From positions 440,689 to 504,688 of the forward strand of contig CAJINV010000024.1 of the NCBI GenBank assembly GCA_905178155.1: a stretch of 64,000 nucleotides of DNA. The letters run 5' to 3'. Shown one piece after another: positions 1-64,000 of this stretch; positions within the stretch are counted from its first letter, which is position 1, and each line of letters begins with the position of its first letter. Position numbers and translations under genes: made by a program. The notes beneath the pieces were generated by a model. That model ran no database searches and had not been told where the DNA came from. It saw only the letters and a program-made list of their open reading frames with translations. This DNA is from Amoebophrya sp. A120. Taxonomy: Eukaryota; Protista; Dinoflagellata.

Positions 1-280
1 TACAGCATGACAGCATGACATCGTGTTTTCCCTCTTCCAGAGTTCTTGCCAAGCGAGTCAGGATTCGTGCAGTTTAGCACTTTGCGCGTTTACAATCAAC
101 GTCGTTGTCCAGCACGATAAATAAAAAGCCGGCCACTCGCATTCATGCAACCGATCGTGTTGACTTTCAAATCTTGCAGCAAAATATCCAGCCCCAGACA
201 CGTTTTGTGCAATGTATGCATACGAAAATAACTAGCATTTACTTCGCGTGAACACCGTTGTAAGCGTCGACGAACAGAAC

Positions 281-3200
281 ATGAAGCGGAATTCCACCGC
301 GAAGGCCTCTGCACCACCCGGCGCAACCTCGGCTACCGGCAGGAGCACTTCATCAACACGGCAGATTCGCAATGCGGCAGGCATTGAGAAGCAGATCGCG
401 TTTGATCCCGAAAAAGTCACAAAGCTGCGGTGAGAAAAATGTTGGGGCAAAAGATACACATGTGCTGGAAAAAATTTACCCATACGCAGTTCATGCGCAT
501 TACAATCACATTGGAATTGACTATCGCCGGTCGTGCAAAATGAAAATATATAATGTAAAATGCAGGGCACTCCATGGATTTTGTAAATACTAGGTGCATG
601 AGCTTTCGACGTTGTTCTATTGCCTCAAAATTTTGTTTCCCAGCATACATAATCAAGGACCTCTACAGCTGGACCATGCTTGACAGCTTCTTTGACGGGG
701 ATCAGTTAGTTCCGCCACCGAATCGCGTCAAGTGGCTGGTGGTCAAGCACGAGGCGGCAGCAGAAAAGGCAACCGAGGTAAGTACTAAGACGAAGAGCTT
801 TGTCTTTGACATGCTGCCTGGTATTCTGTGTACTTAAAAACGGCCCCACCCCCCCAGAGTCAAGATCGTAATTCTGCAACACAAACCGCCAAGTTTTAGG
901 AATCGCGCATGACAAGTTTCTCATTCTCTTCGCACTGTAGTGTTGATTAGCGAGGGCAGCCGCATCACAAAGACGCGCGGTTATCATCTTTACAGCATCG
1001 CAAAATCCAGAATACGACTAAAACTTGGAATTCCTTTCGTGGGGATGCGCGTTGCAAATCTTTCTGTCACTGCAAATCTGTGTGACAACTTTGGGATTTT
1101 TACTCAGGATACGTGGCACTTTCTATATTTTTTTTCATATCGCAGTCCCAGTCGCCTATTGATAAGAAAGACGAAAAGAGCGGCATACTTACACAGTTTT
1201 TTGATCCGTTTTGCACACTCAAATTGGATTTCAAAATTTCTTAACACAGGCCAGCGCAGACAATCAAGACTTCGATGAGAACGAGCAAAGCGAGTCCCTT
1301 TCCGAGCGTCTTCTCATGGAGGATGTGGTCGCGCAGCCATCATTCGGCGCGGACGGTGAACCCCGGCTTGCGGATATCAATCGAAAATAATTCTGGGTCT
1401 GGAAGAGTGCAGATATTTGTGTTTGTCATGCCGTTTTTGCATATCACTATCACAGGAAATCAGGCATGAAAGGCCTCAAATGACGGGTTTGCAGAACGCT
1501 GCGCAATGCCTAATTCGCATTACAAATCCACTCTTTCAATGGCAGGAAAAAGTGTGCAACTGCTGCTGGCCATGCATGACAATTTCTTACGTAGGCTGGT
1601 GGAATGCGCATGACAAATGTAGTGCACTTTTCCAGGAGGCTCGGACAGACTTGCAATGCATAGTGGATGACGAAGAGCTAATTGATTGGGACGACCAGAA
1701 CGTGGCCTACCAGTTTATGCAAAAAAAGCGTTACAGTCACACGACGTTGCGTCGCAAAAAAAGGATGCAAAACAAACAACGTTTGTCATGCGCAGAATGC
1801 TTGCGAGCCTCTCGCTTCATGTGTGTTGTGCCTCACATATCTCTGCATTGCAATTTTCTCTGTCATGCGAGTCAAGTTTGTGATGCTGAATTCACTACAA
1901 ATGCCTAAGGCTAACTGTCACACTTTTTTTCCTTTGATGCAGTTCATCGTCACTACACTACACCTATCCTCTGCAAATATGATAGTTTTAGGGACGTGTT
2001 GGAAACTGCGTGTCTGTCATGCAAGTTGGAGGAAAAACCAAAACGTCGTCTTAGAATTGCATACTAATATTTCCATCAAATCCAGCATGACAAACTGCCT
2101 AGCTTGTCGCAATTGTGCCTAGAAGCATCATGACGGACATAAAAGTTTCTCTGGCATTGCCAACCTTACCCTGCATACGCCGAGCCTGTCATCGTGATGC
2201 CGCAGCATGAAGAATTCGTTACCAGTGTTGATGAAGGAACCTTGCTGGATCGCGCTTTCGAGGCCCTGACACTGGACGACGCCCGCTCCTTTGTCTTCGA
2301 CGAGATCTACATGTGCAAAAGCGTAGACGGCGAAAAGGTGTTTGATAGAATGTTGAAGAAGGTGCCCCCACGGTGGAAAGAGCACCGGGTTTATTCGTTG
2401 CGGGATATTGTAATGGGCGACCCGGTAGCGGTGTATTTCCCCGTGTGGACGAAGGTAGCACACAAGTATTTGTCCGATCGCGGGCCTGAAGAAAATAATC
2501 CTCGCATCCCGATAAACCGCAACTGTTGTTACGCAGTTTTGGAGCTTCCCGACAAAGAAGTCGAAAAACACGTGCGCGGGTCGGGGGGCATCGCGTTCAC
2601 CGAGGCACACCGGAAAGAGTACGCAAGGACCATCATGCAGCACCTTTGGCGTGGACGCGTATTTTTTCCGGACGAGCTTGTGCGGAAAGCAATGTGCTGG
2701 GCAGACTACAAAGTGGAGGACGCAGTGACAGACCTGTGCGAAGCTGCTGCAAATTTCGTATCCAATGCAAATTTGTCTGGGTCCACCTCTGGAAAGATGC
2801 GGACGATTTATCGTGGGGGCCGTTGCTTGCCAGAGGCCTCTCTGTCTCCTACGGCATCACCGCATGACAAACTCTCTTCTATCACGGCAAAAGAGTGATC
2901 ACTTTTGCCATTCACGCATGACACATCTCACTGCTCTTCAAATTTTGCATCACAAATCCAGACCCAGACACATTCGCAATGCATCACTTGAAGGTAGCAG
3001 CGAGGAAGCGAACGGCGAGGACGAGCAGCAGTATGCATTGCAAATACGTCTGGGTCTGGGAACGTGTGATGCTGCGTAGCGACTCATGAGGACGCCACAA
3101 GTGACGGCTCAGCATGACAAGTTTTTGAGTTACTATGTGTTGCCTATTCATCAGGAGCATGACAAACTGCGTTTTCGCCAGGCAAACCATGGGGACTATT

Positions 3201-4118
3201 CGTGTTGGATAAAAACGCGCATGACAACAGAGCTAAGCGTCCAAGTGTATGTTAGCTGAGCATGACAAACTTGCATTCGTCCTCCAGATTCAGACATATT
3301 TGCATTTGATAAGCAGCCCGAACGGGCAAAAGTGCGGAAAGTGCTGGCGGTATCAAATGCAGAAATGTCTGGGTCTGGAAGATTGCCAGGTTTGTGATGC
3401 ATATTTTGCATAACTGATAATGCCTGTAAGTAATGCATGACCTAGCAGCGCAGATTTTTAAAGGGCCTTCTGATGCGTATTCCGCATGAGAAATGCGCAC
3501 TCCGCGTAGCACAAACTGAACTCCTCTTGCTGGGCATGCAATGCAGATTTTTTTGGAATCCAAATTTAGCATTACAAATTCCAACCCTCCAGACCCAGAC
3601 CTTTTTGCAGTTCATAGGCGGAGTGTTTGAGTAACGCAAACCCCGAACACTTTTGTCGAGCCCTGGTGTCCTCCTCAAGCCCGATGGAAGACGTGGGAAT
3701 GCTAGCCGCGACAGTTGTAGGAGATATGGGGCAATCTACACTAGAAGGACAACAGACCTGGACGCCGCTTTCGCAGCTATCCGACCTCGACAAGCTAAAT
3801 CTCTTGCAAAACCGCATTGAAGCATTAGCAACTCGCGTCGCCGGACCATGGGCATGGGCAACCCGATGGGATTTTCTGCTGACCGCGTGCCGCGATCTAG
3901 GAGTCCAGACCAGCGGCGATATGTCCTCGCGGCGAAACGAGATGCAGACTCTGGCAGGCCTGCAGGAGAAAGATTTTCCGAAGGTCATGGAAATGCTCGG
4001 GGTTGGTCGGTTCCTGAAGGACACGCTCGGAGAGGATTCAGCGGAGTTGCAGACGATGGTGGAGTTCCTGAAAGACTGCGAGTGGCGGAAGTGGCCGGAA
4101 GTGGTAAATCTTGAATAG
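281..4118 (+). CDS. Multi-exon gene, family 1 (unknown protein, possible ubiquitin-like N-terminus); divergent paralog of 24075-26847 and 27884-30657
   Basis: Frame stays open after removing TIR inserts 426-647, 1375-1662, 1716-1939, 1965-2177, 2759-2985, 3032-3311, 3351-3616 (each plus 5 bp) and GT-AG intron 778-1249. KDLYSWTMLDSFFDGDQLVPPPNRVKWLV aligns to ADLCSWSIIEKLFDEDQLLPPLHRIKWFV, and CCYAVLELPDKEVEKHVRGSGGIAFTEAHR to LCFELLDLPLTEWRKHARASGGKAFTDDHR. Confidence 0.8.
778..1249 (+). other. Canonical GT-AG intron containing a nested TIR element
   Basis: GAG|GTAAGT ... TTAACACAG|GCC; phase 0 on both sides keeps the frame. Confidence 0.7.
822..1111. mobile_element. TIR element, family D, nested in canonical intron
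   Basis: TATTCTGTG...ACTCAGGATA; flanks CCTGG/CGTGG. Confidence 0.7.
1375..1662. mobile_element. TIR introner, family A
   Basis: TATCAATCG..CTGGGTCTGGAAGA ... TTGCAATGCATA; DR GCGGA/GTGGA. Confidence 0.8.
1716..1939. mobile_element. TIR introner, degenerate
   Basis: Perfect DR CAGTT/CAGTT; removal gives AYQ-FIV, matching paralog FYQFAV. Confidence 0.75.
3032..3311. mobile_element. TIR introner, family A
   Basis: TATGCATTGCAAATACGTCTGGGTCTGG ... CAGACATATTTGCATTTGATA; DR AGCAG/AGCAG. Confidence 0.9.
3351..3616. mobile_element. TIR introner, family A
   Basis: TATCAAATGCAGAAATGTCTGGGTCTGGA ... TCCAGACCCAGACCTTTTTGCAGTTCATA; DR GGCGG/GGCGG. Confidence 0.9.
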
Positions 4119-6274
4119 ATTTAACTGGACAGCAAGATGCAGAGTTGGTACGTGGACGAAGGGGATTTGGGGATTTTGTCTCTTCGAGGTATAGAATTGC
4201 AGGAGTTTTCCCCTCCTTCATCGAGTGGAATTGAATTTTACAGATCTCGCATGTACTATGTGGTCGGAAGAAAAATATAGAAAGGTGCTGCGACAAGTAA
4301 ATAAGTACGTCCACTGCACAAACCCACCGCTACTTAGAAGAAGGAAATAAGTCAGCGAGTAACTCAGAACCTGCACGCTAGGACATCCTAGCACAACGAG
4401 TGGTTAGGGCCAAAGAGCACACAGTATATTCCCTTTTAACTTTAAGCCTAAGTGCAGTTTTGAACTCTGTGGAATATGATGTACTTCTGGTGAATTACCT
4501 TGCCATCGTTTCCTGCCGGTGCCTGTTTTGTTGTAGAAAGTGGCCGTACTGCTACTGGGCGCATTTGTCTGGAGTGTGTTCCTCGGATATCTGCCGAGAT
4601 AGAGAGAGCGAAAAACAAAAAGCAAACCGAATCCGTTCCGTTACGTGCCTATCAATCTAATATCAGCACGATCCAAAATGCCCTCAATCTAATATCAGGC
4701 CCTTTTTCATCTCGCTCTTCACGATCCAAAATGCCCTTAGCAAGCGAATACGTTGGACATATTAGACCGCGTCTCCATACGGCAAGTGCGCGTTGATCTC
4801 ATCATGTTTTGACGCCACTTTTCGGCTAGGATCCTTCGACGAAAAAAGTAAATAAGTTGCGCCCGGTCTGTGCTCCCGAAGGTATCATGACAATCCCGTT
4901 ATAGACAACCATATGTGACCGTGACATTTCTTGTGAGAGGAAAACTTCTGTTCTTTCTTTTTGTGTGCCATTACATGTTGATCGAGCCTACCTCGTAATC
5001 CGCAACATAACCGAGAGCGAAAGCGGTGTCAGTGCAACGCAGACCATTGTCCGTCGGCTTTTTTGCTTTCGCCATTCTTCGAGAACTATCGCTTCGACGT
5101 TTTTTCGCTTTGGCTTTCGAATCGAAGTAGCGAGAAGCCCTTCCTTCCATTTCTTCATCATCGTTGACAGATTCTCCATAATCAACAAAACACCAACAGT
5201 GAAGCTTTTTTTCCAGGTGGGGAAAAATCTACGAAAAAGAATTCACATCTTGAAGAACAGTAAATGTACCAAAACTTAAAATTACAACTTTTCAAAATTA
5301 CAACCGGTAAGAAATAAACGGAAAATTTACAATTTATACCCAGAGAACTACAAGCTAAAGCTTTTGCTTCTGATCGCTTAACAAGCTTTTGTAAGTACTG
5401 TTTGCGAAACGAAATATAGCACGCAAAGCCCTCGTCGTGTCCCCATGCACATTGATTGAAAATACAGCTCCACGTCCACTTGCATCCGTGGAAGATACCT
5501 AAAAATATTGTGATTGTATTCAAACTTCCCTTTAGCATTTTACCTTTGGACTTACAATACTATACGCTTCCCAGTGAGATTCCAAGTAGTTTAACTTATA
5601 ACTTTTTCAAAAAGGCAACACATATTTGGTCCAGCAGCTCCTGAGCGGCTTTCACGACTGCCTGCAGCCTTACTCGTAACGGAGAAATCCGCACAAATTC
5701 TGGCTGTACTTGGCACAGCTCGCAAGACCTACGATTCCTTTTCCGCGTTCGCGTGCAATCAGCCTTTTCCGCGTTCGCGAGTGCCACACGTTAGTTTTTT
5801 TTTCTGTCTCCCCAGAAACAGAAAGAATACGCGACGAATAAGCTCATTAACAGCACGACAGCTGCAGCTGCTCGGGTACTTAAGTATCGTAGTCACTTCG
5901 TTATCACCGATTCAGGCACCGCTGCGAAGCGTCCTGTTTATAATCTTACAAAAATTTTTCAACGACAAGCACTAAAAAACTTTCAAAACGCCATGATGGA
6001 TAGCAAGCTATAAACTATCGAAGCAGATTTCACTGTACAGACAGTATCGGGAAGCCCATAAATCAACTCGATTTCAAACCAACCGTCGCAGGAGGTGTCA
6101 AGTGGCTTTCTGTTGCCCAAAGGTGCTTCCTGCTTCAACTGGTCGCAAAGCGAGGATAAGGGGACAGTGTTACGTCGTGTATTTTTATACATACGATTTG
6201 TACAGTGACTGATATTTATATCAACGCCGTATTAATTAGTGCTTGTTTCAGCAAGCAAGGACGAAAAGATCAAG

Positions 6275-9200
6275 ATGCCGCCCAAGGCAGCGGGACCAGC
6301 TGCGGCTCAAGCTGCACAGATCAAGCTGCCGAGCCCGGTAATCGAAGCGCCTATGCAGATATCAAATGCAAAAGTGTGTGGGTCTGGAAGATTGCAAACT
6401 TGTGATGCTGTGTTTGGATTCTAAAAAAAATTGTATTGCATGACCAGCAAGAGGACTCCAGTTTCCCCTACGCGGAGAGGGCATTTCTCATGCGGTAGAG
6501 GTATCGCAAAGCCCTCTAAAAATCTGTGATGCTACGGCATTCATCACAGACATCATGGCTCATGGAAAATATGCATGACAAATCTAGAAATCTTCCAGAC
6601 CCACACACTTTTGCATTTGATGGCAGTTGCGTGACAGCGCGGTCAAGATTCCCGGGGAAGAGGCAAAGATCAACAACCGGGTCTTCCTATGGCGCAGAGA
6701 AATTCACTCGCGCCAGATAAAAACCAAAGTCGGGCCGCGGCCGTTCGTGCCACCAAAAAAAATTCTCTTTGGAGGGTTTCAGCGCGAAAACGAACTGCTT
6801 TTAGCATTACAAACTGCGCGCGGTATTCCTGAAAATTGCCGATGTCTCCATACCTCGTCTCCCCATTCTTACAGAGTCAGTTTTTGGTGGCGCGACTTGT
6901 TCAGCAAATCAAAGTTGGTCTTTGTCTGGTGCGGGCGTTCTTTTCCGGCGAATACTTCGAGTGCCATCACCTGCAAGTGATGACGCCGACGGACGAGCCG
7001 GATTGGCAAGGGCCGGCGGTCAACGGTGCAGCATATGAAGTGTGAGAAAATATGTTGTCACGGCACTATGAGCAACGTGTAGACTATTTTGACTTTGGCT
7101 GCGGCGTGTTTGTAGGTTTATCAACTTTCTAGCGTGTGCAGCACCACGATGGGAGTCAGTGTTGATCTGTGCTACAGATCAACACTGACTGTGATGCAGC
7201 GTAGTTCTTATGCATGATCATTCTGAATTCGAGACGGAGACATGCAGTACTTGATCAAGGAACAGGGATCAGTTGTACACCTTGCTTGTACTACCGTGAA
7301 AGCGTCTTTCTAGTGCATATCGAGCAAACGATTCCGTACAAAAAAGCGGAGCACCTTATGGAATTCTCAAATATCACATTCTCCACTGTTACAAGATTTG
7401 TCATGCAAAATTGCAATCAGAATCGGAACGATCAAGCTGCTTCGCATAACAAATTCTCGGAGGGCCAAACAGGCCGAGAGCCTGCGTAAAATCGGTCACG
7501 CAAGACGCGCAAGGCCGCCCCTTTCACTTTTGCTAGTCTAGCATCACAAAGTCACGTAAAAGGTGAGAACGTAATATTTGAGAACGCCATACACCTGAAA
7601 CTGTCCCTGCCCCGCTATCATAAGGAAAAATCCCCTCTCCCCATATCGAAAAGAAAACTATTGTGATGCTGATTTGTGACGGCAAATCGACTTTGTTGCT
7701 AGAAGGGCAAGAGACGCAGCTGGTCCCTCGTTTGCATGCAATTTGTCATGCTATTTCCCGTTTCCAGTTGCTTCCTGTCAGGCTGAAGACGCAAGGCCTC
7801 CCCACGGCAGACACCACCACAATTCGCGCCTCTTCCTTTGTAGCGTGACAATGAGATTTGTGCTCGCAAATCCAAATCTCTTTGAGTATGGGGAGGGGGG
7901 ATTTTCCCTCTGGATACCCGCGGAGAAGGGGAGTGGAAGGTCGGCCACCTCGGCGCGGGCGCGTTCGGCCATGTCGTACGGTGCGGGAGGAAAAGGCCCG
8001 GCGACCGCGAGAGCGACGTGCGGTACTACGCCATAAAGGTGATCAAGAACATCCGAGACAGGGATCCCAATGAAAAGATCCGGTCGATTCGCGAGGGCAT
8101 CTGGAGCCTCCTGATGAAAAACGGGCTGGTATCCTGAGAAAAAACGTCCCCACCCCAGAGTTGTCATGCAGATTTGCACTTCCAGGAACTGAACATGTGC
8201 ATCCTCAGGAGAACAAGCATTTGCAGTCGTGATTTAGAATTTGTGATGCTGTAAACACGAAGATCAGAGGATGGCTTTGCGATGCAGCTGTCCTTGCTAA
8301 CCCGCATTACAATACAGACAAGATAAAAACTTGTCATGCGTGATTCCCAAAACAGGTGGCTACAACGGATTTGTGTTGCAAAATTCCCATCTTCACTGTG
8401 GGGCGGGAACCTTTTTACACAGGATAGCACGATTACACGGGGATCATCCGGTGCTTCGGCGTGTGGTTCGACCCGTACGCCAACTCGTTTTGCATCCTCA
8501 TGGAAGATATCAAATGCAAATATGTCTGGGTGGTCTGGAAGAAAACAGATAGTTCTTGTCTTGCAGGTCTTTATTCGTGCGCAAAAAGGAGAAGGTGTGG
8601 AATGCGCACAGACGAGCATGACAAATTCTGCAGAAATTACTCCAAGCCTAGACTGCATGAGAAATGCCCTCTCCTGGACACTTAAGTCGGACATTGCAGA
8701 TTTTTTCCTAATTCAGAATCCGCATGAGGACGAGGCGCACGCAACCTTCCAGACCTACTAGACACATTTGAGATCCATAGAGGAGGGAGTCTTCACATTC
8801 GACGACAAGAGAGTCGACGTCGACAACGAGAACGTGAAAGAAATGCTGCCAAGCTGGGTCGGTCAAACGATGTCGGCCTTGAAACGGTTGACGCAGATGA
8901 GAGTGATCCACCGCGATATGAAGGCCCAGAACATGATGCTGGTAGTGGACACAGCGAAGCTCGGCGGCAGACCCTTGCCCGCGAAACACGACGATCGCAT
9001 TTGGCAGTATCTCCGTGCGGTGCTAATGGACTGGGGGTGTGCGAAAGGTATTGACGGGAGGAGATTTTGTAGTAAGGGATTTTTGTAGAATATCTTAACG
9101 GTTTCCTTCTTCTTCATTCCCGATCCAATTCTCACACGACATGCTTGTATCATTTTTCAGGTCGCATCGCTACAGTGCTAAAATTATTCCAACATTTCAT

Positions 9201-12200
9201 CAACGTACCAAAGGCGTCGATGCGAAACCGGGCAAGAATGGAGGGCACTCTCCGAGGGGAACCGTCGGAACGGACGACTACCATCCCCTGGAGTCGAGAT
9301 TCAACATATCGGAGGTAAATGTGTCTGGGTCTGGAAAGTTTGGAACTTTTGATGCTGTCTTCGGAATCTAGAAAAATCTGTATTGCAGCATGACCAGCAA
9401 GAGGAACCCAGTTTATGCCACGCGGAGAGGGCATTTCTCACGCGGAATAAGTATAGGAGAGCCCTTTAAAAATCTGTAATGCTAGGCCATGCATGACAGG
9501 CACCATGTTTGTGGGTCATACAAAATTATACATGAGAAAACCCGGCGATCTTCCAGACGCAGATAACACATTTGCATTTGATACAACAGACGGAACCGTG
9601 AGGAAAATCAAGTGGCAAACGACCTCAACATATACCACGACCTCTGGCCGTTCGGGATGATTTTGTTCGAGTTGCTCTTGCGCTTGAAGTATGGACTGCA
9701 AATATGTCTGGGTCTGGAAATTTGTAATGCTGGGCTGTGAAAAATAGTAAGTGCCCTTCTATGCACAAACAGTCAACTCAAGCCTGTCGTAGGAATATTT
9801 GTGCGGCTCTAAGTCGCGCTTTCTGCATCACGACAGGCTGCGTTTGGGCATGACGCGCATAGCTTCTGGGACGCACCACGAAGTCTTCAGTCATGCCAGA
9901 CAAGCATTACAAACCTTGCATTCTTCCCGACCCAGACGGATTTGCAATGCATATGAACTTCCGGGGAATGCCACTCATAACGGGAGTGATGGAGAGGTGC
10001 GGTTACTGGAGCGCCGAAACCAGGAACTGGATCGAAGAAAATGTAGTAGTAAAATACGAGGGCGAGGACAAAGAATTCGACTCGGAGGTGTGGGAGTACT
10101 ACGCGTGGATCCACTTCTGCAACGTCGCGGGCCGCTCTGTCGACGCGGCGGAGACCGAGGGCACTACCAACACTGCCGCTATCAAATCCAAACTCAGCCG
10201 CTATCAAGTGCAAAAATGTCTGGGTCTGGAAGAATGCACGATTTGTCATGCGTATTTCAATTTCTCATGACCCATGATGCCTGTAATGCATGGCCTAGCT
10301 GCATCGCAGACTTGTAGAGGGCTTCCTGATGCACCTGCCGCACGAGAAATGCCCTGTCCCTATAGCAAAAACTGTACCCCTCTTGCTGGTCATGCAATAC
10401 AAATTTTTTAGAGTCCAAAACCAGCATGACAAGTTGCAATCTTCCAGACCCAGACACTTTTGCAGTTGATAGCCGTGAGCAGGTGAAGGCGATAAGCAGG
10501 GTCACCAAGGAGCTGCAGCAGGAGGCGGCGCAGAAGGATCCCAAGATCGCGCAGCTGGCGTATGGGTTCTCAAACGTTATATTCCTAGCTGCATTTGCAT
10601 GAATTTGCCATGCAAAATTAACATAAACCACTTCTCGACCAAGCTGCTTTGCGTGACAAATTGCCGAAGGGCTACACAGCCTGTAAATCTGAGCAAAGTC
10701 TGTAATGCGACGCGCGCAAGTACAACCAGCGCCCACGTTTTACTGTTGCTATTATGATTGCATCACAAATTCAACATGTATATAACAGTTGGGAATGTAA
10801 CAGTTGAGAATCCCATATCGCGAGGCAGCTAATGCAGGGTAACCCAACGGACCGCTATAAGGCCTTCAGCAGGGACAAACTGGAAACCGACTACGGGATC
10901 GAAATCCCCAACGACTGGGTGCGAGGTAGCTCCGACGTCGAGGCCGGAGACTTTGGTCACTCGCCGCAGCAGTTGGCCGACAATCTCCAGCCCTTGGCCG
11001 AGCTATGAGAGTGCACGACCCCCTTTCGCCGACCTCATTTGTCACACGACCAAACCGGAATCCGACGTTGGTCTTTCGCATTGTCTTGCATGACAAGTCA
11101 GTGCAAACCCAGCAGCACCACGATAAAGCCGTAAACTTGTCATGCTGCAAAAAAGGACATTTCTCCCGACGTGCTCTCTTTTGCTTCTTCTTTTCTTGTG
11201 CCGTTCAAACGAGGGGAAGGGAGGTCGCGCACCCTCATACGAAGACATGATGGAGCATTACAAGGACGGCGGTCAGAAGTTGAGCCAGCACTTGATCGAC
11301 ATTCTGAAAAACATGACGACCGACCACAACAAGGAAAAGTACTCCGAGCTTTGCAGCCAGCAACAGTTGGCTGAGGCACGGGCCTCGGACTTCTGGGGCG
11401 GGGAGCGACCGCCATGTATTGCACACATCTTACTATAATATCGATGTCAATGATGATCAATGTGTACAGTACTGCAGGTAGTACCTTTTTTGAGGATACC
11501 GTGAAAGAGAACGTACTGAAGTGTTAAAAGAATAGACTGTATTGATGGTGGTGATCGGAATAAATAACGATGCGCAACAATAAATCCATTCATTCTGTTT
11601 TGAAAGTTAGTGAGCTGATATTATGCTCGAAATGATGGAAATAAAAACTGAACCTCTCTACAGACGCTTCCCCCAGCAGGAAGAGCCAGAATCCCAGGAA
11701 CCTGAATCTGGAAGTGATGGTGCCGCCGGCGCCGCCCCGCAACGCGAATGAGGTCAACCCCCTGCCGCTGCCCGGCGTATTCCTGAAGGTGTCCAACGAC
11801 ATGACGCGCGAAATAAGTAACGAGCAGGTGGATTTGCAGATGCTCCTGGACCGCTGGGGCACGGAAAAGCCGACGGACTCGAACACCGGAAAGCAGATGG
11901 GTAAGCAGAAGGTGGACACAAAGAGGAACGAGGGGATGCCCATTATTCGGCTGCGCAAATACAGGGGCCACTGGGAGGACGAAGACACGGTTTTGGTCCA
12001 CAACGCGGAGCAGCTCGCGAAAATGTGTCTCCACTCCGGGGTGTGCAAAGAGCGATTCGGCGGCAGGCCCGAGCTGCAGACCCTGTACCTGTATCAAATG
12101 CAAATATGTCTGGGTCTGGAAGACTGCGAGATCTGTCATGCAGTTTTTGCATGAGCCAGCGCCAGATCGTCTGGCATGCAAGCTCTAGCATCACAGATTT

Positions 12201-12439
12201 GGAGCGAGTATCTCAATGCCAAATCCGCATGACAGATCCCCTCGCTCGGAAACAAAAGGCGCGGCCTTTTGCTAGCCATGCATGACAGATTTTCTCATGA
12301 TTTAGACTTCGCATCACAAATTCGAATCCTCCCAGACCCAGACATTTTTGCATTTGATAATTTCACCTCGTACCCCGACCCGCTCCCGGCTGTAGCAGAA
12401 GGTGGCGACGACGACAAGAATATGGCGGGAGAGGAATAG
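6275..12439 (+). CDS. Ser/Thr protein kinase (eukaryotic protein kinase fold), about 16 exons
   Basis: After removing inserts the frame reads LGAGAFGHV (Gly loop), YAIKVI, IRE, ILME, VIHRDMKAQN, DWG, GTDDYHPLE, DLWPFGMILFELL, LMQGNPTDR. Inserts: 6360-6622, 6688-6954, 7034-7319, 7357-7591, 7616-7916, 8130-8426, 8508-8779, 9049-9209, 9307-9583, 9690-9953, 10202-10471, 10561-10817, 11004-11239, 12092-12359; GT-AG intron 11416-11663. Last-exon frame is less certain. Confidence 0.92.
6360..6622. mobile_element. TIR introner, family A
   Basis: ~33-bp TIR; DR GCAGA/GCAGT. Confidence 0.9.
6688..6954. mobile_element. TIR introner, distinct TIR type
   Basis: TATGGCGCAGAG..GCGCCAGA ... TCTGGTGCG..GGCGAATA; DR CTTCC/CTTCG. 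Confidence 0.7.
7357..7591. mobile_element. TIR introner, family B
   Basis: TATGGAATTCTCAAATAT ... ATATTTGAGAACGCCATA; DR CACCT/CACCT. Confidence 0.9.
7616..7916. mobile_element. TIR introner, family C
   Basis: TATCATAAGGAAAAATCCCCTCTCCCCATA ... TATGGGGAGGGGGGATTTTCCCTCTGGATA; DR CCCGC/CCCGC. Confidence 0.9.
8130..8426. mobile_element. TIR introner, family D
   Basis: TATCCTGAGAAAAAACGTCCCCACCCC ... GGGGCGGGAACCTTTTTACACAGGATA; DR GCTGG/GCACG. Confidence 0.85.
8508..8779. mobile_element. TIR introner, family A
   Basis: DR GAAGA/GAGGA; sits at kinase hinge LME|E. Confidence 0.85.
9307..9583. mobile_element. TIR introner, family A
   Basis: DR CAACA/CAACA. Confidence 0.9.
9690..9953. mobile_element. 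TIR introner, family A
   Basis: DR TGAAG/TGAAC. Confidence 0.85.
10202..10471. mobile_element. TIR introner, family A (opposite orientation to 9307-9583)
   Basis: DR GCCGC/GCCGT; interior is a diverged reverse complement of 9307-9583. Confidence 0.9.
10561..10817. mobile_element. TIR introner, family B
   Basis: TATGGGTTCTCAA ... TTGAGAATCCCATA; DR TGGCG/TCGCG. Confidence 0.88.
11004..11239. mobile_element. TIR introner, family E
   Basis: TATGAGAGTGCACGACC ... GGTCGCGCACCCTCATA; DR CGAGC/CGAAG. Confidence 0.85.
11416..11663 (+). other. Canonical AT-rich GT-AG intron of the kinase gene
   Basis: CCAT|GTATTG ... CTCTCTACAG|AC; joins ORF 11142 frame to ORF 11714 frame. Confidence 0.75.
12092..12359. 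mobile_element. TIR introner, family A
   Basis: Near-perfect TIR TATCAAATGCAAATATGTCTGGGTCTGG / CCAGACCCAGACATTTTTGCATTTGATA; DR eroded. Confidence 0.85.
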
Positions 12440-12478
12440 TCGGCGACTTCTTCGAGGTGTTGGTGGAGCAGAAAATGT

Positions 12479-12715
12479 TATGGCATTCTCAATTGTTACA
12501 TTCTCAACTGTTACACGGATTTGTCATCCAAAATTGGCATCAGCCTCGACTTGGTCAAGGTGCTTAGCATGACAAATTTTCGAAGGGCTAAGCAGCATGA
12601 TCCTCTGTGGAAAATCTGTGATGCGAAAGCTGCAATCTTGCCATTTCCACCGTTGCCATTCTTGCGTCACAAATTCATTATAACAGTTGAGAATGTAACG
12701 TTTGAGACCGCCATA
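12479..12715. mobile_element. TIR element, family B (3' end or UTR of kinase gene)
   Basis: TATGGCATTCTCAATTGTTACATTCTCAACTGTTA ... TAACAGTTGAGAATGTAACGTTTGAGACCGCCATA; DR AATGT/AATTT. Confidence 0.88.
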
Positions 12716-15700
12716 AATTTGTAATCACAGCTAAGATTTTGATTTTCATCTGTCAAGAAGGATGTACTATCGTTGATAAAGTTATGTATATGGATTCACA
12801 CTGATAAGAGGTGAAACAGGAATAGCAACAGAACCAGGTCGAAGTACTTTAATAAAAATGCATTTGGTTTCCGTTAATTTTACCTGTGAGCAAGAACAAG
12901 TCTTCGTTTGAAATTTCAGGAATTACAACCACGACTACGCATCCATAGATACGGTATGGCACGCGTGCCTGCCTATCTCGGTGCAAACGGTTTCGGTTCC
13001 CACAGACACGTATAAATATTTTCCAACAAATCACTATCAGCCTTGAAAGTGATATTCAAACCTTTCAAAAATAAAGATGTCGAAGCATTGATTTTTTCAA
13101 GTGTATGAAAAAAAGAGCGCCAGAGAGAAGCCCCGGCTTCTTATGTGTACGGGAACTCAGTTTTCACCTTGATGTGTGCGTCAATTTTTACAGATGTGTA
13201 CGTCGTGGTGGAGGCGAGCACCGCACGCAGTTACCTTATTTTCAAACGCGACCCAGTTTCGTTAGCAAAATGCTTTACCTACCGTAGAATTTAGAAAACA
13301 GTCATGAATTACTGCAATTTGCAACATCAAAAAGTTTTCCTTTTGTATCATCCCAGACCTCCCGTGCCAGCAGTCAGACATAAATTGATGTGCACGGTCG
13401 CAAACCACGAATCTTGATTGAGGGTTTTTCTACGATAATAGATAAGTACTCACTTAGTAGTCTCGCGCTGCACTAAGCGTCGCGAATAAAAATTGAATTT
13501 TTAACTTGAGAAACACACTGTCTACAAACCAGAGACGCAAGGTTCCGATGAATCATAACAAATTGATATAGTATAACATCGTGTAGATAGCTTTTCCTTT
13601 TCCATACAGATTTCTATTTCTACGACTTCAATTTCGAAGAGCTATGGTACGTAGGGGACAAAGTTCAGATAAATACGTCGCTCGCCCCTTTTCCGTTCGT
13701 AGTCATATTCTGCAGAAGGCTCCCGGAGCCCTCTGCTACTGATATTGATATTGTTGGAGAGGAGCTTTATTTTCTGAGTTTGGTGCTGTGTTTTGATGTG
13801 CAAAAGGGAAGAAGCTGCTCCGATGTGCAACGTGTGCGTCTGGTACTTTGTACAAATAATAACTTTCAACATTCGACGGCGCTGGCTCTCCTCTCGGAGG
13901 CATACTTATTTTCTCGCAGTCGTAGGCGTAGCCGTAGCTTTCATCAACCGGAGATAGTTCGGCCCGATACCGAATCACAGTACGAAATTGCTTAACATTG
14001 TTATAGAAAGGCCGACGACGATAAAAGTATCACATTCAATACTGCACTGACGATCTCTGGTCGTCGCCGCATCGGTGATAAAAGTCGTGTCGAAAGTGCC
14101 ACCATCAGGGCGACAAGAAATTCACGGCTGCTTCTGACTGTTTCTCTTGGCGCACGCGCATCTTCTCACTACAGCATAATACGTGCTACATATCTAGATC
14201 CACCAACCATGGCGAATGCAATCATACTTATACTTATTTACAACCCGAATACTTCTGAACAGATTTTTTGTAGATGGTTTTACGTTCGGAGAAAAAGCCT
14301 CGTATTTTTTCAATGACAGCGAAATAGACGGCGGGCAGGTCCTCTGCCGTCGGCGAGGTCAAAAACCATACATCACCAACGCCTGCCATCGACACACCAC
14401 AGCCGCGCTGATGGCGAAATATACTTACTTGCAGCACGCCATGAGTTTTGATAAAATTAACAGCACGAAAGCGAATGTGATGTGTAGTGTGCTTTTCAAA
14501 CCTGTTGCACTACATGCTGCATTTGCACACGACTCGTATTTGCTTCATTATGATATCGACGGCCAGGGGGCTCTTACATAATCTACCGCTTCAAGGATCC
14601 ATGCAAACAGATTATAGGCCATTCTCAATGTGATACGGTGGAAGTGTTTGGCTTCTAAGAATGTAGTTTTGACAGTAACGGATATGACAGTAACGAAGAA
14701 CATCATCCTGTCAAACTATAGTATTTGCCAATCGATAGGAAATGTAGTGCGAGCATGCTTTTCGCTGAGCGTTCTTCTTCTTGCGTTACCACAGCTTTTG
14801 TACGCCTTTGCTCGTGCAGGTTTCAGAGCTGTTACGCTCATGTTCTCCTGTGCTGCTGTAGGGCTGCGAAATTCCTTGAGGCAACGGGGAGAGATAAGCC
14901 CACGCAGACACGTCCCGCTATGTGTGTAGCAAGCTATGTTGAGGTCACCGCACTTACTAGCCACGAGATACTAGTACACAAATTGTATTTTTATCCAAAG
15001 CAAAAATAGCAACATGGCACAGTGGTCCAAGCCTTTCTATACGGTTCCGTCATAAGATCTGTTCAGATCAGGCACGACCACGAAGGAGAAGAGGCATAGA
15101 ATGTAAATGCAAGTACTCCTTTCCGCTTTCGTGGCACTTGCTGTCGCACTGCCCGAATTTATTGCTTTACGTACTTTCATAGTTTTTTCTTTCAATTTGA
15201 GACAGCGAAACAGATACGCATTACGAAAATTTGACGTAGTATTCTATTTTTGTATATTGTTTGCGAAATTCAAATTTCTATCCTTCTCTGGTCTCAATGT
15301 GCTTCTGTACTACTCGTTCCGATGAAGTTCGTGCGGAGGCACAAGGAGAGTCCAGCCCAAGACCTTTGTTTGTTCGCAAAAAAGCGAAAGCGCTTACGTA
15401 GCTTGAGCAGCCGACCCGGAGCATTGATTGTTTTGAAGAGTAAAATAAAAGAAAAATGTGTTAGCGACGCATAAAAAACTTTGCAACTGATAGAGATAGC
15501 CGCGAGCACAGATACCTAAAGCTGAACAAAAAAGGGGTCCTAAGATGCAATAAAGCCCGTCAAGATCATTGGTGTAATAAAGTAACCAAGCTACCCCCGA
15601 GATGTAGCGCGCTAATTTTTTGCTCCTTTACAATGTTCGGGCAGGGGAGGTTTTGAACTGAGCAGAGATGCTTTGAACGAGACGCAAGCATTTGTTCTAC

Positions 15701-18700
15701 CCTATTTACCTGCCTTGAGTCGTTTCGGCTCATTTTCGGCAGGCACGCATCTTCCTCTAGTACTTTCCACTACTACGATTTTGCTACATGCATGTCGTGG
15801 GTGTGGTCTGTGGTTTTCGAAGATGAGGGGTTTTTCTGGCTTCAAAGCAATGCAATAGATACAGTGGCTTTTCTTTGTTTTGGAACACATAAAAACTGTG
15901 CCTGATACTAGATGCTGTAACGCCGTCCGCAGCCTGTGCAGAGCGGCTTTTGCGCAGTCTCACTAACATGGCCAAAAAAAGGATCCAATAGGAGCTGGTA
16001 GAGATAAACATGCACGAGGTCATTATGGTATACTTATCGGCAAAACAAATGTCACCGGAACAACAGCCATGCTTTTAGGCATCTCGTCAGACGCAGAGAT
16101 CGTGACTCAAACTTCCATTTGGGATTTCACTTTTCAATATAGTGCAAAGCCCCAAGCTTCTTCTGGGATTTTACGAAGTGGTTTTGCAGCAGCTGCAGCT
16201 TCGCAAGGCAGATTACCTCGCAGAGGTTCTCTTTAGTGGGTTTTCAACAGATGAGCCGGACGTAGTTCGTCTCAGTAAAAAGAAACACAACATGCTTAGG
16301 ATGGTTGCGAGCCTCTGTGTGGGTGCATACATTGTATACTTCATTTTGATGCGAAAAAAACAGAAAAACTGCCTTCGTCGCGCAAACTGGATTCACAGCC
16401 ACAGTGTGAAGCAGCTCACCAAGGTTGGTTTGCCCCGGCTCCTGCCGTCGTGTTCCTGGCTGTCCTCTGTTGTTTGTCGGAGTGTAGTGGCCAAGCGGCG
16501 CATGTTGTCAAGACCTGTATTGTGTCGGAGGTTTTGTCGGTCTTATTCATGTGCGGCAGTAGCCTCCGCTCTCTGTAGCGGCGCGCACGCAGTTCCGAAG
16601 GGCGGTCCAGAAGCTGGGTAAAGAAGGCCCTGCGGATTCCTGGACAGGGAGGACGCGTGGCAAAATTTCCAGTCTTGCCGCCCATTTTATTGGGAGAACG
16701 CGCGGCAGAGTTCCCAGTTATTCTACGATGGCGGAGCCCAGTCAACAGGATTTTTTTTTTTTTCAAGCAAAAGGGCTCCCGCTTTCTCCCCGAAACCGGT
16801 CATGTGCCTGTTGCCCCGGGCCGGTACCTGGTGCCCTTTCCAGGTATCTAGCGGCGACCAGGCACCCGGGGCCCTGCTGGGGTGCCGGTGTGATGCTCCT
16901 GATTTAATGCTGAGCGCCGATGTATTTTCAATTGCGAAGGGCGAACACGTGCGCACGTGTTCCAACGGTTCGACAGAGCGAGCGAAGAGCGGAGAGCAGT
17001 GTCGGGAGCGTATTTCGAAAACCGTGCGCGAAGTAAAACCTATGCTCAGGGTTGTGAGAATGTTCATGGTGACAGAGCTCCAAAAAGGCCCACCCAAGCT
17101 CGGCATGCTTTGTGTGACGGCATGCGAGCAGCACGCGGAGAAAGGTTCGTGACGTGACATGCGTTCTGCAGAAAGCAAAGAGTACGTAGTAGACGCGCAC
17201 GACCCCGCCGGCCCGTGGAAGCGTAACCAACTCCGTTTGCGGTTGTGAAGCGTAAGGTAGGACTTCGCTCAGCCCTTGGCATAGCCCAAACTAGTGAGGG
17301 CCGCCTTTTTTGTCTGCGCTCAAAGTAAACTCTTGAAGCGGGGGCAGTAGCCTGCTAAATGGATATGGGAACCTGGCCACCGTTTGCATTCAGTTCGGTG
17401 AGGCGTTGGGAACTGAAGAAGCCTCTACCCCTGAAACGCACGCAGGCCCCTCAAAAGTGCGAAGGGCGTCGGGCTCCAAAAGCTCCTTTGCCTTGTGCAG
17501 TGAGCTAGCTAGGCTGTCCTTTGCAGTGAGCTGAAGCGCGTTGCGCTGACGTGAAAACCAGCTGCGGAGACAGGGGACACAAGAAGAAGCTTTTTCATTT
17601 TCAGCAGCAACACCACTACGACTGGCCCCCATCACTCCGATCAGGTGCCTGTCGCCCCGCGCAGGCGCCTGATGCTCCGGCGGGGTACCTGATGCGCCGG
17701 CCAGGTCCCTGGTGGATGCCCCGCGCAGTTACCTAGTGCCGCGGCCCGGTACCTGCTGCCCCTTTCAGTTGTCTTTTGCCCCAGTCGGGTACCTGATGCC
17801 CCTTCTGGGCACCTTGGTCGCGCCCTCCGTCAGCCGGGCACGTGAGCCAATTGCGGCGTCCGGTGCAGTGCTGGGCCCGGGCCTCAGAGGACCTATAAGC
17901 TGCGATACGAACGAGCACAGCGCTCAGGAGTGGCACAGCCAGAGCAGAGCACTAAACTGGTACGCTGGGAGGATGCGGAAACACCAAGACAAACGCAAGA
18001 ATAAGCCTGCGCGGGGGAAGAAGAAGAAAAAAGACGAGCCTGAAATAGCAGAAGGCGGCGATAGCGGTTCCGGCAACAATACTAACGATAGGAAATAGAT
18101 AGCGTCTAGCGCGTCTAGCTACCGTTTTGCCCCGTTTTGTTGGGTAATGCTACTACTACTACTCGGAAAGCGGAAAAAAACGAAGGGGGGTTTTGCGGGG
18201 GTTCGTAGGATTCCCCACGCAGGAAAGTCGCTAACTTCGGCGGGAATTCGGTGGGGAAATTTTTTGGGAATTCGGGCCCCCGGGCCTGTTTCATTTCATT
18301 CGCGTGCGATTTTGGTACCCCCCCCACCCGGGGGTGGTAATTCGCAAAACATTGCACATCGAATTAGCGACGCAAGTAAAGAGTTTTTTTGTGTTCATTT
18401 GCCCGGTCCGGGCCGGAATTGCCCACGAAATTGAACAAAAATTGCAGACGGAATTGGCCAAAAATTGCACGCAAAATTGCACAAAAATTGCCCGAGTTGG
18501 CCGGGCTGTATAATAGCCGGGGCGCCCCACCTCAAAAGGGGGGCGCTGGCATGGGCCAACGCTTGGCGGCCTCGGTGTGGCTTCCCGTTCTTCCCTTTGG
18601 CGCGCCGCCGCGGGTTGTTGTGTGGGGTATGCAGTCGGGGTCTTGGCGCCGTTCCGGCGCTTCCACATGCAGAGCCTCGCGCGGAGTGCCGACGGACCTT

Positions 18701-18762
18701 CGAAATTGCGCAACTTTTGCGCCCAATTTAGCACCTTAGGTGGCGCGGCCCCGTTCGCTTGA

Positions 18763-21700
18763 TGATGCCCTAATCAGGCACCTGATACGCCAATCAGGTA
18801 CCTGAAGCCCTCATCAGGTACCTGATGCCCCAGGCAGGTACCTGATGCGCCAATCAGGTACCTGGTGCCTCAATCAGGTACCTGATGCCCCAGTCAGGTA
18901 CCTGATGCCCCAATCAGGTACCTGATACGCCAATCAGGTACCTGACGCCCCAATCAGGTACCTGATACGCCAATCAGGTACCTGATGCCTTCAGCAGGTA
19001 CCCCATGCCCCAAGCCGGTACTTGATTCCCTAATCAGGTACCTGATGCCCCAATCAGGTACCTGATACGCCAATCAGGTACCTGACGCCCCAATCAGGTA
19101 CCTGATACGCCAATCAGGTACCTGATGCCTTCAGCAGGTACCCCATGCCCCAAGCCGGTACTTGATTCCCTAATCAGGTACCTGATGCCCCAATCAGGTA
19201 CCTGATACGCCAATCAGGTACCTGATGCCCCAATCAGGTACCTGATACGCCAATCAGGTACCTTCTGCCCTAAGCAGGTACCTGATGCCCCAATCAGGTA
19301 CCCGATGACCCAATCAGGAAGGTACCTGATACGCCAATCAGGCACCTGCTTCCCTAATCAGGTACCTGATACGCCAGTCAGGTATCTGACGCCCCAATCA
19401 GGTACCTGATACGCCAACCAGGTACCTGATGCCCCAGTCAGGTACCTGGTGCCCCAATCAGGTACCTGACTCCCTAATCAGGTGCCTGATGTCCCAATCA
19501 GGTACCTGATACGCCAATCAGGTACCTGGTGCCCTAATCAGGTACCTGATACGCCAATCAGGTACCTGATGCCCCAGGAAGGTACCTGATACCCTAATCA
19601 GGTACCTGCTGCCCCAATCAGGTACCTGATACGCCACTCGGGTACCTGATGCCCCAATCAGGTACCTGAGGCGCCAAGCAGGTACCTGATACCCGAATCA
19701 GGTATCTGATGCCCCAATGGGGTACCTGATACGCCAATCAGGTACCTGATACGCCAATCAGGTACCTGATGCCCCAATCAGGTACCTGATACGTCAAACA
19801 GGTACCTGATTCCCTAATCAGGTACCTGAGGCCCCAATCAGGTACCTGATACGCCAATCAGGTACCTGATGCCCCTCGTCAGGCACCTGATGCCCCAATC
19901 AGGTACGTGACTCCCTAATCAGGTACCCCATGCGCCAATCAGGTATCTGATGCCCCGATCAGGTACCGGGTACGCCAATCAGGTACCTGATGCCCTAATC
20001 AGGTACCTGATGCCCCAACCAGGTACCTGGCGCCCCAATCAGGTACCTGATACGCCAATCAGGTACCTGGCGCCCCCTAATCAGGTACCTGATACGCCAG
20101 TCAGGTACCTGATACGCCAGTCAAGTACCTGATGCCCGAATCAGGTACCTGGTTCCCCACTAAGGTACCTGATACGCCAATCAGGTACCTGGTGCCCTCA
20201 TCAGGTACCTGATACGCCAATCAGGTACCTGATGCCCCAAGCAGGTACCTGATGCCCCAGTCAGGTACCTGATACGCCAATCAGGTGCTTGATGCCCTAA
20301 TCAGGTACCTGATGCCTTTCTCAGGTACCTGGTACGCCAATCAGGTACCTGATGCCCCAATCAGGTACCTGATACGTCAAGCAGGTACCTGATGCCCGAA
20401 TCAGGTACCCGATGCCCCAATCAGGTACCTGATACGCCAGTAAGGTTGGTACCTGGTGCCCCGTAATCACGTACCTGATACGCCAGTCAGGTACCTGGTG
20501 CCCCAGTCAGGTACCTGATACGCCAGTCAGGTACCTGATGCCCCCCAATCAGGTACCTGACGCCCCAATCAGGTACCTGATACGCCAATCAGGTACCTGG
20601 TGCCCCAATCAGGTACCTGATGCCCCAATCAGGTACCTGGTGCCCCAATCAGGTACCTGATTCCCTAATCCGGTACCTGATGCCCCAAGCAGGTACCTGA
20701 TACGCCAATCAGGTACCTGATTCGTTCCCTAATCAGGTACCTGATACGCCAATCAGGTGCCTGATGCCCTAATCAGGTACCTGGTACGCCAATCAGGTAC
20801 CTGATGCCCCAGTCAGGTACCTGGTACGCCAATCAGGGAGGTACCTGTTGCCCCAGTCAGGTTGGTATCTGATTCCCTAGTAAGGTACCTGATGCCCCAA
20901 TCAGGTACCTGATACGCCATTCAGGTACCTGATGCCCTAATCAGGTACCTGGTACGCCAAACAGGTACCTGATGCCCCAGTCAGGTACCTGATACGCCAA
21001 GCAGGTACCTGGTACGCCAATCAGGTACCTGATGCCCTAATCAGGTACCTGGTACGCCAATCAGATACCTGATGCCCTAATCAGGTACCTGATACGCCAA
21101 TCAGGTACCTGGCGCCCCAATCTCTCAGGTACCTGATACGCTAAGCAGGTACCTTATGCCCCACTCAGGAAGGTACCTGATGCCTCAACCAGGTACCTGA
21201 TTCTCTATTCAGGTACTCGATGCCACAAGCAGGCACCTGATACGCCAATCAGGTGCCTGGTGCCTGAATCAGGTACCTGATACGCCAATCAGGTACCTGA
21301 TGCGTGCCCCAATCAGGTACCTGATGCCCCAAGCAGGTACGTGAGTCCCTAAGCAGGTACCTGATGCCCCAATCAGGTACCTGATACGCCAATCAGGTAC
21401 CTGGTGCCCTAATCAGGTACCTCATGCGCCAGTCAGGTACCTGATGCCCCGAGCAGGTATCTGATACGCCACTCAGGTACCTGATGCCCCAATCAGGTAC
21501 CTGATGCCCCAATCAGGTGCCTGATACGCCAAGCAGGTACCTGATGCCCTAAGCAGGTACCTGACGCCCCAATCAGGTACCTGGTGCCCGATTCAGGTAC
21601 CTGATACGCTAATCAGGTACCTGGTGCCCCAGTCAGGTACCTGGTGCCCCAATCAGGTACCTGATACGCCAATCAGGTACCTGATACGCCAATCAGGTAC

Positions 21701-22475
21701 CTGATGCCATAATCAGGCACCTGGCGCCCCATGCCCTAAACAGGTACCTGATGCCCCAGTCAGGTACCTGATACGCCAGTCAGGTACCTGATACGCCAAT
21801 CAGGTACCTGGTGCCCTAATCAGGTACCAGATGCCCCAAGCAGGCACCGACCTGATTCCCTAATCAGGTACCTGATGCCCCAATCAGGTACCTGATACGC
21901 CAATCAGGTACCTTCTGCCCTAAGCACGTAACTGATGCCCCAATCAGGTACCTGATGCCCCAGTCAGGTACCTGATACGCCAATCAGGTACCTGATGCCC
22001 AAATCAGGCATCTGATACGCCAATCAGGTACCTGATGCCCCAATCAGGTACGTGATGCCCCAATCAGGTACCTGATGCGCCAATCAGGTTAGGTACCTGA
22101 TACGCCAATCAGGCACCTGATGCCCCAGTCAGGTATCTGATTCCCTAATCAGGTGCCTGCTGCCCCAATCAGGTACCTGATGCCCCAATCAGGTACCTGA
22201 TGCCCAAATCAGGTATCTGATACGCCAATCAGGTACCTGATGCCCCAATCAGGTACGTGATGCCCCAATCAGGTACCTGATGCGCCAATCAGGTACCTGA
22301 TACGCCAATCAGGCACCTGATGCCCCAGTCAGGTATCTGATTCCCGAATCAGGTACCTGCTGCCCCAATCAGGTACCTGATGCCCCAACCAGGTACCTGA
22401 TGCCCCAGTCAGGTACCTGATACGCCAATCAGGTACCTGATGCCCTAATCAGGTACCTGATGCCCCAATCAGGTA
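18763..22475. repeat. Palindromic satellite, 20-bp unit ATCAGGTACCTGAT + 6-bp spacer (GCCCCA/ACGCCA/GCCCTA/TCCCTA), ~185 units
   Basis: Directly visible tandem array; the 14-bp core is a perfect palindrome; a 140-bp higher-order duplication at ~18961/19101. Confidence 0.98.
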
Positions 22476-23092
22476 TGGGCCACGCAGATCAACTGGCTGA
22501 CCGGTCGCGCGAGATGGTGGAACTTTTCCTCCACCCCTGCGGAGACCAGGACGCGCACTGCGGCTAAGCATTGCAGATGTTGCCGGGCTGGGGGTGTTGC
22601 AGGGCTTGTAATGACATTCGTCAGACGACGTCTGACGAATGTCATTACACGACACCTCTGGTGGACCAGGCCACGCAATGGGAACTGTCATCCACACCTC
22701 TGGGCCACGTATTTGCAATGCATAGCAGCAGGACAAGAGTCAGCCAATCACTGAAGTGGCTGGAGATGCTGAAGGACGAATGCGACAGATTCGAGATCGA
22801 CCACGGACTGGACGAAGCCATCAAAGATGTCGACCGGCTGTATTCTCGTCTGGATTTTTGTCAGGAAGGTTCGTTGCAAAACAACACTTCTGGCATGCAA
22901 GTTTTCGAGGACCTCGGCCTCGCAACCCAATTCCGCAACGCGATGCAGGAGTCTGGGTTCACCAGTTACACAGAGAAACATCCTCTCTTAGTCAATAACC
23001 AGATGCAACATCCGTTTACCTGGGACAACATGGTGGGTTCACTGCGCGATGTGGTCGCCGTGAGATGGGGTGATGTGAAAGGCATCTGGTGA
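22476..23092 (+). pseudogene. 5'-truncated family 1 gene copy A (last two exons only)
   Basis: DRSREMVELFLHPCG..HCG | insert 22565-22724 (DR GCGGC/GCAGC) | RTRVSQSLKWLEMLK...KGIW*; the upstream part is replaced by satellite. Confidence 0.75.
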
Positions 23093-24074
23093 ACAAAAAT
23101 CCTGCTAGCGAGACACGACGGTAGATATTGATCATAAGGACGCTTTCTGTTTCAGCTGCTGATTCCTCTTGCGGCGCATGGTGCTGTTTTTGAAACAGCC
23201 GGCCGTACCGCTGCGGCTAATGATCTAGAGCTTCTGTTGGCCAACAGGAGTTTACTAGTGCTTCGATGGATAGTTCCAGTTCGAGTTTGGTCACTGGATA
23301 GATCGATTTTGATGTTGCTTGCCTTGAATTTGATGTTCTGCACATCGCTATCTCGGTTGACTCAAAAAGTCTCGGTTTTATTTTCTACGTGTGCTTAGGC
23401 TTAAATGAAGTGAGAGAGTTCGTCTTCAAATCGCTTTCGTCACGAACCGGTCGCACTCGTCTTTGCAAATCGCACCCAATTTCAAATTGTTTACAGCTTA
23501 TCTGAAATCGACACAAATTGCAAATGGTGATGGAGCTACATTAAGTAATCCTCATGTTTTTCTCATTGTGTGATGCTGATGTGAGAGTCGCGCTTCATTT
23601 CTTCGTCAAAATTCGTATATACTCGTTTTCCAGGAGTGGTCAAAACGGCCTTTATATCTCAAATCGCTTCTGTCGTGTTTTAGTTTTTTCTATGCCGAGT
23701 GATGAAATTGAACAATCAAGAAAGGACTTCTGCAGGTTTTTTTGTGCGAATTTGTTTGGCACTGCCTAGAACCTAAAGCAGCCTACCAGGTCACCACCCA
23801 CCTCAAGAGGCACGGTAAAAGGAAGAAAGTGCATCGCTTTCGATTTATTTAAGGATCGCATCTCTCTAAAAGTGACCCGAAATTATCTGTAACCCCCAAA
23901 GCTGACCTCATAACTTTTTCTACCTGTTTTCTCAATCGGCGCCTACTCTCGCCGCCACTCCAACACGTCAAGTCCTCCGCATTCGACGAGAAGCCTGTAC
24001 TGCTGCCACAGCATCGACGGAACAACCGCCAGAGGATTGTGCCGCAGCATCAGCTGTACTCTTCCCGCCGCAAG

Positions 24075-26847
24075 ATGAACAACATGGCGGGCTCTCTGCT
24101 GGAGATCCGCAACTTGGTCGGGAAATCCTGCACCATTACCGTGGATACGGCCAAAGTGAAGAAGGTTGCGGATTTGTGTAGCTGGAGCATCATTGAGAAG
24201 CTGTTTGATGAAGACCAGTATGAATTGCAAAAGTATCGGGCTAGTGGTAATTGGATTTACGAATAACAACTTGCTTAGCGTTACAAATGAGCTTTGTCAT
24301 GCTTCTTCACTTTAAGCAAAAATATTTGTCGTGCATGGCTGCAATTGGTACCACTACGAATACGATGCTTTTGCACAGCATAGCCAGCTTCTGCCGCCCC
24401 TGCATCGGATCAAATGGTTCGTCTGCGCCAACTACGCATTGCAAATTATATCATGTCTGGACTTGGAATACGCGTGATGAAAAAATTTGTGCTAGTGAAT
24501 ATCGTGTAGAATAAAATCTGTGTTGCGACATTCCAGACCAACTTGTCATGCTCTGTTTACATTCCAGGCCACCTTTTGTATACTTTTACTTAGTCGAAAA
24601 AATGCATGACGAATTTTGTTAGCCACTGTTCCAGAGACCCAGACATATTTTTTACCATGGATACCACCGCAACTACGACCGTTCCAGGAAGCAAAGCGAG
24701 CAAGGACTCTGCCGCAAGCGAAGTACACGCGGAACGACTGCACGGGGACCGCAACAAAGAGGAATACTCCATCGGCGAGGAAGAGCCTTCTTCTCCCCAC
24801 GACCACTCCCCGAAGAGTAACGACGCCGGTCGTGGGTCTTTCTGCCTGTCGGAACGATCCAGAAGCAGGTCACCGCGGCGGGAACAGCAGGATGAACCGC
24901 AGATGCGGGTCGCGGAGAAGGATGAGGACGTGATTTTCGGAGACGACGTCGAGAATCCGGTTTTCTACCAGTTTGCGGTGGTTGCGGAGGAATTTTCGGT
25001 GACGTGGGAGACCTACACGCCGGCCCCTTGGGAGTCGCCCGAGGCGCCGAAAAGCAAAAGACCCTGGGCCGACTTCCCGACTGTTTGGCAGGGCTTCGTC
25101 GCGTGCGTGATCGGGCAACAGGGAAAGCACGAAAGCTGGTGGAAGTTGCACGAAGTGGGATCCTTCATCTACGACCAGTATCAAATGCAAAAATTTCCGG
25201 GTCTGGGAGGATGGAACTTGTGATGCATCCTGTAGGCTACACAAAAATCTGTGCTGCGTGATCACCTACACTTTTCTTTTTTTGACCAACATGAGCGGGA
25301 GTTTCCCATGCAGGATAGGCATGGCAGAGACTTCGCAGAATCTGTCATGCTAGGTCCTGCATTCCAGACCTCATGGGGCATGGAAAATATGCATGACAAG
25401 TCCGCAATCTTCCAGACCCAGACACTTTTGCATTTGATAACCAAACCTGGCTTGCGATGATCGACGATGGATCGGAGGCGAAAGAGATTCTAGCCAACTG
25501 CCACTTTCCGATCGGACCCTTCCCCCCGCTGGCGGAGGTGTTCGGGGACCTTCGTTGGAACAACATTAACATGTTACTTCCGCCTAAACTCTGCTTCGAG
25601 TTGCTAGACCTGCCCCTTACCGAGTGGCGCAAGCACGCGCGGGCGTCTGGTGGAAAGGCATTTACGGACGATCACAGGATGGAGCTGGCAACGCGAGTGG
25701 TGCACTACAGGTTCACACGTAAAGCGAGCGAGCACATCCATCATCATAGTCAACGTGAGAACTCCGAGACCGCGGGCACGCATGCGAAACTGTTCCGCCG
25801 GGCGTTGGAGATAGCATCGCCCGGCCTGGCATCCGTCGTAGGAATGCTGGAACCGTTACAATCCGGCAGACGCCTCCTGGAAGGACAAGAGGAGACGCCT
25901 CTTTGCATTCCGGCAGGCATGCAGGAATGCGTCAGCGCTTTGCTGGCATTCTTCGGCACGCGCGGGGAAGCGCGACACTTCTGTGACGAGTTGGTCGAGA
26001 GCGTGTTTGGGGTCGCTGCCGTAGCTGACCGGTGGCGCAAACAAGCCGCCCAAGGACTGCAGCAGCAAGTTCTAGCCGCTGCGAGGACGAGCAACGAACT
26101 GTTTCACCTGTTGCGCGAACAAGTGGAGCTCTTTCTTCTCCCGCTCGGAAACTACCAGGGCCACAGCGGCTAAGCAGTGCAAATGCGGCTCGGCTGGGAA
26201 GGTTGAGATTTGATGGCAGAAATGAGTATGAAATCGGTACAGAAATAAACGCGAAATCAGTAGCGCATGAGCACAAGAAGATTATAAATACCTGTTTCTT
26301 GTGTATGCAACAACTCGGCACCCGGTCTTCAGGTGCAATACGCACCACAAAGCGCTTCAATACTTTTCTTGCATGGCAACGTATGGCAGGGGCCGTAAGC
26401 CCACCAAAAAATACTCGCACTAGAATATAACTACAACTTTCATCCAAAGAACCTCTGTCCGTATTTGCAATGCATACTAGCAGGACAAGAGTTAACCAAG
26501 CACTGAAGTGGCTGCAGATGCTGAAGGAGGAGTCCGACAAGATGCAGATTGACCACGGACTGGACGGGGCCATCAAAGATCTCGAACGGCTTTATTCTCG
26601 TCTGGATTTTTCAGAAGCAGGTGGCTCGTTGCGGGACAACGTTTCCGGCCTGCAAGTTTTCCAGGATCTCGGGCTCGCAACCCACTTCCGCGACGCGATG
26701 CAGGAGTCTAGGTTCCTGGGTTTCACCGAGGAACGCCCCTTCTTGGTCAATAACCAGATGCTACTTCCGTTTACCTGGAACAAGATGGTGGGCTCGCTGC
26801 GCGATGTGGTCGACGTGAAAGACGGTCATGTGACAGGCATCTGGTGA
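24075..26847 (+). CDS. Family 1 gene copy B, 5 exons; possible N-terminal ubiquitin-like domain
   Basis: Open frame after removing 24219-24382 (ACCAG/GCCAG), 24433-24663 (CCAAC/CCACC), 25179-25439 (ACCAG/ACCAA), 26171-26476 (GCGGC/CTAGC). Confidence 0.85.
25179..25439. mobile_element. TIR introner, family A, present only in copy B
   Basis: Empty site in copy C reads TACGACCAGACCTGG. Confidence 0.95.
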
Positions 26848-27883
26848 CCAAGAATCCTGCTAGCGAGACAAGACGGTCGATATTGATCATAGGGACGTTT
26901 TCTGTTTCAGCCGCTGATTCCTCTTGCGCCGCATGGTGCTGTTTTTGAAACAGACGGCTGTGCCGCTGCGGCTAATGATCTAGAGCTGCTTGTGGTCAAC
27001 AGGACTTTAGCCGTTGGATAGGTCGAGTTTGATGTTGCTTGCCTTGGATGTGATGTTCTGCACATCGCTGTTTGGTTTTACGCAAAAAATCTCGGTTTTG
27101 TTTTCTTCGTGTGCTTCACTTTAAGTTCAATCAAGTGAGAGACTTCATCTTCAAATCGCTTTCGTCACAAACCGGTCGCACTCGTCTTTGCAAATCGCAG
27201 CCAATTTCAAGTGGTTTACAGCTTATTTGATATGTGGTTTTACAAATCGACACGAATTGCAAATGGTAATAGAGCTGCATTAAGTATTCCTCATGTTTTT
27301 CTCATTGTGTGATGCTGATGTGAGAGTCGAGCTTCACTTGTTTCGTCAAAATTCGTATATACTCGTTTTCCGCGAGTGGTTAAAACGGCCTTTATATCTC
27401 AAATCGCTTCTGTCGTGTTTTTTCTATGCCGAGTGATGAAATTGAAAAATCGAGAAAGGACTACTGCAGGTTTATTTGTGCGAAATTGTTTGGCACTGCC
27501 ACTGCCTAGAACCTGAACGAAACAGCCTACCAGGTCACCACCCTTGTAGACGCGGATAGTTTGTTGGATTGAATTGCCACACAGTGTTTTTAGCCTCTCT
27601 TTTCCTCAAAGGGCACGGTAAACAAAAGAAAGCGCATTGCTAATAGAATTTATTTAAGGATCGCATCTCTCTAAAAGTGGCCCGAAATTATTTGCAGCCC
27701 CCAAAGCTGACCTCACAACTTTTTCTAAGTGCCTGCTTTCTCAATTGTTGCCTACCCCCGCCGCTAGTCCAACAAGTCGAGTCCTCCGCATTCGACGAGA
27801 AGCCTGTACTGCTGCCACAGCATCGACTGAGCAACCCCCAGAGGACTGAGCCGCAGCATCAGCTGTACTCTTCCCGCCGCAAG

Positions 27884-30657
27884 ATGAACAACATGGCGAG
27901 CAGCTCTCCGCTGGAGATCCGCAACTTAAGCGGGAAATCCTGCACCATTACCGTGGATACGGCCAAGGTGAAGAAGGTTGCGGATTTGTGTAGCTGGAGC
28001 GTCATTGAGAAGCTGTTTGACGAAGACCAGTATGAATTGCAACAGTATCGGGCTAGTAGTACTTGAATTTACGAATAACGACTTGCTCAGCATTACAAAT
28101 GAGTTTTGTCATGCTATTGCAAAGGAAAGATATTATTCCACATGCATGGCTGCAATTGGTACCACTACGAATACGATACTTTTGCAAAGCATAGCCAGCT
28201 TCTGCCGCCCCTGCATCGAATCAAATGGTTCGTCTGCGCCAACTATGGATTGCAAATTATATGTCTGGATTGAGAATACGCGTGATGAAAAAATTTGTGG
28301 TAGTGAGTATCGTGTAGACAAAAACTTGTCTTGCATTCCAGACCAACTTGTCATGCTCTTTTTATATTTTTCCAGGCCACCTTTTGTTACTTAGCCGAAA
28401 AAATGCATGACAAATTTTTTTAGCCACTGTTCCGGAGACCCAGACATATTTTTTACCATGGATACCACCGCAACTACGACCGTTCCAGGAAGCAAAGCGA
28501 GCAAGGACTCTGCCGCAAGCGAAGGCGACGCGGAACGACCGCACGGGGACCGTAAGAAGGAGGAATACTGTATCGGCGAGGAAGAGCCTTTTCCTGACTT
28601 TGATCATTACTCCCCAAACAGTCACGACGCCGGTCGTGGGTCTTCCGGTATCTAATGTAAAAATGTCTGGGTCATCTGGAAGATTGCAACTCGTCATGCT
28701 AACTCTGCAGCATGCAAAAATCTGTGTTACATGATTACCAAAAGTGATCCAGTTTTGACCAAGTCGGGAGGGAGTTTCTCATGCAGGATAGGCATGAGAA
28801 AGGTCTCGCAGAAACAGAATCTGTCATGCTAGGTCCTGCATTCCAAACCTCATGGGTCATGGAAAAGCAGCATGACAAGTCGCGCATTCTTCGAGACCCA
28901 GACTACATTCTTGCATTTGATATCCTGTCTGTCGGAACGATCCAGAAGCAGATCACCGCGGCGGGAGCAGCAGGATGAACCGCAGCTGCGGGTCGCGGAG
29001 AAGGATGAGGACGTGATCTTCGGTGACGACGAGAATCCGATTTTCTACCAGTTTGCGGTGGTTCCGGAGGAATTTTCGCACACCTGGGAGAGCTGGGCGA
29101 CGGATTGGTATTGGCGGTGGCCGGAGAGGGCGAAATCCAAAAGGCCGTGGGCCGACTTCCGGAGTTCCTGGCAGTTATTTGTCGAGCTCGTGATCATCGG
29201 CCATGAGGACTACCGCGAAAGCTGGTGGAAGTTGCACGAACTGCGATCCTTTATCTACGACCAGACCTGGCTTGCGATGATCGATGATGGACCAGAGGCG
29301 GAGCAGATTCTAGCCAACTGCCTCTTTCCGGTCGGAACCTTCCCCCCGCGGGCGCATGTGTTCGGGGACACTCAACAGCTCTTCATGGGCCTTCCGCCTA
29401 AACTCTGCTTCGAGTTGCTCGACCTGCCCCTTAGCGAGTGGCGCAAGCACGCGCGGGCGTCTGGTGGAAAGGCGTTTACGGACGAACACCGGCTGGAGCT
29501 GGCGACACGGGCGGTGCAGTACAGATTCACGCGGGATGCGGACTGGTTCATCGATAGTACTCCTGCGACGAGCATGTCGTGTACTCTCTGCACGAAAATG
29601 TTTCGACGGGCGTTGCAGATAGCTCCACCCAGCCCGGCATCCGTCGTAGGAATGCTGGAGGAATTCCAATCCGGCAGCAGGCGCCTCGTGAGCTTTCCAC
29701 GACTCGAGACACCACCAGGCATGTCGGAATGCGTCAGCTCTTTGCTGTCATTGTTCGGCACGCGCGGGGAGGTGCGACACTTCTGTGACCAGGTGGTCGA
29801 GAGCGTGTGCGGGGTCGCTGCCATAGCTGACCGGTGGCGCAAACAAGCCGCCCAAAGACTGCAGCAGCGAGTTCTAGGCGCTCCGCGCAGCAGGTGTCCA
29901 AGTTTCCACCTGTTTGACCGGTTGCGCGAACAAGTGGAGCTCTTTCTTCTCCCCTCCGGAACGTGGAGGTACCACAGCGGCTAAGCAGAGCAAATGCGGC
30001 TGGGCTGGGAAGGTTGAAATTTGATGTCAGAACTGAGTTGGAAATCAGTACAGATATAAGTGCAAAATTATCAGTAGCGCATGAGTACAAAAAGATTTGA
30101 ATTCCTGCTTCTTGTTGTGGATGCAACAACTCGACACCCGGTCATCATGTGGAATACGCAACACAAAGCGCTCCAATACTTTTCCTGCATGGCAACGTAT
30201 GGCAGGGGGCGTAAGCCCACCAAGAAATCCTCGCACTAGAATATAACTACAACCTTCATCCAAAGAACCTCTGTCCGTATTTGCAATGCATAGCAGCAGG
30301 ACACGAGTCAACCAATCACTGAAGTGGCTGCAGATGCTGAAGAACGAATGCAACAAGATGCACATCGATCACGGGCTGGACGAGGCCATCAAAGATCTCG
30401 ACCGGCTTTGTTCTCGTCTGGATTTTTCTGAAGCAGGTGGCTCGTTGCGGCACAACACTAGCGGCCTGCAAGTTTTCGAGGACCTCGGGCTCGCAACCCA
30501 GTTCCGCGACGCGATGAAAGAGTCGGGAGTCAAGACTTACACCGAGGAACATCCTCTCTCGGGCAACAAGCAGAAACGAATTCCGTTCACCTGGGACAAC
30601 GTCTTGGGCTCGCTGCGCGGTGTGGCGGACGTGCCAAATATGAAAGGCTTCTGGTGA
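27884..30657 (+). CDS. Family 1 gene copy C, 5 exons
   Basis: Open frame after removing 28031-28193, 28244-28464, 28649-28922 (TCCGG/TCCTG), 29982-30292 (GCGGC/GCAGC). Confidence 0.85.
28649..28922. mobile_element. TIR introner, family A, present only in copy C
   Basis: Empty site in copy B reads GGGTCTTTCTGCCTGTCGG. Confidence 0.95.
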
Positions 30658-31538
30658 GCAAAAGTCAAATGCTGCTAGCGAGACAAGCTGGTAGATATGA
30701 TAAGGAAGCTTTTTGTTTCAGCTTATAACCCGTCTTGCGGCGCATGAGGCTGTTTTTGACACAGACGGCCGTGCCGCTGCGGCTAATGATCTAGAGCTGC
30801 TGGTGGTCAACAGGACGAGTTTAGCCGTTGGATAGGTCGAGTTTGATGTTGCTTGCCTCGGATTTGATGTTCTGCACATCGCTGTCTGGGTTGACTCAAA
30901 AAGTATCGGTTTTATTTTCTTCGTGTGCTTCACTTTAAGTTTAATCAAGTGAGAGACTTCATCTGCAAATCGCTTTCGTCACAAACCGGTCGCACTCGTC
31001 TTTGCAAATCGCAGCCAATAACTTCAACTGAATTCCAGCCTATCTGATTATAAAATGTTACAAATCGACACAAATTGCAAATGGTGTATCAAGTATTTCT
31101 CATGTTTTTCTAACTGTGTGACGTTGATGTGAGAGTCGAGCTTCATTTGTTTCGTCAAAATTCGTATATATTCGTTTTCCACGAGTGGTCAAAACGGCCT
31201 TTATACCTCAAATCGCTTCTGGTTCTGTCGTGTTTTTTCTATGCCGAATGATGAAGTTTACCAATCAAGAAAGGACTACTGCAGGTTTTTTTGCGCGAAT
31301 TTGTTTGCCACTGCCTAGAACTTGAAACAGCCACCCAGGTCACCACCCTCTTATACACGGATAGTCTGCTAGATTGAGTTCATCTCTTTTCCTCAAAGAA
31401 TACGGCAAAAAGGAACTGCATTGCTTTGAAAATATTTTGTTAAGCGATCGCATCATCTTCCTAAAGTAACTTTCGCTACCTTTTTATTTTCCTCTCTTGC
31501 TACAGGCTTTGTAATCTCGAATCGAACCGCAACCGATT

Positions 31539-34500
31539 ATGTCGTTGTTTTCGGACTGCCTTTATCCACTGCAAAAATGTCTGGGTCTGGAAGATTGGAG
31601 CTTGTGATACTGTCTGCGGATTCAGATTCTACAAATATCTGTGTTGGATGAACAGCAAGAAGAGACCAGTTCTTGGCACGCGGAAGTGCGTTTCTCATGC
31701 GTGATCAGCATCAAGAAGCTCTCAAAAAAGCTGTGATGCTAGGAGCTGCGTCACTGATCTCATGGGTTATGCAAAATGTGCATGACAAACCCCGTCTCTT
31801 CCAGACCCAGACATATTTGCATTTGATAGCCTTAAGGCGCTCCAGCGCGGGAATGAGGAGGACCTGCTGGTCGAGGAGATTGGCGAACAGGAAAACACCG
31901 GTAAAAAGAAGTATGGGAGTGTCAGAGCCGAAAGCGACAAAATCGAAACACTTGCGACGCACAAAATCGACGCCAGTGAAGCCCAGAGCTTCTCTTGCAG
32001 TCGGCGCATGACAAATTTTCCCCGGCCTGGAAGCGAATCTGTCATGCAGTTTAGGGCAATAGAGCCAGCTGCTCTCTGTCATGTTAGTCAGCAGCCCAAC
32101 ACTTACCCCTTACCAGGACTACAATCCGCCCTGCTTGCATCCCCTGCACCAGAGTCGCTTTTTGCGTGGCATTTTGTGCATTACAGATTATTTCGATTTT
32201 GTCGATTTCGATCCTGACATTCCCATAAGAAGGGAACGGAATATCCCAATGGGGGATCCAGCAAGGACACGTGCGTCCCCTTCTCGCTTATCCAGTGCAA
32301 ATATGTATGGGTCTGGAGCAATACAAGACATGCAAAATAAATGCTGGCGCTGGACCCACATACGACCCCCAAACCTTGTAATGCGTGTTGTGGAATATTT
32401 TCAAGTAGCAATGTTTCTGTGTCATGTTGCAAAAACGCAGTCTCTCATGCGTGTAAAAACCACAGAACCATCTAAAAACCTGTCATGCTTCTTGGCTGCG
32501 TAAGTACTACCCGTAGTCATTTTGTCATAATGATGCATGTATTGGCATGATAAGTTAAAGTTGCCAGAACCAGACATATTTGCCTCGGATATCGTCGTTA
32601 GACGACGAGGAGGATCAACTGCGCTTGATCAAGCAGCCGGCGAACACGGACTTTCCACAGGGGTGGGGACCGGTGGTGTACCTTGTGTAAAAACGTCCCC
32701 ACCTCCTCCTGACAGTGAACTTTTTGACACGAGAAGCCCAAAAGTTCTGGGAGTCACGCATGACAAGCTCCTCCGTTGTTCAGCGGTTTAGTGTAGCAGG
32801 TACTAGCCGTGGAGTTTTAATACCAAAGCATCTGTATTGAGTAATATTCTGTGTACACCAGCATAATATATTACATGTGCCACAAAACGACTAGAAACGC
32901 CTCCCATCGGCATGCGCATAATTACAAGTGTTTCCGTACTAGAAGCAACTCTGCATCATGACCGTGCGGGGGAGGAGGTGGGGGCGTGTTTACGCAGGAT
33001 ACGGCGCTGTCCAATTTTTGCTTTCAGCTGATCAAACATGTGGTCTCCGACGGAGCGGCTATCCCATGCAAATATGTCTGGGGCCTGGAGGAAGCAGGAA
33101 CGTGCCATGCGGTTTTTTGCATCTTCAGATAAAATTGTTTTGCATGCTTTTTGCACGCAGAGCATGACAGATCACCTCTACTCCAGGCGACGAGATCCTT
33201 TGTGACCTTGGGATACAAAATGAATCGGGCGTCTTTAATATTAGCTGATTTTTACGCAACACAGATTTTTGCCTATCCCAGAATTATCCGCATTGCAGCT
33301 GTGCATCCTTCCAGGCGTCCAGGGATATTTGCAATGCATAACCGCGTTTAATACAATCCCGTGTCTATCGCAAGAAAAAACTGATTCACTGTGAACTTGT
33401 GATGCAGAAAATGGAACACAGAACTCTTTGGCTTGCTACACCTGCAAGGCATGGGATTTTCAAGCGTGCTTTCCCTTGGGAAGCGCGCATGACAAATTTT
33501 CAGTGTCATGTGTAGCAAACTTGTGATGCAGATCCTGCAAAGTCATTACAGTGAAACAGTTTTTTCCTACGATAGTGTCAAGTGCTGCTGCAGTACGAGC
33601 CCATCGGCAATGGCCACGAAATATCAAATGCAAAAATGTCTGGGTCTGGGAGATTCTGAAACTTGTCATGCACGTTTTACATAGGCCATGATGTCTGTGG
33701 TGCTTGCCGTAGCATCACAGATTTTTCGAGGGGTTCTTGATGCCTATTTTGCATGACAAATACCGTATCCGCGTAGGAAAAATTACACTCACTTTGCTGC
33801 TCATGCAATACAATTTTTTTTGGAATCCACATGCAGCATCACAAGTTGCATTCTTCCAGACCCAGACATTTTTGCATTTGATACGACGCCCCCTGCCTCA
33901 ACTACGTCGCGTCTCGTATCATTTGTAAAAACGTCCCCCCTCCAGAGTTGTCATGCAGATTTGCAATGACAGCAGCATTTGTAATGCGCATCGACAGGAG
34001 AGGCATTTGCATTTCTCGTCATGATGTTTTCGCATTTGTAATGCTGTAAACAGGATCATAACCAGATGGATTTCTGATGCTGCTGGCCTTGCCAACCTTC
34101 ACTACTCTACGGACTGCAAGTTGTGATGCGTATCCCTGAAAAGTTTGTTCTAGGTATGTGCTGCAAGGTCCCCATCTTGACTCGGGGGAGGGGATGTGTT
34201 TACTCAGGATATGCCCGGACCTGCCGTACGCGACCGACGAATGGATCTCCACCGCGTGGCTGCTGCTGCCTATCCTCTGCAAACACGTCGAGGGCTGGAA
34301 GAGAAGGAGCGCAGCAAGATTTGTCATGCATATAGTCGCAGAGGACGTCGACGCGCATACTCTGGTGGAAATCACACAGTGACAGCGCAAGTCTTTCGGC
34401 ACTTCCTCCTGCCTATCCCGCACGGGAAACCCGGTTGGTATCAAATGTAAAAATGTCTGGGTCAGGAAGAATCCAACTTGTCATGCTGATTTTCGATGCT

Positions 34501-36607
34501 AAAAAAATCTGTATTGCATGAGCAGCAAAGAGAGTCCAAATTTTACTACACGGAAAGAGCATTTGTCATGCGGAATAGCCATCAGGAAGCCCTCACGAAA
34601 TCTGTGATGCTAGGGCATGCATCACAGACATCAGGAGTCATGCAAAATGTGCATGACAAACCTGGCAATCTTCCAGACCCAGACATTTTTACAGTTGATA
34701 GTTGGTGGACACGGCCCACGCGTGCCCACCGCCGACGAAGGCCCGGGAGGACACCGTGAGGACGATCAGGTAGAGAGTACTAATCAATGGCTCAACACGC
34801 ATGAAGTTAGTAACTAGGGAGCAAGTAGATGATGAACAAGTGCTGTCAGCTCTTGGTGTCGTGCATGCAACGGCACAACTTTTTTTGTGATCGGCACTTG
34901 GCCAGACAAGCTGCATCCTTCCCGACATCCAGAGTCGTGGACGATATTTGCAATGCATACTAGTGAAAACGCTCATCGCGGAGCTCGCGAAGCTGGATCC
35001 CAATATCAACCGCAAATATGTAGTCTGGGCCTGGAAAGTAGAATGTGGGATACTAAACAGCGAATGAGTCAGATGCATGGACTACTCATACTCTTGAGTG
35101 CAACTTATCATGACATCAAGTCTTTTGGACGTTCTTTCACACGTAGCGCACACCAGAAACTGTGACTGTTTTACATGACAAAGAGATGAGGAATGATTGA
35201 TTTGTCCGGCATGAAAACCAGATCCTACAGGAACTTCTATTTCATCGTTATTAAGTACAACATTTTTACGCTCCACTACTTTACTTATAATTTCCCGAGC
35301 ACCCAGACACGAGTGCAATGCATACCGGAAAACGAGGCGAAGTTGCGTGGTATGAATTGCAAATATGTTTCTTTGGGTCTGGAAGATGATTTCATAACTT
35401 GTCATGCAGGTTTCCACGAGGTCTGGATCTGGAATGTAGGACCACCCAGCATGACAGATTTTGCGGGAGTTCGATCATGCCTCTCCTGTGTGAAAAACTC
35501 CCTCTCCTCTTTGTCAAAGGTCAACAACTTGTGGTAATGATGGATTTTTGCACAATCCAGACTGAGCATGACAGACTTTGCACTTTTCCAGACCCAGACA
35601 TGATCATATTTGCAATGGCATATTAGGCCTCCGGGGTGCGTTCGACGAGTGGATTGGGCAGGTCGATTCCTTTATCCCACAGAAAAGCGAACAACCCATC
35701 GCAGAAAAAGAAATTGAATTTGTAATGCTGTCTTCGTCGCACAAAAAACTTTGCTTTGGTCGCTCAGCATGACAAACTTTTTCAGTAGCACCTTCCTAGG
35801 CACTAGAATAACATTGCAAACTGCGTGAAGCATGACAGAAGATGGCTCTCATCTCAATCGGTTTCCACGGTACAACAGACTCTGTTGTTCTATGAAAACC
35901 GCTATCAAATGCAAATATGTTGTCTGGGTCTGGAACAAAGCAACTTGTTGTGCTAAATCTGAATCATGTAAAGAATCTGTGTTGCATGGTTACCAAACGC
36001 TGTCCACTTTTGAATCGAGAGGCAGTTGCTCACGCAGGATAAGCATGATAGAACTCCAACTCCCACAGAATCTGTCATGCTATGTCCTACATACCAGACC
36101 TCGGGGGTCATGGAAAACCTGCATGACAGGTCTGGCACGCTTCCAGACCCAGACATATTTGCAATGCATAAACGCAACACGAGGACCACAGAATTATTTG
36201 CTTCTGGTATGTTTGTGCTTTTTTGTAGAATAACGGCGTACGGTGGGCGCAAGCAGCTGCAGACCCTGCTGGAAAAAACCATCTATCCACTGCAAATATG
36301 TTGTACTCTCGGTCTGGGAGAGTTCTTGCACCTTGTGATGTAAATTCTGAACCGCACGCTCAAAAATTTGTGTTGCATGAGCGCCACAAGCTGCGCATTT
36401 GTTGCTACGCAAGTACGGATTTTCATCTCATGCGGGATGGGCATCAAGCCGCACGCGCAAAACCTGTGATGCTATAAATGCTTTTGCGCGTACTAGAAAC
36501 CATTTATGTGATCCAAAATATACATGACGAACAAGTGCATTGTACCAGAGGACCCAAACGTATTTGCACTCGATACCAAGTCGGCGGTGAAGCGCTCCAA
36601 CCCCTAA
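31539..36607 (+). CDS. Multi-exon gene, family 2 (unknown function)
   Basis: MSLFSDCL|KALQRGNEEDLL...FPQGWGPVVLSNFCFQLIKHVVSDG...YATDEWIST...KQLQTLLEKTI|SAVKRSNP*. Inserts 31563-31828, 31912-32227, 32289-32591, 32679-33001, 33060-33340, 33366-33574, 33622-33883, 33917-34211, 34439-34700, 35004-35324, 35351-35622, ~35673-35872, 35903-36170, 36284-36575. Frame across 34270-34960 unresolved. Confidence 0.65.
31563..31828. mobile_element. TIR introner, family A
   Basis: DR GCCTT/GCCTT. Confidence 0.92.
31912..32227. mobile_element. TIR introner, family F
   Basis: TATGGGAGTGTCAG..CGACAAAATCGAAA ... TTTCGATTTTGTCG..CTGACATTCCCATA; DR AGAAG/AGAAG. Confidence 0.9.
33366..33574. mobile_element. TIR introner, distinct TIR type
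   Basis: TATCGCAAGAAAAAACTGATTCACTGT ... ACAGTGAAACAGTTTTTTCCTACGATA; DR GTGTC/GTGTC. Confidence 0.9.
33622..33883. mobile_element. TIR introner, family A
   Basis: 28-bp perfect TIR; DR CGAAA/CGACG. Confidence 0.88.
34439..34700. mobile_element. TIR introner, family A
   Basis: DR GTTGG/GTTGG. Confidence 0.92.
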
Positions 36608-38849
36608 GCGGTACAACAGAGGTTGAAGCGTACTAAGCATTCATCTGGAGGAACAGAATATTGCGAATGAAGAATAACAAATTTTTTTGCTACCGTTTGA
36701 TTTTTACCTTTCGAGAATAACAACAAAAATGCCAGACTAGTTTGATTAATGAACAGTTTAGTGTAATTAAAATTCTACTCACCTCCTATTTTCCTGCTCG
36801 AGCAATTTTAGTGTGATGATACGCAATTTTCTCCTGCTCAAACTCAATCAATTCTCGATGTGACACCACATCCACGTGCACTCCTGAAACGCTTCAGGTT
36901 CTGTGTGACTGTGGGTGTTGTTTTTTTATGGAAAAACAAGTTGTTTATCTGTTTTCGCAGGAAATGGAAATAAGAGGTGAGACCTCGTCTTGCCAAAAAC
37001 AAGATGGTGAACTTTTGAAGATTTCCATTGCGATTTCCAGAAATGTTTCCAGAGAATAAAACATCGAACAAACGGCTTGAATCCGTTCCCCGCCACAGCA
37101 TGGCAATTGTTCGTTCAACGCAAGAACATTGCGCGGCGTCGGGGTTTGAAGTATTTGAGCACACGGTCTGTTCGCATACTAGGATCAGGATTTCAGAAGG
37201 ATTGACACACGCGTCGCCGACGGAAGATGTTCATGTACCAACAGTTTCGAAGTGATCTGGGAAATAAGAGATGTTTCGAGTCCGCACTGTTCAGAGAAAA
37301 ATACCACTGTACTGATCGTGCGTAATAGTCGTGAACTGCACGAATTCGTTGTCGTACTAGTAGTACAACAAGTATATTAACCGTCGAGATGTTGATCAAA
37401 CAAAACTACAAGTGCGTAAGAGGCGATCATGTCGACAGTGTTGATGTTCACTCTCTCCTCAGATTACGGTAGTGTGTGGTCTTTTTTTCTGCTTTTTCCT
37501 CCTGTGATCGCGCAACCCGAGACGTCGGTTTTTTTTCTCTCGTTGCTGTACTTACAATTTGAATTTCTTCCACATGGTCGCTGCGTCGCAAAGTCGCCTC
37601 GCAGATGAGTCGTGCTTTGTTTGAACAAAAAAATTTTTCGCCTGGTGTGCAATTTCAATTCGTGTTTTGTGTGGAAGATGCGAGAGGTCGTGCACCTTGA
37701 TGGCATAGTCTTAGATGGACTCTGGAACAATCGCGTGAGTTGTACGCATGACAAACACGAAGATATATGCTTTGGAGCCTTTGGCCCAAAGTCGAGCAAA
37801 ACAATCGCCAGGAAGCTTTATTTGGTCCCTCCCCGTCGAAACTGATCCGAGATTGTTCAGATAGCACCCCAAAGGTCCACACGAGCAGCAGGTAGGGCTG
37901 CTGCAAAAATTATAGTACGTCTACAAGTAGTACTAGTACAAATCCGAAAGGTCATGGTCAGTAGATCTTCTGGTGTTATTCGGGCCTGCAGGTGTTTACC
38001 TGAATTTTTCTGGAGCTGGCTCGACGTTGGCTGTGCAAGTAACCAAACCGTGCTTAATATTCTCGTGTCGGACTTATTTAGCAAATACAAATAGCACGGC
38101 TCTTGATGTTTCATTTCATTGGCGTAAGTGGTCTCGTAGTTTTTCGTCAAAATATAGAAACCTGAATGCATCAAGTCACTAATTAATACTTATTGTGACC
38201 GGCTCGGACTGTTCACAACGCATGCGATTTTTTTCAAATGGGCGAAGTAGGAGCACGTCGGAGAATCAAAGTACATCGTATCCCCTGCAACCGGGTCTAG
38301 TACATTGTCAATTGTCCGAGGACGAGTGATTGAGTTTGAGCGGTCAACAAATTTCGTTCACTTCTCGCAGATTTCTCTAGTACTGACCCAAAAACAGGCA
38401 TCCTCAAACCACTTCCCGAGAATCAACTGCCGGAGAGCAAGTAAGTAGTGCAAAATCGTCGTTGTAAATGCCTTAGGTTTAAGTTGACAAACATACTGTG
38501 AAAATAGTGTGCTAACCTTCTTGTTTAATACGAGAAACTACGTTGATATCACATCAAAAGTGAAGATGTTCGGCATTTTTGATGCGTGCCTGAGTCAGTG
38601 CGTGGGCGCTTATCGTGCGAAACAAGTGCTGCACTGTGGTGGTGCTTTTGCATAGGTCGCGCGGCAAGTGCGTTATATTGCAGGATAGGAACGACGTGGA
38701 TCCGCAATGACAGTAAGTGGCTCAAAAGCAATAGCTGAGTGAGGTTCTGCTCGTGCGTCAACCCTAGCAAGTAGAAGAGCAGTTGTGTGCTGCATGCTGA
38801 GCAAGACAAGCTGACAGAGCAGCAGTTTTTTCGTACGATAATGATCAGG

Positions 38850-41433
38850 GTAAGCGTGACGAGGAGAAGACGGGCGAACTTCTCGTGGGCGTGTATATCC
38901 TGGGCAGAAACGTCCCGCCCCCGACATTGTCTGTCACCGGGGCAAATTTGTTGCAACAGGCCACGCATCAAGGAAGTTTTGGCTGTTGCGCATGACAAGT
39001 CCACTCTCGCAGCGATGTGCTCGAGTTCGGCGAATCATGCTGCCGCGCCGCAATACTAAGTAAATCGATCACCTTGATATCCAGACTCTTCGCATGACAA
39101 ATTCCAAAATAGCCGATACTTAGTACCAAAAAGCAAACACTTCTCATGTTGCTGCGTGCGAGAAAAATCACTACTCAGGCATGCGCGTTTGCATGTGAAA
39201 ACTGGGGCGGGGACGTTTCTACCCAGGATAGAGGATGACAAACCGACTACCGCGTCGAAGTCTACCACTGCGTCGACGGATTATGAAGTGCAGACATGTC
39301 TGGGCCGGGAAACAGAAGAAAAGCTTATCAGTGATCTCATGTATACTCTGGCATACGCATTGGTCTTTTTACTTCCGCTTAGGAGCCTCAGTAGAGGTCC
39401 AGAGGTGAAGAAAAAAGTCAACTTGTCATGCATACCTACATCAATCTTCACACAAAATTCCGAATTTGCCATGCGTGGCTAGCAAAATGAAAATGGGGAG
39501 CGTTTGCATCCAATGACGGCGCCCAAGCATGTTTGCACGTCATCTTCCCACGGCAATCGCTGCTCCGCGGGTTTTCGTCAACCCGGACATGGTGGCTCCA
39601 GGTGCTGTATCAAATGCAAATATGTCTGGGTCTGGAAGAATGGAAACTTCTCTTCTATGCATATTTTCCATGCCCCATGAGGTTTGGAATGCAGGACCTA
39701 GCTGCATGACAGGTTCTGCGACGTCCCTATCATGCTTATCCTGCATGACAAACTGCCTCTAACCTTGTTCAAAACTGGACAGCTTTTGGTAGCCATGCAA
39801 CACAAATTTTTGTACGATCCACACCTAGCATGACAAGGTCGCATCCTCCCAGGACCAGACATATTTGCAATGCATATGCGGGTAAGTCGATTGTGCTGTG
39901 CATGCTGTTAGCGGTGTCGAATTTCGCCTTCCCCGAGAACCACAATCCGCCCCTCGCTATCGACTGCAAAGGTTCGTGCTCATCCTCACTGATTGCCATA
40001 CAGCATGACCACCTTCCTTTTGTACCCAAGTGCGGCCATCTACCAGTTTGAGTTTCGTTTTTGCCTATATGAAAAAAATTGTGATGCAGGAGCAGGACAT
40101 TGACATACTAAGCAGCATTAAGTAGTGCGATCCACCTTTGCAATGCATACTCGCGGAAGTGTCTGGCAAGGCGGTATATCAAATGTAAAAGTGTCGGGGT
40201 CTGGAAGAATGCAAGTTTGTTATGCTTGTCTGGCATGACTCTTAGATTTGTCATGCACGTTATCCAAGAGCTCCGCTTTTCTGTGATGCAGAAGCGAAGT
40301 TTGCCATGTAGAATAGGCAAAACCTAGGAGCTCAGAAACTTGTCATGCTGAGCCAGCATTTGTAGCCTCATCATGAAACGCCACCCAGCATCACAAGTTT
40401 CCAGACCCAGACACTTTTACTTTAGATACGGTAATCCTTTGTCCGGCCACGGATGCGTCGAAGTACCTGTCGTTGGAGGCCCGCATCCAGTATGAACTGC
40501 AAAAGTATCGTACTTGTAGAAATGCATATACAAATTTCTTCAGCATCAGCATGACAAATAAAATTTGTGAAGCAGATTTGTCTACTTGGGAACAAGATCT
40601 GTAATGCAAGGCTTGCATGTTTTATACGAGTGCGATACTTTTGCACAGGATATCCAGGCCTGGGTCAAGTGGATGTTCCAGTTTGTCATCAGCACGGCGC
40701 ATCAAGATATGCATTGCAAACATGTCTGGGCTTGGAAGGGTGCAACTTGTGATGCTGTTCGTAGATTCTTCAAAGATCTGTATTGCATGACAAGGAAAAA
40801 AAGCATTCCAGTTTTTTCTACATGTAGAGGGATTTTCTCGGGCGATACAGGTATGAGAGAGCCCTCATAGAATCTGTGATGCTAGGCATGCATCACACAG
40901 ATCATGGGAATGTTGCAACGGTTGACGTAAAACTTGCATGACAAATATCTTTACACTTTTCCATTCCCAGACAGATTTGTTGTGGATAGAAGACCCGGTT
41001 TCCTATACCGTGCTGAAGGACCTGCATGCGAAGATGTCGAAGTACAAGCCGCCCGCGAAAACCGGCGAGGAGTATCGTGAGCAAAAATCTCCCCTCCACA
41101 TATCGAAACGGATATCTGTGATACTGGATTTTGCGTATAAAAATCTACTTGTATTTCTGCTAGAACGCCGAAGAGAAGCAGTCATGGCTCCCTGAATCGA
41201 AGAAAATTTGTCATGCTGGTTCTCACTTTCAGTTGCCTCCTGTCAGGCTGGCGATGCAGGGCCTTCCCACGCCAGCCAGCACTACAGTCCGCACCTTTAT
41301 TTGCCTTCTCGCATGACAACGTGATTTGTGGTGACAAATCATCACCATTTTGATATGGGGAGGGGGGATTTTTCTTTTTGATAGGGAGCTGCGGTTGTTC
41401 GCGGACTTCTGCCGGGACCAACTCCAGGGCTGA
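38850..41433 (+). CDS. Multi-exon gene, family 2 (start not resolved)
   Basis: Open frame after removing 38896-39230, 39282-39544, 39608-39876, 39958-40149, 40177-40428, 40491-40652, 40708-40988, 41073-41383: RVFVNPDMVAPGAGKSIVLCMLL...KAVILCP...IQAWVKWMFQFVISTAHQDP...LRLFADFCRDQLQG*. Confidence 0.75.
39958..40149. mobile_element. TIR introner
   Basis: TATCGACTGCAAAGGT ... ACCTTTGCAATGCATA; DR CTCGC/CTCGC. Confidence 0.85.
40177..40428. mobile_element. TIR introner, family A
   Basis: DR CGGTA/CGGTA. Confidence 0.9.
40491..40652. mobile_element. Short TIR introner
   Basis: TATGAACTGCAAAAGTATCG ... CGATACTTTTGCACAGGATA; DR TCCAG/TCCAG; similar ends and size to 24219-24382. Confidence 0.88.
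41073..41383. mobile_element. TIR introner, family C
   Basis: DR AGGAG/GGGAG. Confidence 0.85.
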
Positions 41434-42705
41434 GGCCCCTGGACGCAGCTGGCGCCAGTTGAGTACTAGAAGACTGATAGACAGAAACAAAGGAGAAAAG
41501 TCTTTTTGTTGAGAATTGACGAGGCATTTCTGTTGTCCACATACTCAAACTGCACCGGAGAACTTTCCGCCAAAAAATCTCAATTTTCAACAACAACAAC
41601 AACAGCAACAGCCTGAGACTTTCAAAATGAAACTGTCAAAACTAAGAGGATTGGCCAGGCTTGAGCAGCTTAACAAAGAAAGAAAGAGAAAGAGATCCGC
41701 ACAAGCACAGCACCGACCTGAAGACAAAGTCAATCAGTTTAAGTCCTAACCTCGCAGTACTACCGAAACAGTATTAGCAAAACTAATAATTTTTAAATGT
41801 TTTCATCTCAAAAGCGACATATTTATATTTTGGATTCGAGAACAACACGAATTTTTTGGAACAGTTTTGGAATTTTCAGCAGCGGCAAATTATGAATGCT
41901 TGAATGAAAAAGCTTAGGCTTTTCCGAGTGGTGCAAGCGCGAAACAATGCAAAGTAAAATTCGAACTTGATTGCGAATCGCGATGCAATCGCGATTAGTC
42001 ACGATGTAGATCGTGCCCTCTGTTTTTGCATTGAGTCCTTGTTCGCCCACCAGAGTCGGTCCATTCTTTGACTACGCCAGTTACAAGAATCTACAGCGAG
42101 ACTCCTACGAGCTAGCCGAGGCCCTTCGAGCCCGGCTCTGTTGATCGTTCTCCATGTTCGCGGCCCGTCTACAATTCGCGACAGAGAGCAAACCTTGACT
42201 ATTTTGGAGCGGCATAAAAATGCAAGAGATCGGAGTGAAAAATCGTTTACAACCAGCAAAATCGCGCTTTGTCGGTCGCCATCGATTTTTTTGTCGTCGT
42301 TCCTGCTATCGCAATCGCTTCTTTGACGTTCCGACGCGTTTGAAAGTAAGTACGCCGATTGGTTCTGTGTTTTTTCGATCTTATACATGATTTTGCGAAT
42401 TAATTTGGACGCAAAAACGAAACGTGGTAGCCTGAAACCTCGAACACGAAACTCGATTCCCAACCCCTCCGCACTTCTCCCGACCCCCTAGTGTAGGATA
42501 AGAAATTATGACGATGATGATGCTTTGCCAAAAATACTGATAAAATTGTACATCACAGCTTCTAGGGACGAGCATAGTTGGCTCTACTAAAGTCAAAGAA
42601 TACATCTAGATCTACAGTCACTTGTTCGTCTTGTACCCCTATCTGTGCAGGCCCTAATGATTTTTTGAAATAAATACAGTTTACTTTTGAAACAAAATTG
42701 AGATT

Positions 42706-44128
42706 ATGTCCTTTTTGTGGAACTGGTGGCAAACGTGCAACTGCGTCAAAGACGCACGCCGGGTAAAGGACGAAGAAAAGGCGAACGAGGTCGCGATTCC
42801 TCCTCCGACGGTCGCGATTCCTCCTCCGACGGTCGCGATTCCTCCTCCGACGACCCCTGCTTTAACCCCGACCACTGCTGCTGTCGGTCTCGGCATGATC
42901 CTCGCGCTGCTGCAGGCATCAAAAGGAAAAATCCCCCCTCCCCATATCGAAAACGAAATTTGTGATGCTGTATTTGAGTACACAGATCGACCTGTAATGC
43001 TAGAAGGCCAAGAGACGCAGCTGTGGCCTCGTCTGCAAGGAATTTTTCATGCTGTTTTCCACTTCCAGCTGCCCCCTGTCATGCTGAAGATGCAAGGCTT
43101 TCCTACGCCAGCCAGCACTCCAGTCCGCATCTTGTCCCTTCTAGCATGACAGCGCTGATTTGTGACCACAAATCTGCATTGCAAATTCCTAGCCTGAGTA
43201 TGGGCCGGGGGAATTTTTCCTTTTGATAACCGGCCCTGGACGACCTTTTTCGCGCGGACGAACGTAACATCTACGTCTTGCAGCCGACTCGGGTCGAGTA
43301 CTGGTATGACCGCAACACCGCCACAATCAAGGCGACCCTCCACCACACTCGCATCGCGCCGGAGTGTGAGGCGGAGATGCGGGGAACTGCACAGGCGACG
43401 TCCAAGTGGCACGTATCCACTGCAACAGTGTTTGGGTCTGGCTTTGTCATGCGAGATCTGCTGTGTGCAGTAATGCGACGGGACAGATTTTCGTGCTGGA
43501 AGCTAGTTTGTCATGCAAAACGCGGTAGAAGTCGCGCTATCAATCGAAAATAAACTTGTGATGCGCTAATGCTGTGCAGAACATCTCTGCCTTGCAACAC
43601 TCAGCAACACAAATTCGCTGCGTCTTTCCAGACATCCAAGGGTATTTGCAGTTGATCGCACAAATTCGTCCACGAAAAAATCAGCATCTTGGCCACCCAG
43701 CATATGGCTTTCTCAAACGTTACATTCTCAACTTTTACATGGATTTGTGAAAAAAGAACAGTCACAGTGAAAGAGGTATGCTTGCATCTTTCGCATTACA
43801 AATTCGGCACGGATTTTAATACTGTTTACCCCTTCGAGGATGTGTTATTTACCCGAAGCAGCTTGCTCGCTGTGTGGCTGATGGCAGCTTCTTTGTATCA
43901 CAAATCATGTTTATATTAACAGTTGAGATTGTATTAACGTTTGAGAACGCCATACACCAGCCGGCAATGGTCGACGCGGTCAGCCGAATCCTGTCGCAGA
44001 TGATGCAAGTGGACAAGGTGATCCCGGCCTTAACCGGTTCGGACGGGGAAATGCTGACGTGGGTCCACCGTGGCGGGGAACAGGTGGCGGAAGAGCTCAA
44101 GAAAAATGGACAAGCGGTCGCGTACTAG
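42706..44128 (+). CDS. 4-exon gene, probable divergent family 2 member, with (VAIPPPT)x3 repeat
   Basis: Open from ATG 42706 to TAG 44128 after removing 42917-43228 (family C), 43414-43657 (GCACG/GCACA), 43703-43954 (family B, CAGCA/CACCA). Confidence 0.75.
42789..42851 (+). repeat. 21-bp coding tandem repeat x3
   Basis: GGTCGCGATTCCTCCTCCGAC repeated three times. Confidence 0.9.
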
Positions 44129-45260
44129 GGTGCTTCAAGATTCTGAAAGTCTGTAAGATTGTGCTGCTAAGGACAATCCCAAAAAGTTTACTGTATCAAT
44201 TTTGCAGAAAATTCCATCTCTCCGCTGCTGTGATTCTCATTTTGGGTCTCCACTTCTACAAAAATCCAGCAGTTACTCTTGTTTTACTAGCTATGACAGT
44301 TGAGATTGAAATACAGTTTGAGAAATTTTACGAAGAGGAAAGTGTAAGATTATTCGTTCTTGAAGCAGGTACAAGAACAATATTATAAAAATGTGGCTTT
44401 GCTTTTGCGCATACACTACATTTTGGTGAAATGATAACGAATGAATATTTACAGAAGGCGCAACGAGAACTATTTCTTCCTTTTAGAGCTTTCTTTGCAA
44501 ATATCGAAGACGAGGATTGCAGCGTTACTGATTTTGAACAAAAGTTGCGAACTCTATATACAGTCGAGTTGTGCAGTGGATCGGCGCCACTGCGCACGTG
44601 CTTCTCGGGGGCAACGAAATGGAATGAACCTTCATTTACTGGATCGAATTCGAGTTCGCAAGAAAAAAATATAAGTGACAGCTCCGTCGCAGCTTCGTTT
44701 TTACGGAAAAGCCACCGCTCCGCAAGTATCCGCCGGAGACCGCATGTGCCTCCAGTTCAAACATTCCGTGTTTCTCCGATGTGACGTATAAAATACCACT
44801 TCCGTCGACATAAAACTCGTATCAAAGATCTTTTGTACTATCGCTCCAAGTGCGACATGAGTGCTTGACGAGTTTTCCCTTCGTATTGTTTCGCTGAGTG
44901 TGGCAAAACTGATGTCGCGGTGTTGAGCGATCGCAGCAAATGGTATTGGGTCACCAGCACTTTTAAAATATTCGCGTCGTCTCTCATTCTCGTCCTCGGT
45001 GTTTTTGATTTTATTTTGGGTCGTATGGAATTTAAATGTATAATGATCTCCTGAATATAGTCGTAGTTCTTGTCGTTGCGTCACAAGTCTGGAGTCCCAC
45101 TATTGTCGTAGAGAAAACTACTACTCTTGCGCTATTGATTTTCGCTATAGTGCTGCTGCTGTCTCGTGTTACGGTTTTTGCTTTCATTTTGTAGCAGTTT
45201 TTTTTGTGAGATTTAGACTTTCCGTCGAAAATTGCACGCCGCCAAGAATTAAAAAGCAAA

Positions 45261-46882
45261 ATGTTCTTCGATATCTTCGCGGATTGTTTGAAGGTCCAGC
45301 GTATCAAATGTAAAAACTTCTGGGTCTGGAAAATTGTAACTTTTTATGCTAAATCTGCAGCATGCAAAAATCTGTGTTGCATGATTACCAAAAGTCGTCC
45401 AGTTTTGACCAAGCCGGGAGGGAGTTTCTCATGCAGGATAGGCATTAGAAAGGTCTCGCAGACTCTGTCGTGCTAGGTCCTGCAGTCCAGACCTCATGGG
45501 TCATGGAAAAGCAGCATGACAAGTCGCGCATTCTTCCAGACCCGGACATTTTTGCATTTGATACAGCGAAAGAACGCTGCCTTCGAAGAAGACCTCACCG
45601 AGCAAGTCTTCGAACAGAAGCATGACGGAGACGCCTCTGCGTCCACGGACGCAGGCTCTCCCGCTGAGGACACCGTGCTGACGCCGCCGGTGCGCAGGAC
45701 CAATGCTATCACTCTGCCGCCCGGACAAGGTATCATGCTGGTGCTGCTGTTCGTGCTATCAACTGCAGATATGTGTGGGTCTGGAAGGTTCTGAGACCTG
45801 TCTTGCATGAGCCATGATGTCTGTCACGCATGCCCTAGCGTCACAGATTTTTTGGGGGCTTCTTGATGCCTGTTCGGCATGACAAATGCCCTCGCCACGT
45901 AGCGAAAATTACATTCCCTTTGCTGCTCATGCAGTACAGATTTTTTTGGAAGCCAAATGCAGCGCCAGGAGCTACATCCTTCCAGACCCAGACATTTTTG
46001 CAATTGATACCTGCAGCGTGTGTTGGGGTTTTACCTCGGCGACGCGGTTAATTTCGTCCCGACGTTCGTGTACCTTGCGGCCGTGGAGGAGCAGGTGGTG
46101 GTTGTCCGGGAGCGCCGAACTGGCTCCGTCCGGGACAATGCGCAGGCGTGGGTTGCTATGGATTGCAAAGATGTCTGGGTCTGGAAGGATCGAATCCTAC
46201 AACAAAGTAACCAAGAGTCTGCGTTGCATTGCTGCATGGCAATAAGAATTTTTCGCCTCCTACTTGTCACGCAAAGGACAGCTCTCTTTTGCCGAACCGC
46301 AACCGGAAGGAAGAAGCTCTACTGCTGCAGTAGACCTTCTTCGTGCAAGAAAGACCCTCTGTGTGGCCCACGAGATGCATGACAGCCACACGTTATATCT
46401 TCCCCACCCAGACATCTTTGCATTTGATAGCTGGGTTCATCTTTGCGGTTGTGCATGAAGTGGCGAGGTCCGACTACACCGCGTCCTGGAGAAAGCTCAA
46501 GGATCTCGACTGGGCGATGCGGTACTACACGGGCGACACCGTCGGTATCCCGTGCAAATATATCTGGGTCTGGAAAGATGGAAACTGTAGTACGCGTCTT
46601 GCAATCCTGGAAAATCTGTGTTGCATGAGCAGCAAAAGAGAGGCTTTCTGTGTCATGCAAAGACGCGATTTGTAATGCGTGCTAGGCATCAGGAGTAAGT
46701 AGGCGTCTGAAATAAGACGTGTTATGCTTGGCTGCAATTGGAAGCGCTTCAATCATGGTCTTCCGCAAGAATTCAGCATCACATATTTATTCCAGACCCA
46801 GACATATTTGCATTTGATAGTCGGGAACACCAAACAACTCAAGAAGTTTTTGGAGTTTGCCATCAAGGAGCTCCAGGCCTGA
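45261..46882 (+). CDS. 5-exon gene, family 2
   Basis: MFFDIFADCLKVQ|RKNAAFEEDL...LPPGQGIMLVLLFV|QRVLG...AQAWV|AFIFAVVHEVARSD...LKKFLEFAIKELQA*. Inserts 45302-45563 (CAGCG/CAGCG), 45757-46009 (CGTGC/CCTGC), 46157-46429, 46546-46819 (GTCGG/GTCGG). Confidence 0.82.
45302..45563. mobile_element. TIR introner, family A; close relative of 28649-28922 and 60111-60381
   Basis: DR CAGCG/CAGCG; shared interior CCAGTTTTGAC.AAG.CGGGAGGGAGTTTCTCATGCAGGATA. Confidence 0.92.
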
Positions 46883-47419
46883 GGCGTTGCTTTCAGAGTC
46901 GAGGCTTGAGGAGTTTATTTCCCTCAGCGATTCAATATCAATACTCTATTTCCCTCAACGAATACGAAGATAAAGAAAAAGACGACTGACGATCTACTTG
47001 CATTCTCCTGCGAGTGGAAAACCGCCGCCCGAGTGGGTTACGTGTTCTGTCGTCCTCCTTTGGTCGTCGTGTGGGAAGTGAGGCAGGCATAGCAGCCGTC
47101 GTTTGTATCATTCGTTTCATGATATTGATAAATGTACAGCGATGAGCGGTTGGTGGAGTATTTTGTTTGCTGAGTGAAGCAAAACTGTCGTGATGTTGAG
47201 TGATCGAGGAAAATGGCATCGACTTCCGTTATTCGTGTCGTTTCCGGAATATATTTCGCAAACCTGAGTTCATGTTCATGATCTCTGCCACAGCAAAAAT
47301 CAAAATGAAAATAACAAGTTCTTCTTTTCAAAATTTACAGAAAGTTGAGGTTCTTGTATTGCTCTCTTCATTGGCGCTAAGTACCCAGCTGTAATAAAAA
47401 ATAACAACAATACAAAAAT

Positions 47420-49117
47420 ATGGATTTCTTTTGTGCTCTTTGCCTTCAAGGGCGGACAGTGGGGAAAGCGGGACCCCGGCGGGTTTTTGAGGAGGAGCTT
47501 GCAGAGCGAGTCCACACTGTCGGGGAAACCTCTCCGTACCGTATCCTGCGTAAAAACCCTCGCACTCCAAAGTTGTCATGCAGAGTTGCATAATTTGTCC
47601 ACACCTACAGGAACATCAACATTTGTTGAATACGGATCCCCAGCAGTGGCATTTTGCATCGTAGTTTGAAATTTGTGATGCTGTAGACAGGATGAGGAGA
47701 TTGAATTGTCGTGCGGCTGTTCTTGGTAAGCGTAATCTGCACTACAGTAGCAGTACTCATGAAAACTTGTCATGCGTGACTGCGAAAGCTTCTGAATTTG
47801 TATTGCGGAGTTCCCAACTACTTACAACTTGTCTACGGGGCGGGGACGTTTTTCCTCGGGATATACCGGATCGGAAAGTTATGTGATGTGAACGTGTAGT
47901 CCATTTTTACTACTCCGAGTAGAACAAACCAAATTATCTTGCTTTTTGTGCACGACCAAGAAACGACGAAAAAGAAACTACTGTATTCCACTAGACTTTG
48001 TTGAAATGGAATTTAAGGGAGATTTGTCTTTCTGCCAGATTGAGCCTTCTATGTTGAATCGTGCAGGACAGACAACCTCTACGGGTTGGTACATGTGCTG
48101 CACCGGCACATCGCCCATTTCGGCTAGAGGATCAAGATCCGCTTGTTCACCGGCAATTTGGAAGATGGACATCATATTTGCAATGCATATACGGGACGAT
48201 ACAACAAGGCAGCTGACGATCACATTTTGCGGTGGTTCGTGCTACGTGACCAATTTCCTACCGTCCTCACCACCAACCGCCTATGCAGTGCAAATATGTC
48301 ATCTGTGTCTGGAACGATGCGAACTTGTGATGCGCATAAGTTCACTCCAGACAAAATCCTTTATGCATGACAGTAGGCAGCAAAAGGTACTTACCCCTTT
48401 TTTCCTGCCACCGAAGAAGTGGGGATTTATCATGCGGATTACAGCTCTTGCGAAGCGACCTTCTCGAAGTCTGTGATGCTAAAAAGGCTTCCATGCCGGA
48501 CCTTCTGTGTCACTGTCTCTGCCCTGGAAAAGCTGCATGACAAAAATCTGCATTCTTCCAGACCCAGACACATTTGCATTTGATACCGCCACCTGCGCGA
48601 GGACGAAGGTCTCATCGTGCTGCGGAAAACAGTTGAAACCATGCAGACCATGTCGTGTTCTTCAAACGCAACCACCGAAGATCGAGTGAACAACAACCGA
48701 GTGGGCCTTGTCCCGCATGACCCATACTGCTTTCCGGGTTTGCACACAGCCCGCCCCGCATGCGCATCTAACTCTGCCGGTTCTTCTCAGGAATCTTCGG
48801 CTTGCTTGGTGCCGCAGGCCATTCGTGTGGAATTCGGGGCTGCCAATATGGGGTCATCTGGAGGACAAGCGTCTCCACCAGCAGTCCAGATCACAACTAC
48901 CGACGCCGGCTTCACGGACGAATTCGCGAGTGTGCAGCAGTGGGCGCAATTTTTGCTCAACGCAGTCCGCGATCTTGGGAGGAAGGACCCCTACTCGCGG
49001 TGGCGGTTGTTTCAGGTGAAATTGTCGGTGGACGCCTTTTCGCCGGTGTGCGACATGCAGGACTTCCAAAAACTGCTGGTAAAGCTGCAGGACCAACTGC
49101 GGGAGTTTGGGCATTGA
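47420..49117 (+). CDS. Multi-exon gene, family 2
   Basis: MDFFCALCLQGR...FEEELAERV; inserts 47542-47863 (family D, TACCG/TACCG) and 48282-48585 (CCGCC/CCGCC); last exon ..VQQWAQFLLNAVRDLGRKDP...FQKLLVKLQDQLREFGH*. Junction near 47880-48040 unresolved. Confidence 0.7.
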
Positions 49118-49124
49118 TGCTGGA

Positions 49125-49389
49125 TATCAACTGCAAAAATGTCTGGGTCTGGAAGAGTGCCAACTTGTGATGCTGCATTTGGATTCCAACAAAAAATTTG
49201 TATTGCATGAGTAGCAAATGGAATGCAATTTTTGCTACCCGGGTAGGGCATTTGTCATGCGAAATAGGCATCAAGAACCCCTCGAAAAATCTGTGATGCT
49301 ACGGCATGCATCACTGACATATTGGCTCATGCAAAACGTCCATGACAAGTGTCAGAATCTTCCAGACCCAGACATTTTTACAGTCGATG
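49125..49389. mobile_element. TIR element, family A, 7 bp downstream of a stop codon
   Basis: DR CTGGA/CTGGA. Confidence 0.92.
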
Positions 49390-50069
49390 CTGGAAGTGGA
49401 CGTGTCAGGTGTGGAGGTAAAATCCGATCCCTAGAAAAAATGAACAGCCACCAAATAAAGGAAAGACGCTGGTGTGCAAAAATCCAGTGCTGATGAAAAG
49501 AAGAAAACTACAGCAAATCTCTACAGTTTTGCCAAGAAAATGAAGATGATCAGACGTGAATAATCTATAAAGAAAATGTCGCGAGGTTGTAACGACAGAA
49601 GGTGCAGCTTCTAAAAAATTTTCGAGGAAGATGCGCAGCCACTTTTTCTGGCCGAAAAGAATCGCGATTTTTTGATGGAGAGGCGGCTGTTCAAGATTGC
49701 AACGTTTGTTCGCGTTGTAAGACAACTACGTAAATAAATATAAACTCTTCGGTATCTCGTTCTGCGTCTCAGCCTTAAACACGTAAAGATCTTCACGAAA
49801 GCATTACTTGCACAAAACGATCGGTGCGCGAGGATTGAGGAGAGTTTTTTTTCGGGAAGACGTAAACTCCTCCACGATCACCAGTTCTTGCCCGCGTCGT
49901 CTGTCGTGTTGGAATTACGCAGTCCTCTGTGTCTTGGTTGTGCAACTACAACTCTTTTTGTCTTCATTATTGCGACGAAAAAACAAGATCAGTGAGAATG
50001 CGGTTTTTTTTTCCCGGGGGATAAATGGGTAAGCAGTTGCTCAATCACCCGCCCACACGAAAATGTATA

Positions 50070-53000
50070 GTTTCTTTGCTGCTGCTCTCTTCACCGGGTT
50101 CTTCGCCTCTCTGTATGGCAGGACTCGTCGGATGTGAACTCGGAAGACGGGGCTGACGAAGATGAACGGACACTGGCGGCCGGACCCGGCTTATCAACTG
50201 CAAATATGCCTGGATCTGGAAGATTTGGGAAGTTTGTCATGCACATTTTGCATGAGCCATGATGTCTGTGATGCATGCCCTAGCATCACAGATTTTTTGA
50301 GGCCTTCTTGATGCCTATTGCGCGTAGCAAATGTTGCCTTCCCTTTGCTGCTCGCACAATACAGATTTTTTTGGATTCCAAACGCAGCATGACAAGTTAC
50401 ATTCTTCCAGGCCCAGACACTTTTCCACTTGATACGGGTGGACGTCCTCTCCAACCCCCGCGGGCTCTGCCTGGTCAGCAGAGCAGTCTGCAGAGCGGAG
50501 GTGCGCAGCCGAGTATATTAAATGCAAAATTTGTGTCTGGGTCCTCTGGATATAAAGAATAAAGAACTTGCGATGGGTGTCTTGCATTCCTGGAAAATCT
50601 GTGTTGCATGAGCAGCAAAAGAGGGGCTTGCTTTGTCATGCAAAAACGTAATTTTTGATGCGTGCTACGGTATTTTCAGCGCAGGTGTCGCAAAAACTGA
50701 CTTGCCATGCCTGGCTGCCATTGCAAGCGCTTCAATCTTCATGCTCAATTCAGCATCACCATCACAAGTTTCCAAAGGACCCAGACATATTAGCAGTGCA
50801 TAGAGTACGTCATCATACCATCAACCGCAGCAGTTTGGAGAACCAAATAACACCGGGCGTATCAACTGTAAAAGTGTCTGGGTCTGGAAGATTCTGACAC
50901 TTGTTATGCACGTTTTGCATGAGCCATGATGTCTGTGATGCATACCCTAGCAATGCAGATTTTTTGAGGGCTTCCTGGTGCCTCTTCCGCATGACAAATA
51001 CCCTATCAGCGTAGCAAAAATTGCATTCCCTTTGGTGCTCATGCAATACAGATTTTTTTAGAATGCAAAAATAGCATTACAAGTTGCATCCTTCCAGACC
51101 CAGACACTTTTGCATTTGATAGGGCGGTATCCTGTGCAAAAAGTTTAAAGAACTACAGACACACAAACGCTGTGGCCCATGTCCCACTTGCAGTTTTGCC
51201 TGTTCGCACCAGAGTGCACAGAAATTCAATCTTCGCGGACGAACAAGAACAGAGATACTTTGATGTCATGCCAACATCCTACATAATGCGACAGCGTGAG
51301 GGGTACTTAAAGCCGTTGCAAAGTCTCAACTGACTTTGTTCATCAGCGCCGTACAGTGCGACGCCATCGCACTGCAGACGACCTCATGGCGCAACGCGTT
51401 CAACACACTCGTCCTGTCGTGCGAAGCGGTGTGGACCTTTGGTAAGCACTGTGGCCAGCACGACGTTAACGCGACAGACCTTACGTTGCCAGCCTGCTTA
51501 CTGCTGTTTACGGCCGAAACTAATTTTTTGCGTGTGTGCTGCAAGGATGCTTTAATAGTGCATAAAACTTTATACACTGAAAATATGTAGTCTGGGTCTG
51601 GAAAGATTCAGACAATTTGTTCTTGGAACTAGCATGAGTTTGTCTTGTGATAGCGGCATGACAGATTTTATCGACGGCCGCCTCATGCGAAGAACTCTGT
51701 CGTGTTCAGCATCACGAATACGGACAACCGTGGAGCACCACAGAAAACGAAAAGCCGTCTACTCCTATTCCTGCATGGCAGACCCTGTAGTACATCAGAT
51801 TGCGCATGTACAAATCCAGACCCAGACTACATATTTTTATTCGATAGCAGGCGGATGCCGCGGGTGAAGTATCGCGCAACCTATACGGACCCACAAAGGT
51901 ACAAATTTTCACCATAGCGGAAATAGTTTAGAACAATTTTGATACTTGGTAAACCTAAATGAGATGCTTTAGTGGGTTTTCAGTGGCGATCACAAAAAAT
52001 CGTGGCGAAACTATTTGGCGTTCTTGTGCGTTTGTATGTAGAGACGCGACAGATAAGGACCGGAGCAGCTGCTAGAGCAGCTCTTTTGATGCACATTGTC
52101 TCCCGAAAAGCGCAAACACAAAAAATATTGCACATATTTTGGCATCACGTGCAAACAAAAGTTTTGATGGCCGCTGACAAGCAAGACGGCTATAGTTTTT
52201 TTTCTCGTGTGGGAAGGGAGCTTTTGAGGCTTGGTACTGGCGAGGAGGCTTGCGATCGGGCGACGCTCGAGCTACCTAGGCATTGCAAATATGCGTGTTG
52301 GGTCTCTTTCCAATCTTCTAGAAGTTTGTGATGCAGCTTTTTCCTGACGGCGGGTGGCGTACGACGGGTCGGTAACGCGACGCGACGGCGGGTGGCGTGC
52401 TTTCTGCCCTTCCGGAAAACGGTGTGAAGCCACTGAGCGCATCAAATGCAAATATGTCTGGTTCATCTGGCAGATTTTGGACTTTGTAATGCTGTTTTTG
52501 CATGACCCAGGAGCTCTTGGCATGCAAGCAATAGCACCACAGGTCTTGAGGAGGTTTCCACCCAATGCTTGTCTCGCATGAGAATATTCAAACTTTGGTT
52601 GGCAGAACAATTTACCTACTTTTATATATTGCTGTTCATGCATGACAGGTTATCATCTTCTGATCCAAAACGCGCATCACAGATTGCATCCTTTCTGAGC
52701 CAGACACATTTGCACTCGATAGACCGACACCAGTATGTGCGACTGGGAAACCATACGCGGCGGCAAGCCGCAGGTAACGGGAGGTGTGCCAATGAGAAGG
52801 CAGCGTGAATTCTTCGGAGCACGGCGCGAAGCAAAGTTCCGACACGATCTTGGACTCCTAGTGCAGGTGAAACCAAAACGACTCGTGGCTTTGCGTACAC
52901 CTAGCAACCCTTGGTCCACGCGGGCGGCGAAGACCTGACCGGCCGGGCTGATCTCTCGCAGTTGCAGGCACCAACGCTTGCGGGTATTATCGAAGAAGAA

Positions 53001-53410
53001 TTCCGAAAGCTTTGCTGTCCAGACCGGAATATCCTTGAAAAAAGCATATGTATGTATCTTTCTTGCACTTGCCACGACAGCATAACAAAAACAACTTTTC
53101 CTGCACGCCTCGTGCGTTCACGTGAAATCTAGCATGAAAAGGAGTCATTGAATTTGAAATTGATTTTGATACATGTGTGTTGCACAAAAGCTTTTCTGGC
53201 GCATCACCTGGTCGAAGGAACGAAGATTTATTTGGGACGAACGCCCTTCTTTCACGAGGGTTTGTGCAGCCTGTTTCGACGTTCGAACGGTACCGCAGAA
53301 CCGATCGGGAAGCCGGAAAACTCTTGTCAGAAATACAATTTGCCGGTGGAAGCGCAGATCTGGTGGAACGCCGTCGACCTCGCGGAGTTTCTTGTGCACC
53401 TAGCGACCTG
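50070..53410 (+). other. Gene-like region with TIR inserts; exon frames not resolved
   Basis: Inserts 50192-50434 (CGGCT/CGGGT), 50516-50802 (GAGTA/GAGTA), 50860-51121 (GGGCG/GGGCG), ~51572-51846, 52440-52721 (GAGCG/GACCG) separated by GC-rich segments. Confidence 0.45.
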
Positions 53411-53667
53411 AAAATACAGATGTGGAGTTTGCAGTTACTCCGTTGGAATAGTGGTTCCATAAACTACTTAGATAGTAGGCCGTTCCGAAAGATGCTTCGA
53501 TAAGAAGCCAAGTCTATAATTGCGACTAGCGCACGATGACGATGAGGTCAGGGCCGTAGGCTACTTTTGCCTTTAGGGCTCTCCTACCTCGGTGGCCGCC
53601 CACCTACCTCAGCGGCCGCCCTCTCACCTACCCCGGCGGCCGCGCGGCTAGGCGTAAGCTGCCCGCC

Positions 53668-54747
53668 CGGCGGCTCAGCCGGTAGCCCAACTGCTTAGCC
53701 CTTCGGCAAGCGGGCCAGCCGCTAGAAGGCGGCTGAGCCGTCCGTCCTACGGCTTAGCCGTTCGCCAAGCGGCTCAGCCGCTAGGAGGCGGCTAAGCCGT
53801 CCGTCCTACGGCTCAGCCGCGAGGAGGCGGCTAAGCCGCACGTCCGGCGGCTGAGCCGGTGGGAGGCGGCTCAGCCGCTCGAGGGCGGCTAAGCCGTCCG
53901 TCCTACGGCTCAGCCGCCAGGAGGTGGCTAAGCCGTCCGTCCTACGGCTTAGCCGCTAGAAGGTGGCTGAGCCGTCCATCCTACGGCTCAGCCGTTCGGC
54001 AAGCGGCTCAGCTGCTCGGGGGCGGCTAAGCCGTCCGTCCTACGGCTCAGCGGCTAGGAGGCGGCTAAGCCGTCCGTCCTACGGCTCAGCCGCAAGGAGG
54101 CGGCTAAGCCGGTGGGAGGCGGCTCAACCGCCCGTCCTACGGCTCAGCCGTTCTGCAAGCGGCCCAGCCGCTCGGAGGCGGCTAAGCCGCACGTCCGGCG
54201 GCTGAGCCGGTGGGAGGCGGCTCAACCGTCCGTCCTACGGCTCAGCCGTCCGGCAAGCGGCTCAGCCGCTCGGGGGCGGCTAAGCCGTCCGTCCTACGGC
54301 TCAGCCACTAGAAGGCGGCTGAGCCGGTGGGGGGCGGCTCAACCGTCCGTCCTACGGCTCAGCCGTTCGGCACGCGGCTCAGCCGCTAGAAGGCGGCTAA
54401 GCCGTCCGTCCTACGGCTTAGCCGTTAGGAGGCAGCTGAGCCGCACGTCCGGCGGCTGAGCCGGTGGGAGGCGGCTCAACCGCCCGTCCTATGGCTCAGC
54501 CGTTCGGCAAGCGGCTCAGCCGCTAGGAGGCGGCTAAGCCGTCCGTCCTACGGCTCAGCCGTTCGGCAAGTGGCTCAGCCGCGAGGAGGCGGCTAAGCCG
54601 GCCGTCCTACGGCTCAGCCGCAAGGAGGCGGCTAAGCCGGCCGGCCCACCCGCTTGGAGGCGGCTAAGCCGTCCGTCGTACGGCTCCGCCGTTCGGCAAG
54701 CGGCCCAGCCGCTAGGATGCGACTGAGCCGTCCTTCCGGCGGCTAAG
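53668..54747. repeat. Palindromic satellite, CGGCTNAGCCG cores with 8-9 bp spacers (~19-20 bp period)
   Basis: e.g. CGGCTCAGCCG-CTAGGAGG-CGGCTAAGCCG-TCCGTCCTA-CGGCTCAGCCG. Confidence 0.95.
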
Positions 54748-55525
54748 AATCGGGGCGCAAATCAAAAACCATTCGGCGGCGCCCGGGTCCGTCAACGTCC
54801 CTCGACGGGCGGTGGGACCGCCGCCCACCTTGTTCCCGACTCTTTCTTCGTGGAAGTCGCTGCACATGTGAAAGTGTCTGTTTGTCATGCAAAAACCACC
54901 TCTAAGATTTCTCCTTCTGGAAATTGCGTTGCGTTTCTCATGGTGTTCATCCTGATCCGGCCATCGAAGGATCGACGTACAACTGTACTCGCACGGACTG
55001 CCGTGGGAGACCACTACCACACCACATCTTGGACGTCGGACTGAAACGGCGCTCGGGCCGAGGTGCGATTGCGCAGAGAACCTACCGTGGGGGCTGGCCG
55101 TAAATGACAAGGTGGGGCTACGATATGCAATTTCAATATGTCTGGGCCGGAGAGAAAAAAGACACTTGCCACACAGTTCTTTAATCTGATAGGAGGTCTA
55201 ACTTCCAAGCGCTCGTAGAGCATGACAAATCGTCCGCAAGCTGCTTGTCTACGACTGCTCTGCAGCAGATATACTATCTTTTCGCGAAAAAACCGCACAT
55301 GTTTTGCTGGCTAGTTAACACAGATTTTTGTGTGATCTCGGATTAGCATGACAAGTTCAAGTTCGCATCTTTCCTTTTGCCTGGTATAAAATTCGCATGA
55401 CAAGTTTGCGTCTCTCCGGATTATGGCATATTCGTAATGCTTAGTGGACCGGAACCCGAACCGCAACCGGTCCAGCAAACGGCGCGTGGCCCACCCGGGA
55501 CGTGGAGTTTCCCGGCTGGATCGTG

Positions 55526-55782
55526 TATCCATTAGGAATATGTCTGGGTCTGCATAAAAGCGATTTGTGATGCGAGATCTGCAGGAAAACAAGATCTGTA
55601 ATGCACGAGTGCGGTTGTCATGTCATGTCAAACTTTTTTCTCGTGCTGACAGTCACTTTGCCATGCGTTTCGCAAATAAATCTGTATATGAGCCAAAGCA
55701 AAAACTATGATGCTGTTTTGCAGTGCAGGCACCGATCAGAAGCAATACAAACGTCCAGACCCAGAAGTATTTGCATTCCATA
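55526..55782. mobile_element. TIR element, family A
   Basis: DR TCGTG/CCGTG. Confidence 0.8.
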
Positions 55783-57449
55783 CCGTGCAGCTATCGTGCG
55801 ACGGCGCAGTATCAGTGCGTTCCTCCGCGTGCAGTAGCGGCCTCCTAGATTCCCCTGCGAAAGGTTCGTGGCCGTCAGCCGGGCAGCGTGTTTGTGCTGG
55901 TATCGCCGAGATTTCGTAGCCCATCGCCGAGATCTGGGGCGTCAGACAAAGTGTCCGATCTGTCTTCGACTCCGCGCTTGTATCCGGCGAGTCCGAACTT
56001 CGGTGGCATCTGTGGACTGCGTGGGAATACCCAAGAGTCCTCGCATCCGCTATGGAACGGCTATCAAGTGCAAACATGTAGAAGTCTGGGTTTAGAAGTA
56101 GAATGCAGACATTTGTCATGCGGTTTTTTTTACGCCGCAGGACCGGCAAAAAATGCTAAGACGACAAAAACCGCGAATACAAGTGCTACGGGCCCCATTT
56201 CTGGCCACCAAAGTCGGGCACTTATAATGTGGGGAGCATGCCAAAAAGTTAAAAGCTGTGCGACTTTTCTCTTAAAGAAGAAAAAAACCAAAACGCGCAA
56301 AGCCCGCCAAAAACTGAAAGCCAACTGCATGTCATTGGCCTGATTTTGGAGGCCCATAGGGTTGGCCCTGGCGGAGGCCCCGGGGTTGCCTCGGCGTGCG
56401 ACGTTTCTTTCAACAAAAAAGCATTTTCTCACTGGAAACAACAGGGGCGCGGCTTTTCAACAAAAAAAGCCAAAAAATGGAAACGCAGCCAAAGGCAGCA
56501 TGCCAATCCGCGTGCCATGGTCCCGATTTAGGGCGCCCAAGGAGTCGACTCTGGCGAAGGCCCTAGCGGGGCCAACAACAGTGTCCGTGTCCGTCCTGCG
56601 GCTGCGCCATCGCGCCGCGTTTGCAAACAAGCCTCTACAACAACGACCGCGCGGAAACGATCAGTAGATACTGCAATCTGTGATGCAGTATCTACCGTTC
56701 ATCACCAGGTTTGCAGATGCTGCAATCTGTGATGCAAAAACGCAATAATTGCGACTTTGTGAAGTACAAGTAGAATCGAGAAGGACCAGTTGTTTTGAAA
56801 AATAAAACTTTTAGTTGTATAATTTTCCTCCGGCTTCAGTGATCTACCTAAACTTCAATTTTGATTTTACCTTGCAATATAATTCTCTGCAACTTCTACT
56901 TCTAGGCAGGAGATCACCTGTGATGGTTCTTTTTTCTCGCCCGGAACCACGAGTCCCAGTCCTATTGTAAGGAAAATGATGCTGATGAACGTGCTGTCAG
57001 CAGATTGTGCCCGTCTTTGGAACGAGTAGGAGAGCAGACTTCATAGTACCTCTGGGTACGTATTTATCTGGAAAGAAAAAAGCATCTTGCGCGCAGGTGG
57101 CGGTGGTGGTGGTGGTGGTGGTTGGGCGAATAATCACAACATTGCAGTAATATGCCAGGTTTCGAATGTGGTGCATGACCACTGGTGCAAATTTTTTTGA
57201 TGCCGCTGTGGTGCGGTCCTCGGGAAAAGGTATGCATGCATGACAAACTTGTAAGGTCGTGCAAAATGATAATGAAACAGGAAGCGCACCCGAGAGCTAC
57301 TATGTTCCCCGTCGATATGTCATTGTCATGCGTATGAAAAAAGCTTTTCTTTTAGTTGCAGTTTCTTTTGCAACTTTGCCACAGTGTTGTGTAAACAGAG
57401 TACAAAAAATATATTTTTCTTTCCAACATGATCCGAACCTTGAGGACGA

Positions 57450-59278
57450 ATTAAAACCGTTTCCAGGTCTACCAAGCCGCTGATTTCCTTTCCCAAGGGC
57501 CACAGCAACCACTTCCTGATAACCAGCATTATGGAGCGTACCGGGTCAACTTCCTCGAGGGCTTCAACGATAAGCAACCACGAGTCGATCTTCTACGCAG
57601 AACGCCGACACAAGCTTCCCAATATCAACTGCAAACGTATCAGTATCTTCTGGTTCACTGTAGGGGCCTGTGATATTTTATTGTGGATCCGAAGACGATA
57701 GCGATACATTTGTATAAGCACATCCGCGAACAAGCTCGTGAGCAAATGACGAGACTGTTAAAAGGACGATATACAAGCTTGTATAGATGGCGCAGTACGG
57801 TGGATTTTCATGCATGAGGCCATTTTTCCAAACTCAGAGATAGTTGCAGTGCATACCCCAGCTCCTCTTCGACTAGACGGAAAAAAGCGAGCGCCTGTAT
57901 TCCAGCTCTGCGGTTCGAGTCGGCCGCAGACGGTCCTAGGCCCAAGAGACGCGTCGAAGAGAAAGATACAACACACTGCAGAGGAGCACCCACCGCTGAA
58001 AGAACTTATGGAGAAAAAGCCATTATTATCCTGTGTAAAAGGGTCCCCGACCTAGTAGAGTCAAGAAAGGGAGGATTTTGCAGCACAAGCATAGAATTTC
58101 TGGGAATCACGCATGACAAGTTGCAGGCTAGCAAGGACAGCCGCACTACTCGCAAGTCCATCTGTTTATAGTATCCTCTCTATAGCACTACAAATTCCGG
58201 AACACGACTGGAAATGCCTATCATGGGAATGAGCGTCACAAATGTCCCTGTCATTGCATCAAATCTGCATGACAACAACTCTGAAGTCAAGGCGCCTGTC
58301 CTACCCCCCCTGTGTTTCAAGCCATGTGCGCCCTGGGGCGGCAGAGAGGGGGCACACAGTGTGCTGCAATGGTTCCTTTGGCATGACAACTCTGGGTTGG
58401 GGCTGTTTTTACAGAGGATAACTGTACCTGCGAGTCCGGTCCTACAAAAAAGACATGGCTCGGACGGTATTGGGCCAGGTGGTTCCTGGGAAAAGTATCA
58501 CACAGAAAAACACCGGGGGGCCACGTTTGGCGTGGCCGTGAAAGTACGGAAGACAGGCCTTCCTACGTCATCACGAAAGACGCAAGAAAATCGGTCTTGC
58601 ACCATAGCCAAAGATGAAGCCAGCACACTATAGGTTGAGGTTCGCCCAGAACACAAACCTATTGTCTGCTCTTCTTCTTTGGTATTATGATCCGCACTTC
58701 AAACGTACGCCGCGCCTGCTTTTTTCTGTGTGATAGCAACGCTGAAGTACTTGGTTCTCGAGGTCGTGTCGAATCGCCACGACTTTAATAGCGATGGCGT
58801 TACCCTGGTGTGGACTGGAACTGGTTTGCAAGGGCCGCTCGAGCCCGGCCGTGGAGGGGCGGACGGACTCCGGTACTTCGACAGGGGGTATCTCGGGTAC
58901 ATGCAATGCCGAGCACATATCTACCACGAAGCTACCTACGGCACGGACGAGTGGGTGGAGAAGGTGGATAGCGGGGTGGCGCACCACGTTGGAAAACTGC
59001 CAGACGGGTGGGAAACGTTGCACAAAATGATGAAGCGCTTGGTGGCCCGCGTCCCCGAGCGAAAATACGATGCAGAAACTTCGAACGGGAACCATTTCTT
59101 TTATGATTTGGTCACGACGACGGATCCGCAAACCATGATGGCCGGTTCCTACAACGAACCAGTTCACGACATCCTGTTCGACCACGCATACGGGGATGCT
59201 GCAGCCGACCAAACCATTGGGCAGTGGCTTTTCGACCACGCTTTGGCCTTCGCCGGAAGCAGTGGTATAGGTAATTAG
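57450..59278 (+). CDS. Multi-exon gene, probable family 2; only the last exon (~58700-59278) is clear
   Basis: LVLEVVSNRHDFN and TYGTDEWVE resemble LIKHVVSDGAAFN and PYATDEWIS of the 31539 gene; inserts 57623-57855 (CCCAA/CCCAG) and 58027-58420 (family D). Confidence 0.5.
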
Positions 59279-59806
59279 TGAGGTGGGTTGCAAGTAGTAA
59301 TTTTTATGCTGATCATCATGAGGAAAAAGCCGAAGCAGCAAGCACATTGTCATGTCAACCCGGCATACGAACCTAAATCAAGGTAACCATGCGGACCCAC
59401 ACGTATCGCACAGAAATCAGGGAAAGAATCCATGCTACTACTAGAGAGAAAAATAAGTAGAGCAAAAAATGGTCAGAAGTTCAAGTAAAAGCCTTGCAGT
59501 GGTTTATGTTGCGCTCCGCACCATCTATGCTGCACGCTAGTTGTGGACATAGTCTCTCGCCTGCGAAAACTCACTTTCGTAGATATGTTGATTGCAAGTC
59601 GCAATTACAGTTGTTGCGTCCCCCTCTCTGTCCCATGCAGTGTCTTGGTACCATAACTGAAAAACCAGACTCAGCTGGGTGCGCTGGAAAAAAATGTATC
59701 GGTTGTGGACTTTGCATCAACACTGATGCTATCGTGACTTCTCAAGTTCCGCAACGAAAGTTTATAAATTTTCATTTCTTTTCGGCATGGGTCACTTCTC
59801 GTTTTC

Positions 59807-60059
59807 TATCGAGTGCAAATATGTCTGGGTTTGGAGGAATGCAACTTGTAGTGCTGAATTTGGATTGCAAACAAATTTGTATTGCATGAACAGCAAATTT
59901 AGTCTAATTTGTGCTACACGGAGAGGGAATTTGTCATGCGGAATAGGCATCGAGAAGCCTTCAACAGATCTGTGATCATAGGGTATGCATCACAGACATC
60001 ATGGCTCATGCAAAACGTGCATGACAACCTTCCAGACACAGACATATTTGCATTTGATA
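59807..60059. mobile_element. TIR element, family A
   Basis: DR TTTTC/CTTTC. Confidence 0.85.
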
Positions 60060-60110
60060 CTTTCTATGCGATAACAAGCGGAGTCCGACGCGGACCTGCT
60101 GAAGAAGCTA

Positions 60111-60381
60111 TATCAAATGTAAAAGTGTCTGGGTCTGGGAGCATGCAGCTTGTCATGCTAAATCTGAAGCATGCAAAATAAAAAGCTGTGTTGCATAATT
60201 ACCAAAAGCCGACCAGTTTTGACAAAGTCGGGAGGGAGTTTCTCATGCAGGATACACAGGCATGAGAGAGATCGCATGGAATCTGTCATGCTAGGTCCGG
60301 CAGTCCAGACCTCATTGATCATGGAAAAGCTGCAAAACAAATCGCGCACTCTTCCAGACCCAGATACTTTTGCATTTGATA
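60111..60381. mobile_element. TIR element, family A
   Basis: DR AGCTA/AGCTG. Confidence 0.9.
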
Positions 60382-61075
60382 AGCTGCACACCCAGGCTAT
60401 GAAATGCTCAGGTGCTACAATCGCACCGTCGCACGATGCAATTACACCTGATATTTGTCTTGCATGAGCAAGGGCATGGATGAAAAACACACAATACATA
60501 GAGCCTTGCGCCATGGCGATACTTACTAATGTAGCCGGATTCCAATCGGATTTAGGACTTCTACAAATAACCTTTCCTGCGTACTATTTGTGTGAGGATA
60601 GGGCAGCCGGCTGTGCATTCCAAGTCTGCGCCTTCGTTGCGGCAGTTGAGATTGTAACACCTGTGCGGGCGATAGACGTGGGGCAGCGACTTATCAAATA
60701 AAGACACACCTGCACCACTCCGCGAAGCTGCTCGCGGCGCGTTCTTCTTTATACAGTTGTTGAGTAACAAGCATGCACACCCAGCAGGGATCATTGCACC
60801 GGACTTTGCCGTCACCGCAGTCAACGCATTGCGTGAAGATCCATAATACCCGGTCACGCAACGTTGGCCTTCAGGTTCAGCCAAAGTACTAGGCCTGCTT
60901 TGTTATTGGTGTCATGACATACGAAATAAAAGCGCACGTGAAGTAGGACCCTGTGACCGTGGTGCAGCGTCTCCGCTGAATACTTCTAGATGGCAAACAT
61001 TCCAATTTTTGTGGCGCGACTGCCTTCTATTCCGCGGAGAGCACTGATAACACGTACAGAGAGCTGGAAAGCCTG

Positions 61076-61735
61076 ATGGATCGAGACGAGGTTAAAGATG
61101 CACCTGCTGTGCGAGAGGTGACGACGTCCGTATCCATTGAAACTGTGTCGGGGTCAGGAGGTCCCGTGCCTTCCACTTCATGCGAAATAAACGAACGACA
61201 CCACCATCAGCTTTGTGATATGCGCCAATGCAACTTCCTGTTTTATTGTTTTTGTCATGCTCGGGAATTCTCATTCTGTTATTTATTTGGTCATGCGCAA
61301 GAATGTGCAGAACGTGTCGCGCGTTTCGCAATTATCCGGGAAACAAGTCTTGTTGCCCTAGTCCGAAATGAGACCCGGACGCGGTTGCGCGGTTGATATT
61401 CAGCATCAAGCTCCGGTGAGGAAACGCGGCCGACGAACGGCTTCGCCGCGGGTGGCCTATTCGCAGGAAACACGGCTGTACCAAACGCGTCGCAGACGCT
61501 GAGAGCACCGAATGCACGCGTCGCCACGGGTAGCAAGCGGCAGCACCACGAATACAACATCTACAATGGCAACGAGTTTATCAGGGTTTGTGCGAGTAGT
61601 ACGAACGGGGTCACGCGGGTAGGCATAGCGGAGGACATGAAGTCATATCTTGAGTCTTGCGCAACGGGGGCTTGGTTTTTTCAGATCTTGAAAAGCTGGC
61701 TGGGGAAGTTGTTGGGGAGGCCACCCTATCGTTAG
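61076..61735 (+). CDS. Hypothetical 2-exon gene or gene fragment
   Basis: Removing insert 61131-61398 plus 5 bp (GTCCG/TTCAG) joins MDRDEVKD.. to a further ~110 open codons. Confidence 0.45.
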
Positions 61736-63639
61736 TGGGTTCACCCCCTTTTCATCTTCTTGCCTCACCTATTTCGCTTCTTTTAGTTATCGCCCCGGCC
61801 CTTTGCTTTTTTTTTTTTGTCTATCTTCCCCGCCCCTTAGAGTGGCTTGGCCACGGAAGGGCGTTGGCAGAGTAGCTTGGTAGGCGTTTCGGACAATGTT
61901 TTTTCCCGGGCTGGATGTGTTGCCCTGAAACGTAGGTCCTTGGGCAAAATATTTCTGCCCGGAGGGGGGCTGCCAGAACATTTCGGCCGAAAGGGGGTCG
62001 GCGGTTGAGGAAATGTTTTTGTGCAAGGATGATGGGCACTAAGAAAATGCTCTTTTTGAGGAACAAGGCGGGCTTGATGGCAAATTACTCTCGGCCCGCC
62101 CCTGACCAGACGCTTCAGTGAACTATCATTCGCCGGGGGGCTGCAAAAGATACTCTGTCGATGGAAGGGCTGCTCGTGCGTAATATTCTAGCTATGAGGC
62201 TTACGCCTTTTTATTTGTAAAGAAAGCGCCTCCGCTCTCGCTTCACCCCGGCCAAGACAAAGCCGGCCAGATTTGAGCCCAGTGGGGGCAGCTCGTTAGT
62301 AGCCTTTCGCAAATTTCCAATGAGGCAAGAAATGCGTGCTCTCCGCGACTTAGGGATCGCTGAGGCTCCTAGGCTGCGGTGCCTACGCTGGTGCCCATGA
62401 ATTGATGCGGAGCGGGGGAATGGCTGGAGAAATACCTTACTTCTTCACGGGGGGATAAAGTTACTTCTTCATGTAAGTAGATGTGCTCGGGTGAAGCACC
62501 TTTCTTCTTTTTGTTCGAGGGTGTTTCGCTCTCCGTTGTCGAATAAAAAACGATGCTGGCCTCCTGAGGAGGCCACGAGCGAGGGACAGCCCACTGAGGA
62601 ATTTCTCCACGGAGGAGTTCAAAAAAAATAAACTGGGCGCATTTTTCTGGTCGAGAAGCCGTGAGGGGTCGCAGTCGTCCTCTCTGTCAGAGAGCGGAGG
62701 CGACTCCGCGGCCTGCAAAGCGAGGCAAAGCCGTTCTGCGTCTTGGTCTCTCCAATGCCAGTTTGCCACGGTGCCAGCCTGAAATGGGTTTGCGCAGGGT
62801 CCGAGGGCGGCACTTTGACAAGTTCCAAAAAACGCCGCGCATTTATTTTGTAGGCGCGCAGCGAAGATTCGCGTTCTCCGGCTTTCACGAAAAACTGAAA
62901 GGAAGCTGGGTCGAGCGCCACTGCCCCGATTTTGGGTTCCAAGGGGCCGGCCCTGCCTGGCGGGGCTCCAGCCGTGGCTCGACCGTGTGGGGACGCATTC
63001 TGCGCCAGTGATGTGGGCACGGTACTTGAAGCGTTGCATGTGCCCTCCGCGCACCACATTGCGAACTGCCAGCCCTTCGACACGATTGCACTACGCACGC
63101 GCGCCATGGCGCATTGTCGTGCTTATCTGTGTGCCTACCTGCTCGCGTTTTTGGTTGCACACCCGCCTGCCCCGACCTCTTCGAGGCGATCTCAGGTATG
63201 TTGGCCTTTGGGCAAGTTCATTTATTATGTGGGGTGCTATACACGTCGTCTGGCCATGCGCCTACATTCCTTGCCCGGACTGATTGCACGTCTTGGAGGA
63301 GGGTCGCAGTGCGACTGCGGCGACGTACGCATACCATAAAATGAAAACCAAAATCATACTCGGAAATAGGGGCCCCCACTTCGGGAACGCGAGGTCCCAG
63401 GCTCCCTCCCTGGGCGGCAGGAGCAGCCCCCGGGCGCCCTTCGGGGAAGGCGGTCTTCCGTGGGCCTTCTGGCGCTCCAGAAAGTTTCAGGAAAAGATGA
63501 CGCGACAACGCACGTCGCCCCTCCAGACACATTCCAGCGGTCACTACGGCGCCGGCTACCGGCGACACGCCTCCCGGCCCAATGCCCTGCCCCCCTGTGC
63601 CCCTCCCGAGGCTGGGGGATTGCCTAGCGGCCCACCGGA

Positions 63640-64000
63640 GGGTGTGCCCTTTCTTGCTCCTCCATTCCAAAAGCCGGGGAAAAGTTCACCGCTTTTGTGT
63701 TGTGTCGATGATTGCGTTTCTTTTTAGGCACCCCATCGCGCCAATGGCTTGGCTGCGGGCGGCTGTCGATGAGTTGCTTACCGGCTCCGCGGTGTGCCCT
63801 TTCTTGCCCCCCCCAAAGCCGGGGAAAAATGCACCGCCTTGGGGTTGTCGCTGAATTGTTTGGCGCCTCCTAGCGCCAATGGTCTGCGGCTGTCGTTGAG
63901 TCAATTGCTTACCGGCTCCGCGGTGTGCCCTTTCTTGCTCCTCCCAAAGCCGGGGAAAAATCCACCGCCTTGGGGTTGTCGATGAATTGCTCGGCACCAC
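63640..64000. repeat. ~130-150 bp tandem repeat running off the window end
   Basis: GGTGTGCCCTTTCTTGC...AAAGCCGGGGAAAA at ~63642, 63791, 63922. Confidence 0.85.

What the first reader, a model, noticed from the sequence alone, without database searches (positions are those of the whole stretch)
426..61398. Genes split by ~70 TIR-bounded, 5-bp-DR-flanked inserts that act as non-GT-AG introns
Seen: inserts of mostly 200-330 bp with structure DR5-[TAT..TIR..interior..TIR..ATA]-DR5 interrupt nearly every gene; at least 19 have perfect 5-bp DRs. Deleting the insert plus exactly 5 bp restores the frame at nearly every junction I could trace, even where the DR has decayed. They lack GT-AG ends in any consistent register. 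Known: inverted-repeat/direct-repeat introners with non-canonical boundaries are described in the dinoflagellate parasite Amoebophrya, and I know of no established excision mechanism. Inference: these are non-autonomous DNA transposons (5-bp target duplication) removed precisely from transcripts by a structure-guided route. Their TA...TA termini leave DNA-level, IES-like excision as an alternative.
Basis: partly seen in the sequence, partly recalled or inferred. Interest (0 to 1): 0.92.

Follow-up and report, generated by a model that had tools for sequence, protein, structure and literature searches.

The report
Fixed-register transposon introns in Amoebophrya
In the marine parasite Amoebophrya A120, short transposon-like inserts that split genes stay in the DNA but are missing from spliced transcripts; the inserts are already known, but all 32 junctions checked fit one cutting rule (one base before and four bases after the inverted ends), which likely reflects a loosened spliceosome.

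Summary
I count 75 TAT...ATA inverted-repeat inserts, and 19 of 72 curated ones have a perfect 5-bp direct repeat. A kinase exon is 100% identical to an Amoebophrya sp. A120 protein, so these are the introner elements of Farhat et al. 2021: already known. Spliced contigs skip element + 5 nt, while a DNA-like run keeps 8 elements whole. Removal is therefore at RNA level, not IES-like. What I did not find in print is a fixed register. The intron is N-TAT...ATA-NNNN at 7 of 7 unambiguous junctions, and it is the only register that fits all 32, in both element orientations. Farhat calls the splice sites variable, yet all nine top A120 motifs in their Table S4 begin NT. Empty paralogous sites show a 5-bp target duplication. 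Nested elements appear to be removed inner-first (inferred). Best mechanism (inferred, about 0.55): a relaxed U2-type spliceosome reading N-U-A, with the hairpin fixing the 3' cut. Rival: a euglenid-like cut-and-ligate route. The scan noted similar introns in three other genomes.

The parts
1375..3616 (+). Four elements in one gene: 1375-1662, 2759-2985, 3032-3311, 3351-3616
   Evidence: an X1 contig has 71 nt between 2757 and 3617, which equals the three latter elements + 5 nt each removed
6275..12436 (+). Protein kinase gene (P0001, 730 aa) with 15 introns: 13 TAT...ATA elements (6360-6622, 6688-6954, 7034-7319, 7357-7591, 7616-7916, 8130-8426, 8508-8779, 9307-9583, 9690-9953, 10202-10471, 10561-10817, 11004-11239, 12092-12359), one decayed element and one plain GT-AG intron
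   Evidence: splicing by the -1/+4 rule gives P0001 letter for letter
9048..9213 (+). Decayed element (9049-9209, perfect 5-bp repeat, 3' end lost) that reads GT...AG in the -1/+4 register
11003..11243 (+). Intron with unambiguous junction, CT...AA (element 11004-11239)
   Evidence: X4 contig piece starts at 11244; intron length 241 from P0001
11416..11663 (+). Plain GT-AG intron, skipped by the same contig that skips elements (control for RNA origin)
   Evidence: X4 record 8
12479..12715 (+). Element in the 3' untranslated region, removed with +5 nt
   Evidence: record arithmetic (115 nt between 12089 and 12720)
22565..30292 (+). Nine elements in tandem paralogous genes: 22565-22724, 24219-24382, 24433-24663, 25179-25439, 26171-26476, 28031-28193, 28244-28464, 28649-28922, 29982-30292
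   Evidence: +5 removal opens 670- and 673-codon frames, against 269/333 and 599/373 for +4/+6; no RNA laid here
25179..25439 (+). Element present in one paralog and absent at the matching site (about 29260) of the next: 5-bp target duplication
28649..28922 (+). Element present in one paralog and absent at the matching site (about 24840) of the other: 5-bp target duplication
31563..36575 (+). Gene of about 204 codons with 13 removed elements: 31563-31828, 31912-32227, 32289-32591, 32679-33001, 33060-33340, 33366-33574, 33622-33883, 33917-34211, 34271-34959, 35004-35324, 35351-35622, 35673-36232, 36284-36575
   Evidence: joints
32288..32595 (+). Intron with unambiguous junction, TT...GT
   Evidence: both = 0
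33621..33887 (+). Intron with unambiguous junction, AT...AC; family-1 element, orientation +
34270..34963 (+). Intron with unambiguous junction, CT...AG, holding a nested element
34439..34700 (+). Nested family-1 element with perfect 5-bp repeat; inferred to be removed before its host
   Evidence: an X1 contig piece begins at 34701, the predicted leftmost joint
35672..36236 (+). Intron with unambiguous junction, TT...GG, holding a nested element
35903..36170 (+). Nested family-1 element; inferred to be removed while the host is still present
   Evidence: an X1 contig piece 35642-35899 ends at the predicted leftmost joint
36283..36579 (+). Intron with unambiguous junction, CT...AA; family-1 element in the opposite orientation to 33622
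38611..41383 (+). Gene with nine elements: 38611-38840, 38896-39230, 39282-39544, 39608-39876, 39958-40149, 40177-40428, 40491-40652, 40708-40988, 41073-41383
   Evidence: the rule predicts contig lengths 672 and 744 exactly
39281..39548 (+). Intron with unambiguous junction, TT...CC, direct repeat fully decayed (0 of 5)
42917..49389 (+). Ten elements: 42917-43228, 43414-43657, 43703-43954, 45302-45563, 45757-46009, 46157-46429, 46546-46819, 47542-47863, 48282-48585, 49125-49389
   Evidence: sequence only; no RNA laid
50192..61398 (+). Thirteen elements: 50192-50434, 50516-50802, 50860-51121, 51571-51846, 52440-52721, 55526-55782, 57623-57855, 58027-58420, 58496-58735, 59807-60059, 60111-60381, 60398-60674, 61131-61398
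   Evidence: sequence only; no RNA laid; gene models incomplete at 50-56 kb
430..668 (+).
   Evidence: sequence only

Best explanation
These are non-autonomous inverted-repeat elements with a 5-bp target duplication that stay in the DNA and are cut from transcripts in one register (one base before TAT, four bases after ATA), likely by a relaxed U2-type spliceosome. Shown: the anatomy; the 5-bp duplication; retention in DNA; absence from spliced contigs; the -1/+4 register, which removes exactly element + 5 nt whichever way the element points and whether or not the repeat survives. Inferred: the first bases N-U-A stand in for the G-U-A of a normal donor with +1 freed; the terminal hairpin brings the ends together in place of U1/U2AF recognition; the A seven bases from the 3' end may be the branch nucleotide; and the 3' cut is set by distance, not by AG. 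A new insertion would therefore be silent at any target sequence and in either orientation, which would let the family flood coding DNA. The mobilising enzyme was not found.
For: Register: 7 of 7 unambiguous junctions; registers keeping 0-5 upstream repeat bases fit 9, 11, 12, 17, 32 and 21 of 32 junctions; GT-AG is possible in 2 of 32. Opposite orientations of one family share the register (33622 and 36284). Contig lengths are predicted exactly (1199, 744, 672) and P0001 is reproduced. RNA level: and low-depth intron-retaining contigs inside genes with zero depth at 37129-38139. For the spliceosome: only this register puts T at +2. Intron +2/+3 are T 70 of 72 and A 72 of 72, and both +2 exceptions read GC. 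Farhat Table S4 top motifs begin NT in 9 of 9 for A120 and TT in 9 of 9 for A25; A25 repeats start TTA, so two strains with different ends both give N-T-A. Repeat position 3 deviates at 6 of 236 5' ends but 0 of 273 3' ends (A at -7) in outside loci (p = 0.01). A decayed element reads GT...AG in the same register (9048-9213). A120 keeps U2, U4, U5, U6 and 83 of 89 proteins, with U1 snRNA undetected. Tunicates splice mostly non-GT/AG introns with a conserved U2 spliceosome.
Against: There is no preference for G at +1 (105 of 317, against 102 in the exon copy) or for AG at the end (20 against 22; likewise). A spliceosome would have had to lose both terminal-base contacts. TAT at +2 to +4 is also simply the transposon end. 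The bases before the -7 A lack a branch-point consensus (T at -9 in 26 of 72), and the hairpin would hide both signals. The -7 asymmetry rests on six events, on a computed strand call (30 of 33 right in the window), on loci whose organism I did not establish, and on several uncorrected tests. All junctions are in + strand genes, so the mirror test was not possible. In 14 of 32 junctions one side was seen and +5 was taken from record lengths or P0001. Only 7 are unambiguous, from two samples of one study. In 13 of 75 elements the predicted fold does not pair the ends well. A TAT/ATA-like pair in a transcribed 3' region (14992-15492) is not skipped.
Confidence: 0.55

Rival explanations
1. The same elements and register, but removal is spliceosome-independent: an endonuclease docks on the base of the terminal hairpin, cuts 1 nt 5' and 4 nt 3' of it, and a ligase joins the exons, as suspected for euglenid nonconventional introns.
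For: No selection on the first or last intron bases. In 62 of 75 elements the predicted fold pairs at least 6 of the first 13 bases with their mirror positions; z = -9.1 for 33622. Euglenid introns have a fixed stem (+4,+5 with -7,-6) and are reported to leave as circles (review passage).
Against: It does not explain why the register lands on N-T-A in both A120 and A25, whose repeat ends differ. A-to-G at -7 would keep a G-U pair yet is never seen, while pair-breaking changes at +4 are. An element with a weak fold (39282, z = -1.9) is still cut exactly.
Confidence: 0.33
2. The elements are excised from DNA in a transcriptionally active nucleus or life stage, like ciliate IESs, and transcripts come from the cleaned genes.
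For: The ends contain TA. 667 joints were not displayed and contigs drop rare variants, so a minor excised DNA fraction is not excluded. Runs X1-X4 are only guessed to be RNA by the tool.
Against: X5 contigs hold 8 elements whole at depth 42-48 with no differences. A contig that lacks elements also lacks a GT-AG intron. The asymmetric register follows the gene, not the element's orientation. Partly processed contigs occur. Removal is element + 5 nt, not the retain-one-TA pattern of Paramecium IESs (recalled).
Confidence: 0.04
3. Removal is at RNA level but the cut position varies within the repeat, as Farhat et al. state; the -1/+4 register is only the commonest, or holds for these families only.
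For: Farhat Fig. 3 legend calls the sites variable relative to the hairpin, and the Fig. S23 legend places repeats 1-5 nt from the sites. Gozashti 2025 lists mixed GT/GC/GA/AT/other ends and target duplications of 2-5 bp for A120 families (22 of 58 rows seen). Contigs show only the majority form.
Against: 7 of 7 unambiguous junctions agree, from family-1 members and unrelated singletons. Ambiguity inside direct repeats would by itself make aligner-placed sites look variable (inference). Table S4 motifs all have T at +2.
Confidence: 0.08

Closest known systems
Introner elements among the non-canonical introns of Amoebophrya sp. A120 (Farhat et al. 2021, PMC7789003)
   Same: Same organism by a 100% protein match. 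Inverted repeat starts TAT, about 7 variable bases, then AAA; 3-5 nt direct repeats (5 bp in their Fig. S19); about 240 nt long; RNA-supported; mixed with GT-AG introns; MITE-like.
   Different: The paper reports variable or unknown splice positions and no clear signature. Here the position is fixed (-1/+4), the repeat is always 5 bp, empty paralogous sites show the duplication, and nested elements appear to be removed inner-first.
A120 TIR-DNA introner families in Gozashti et al. 2025 (PMC12130899, dataset file 8)
   Same: Families of about 250-305 bp classed as TIR DNA elements of unknown superfamily.
   Different: Their rows give mixed splice sites, duplications of 2-5 bp and family-specific 'co-opt' or 'carry' calls. 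The junctions here fit one rule.
Euglenid nonconventional introns (Milanowski et al. 2014, PMC3935182; review PMC11282704)
   Same: Non-GT-AG ends, terminal stem at a fixed offset from the cuts, direct repeats at junctions, MITE-like origin.
   Different: Stem at +4,+5/-7,-6 (CA/TG) with purine/pyrimidine preferences at the junctions. Here it is +2..+4/-7..-5 (TAT/ATA) with no junction preference. Unrelated lineage. Circular products are reported there and untested here.
MITE-derived spliceosomal introners (Micromonas, Aureococcus, Symbiodinium, Polarella; PMC9860276, PMC11282704) and non-GT/AG introns of Fritillaria (PMC13326754)
   Same: Insertion plus splicing restores the original coding sequence; splice sites fall within the target duplication.
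   Different: Those need a GT/GC or AG supplied by the element or target, or keep their own fixed dinucleotides. These need no particular target base.

Membership tests
Amoebophrya A120 introner elements | Occurs in Amoebophrya A120 | tested here: met
   exon 8783-9043 is 100% identical to P0001, named Amoebophrya sp. A120; the rule-spliced gene equals P0001
Amoebophrya A120 introner elements | Terminal inverted repeat starting TAT, about 7 variable bases, then A-run | tested here: met
   end logos against Farhat section 11
Amoebophrya A120 introner elements | 3-5 nt direct repeat at the exon/intron boundary | tested here: met
   length 5 stands out (0.73 against 0.22-0.37)
Amoebophrya A120 introner elements | Removed from RNA without GT-AG ends | tested here: met
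   30 of 32 junctions cannot be GT-AG
Amoebophrya A120 introner elements | Repeated in families | tested here: met
   families of 30, 6, 4 and 3 members, three pairs and 23 singletons among 72
Non-autonomous TIR DNA transposon (MITE) | Target-site duplication against an empty site | tested here: met
   two filled/empty paralog pairs differ by element + 5 bp
Non-autonomous TIR DNA transposon (MITE) | Insertion in both orientations, no coding capacity | tested here: met
   family 1: 14 in one orientation, 16 in the other, 0 of 267 links inconsistent; sizes 160-689 bp
Non-autonomous TIR DNA transposon (MITE) | Autonomous partner with the same ends and a transposase | tested here: inconclusive
   five long (0.6-2.5 kb) candidates in 132 loci plus the window; the one with a 415-aa frame has no Pfam hit and looks like a foreign insert; no whole genome was held
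U2-type spliceosomal intron | GT/GC...AG ends | tested here: not met
   2 of 32 junctions; no G or AG enrichment
U2-type spliceosomal intron | Lariat with 2'-5' branch at an adenosine; dependence on U2/U6 | not testable with these tools
   only contigs were informative; the -7 A asymmetry is indirect
Euglenid-type nonconventional intron | CA/TG stem at +4,+5/-7,-6 | tested here: not met
   the stem is TAT/ATA at +2..+4/-7..-5
Euglenid-type nonconventional intron | Excised as full-length circle | not testable with these tools
   no raw reads of this organism's RNA were available
Ciliate-type IES | Absent from the expressed genome's DNA | tested here: not met
   8 elements whole in X5 contigs at depth 42-48; rare or stage-specific excision not excluded

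The most novel reading that the evidence does not exclude
Amoebophrya A120 runs a splicing system that ignores both terminal dinucleotides and reads a transposon hairpin as a ruler (cut at -1 and +4). It makes every insertion of these elements silent at any site and in either orientation, and peels nested elements inner-first. The 'variable' non-canonical introns of this genome would then be one uniform class. It would be processed either by a U1-less spliceosome branching 7 nt from the 3' end or by an undescribed nuclear cut-and-ligate enzyme system co-evolved with the transposon's 5-bp stagger.
Probability: 0.6. Interest if true: 0.78.

Novelty: already known. Interest (0 to 1): 0.5.

Why it matters
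How Amoebophrya removes more than 60% of its introns without GT-AG ends is an open question, and the published picture (variable, unknown borders) gave little to test. A fixed N-TAT...ATA-NNNN rule names the two bonds cut, a candidate branch base and the mutations that should break removal. It would let this genome's introns be re-annotated without guessing inside direct repeats. It explains why some elements look canonical by chance. It also shows how a transposon family can become harmless in coding DNA with no target preference.

Tried and rejected
No whole genome was held, so there is no genome-wide count and no transposase search. No RNA holder was on record as RNA. Run X7 (raw RNA reads, same species label) gave 53 partial reads, 52 of them at 90-95% identity and all on element ends, so it was not used. 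The first read lay at 90% likeness was swamped by other copies of the elements; only its pieces table was used. An end motif had 0 matches in viral contigs. Selection for G at +1 or AG at the end was tested and not found. L054:476-2934 as an autonomous element was rejected: a foreign insert interrupts the left repeat and the frame has no Pfam hit. Pfam found nothing for 7 other single exons. The frame test for +4/+5/+6 was clear in the paralogs. It was uninformative or not best at +5 in several small or incompletely modelled regions (22.4, 42.6, 47.3, 50, 54.8 and 57.4 kb). The scan's notes had nothing by place or by sequence. Figures in Farhat's supplement (S19-S25) are not held as text and may show the register; two of 14 Gozashti supplement files were not searched.


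Full report
Observation. A first scan for inverted repeats with flanking repeats found TAT...ATA elements throughout the genes. A weight-matrix pairing gave 72 candidates against 5, 5 and 8 in resampled controls. I curated these: five pairs dropped, six re-paired (one split in two) and four added, using end lists and RNA joints. Among the 72 curated elements, 19 have a perfect 5-bp direct repeat and 28 have 4 of 5. Flank identity peaks only at length 5 (0.73 against 0.22-0.37), and 63 are 200-330 bp. Three more turned up in the kinase gene, making 75, or 31% of the window.

Organism. Exon 8783-9043 has a weak kinase match (PF00069, below cut-off). It is 100% identical over its length to P0001, named Amoebophrya sp. 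A120 (1 hit among 34 candidates). Farhat et al. 2021 (PMC7789003; I read the abstract, passages, sections 10, 11, 12 and 16, supplement part 2 and Table S4 rows, but no figures) describe A120 introner elements. Their inverted repeats start TAT and end in an A-run, their direct repeats are 3-5 nt, and the introns are RNA-supported. The finding as stated is therefore published.

Transposon origin. Tandem paralogs at 22.5-30.7 kb give two filled/empty pairs. Element 25179-25439 is absent near 29260, and 28649-28922 is absent near 24840; each pair differs by element + 5 bp. Interiors cluster into families of 30, 6, 4 and 3, three pairs and 23 singletons. Family 1 lies in both orientations, 14 and 16. 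In 132 outside loci carrying a family-1 end, 138 of 182 elements have a perfect 5-bp repeat. No autonomous partner was found.

RNA, not DNA. Runs X1-X4 are only guessed to be RNA, but an X4 contig skips the GT-AG intron 11416-11663, and all four have zero depth at 37129-38139. They skip the elements. All 18 joints seen on both sides remove element + 5 nt. Many are flagged 'between: not known', but summed lengths match the contigs exactly (1199, 744, 672). Run X5, which behaves as DNA, holds 8 elements whole in contigs of depth 42-48 with no differences. It may be the assembly's own source, and most of its joints were not shown. Low-depth contigs that retain an element occur inside genes. Two of them stop exactly where removal of a nested element predicts (34701 and 35899) while the host element is still present. 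I read this as inner-first removal; the joint rows were among the 9 hidden, and an empty allele is a less likely alternative.

The register. Where the repeat has decayed, the cut can be placed. Seven junctions are unambiguous, with introns starting at 11003, 32288, 33621, 34270, 35672, 36283 and 39281. All start one base before TAT and end four bases after the element end, with ends CT-AA, TT-GT, AT-AC, CT-AG, TT-GG, CT-AA and TT-CC. Over all 32 junctions (12, 20; 14 seen on one side only), registers keeping 0-5 upstream repeat bases fit 9, 11, 12, 17, 32 and 21. GT-AG is possible in 2. Elements 33622 and 36284 are one family in opposite orientations with the same register, so polarity comes from the transcript. 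One exact case has no repeat left. Applying the rule to the kinase gene gives P0001 letter for letter, though P0001 and the runs may share source data. Farhat's Fig. 3 legend calls the sites variable relative to the hairpin, and the text finds no clear signature. Yet all nine predominant A120 motifs in Table S4 begin NT, and all nine for A25 begin TT. Gozashti et al. 2025 (PMC12130899; passages and 22 of 58 A120 rows of supplement file 8) list mixed ends and 2-5 bp duplications. Six full-text searches did not show the rule. Nor did passages of PMC12005148, PMC11282704, PMC12787238, PMC11453091, PMC9860276, PMC3935182 and PMC13326754. Unseen figures and subscription papers may.

Mechanism (inferred). 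For a relaxed spliceosome: this is the only register that puts T at +2. The 5' end reads N-T-A like G-T-A, and both +2 exceptions read GC. A25, with TTA ends, also gives T-T-A. In outside loci (343 elements, 26 dropped as mis-registered, ends matching the search motif excluded, strand called by a coding model), repeat position 3 deviates at 6 of 236 5' ends and 0 of 273 3' ends (p = 0.01, uncorrected). So the A at -7 seems to matter as a base, since G there would still pair. A decayed element at 9048-9213 reads GT...AG in the same register. A120 keeps U2, U4, U5 and U6, with U1 undetected. Against: there is no preference for G at +1 (105 against 102 of 317) or for terminal AG (20 against 22), there is no branch consensus, and TAT is also just the transposon end. 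The rival is a hairpin-guided endonuclease and ligase, as suspected in euglenids, whose introns have a fixed but different stem. Ends pair in the predicted fold for 62 of 75 elements (examples). One TAT/ATA-like pair in a transcribed 3' region is not skipped (14992-15492); it may be a chance pair. I put RNA-level removal in a fixed register at about 0.88, split 0.55 spliceosome and 0.33 non-spliceosomal. A variable register gets 0.08 and DNA excision 0.04.

Verdict. Real, and already known as a class in this organism. The fixed -1/+4 rule, the empty-site evidence and the nested intermediates sharpen an open mechanistic question into direct tests. Interest 0.5.

Noticed in passing
window 12716-22564: No curated element in about 9.8 kb, including a 3.8-kb stretch (12720-16496) transcribed without a break after the kinase gene. 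Target sites are GC-rich (0.64 against 0.44 here), which suggests an insertion or retention bias towards coding DNA.
   Followed up: partly
window 18763-22475: Tandem array of about 183 copies of a 20-bp unit with a palindromic core; possibly centromeric or boundary DNA.
   Followed up: no
window 53693-54645: GC-rich higher-order tandem array with 20/39/59/98-bp periods.
   Followed up: no
window 22470-30700: Tandem paralogous genes (two complete, about 670 codons after splicing, plus a 3' fragment) that share old insertions and differ by two younger ones; no Pfam hit for two long exons.
   Followed up: partly
window 14992-15492: TAT/ATA-like end pair (9 of 14 complementary, repeat 1 of 5) inside a transcribed 3' region that the X1 contig does not skip.
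   Followed up: partly
L054:476-2934: Family-1 element with a perfect 5-bp repeat carrying a foreign insert of about 2.2 kb with a 415-aa frame on the minus strand and no Pfam hit.
   Followed up: partly
window, inside many elements (e.g. 33690-33850): A short internal motif of the GCATGACA/GCATCACA type recurs in both orientations within elements of several families and forms internal hairpins; possibly transposase-binding subterminal repeats.
   Followed up: no
window 982-1111, 1965-2063, 51128-51564, 55124-55388, 56062, 52277, 48189: Unpaired or poorly paired element ends left out of the curated list; the true count is probably above 75.
   Followed up: partly
whole window: Every gene that I could model lies on the + strand, as in the unidirectional clusters reported for Amoebophrya.
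   Followed up: partly

Follow-up and report, generated by a model that had tools for sequence, protein, structure and literature searches.

Introners of Micromonas pusilla and Aureococcus anophagefferens are reportedly the subject of Huff et al. 2016. In Amoebophrya A120, the introner elements are ~240 nt long, form a hairpin, carry inverted repeats of 8-20 nt composed of TAT, seven looser bases and AAA, and lie between direct repeats of 3-5 nt (5 bp in the example of Fig. S19) (Farhat et al. 2021, PMC7789003). According to the available parts of that paper they are still spreading, with 97 identical pairs, and gain and loss are stated to be inseparable in its comparison of orthologs from two strains; the legend of its Fig. 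3 describes splice sites as variable relative to the hairpin and their border as unknown. Most A120 families have since been assigned to TIR DNA transposons (Gozashti et al. 2025, PMC12130899). In the accessible portions of that work, family 38 is listed with '5-bp TSD, TA/TA Termini', the splice sites of many families are described as taken from the target ('co-opt both'), TSD lengths called automatically range between 2 and 6 (5 in 5 of the 39 rows covered, out of 58 for A120), mechanisms vary by family, and introns resembling one another by paralogy had been removed.

Here we describe two tandem genes, each of which carries an insert that its neighbour lacks. The locus is one instance of the published phenomenon; the elements and their ongoing spread were already known for Amoebophrya A120.

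Two tandem gene copies, each with a private insert

The window, i.e. the whole stretch of 64,000 nucleotides that was analysed, holds the related gene copies listed below, the most distant of which (D) served as outgroup.

24075-26847, + strand: gene copy B, 596 aa; exons 24075-24217, 24387-24431, 24668-25177, 25444-26169 and 26481-26847
27884-30657, + strand: gene copy C, 594 aa; exons 27884-28029, 28198-28242, 28469-28647, 28927-29980 and 30297-30657
22478-23092, + strand: copy A, a third tandem copy, 3' fragment only, starting directly after a 20-bp satellite
281-4118, + strand: distant paralog D (P0004, 536 aa)

The spliced models of copies B and C are identical to P0002 and P0001, respectively, and the exons are 100% identical to database proteins labelled Amoebophrya sp. 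A120. Paralog D has seven inverted-repeat introns and one GT-AG intron, and copy A reaches neither private site. No Pfam family was found in the four B exons scanned, a scan across 5 exons gave one sub-threshold match, and an Rfam scan of the window returned no matches. The further protein relatives (P0003 and P0005-P0018) come without genomic context and cannot reveal intron positions.

Three inserts are common to B and C, as the coordinates in both copies confirm.

B 24219-24382 and C 28031-28193, + strand: shared element 1; repeats ACCAG / GCCAG in B and C; skipped in RNA-like contigs
B 24433-24663 and C 28244-28464, + strand: shared element 2; repeats CCAAC / CCACC in B and C; the intron would start with CT
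B 26171-26476 and C 29982-30292, + strand: shared element 4; skipped in RNA-like contigs; a shortened form lies in copy A at 22566-22724

Two shared introns have a repeat mismatch that is identical in the two gene copies; the repeats of the third shared intron are mismatched in each copy. Between the copies, the shared introns are 88.8, 91.7 and 90.5% identical (65/683 differences overall, i.e. 9.5% diverged) and the proteins 72%, so that the preliminary description overstated its case in calling the duplication 'recent'. Coding divergence is patchy, with dN ranging from 0.06 to 0.34 per 60-codon block.

Each copy has one additional insert, for which the pairwise alignment identifies an empty site in the other.

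25179-25439, + strand: B3, the B-only element, 261 bp; flanks ACCAG / ACCAA; intron 25178-25443 under the fitted cut described below (GT...CA)
29260-29264, + strand: empty site in C for B3, ACCAG
28649-28922, + strand: C3, the C-only element, 274 bp; flanks TCCGG / TCCTG; intron 28648-28926 under the fitted cut (GT...CT)
24840-24844, + strand: empty site in B for C3, TTCTG

Each private insert appears as a single alignment gap. At the B3 site, B reads TACG-ACCAG-[25179-25439]-ACCAA-ACCTGG and C reads TACG-ACCAG-ACCTGG, with flanks matching at 49/60 and 53/60 positions; at the C3 site, C reads GGGTCT-TCCGG-[28649-28922]-TCCTG-TCTG and B reads GGGTCT-TTCTG-CCTG, with flanks matching at 27/30 and 56/60. 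The extra DNA is exactly the element plus 5 bp in both cases (266 bp for B3 and 279 bp for C3), so the two claims of an insert facing an uninterrupted copy hold as first made. Further small indels separate the copies as well, in-frame where they fall in exons. Of the single repeat 5-mer proposed for each empty site, the one in C is exactly ACCAG, while TTCTG in B agrees with TCCTG at 4/5 and with TCCGG at 3/5 bases.

The private inserts are introner elements with a 5-bp target duplication

Elements of this kind occur in many copies across the window, at unrelated loci, with the consensus inverted repeat TATCAAATGCAAAA (TAT, seven looser bases, AAA). We compared the last k bases before each element with the first k after it. 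When only the inverted ends were used to pair 54 elements, flank identity peaked at k=5 (0.67), against 0.19-0.39 for every remaining k between 1 and 9; for 59 curated elements, after some rows had been dropped, the corresponding values were 0.78 and 0.22-0.37. This window-wide peak corroborates the 5-bp target duplication proposed earlier.

B3 has a perfect 14-bp terminal inverted repeat, TATCAAATGCAAAA (0/14 arm mismatches), and the arms of C3 differ at 3/14 positions. Hairpins are predicted for both, with z = -8.1 for B3 and z = -3.4 for C3 and 0 shuffles equally stable in either case. The inserts of 261 and 274 bp are thus MITE-like: short, non-coding, bounded by TIRs, and flanked by a TSD of fixed length with an empty site. 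They also share with A120 introner elements the host label, the TIR, a direct repeat within 3-5 nt (here 5 bp), removal at ends other than GT-AG in RNA-like contigs, copies at unrelated loci and the predicted hairpin. B3 and C3 are best explained as non-coding transposon copies with a hairpin shape, i.e. introner elements of the Amoebophrya A120 type.

Tc1/mariner elements duplicate a TA target. We considered such boundaries and rejected them: neither empty site (ACCAG, TTCTG) contains TA, and the terminal TA is therefore element sequence. An element with TAT...ATA ends sits between two 5-bp repeats where the empty site has a single 5-mer, and a putative transposase acting in trans may have made a 5-base staggered cut into which the element was then inserted.

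Element plus 5 bp is absent from RNA-like contigs

Contigs X3, X4 and X5, from one sample and classed as RNA by a program's guess, contain joints at 7/8 inserts of B and C among those listed, both private ones included, and every joint removes the element plus 5 bases. The contigs skip 266 bases at B3 (short side 211 bases) and 279 at C3 (short side 90 bases), in line with the join rule of the preliminary description. At shared element 2, the B joint is listed with a short side of only 23 bases, and the C joint is absent among the joints listed. With element plus 5 gone from these contigs, the reading frame is restored. X9 (2026 RNA reads, same species label) contributed only 8 matching reads, all of them partial and on element ends.

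Because the RNA assignment of X3-X5 is a program guess, and because the inserts are TA-bounded, one could suppose that they are excised from DNA in a somatic or stage-specific genome, in the manner of ciliate internally eliminated sequences, and that contigs lacking them are DNA. The coverage makes this highly improbable. X3 has zero depth in the intergenic bins 23400-23670, 27194-27464 and 30988-31258, where the DNA-like run X1 has a depth of 36-81; X1 also covers shared inserts 2 and 4 at a depth of the order of that of the exons, and its sequence runs on from the exon into B3. Moreover, the accessible text of PMC7789003 reports the introns as supported by RNA-seq. Removal at the RNA level is thus the reading we retain.

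A single cut position fits the joints

Only one cut agrees with each of the 7 joints listed and also with the 7 inverted-repeat introns of P0004: it falls after base 4 of the repeat, i.e. one base 5' of the left inverted repeat and four bases 3' of the right one (N-TAT...ATA-NNNN). Random cuts would be compatible with one another across the five independent sites with a probability of 0.31, only B3 bounding the cut from above; adding paralog D, whose introns come from a deposited annotation, lowers this to 0.012. Support for a single cut position that follows no GT/AG rule is modest, and weak from the RNA-like joints by themselves. Under the fitted cut, 22/59 elements start with GT, 4/59 end with AG and 5/59 with AC, and no allowed cut can give GT-AG ends to B3 (3' side ACCAA) or C3 (3' side TCCTG). 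Canonical U2 introns, which have GT/GC...AG ends and a branch point close to the 3' end, were rejected as a description, the ends here being GT..CA, GT..CT, CT..AC and CT..AG.

A stop-codon test of where the cut falls had little discriminating power. Among 43 elements with mismatched repeats, open frames were identical for every cut in 40; they differed in 3/43 without excluding cut 4, and 3 elements had no open frame under any cut. The motif GCATNAC near the 3' end, considered as a branch point, showed no clear strand bias (16 sense-only and 10 antisense-only, n=67). In the published annotation of large A120 families, AG and AC 3' ends are far commoner (e.g. 1014/3852 and 762/3852, respectively, in fam3) than the fitted cut predicts. 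The excess may stem from the aligner's choice among equivalent positions, or the cut rule may be wrong.

If the rule holds, the stem of the inverted ends would draw the exons together and cuts would fall at a fixed distance from it, so that the target sequence need supply neither GT nor AG. A modified spliceosome is slightly favoured over a nuclease-ligase route in our analysis, because U2, U4, U5 and U6 are reported as retained (PMC7789003, available text). With ends cut at a fixed distance and the frame restored, insertion into coding DNA would be nearly harmless, and each paralog could have kept gaining introns independently.

Both inserts were probably gained after the duplication

Three lines of evidence, namely paralog D, the age of C3 and the match at the empty sites, make intron gain after the duplication, as had been proposed, the better reading: B3 and C3 were probably each gained in their own gene copy. 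D is intron-free at the B3 site, runs without a break through the motif aligned as RSFVFDEIY / GSFIYDQTW, and has no intron in the exon spanning the C3 site; none of its 8 intron positions coincides with the 5 of B/C. As it is only 23-25% identical and mostly unalignable in the C3 region, D stays compatible with a different course, in which the gain of one insert, or of both, slightly preceded the duplication and was followed by precise loss from one copy through cDNA recombination or through gene conversion from an insert-free copy.

We regard such a loss as unlikely, and as likelier for B3 than for C3. Among non-orthologous elements of the window, the one most similar to C3 is the following.

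45302-45563, + strand: 241/262 identical to C3 (92.0%); perfect CAGCG repeat; unrelated locus

Its 21/262 differences are not distinguishable from the 65/683 of the shared introns (p = 0.53), so that C3 is no older than approximately the duplication. B3, in contrast, shares no more than 81% identity with the other elements of the window and has a long branch (0.16), and could therefore predate the split. The intronic repeat copies (ACCAG, TCCTG) agree with the empty sites at 9/10 bases and the copies at the mRNA junctions (ACCAA, TCCGG) at 7/10, a contrast of two bases; because the intronic copies match better, it is probable that each insert still had a perfect repeat when the gene copies split. 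Precise loss would instead have had to leave the intronic rather than the exonic base at both mismatches, take two events per site where gain takes one, and spare the neighbouring introns, which lie 165-730 bp away and are retained. Templates for it are conceivable, as the patchy dN could reflect conversion tracts and copy A was formerly a third template, but protein searches found no third close full-length protein (one search used 50% clusters, which mask within-cluster relatives).

Independent gain also agrees with the rate of repeat decay: rough models place 18-38% of elements as younger than the split, which suggests about one post-split insert per four-intron gene, matching observation. 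Tandem copies recombine readily, and the B3 and C3 sites are ~330 exonic bases apart, so both inserts might have been gained in one paralog after the duplication and then divided between the copies by crossover or conversion between the sites. We consider this very improbable: nothing in the sequences positively indicates a breakpoint, a third copy that could be informative is lacking, and the age estimate already predicts two independent gains.

Comparison with known systems

B3 and C3 resemble the published A120 introner elements in organism label, TIR pattern, direct repeats and hairpin (PMC7789003, available text), and share the 5-bp TSD with family 38 (PMC12130899, available text), although neither insert could be placed in a numbered family. 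They differ from the account in the accessible portions of PMC7789003 in that filled and empty sites occur here within one genome, the duplication is fixed at 5 bp, and one cut position is indicated. The B/C pair thus offers both states of a site in a system for which the original authors were unable to tell the two processes, gain and loss, apart. In the available texts we found no A120 report of an empty site in a paralog, nor of a cut at a fixed position; supplementary figures S19-S23 and S25 of PMC7789003 may show the position.

Whether all TAT...ATA introners here, whatever their internal sequence, are inserted by a single machinery that duplicates 5 bases, and are spliced by a hairpin-set ruler with no fixed dinucleotide at the intron ends, is evenly balanced. 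If they do, the reported A120 diversity of splice motifs and TSD lengths would be one rule blurred by annotation, and paralog pairs such as B/C would yield dated gains and a direct gain rate. If the single cut holds genome-wide, each mismatched repeat reports the cut position, and the splicing of tens of thousands of Amoebophrya introns without detectable U1 becomes testable from public reads.

Nonconventional introns of euglenids are alike in that terminal base pairing joins their ends, repeats are TSD-like, junctions are non-canonical and introns are gained at new positions; they belong to an unrelated lineage and pair through CAG/CTG at +4..6 and -8..-6 (PMC11282704, available text), whereas here, under the fitted cut, TAT starts one base inside the intron and ATA is followed by four more intron bases. 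The introners of Micromonas pusilla and Aureococcus anophagefferens are likewise MITE-like and become introns on insertion, but in Aureococcus they carry canonical splice motifs (PMC7789003, available text), in contrast to the GT starts in 22/59 and AG ends in 4/59 of the elements described here under the fitted cut.

Reciprocal inserts in two tandem gene copies

Global alignment of gene copies B and C left a single long gap at each of the two private insertion sites, and the preliminary description had placed both inserts correctly. The features concerned, in forward-strand coordinates, are:

281-4118, D, a distant paralog (protein P0004) serving as outgroup
22478-23092, copy A, the 3′ fragment of a third copy
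24075-26847, gene copy B (P0002)
25179-25439, B3, an element in B only
27884-30657, tandem gene copy C (P0001)
28649-28922, C3, an element in C only
45302-45563, a relative of C3 at a non-orthologous site

At the B3 site, B reads TACG ACCAG (25179-25439) ACCAA ACCTGG and C reads TACG ACCAG ACCTGG; at the C3 site, C reads GGGTCT TCCGG (28649-28922) TCCTG TCTG and B reads GGGTCT TTCTG CCTG. As first described, the surplus in both cases is the element plus 5 bases, and three more elements (inserts 1, 2 and 4) occupy matching positions in the two copies. The claim that each empty site holds one copy of the 5-mer is exact for C (ACCAG), but the site in B (TTCTG, 24840-24844) is one base off TCCTG and two off TCCGG.

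With the large exon of C as query, two proteins were retrieved, both labelled Amoebophrya sp. A120, and the spliced models of B and C are identical to them throughout (596 and 594 aa). A Pfam search of five exons found no known domain in the B/C protein, whose family comprises at least 17 clusters, most having only the N-terminal 80 residues in common.

Removal of the inserts from RNA-like contigs

Eleven sequencing runs matched, and none of those containing the locus was recorded as RNA. Three contig sets (X3, X4 and X5), all from one sample, contained about half the words; their RNA status is a guess ('RNA?'). X3 depth was zero in three intergenic bins where the DNA-like run X1 had a depth of 36-81. 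Aligned at 97% likeness, all three sets gave the joints 24214>24384, 24431>24668, 25173>25440, 26168>26480, 28026>28195, 28647>28927 and 29979>30296. Every one of these seven joints removes the element plus 5 bases, so that 7 of the 8 inserts are covered in this one sample. The joint of C2 (insert 2 of C) was absent from those listed for X3-X5; it is probably merged with that of B2, because the flanks of the two are the same and the B2 joint has about double depth. In X1, a contig runs from exon into B3.

Position of the cut

Where the flanking 5-mers differ, the joint shows which repeat copy is retained. Expressed as k, the number of upstream-repeat bases kept at the joint, the RNA-like contigs permit 1-5 for B1, 4-5 for B2, 0-4 for B3, 3-5 for B4 and 4-5 for C3; only k = 4 fits all, giving an intron of the form N + TAT...ATA + NNNN. 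Tested against the deposited protein P0004, all seven inverted-repeat introns of D permit k = 4, and two permit only 3-4 despite then starting with CT. Under k = 4, the 59 curated elements would start with GT (22), CT (15), AT (13), TT (7) or GC (2), and end with 14 different dinucleotides, AG in four cases. Cuts placed at random would agree with one another with a probability of 0.31 over the five RNA sites, falling to 0.012 when D, known from annotation, is added; evidence for a single rule is thus modest. Counting against it, published large-family annotations, as excerpted from PMC12130899, give fam3 3′ ends as AG in 26% and AC in 20%; perfect repeats, which let an aligner slide to AG or AC ends, may have produced this pattern. 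Extracts of PMC7789003 describe variable splice sites, with inverted repeats 1-5 nt away from them.

The element family and its 5-bp repeat

Self-comparison of the window revealed a dense family of ∼260-bp repeats. The terminal 14 bases of 40 seed pairs, chosen by eye from the inverted-repeat list, gave a profile that was scanned across the window, and pairing neighbouring left and right ends regardless of flanks yielded 54 pairs. Flank identity in these unfiltered pairs was highest at 5 bases (180/270), against 0.19-0.39 at other lengths. A curated list, which kept pairs with ≤ 3 mismatches and added ends seen by eye, held 67 entries, or 59 elements after removal of 5 mispaired entries and 3 orthologous duplicates; it shows 229/295 identical bases, but its selection favours the result and the unfiltered value is the fair one. 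The 5-mers are free to vary in sequence, and as neither empty site contains TA, the terminal TA is part of the element.

Several elements merit separate mention. Those at 7357-7591, 11004-11239, 31912-32227, 41073-41383 and 58496-58735 have unrelated interiors but TAT ends in common, and in four of the five the 5-bp repeat matches at ≥ 3 bases, pointing to a putative single insertion or splicing signal across families. A short false element start at 10180-10201 (TATCAAATCCAAAC) follows GCCGC, 22 bases upstream of a full element at 10202 that has the same upstream 5-mer; it may be a footprint, left by an earlier insertion or by partial excision. For elements 12479-12715, 36284-36575 and 59807-60059, no choice of cut leaves the reading frame open across the join; they probably lie in untranslated DNA or close to a stop. 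About eight elements split a gene at 7900-11400 that we take to be protein-kinase-like from the motif VIHRDMKAQN in its translation.

Divergence and surroundings of the copies

The copies are tandem, as the preliminary description had it, but 'recent' is too strong a word: differences between them amount to 65 of 683 aligned bases in the shared introns, 9-10% of intergenic DNA and 28 of 206 four-fold sites, with 72% identity between the proteins. Judged by this divergence, the duplication is not very recent.

Non-synonymous sites (24075-26847 versus 27884-30657) differ at about 221 of 1354, compared with 9.4% of intronic and intergenic sites, with alignment uncertain inside variable coding patches. 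Coding sites are thus changing faster than introns and spacers (Fisher p about 1e-8), and the patchy excess suggests either diversifying selection on an uncharacterised parasite gene family or conversion tracts.

Positions 18763-22475 contain 183 copies of a 20-bp satellite (TGATGCCCCAATCAGGTACC), which has a degenerate relative at 17634-17804 and runs up to the start of the truncated copy A (22478). The last exon of copy A is still open, and its shared intron has been shortened to 159 bp from 306; the database protein P0005 (171 aa, 66% to C) is probably its product. After C, the spacer is repeated once more (30990-31480), including a part found upstream of B and C, before an unrelated gene is reached near 31540; the duplicated unit was the gene plus its downstream spacer. 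A G+C-rich tandem array at 53650-54750 has periods of 20, 39, 59 and 98 bp and inverted similarity.

Gain or loss of the private inserts

The private sites could reflect gain in one copy or precise loss from the other. Copy A does not reach either site, and D is only 23-25% identical to B and C. The B3 site aligns with RSFVFDEIY of D, which is uninterrupted there; an exon without intron spans the C3 region, although this aligns poorly. Shared sites 1 and 2 are likewise uninterrupted in D, and the eight introns of D share no position with those of B/C. All the B/C introns thus either arose after D split off or have been lost from D, and the most parsimonious history is a single gain at each private site. 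D itself combines both intron types, one nested: within its canonical GT-AG intron (778-1249), positions 849-1112 resemble an element and are similar to 8129-8406.

Between C3 and the unrelated copy at 45302, 21 of 262 bases differ (tree distance 0.086). This does not exceed the divergence between orthologous shared introns, so C3 was inserted around the time of the duplication or later. The arms of B3 are perfect over 14 bp, but none of the 66 other elements is more than 81% identical to it, and its insertion is undated by relatives. Under k = 4, the intronic repeat bases still read ACCAG and TCCTG and agree with the empty sites at 9 of 10 positions, versus 7 of 10 for the mRNA junctions ACCAA and TCCGG; cDNA-mediated loss of an old intron would have left the exonic base. 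In shared introns 1 and 2 the repeat mismatch is identical in B and C, so decay of their repeats was under way by the time of the split. From repeat mismatches, two rough age models estimate that 18-38% of elements inserted after the split, and the expected ∼1 in 4 agrees with the observed count. Very probably, then, C3 was gained after the duplication, and B3 probably was; that both were, as originally proposed, is the reading we favour, with somewhat more reserve.

A possible mechanism and relation to known introners

The data show element anatomy, empty sites, removal of element plus 5 bases from RNA-like contigs and restored frames; behind the insertions, a transposase acting in trans may have made staggered five-base cuts. 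Long terminal stems are predicted in the elements, and splice cuts may be measured from the stem. Spliceosomal chemistry would be preferred over a nuclease-ligase route, with U2, U4, U5 and U6 present and U1 not detected according to extracts of PMC7789003. An internal GCATNAC motif considered as branch point had no clear strand bias among elements.

The same extracts describe A120 introner elements with inverted repeats of TAT, seven looser bases and AAA, direct repeats of 3-5 nt and ongoing spread; the elements of B and C match this description. In the excerpted parts of PMC12130899, most A120 families are classed as TIR transposons, and family 38 is noted with a 5-bp TSD and TA termini. The system is therefore already known, and the reciprocal inserts are a real, correctly read instance of it, to which we add filled and empty sites within one genome and a candidate single cut rule.
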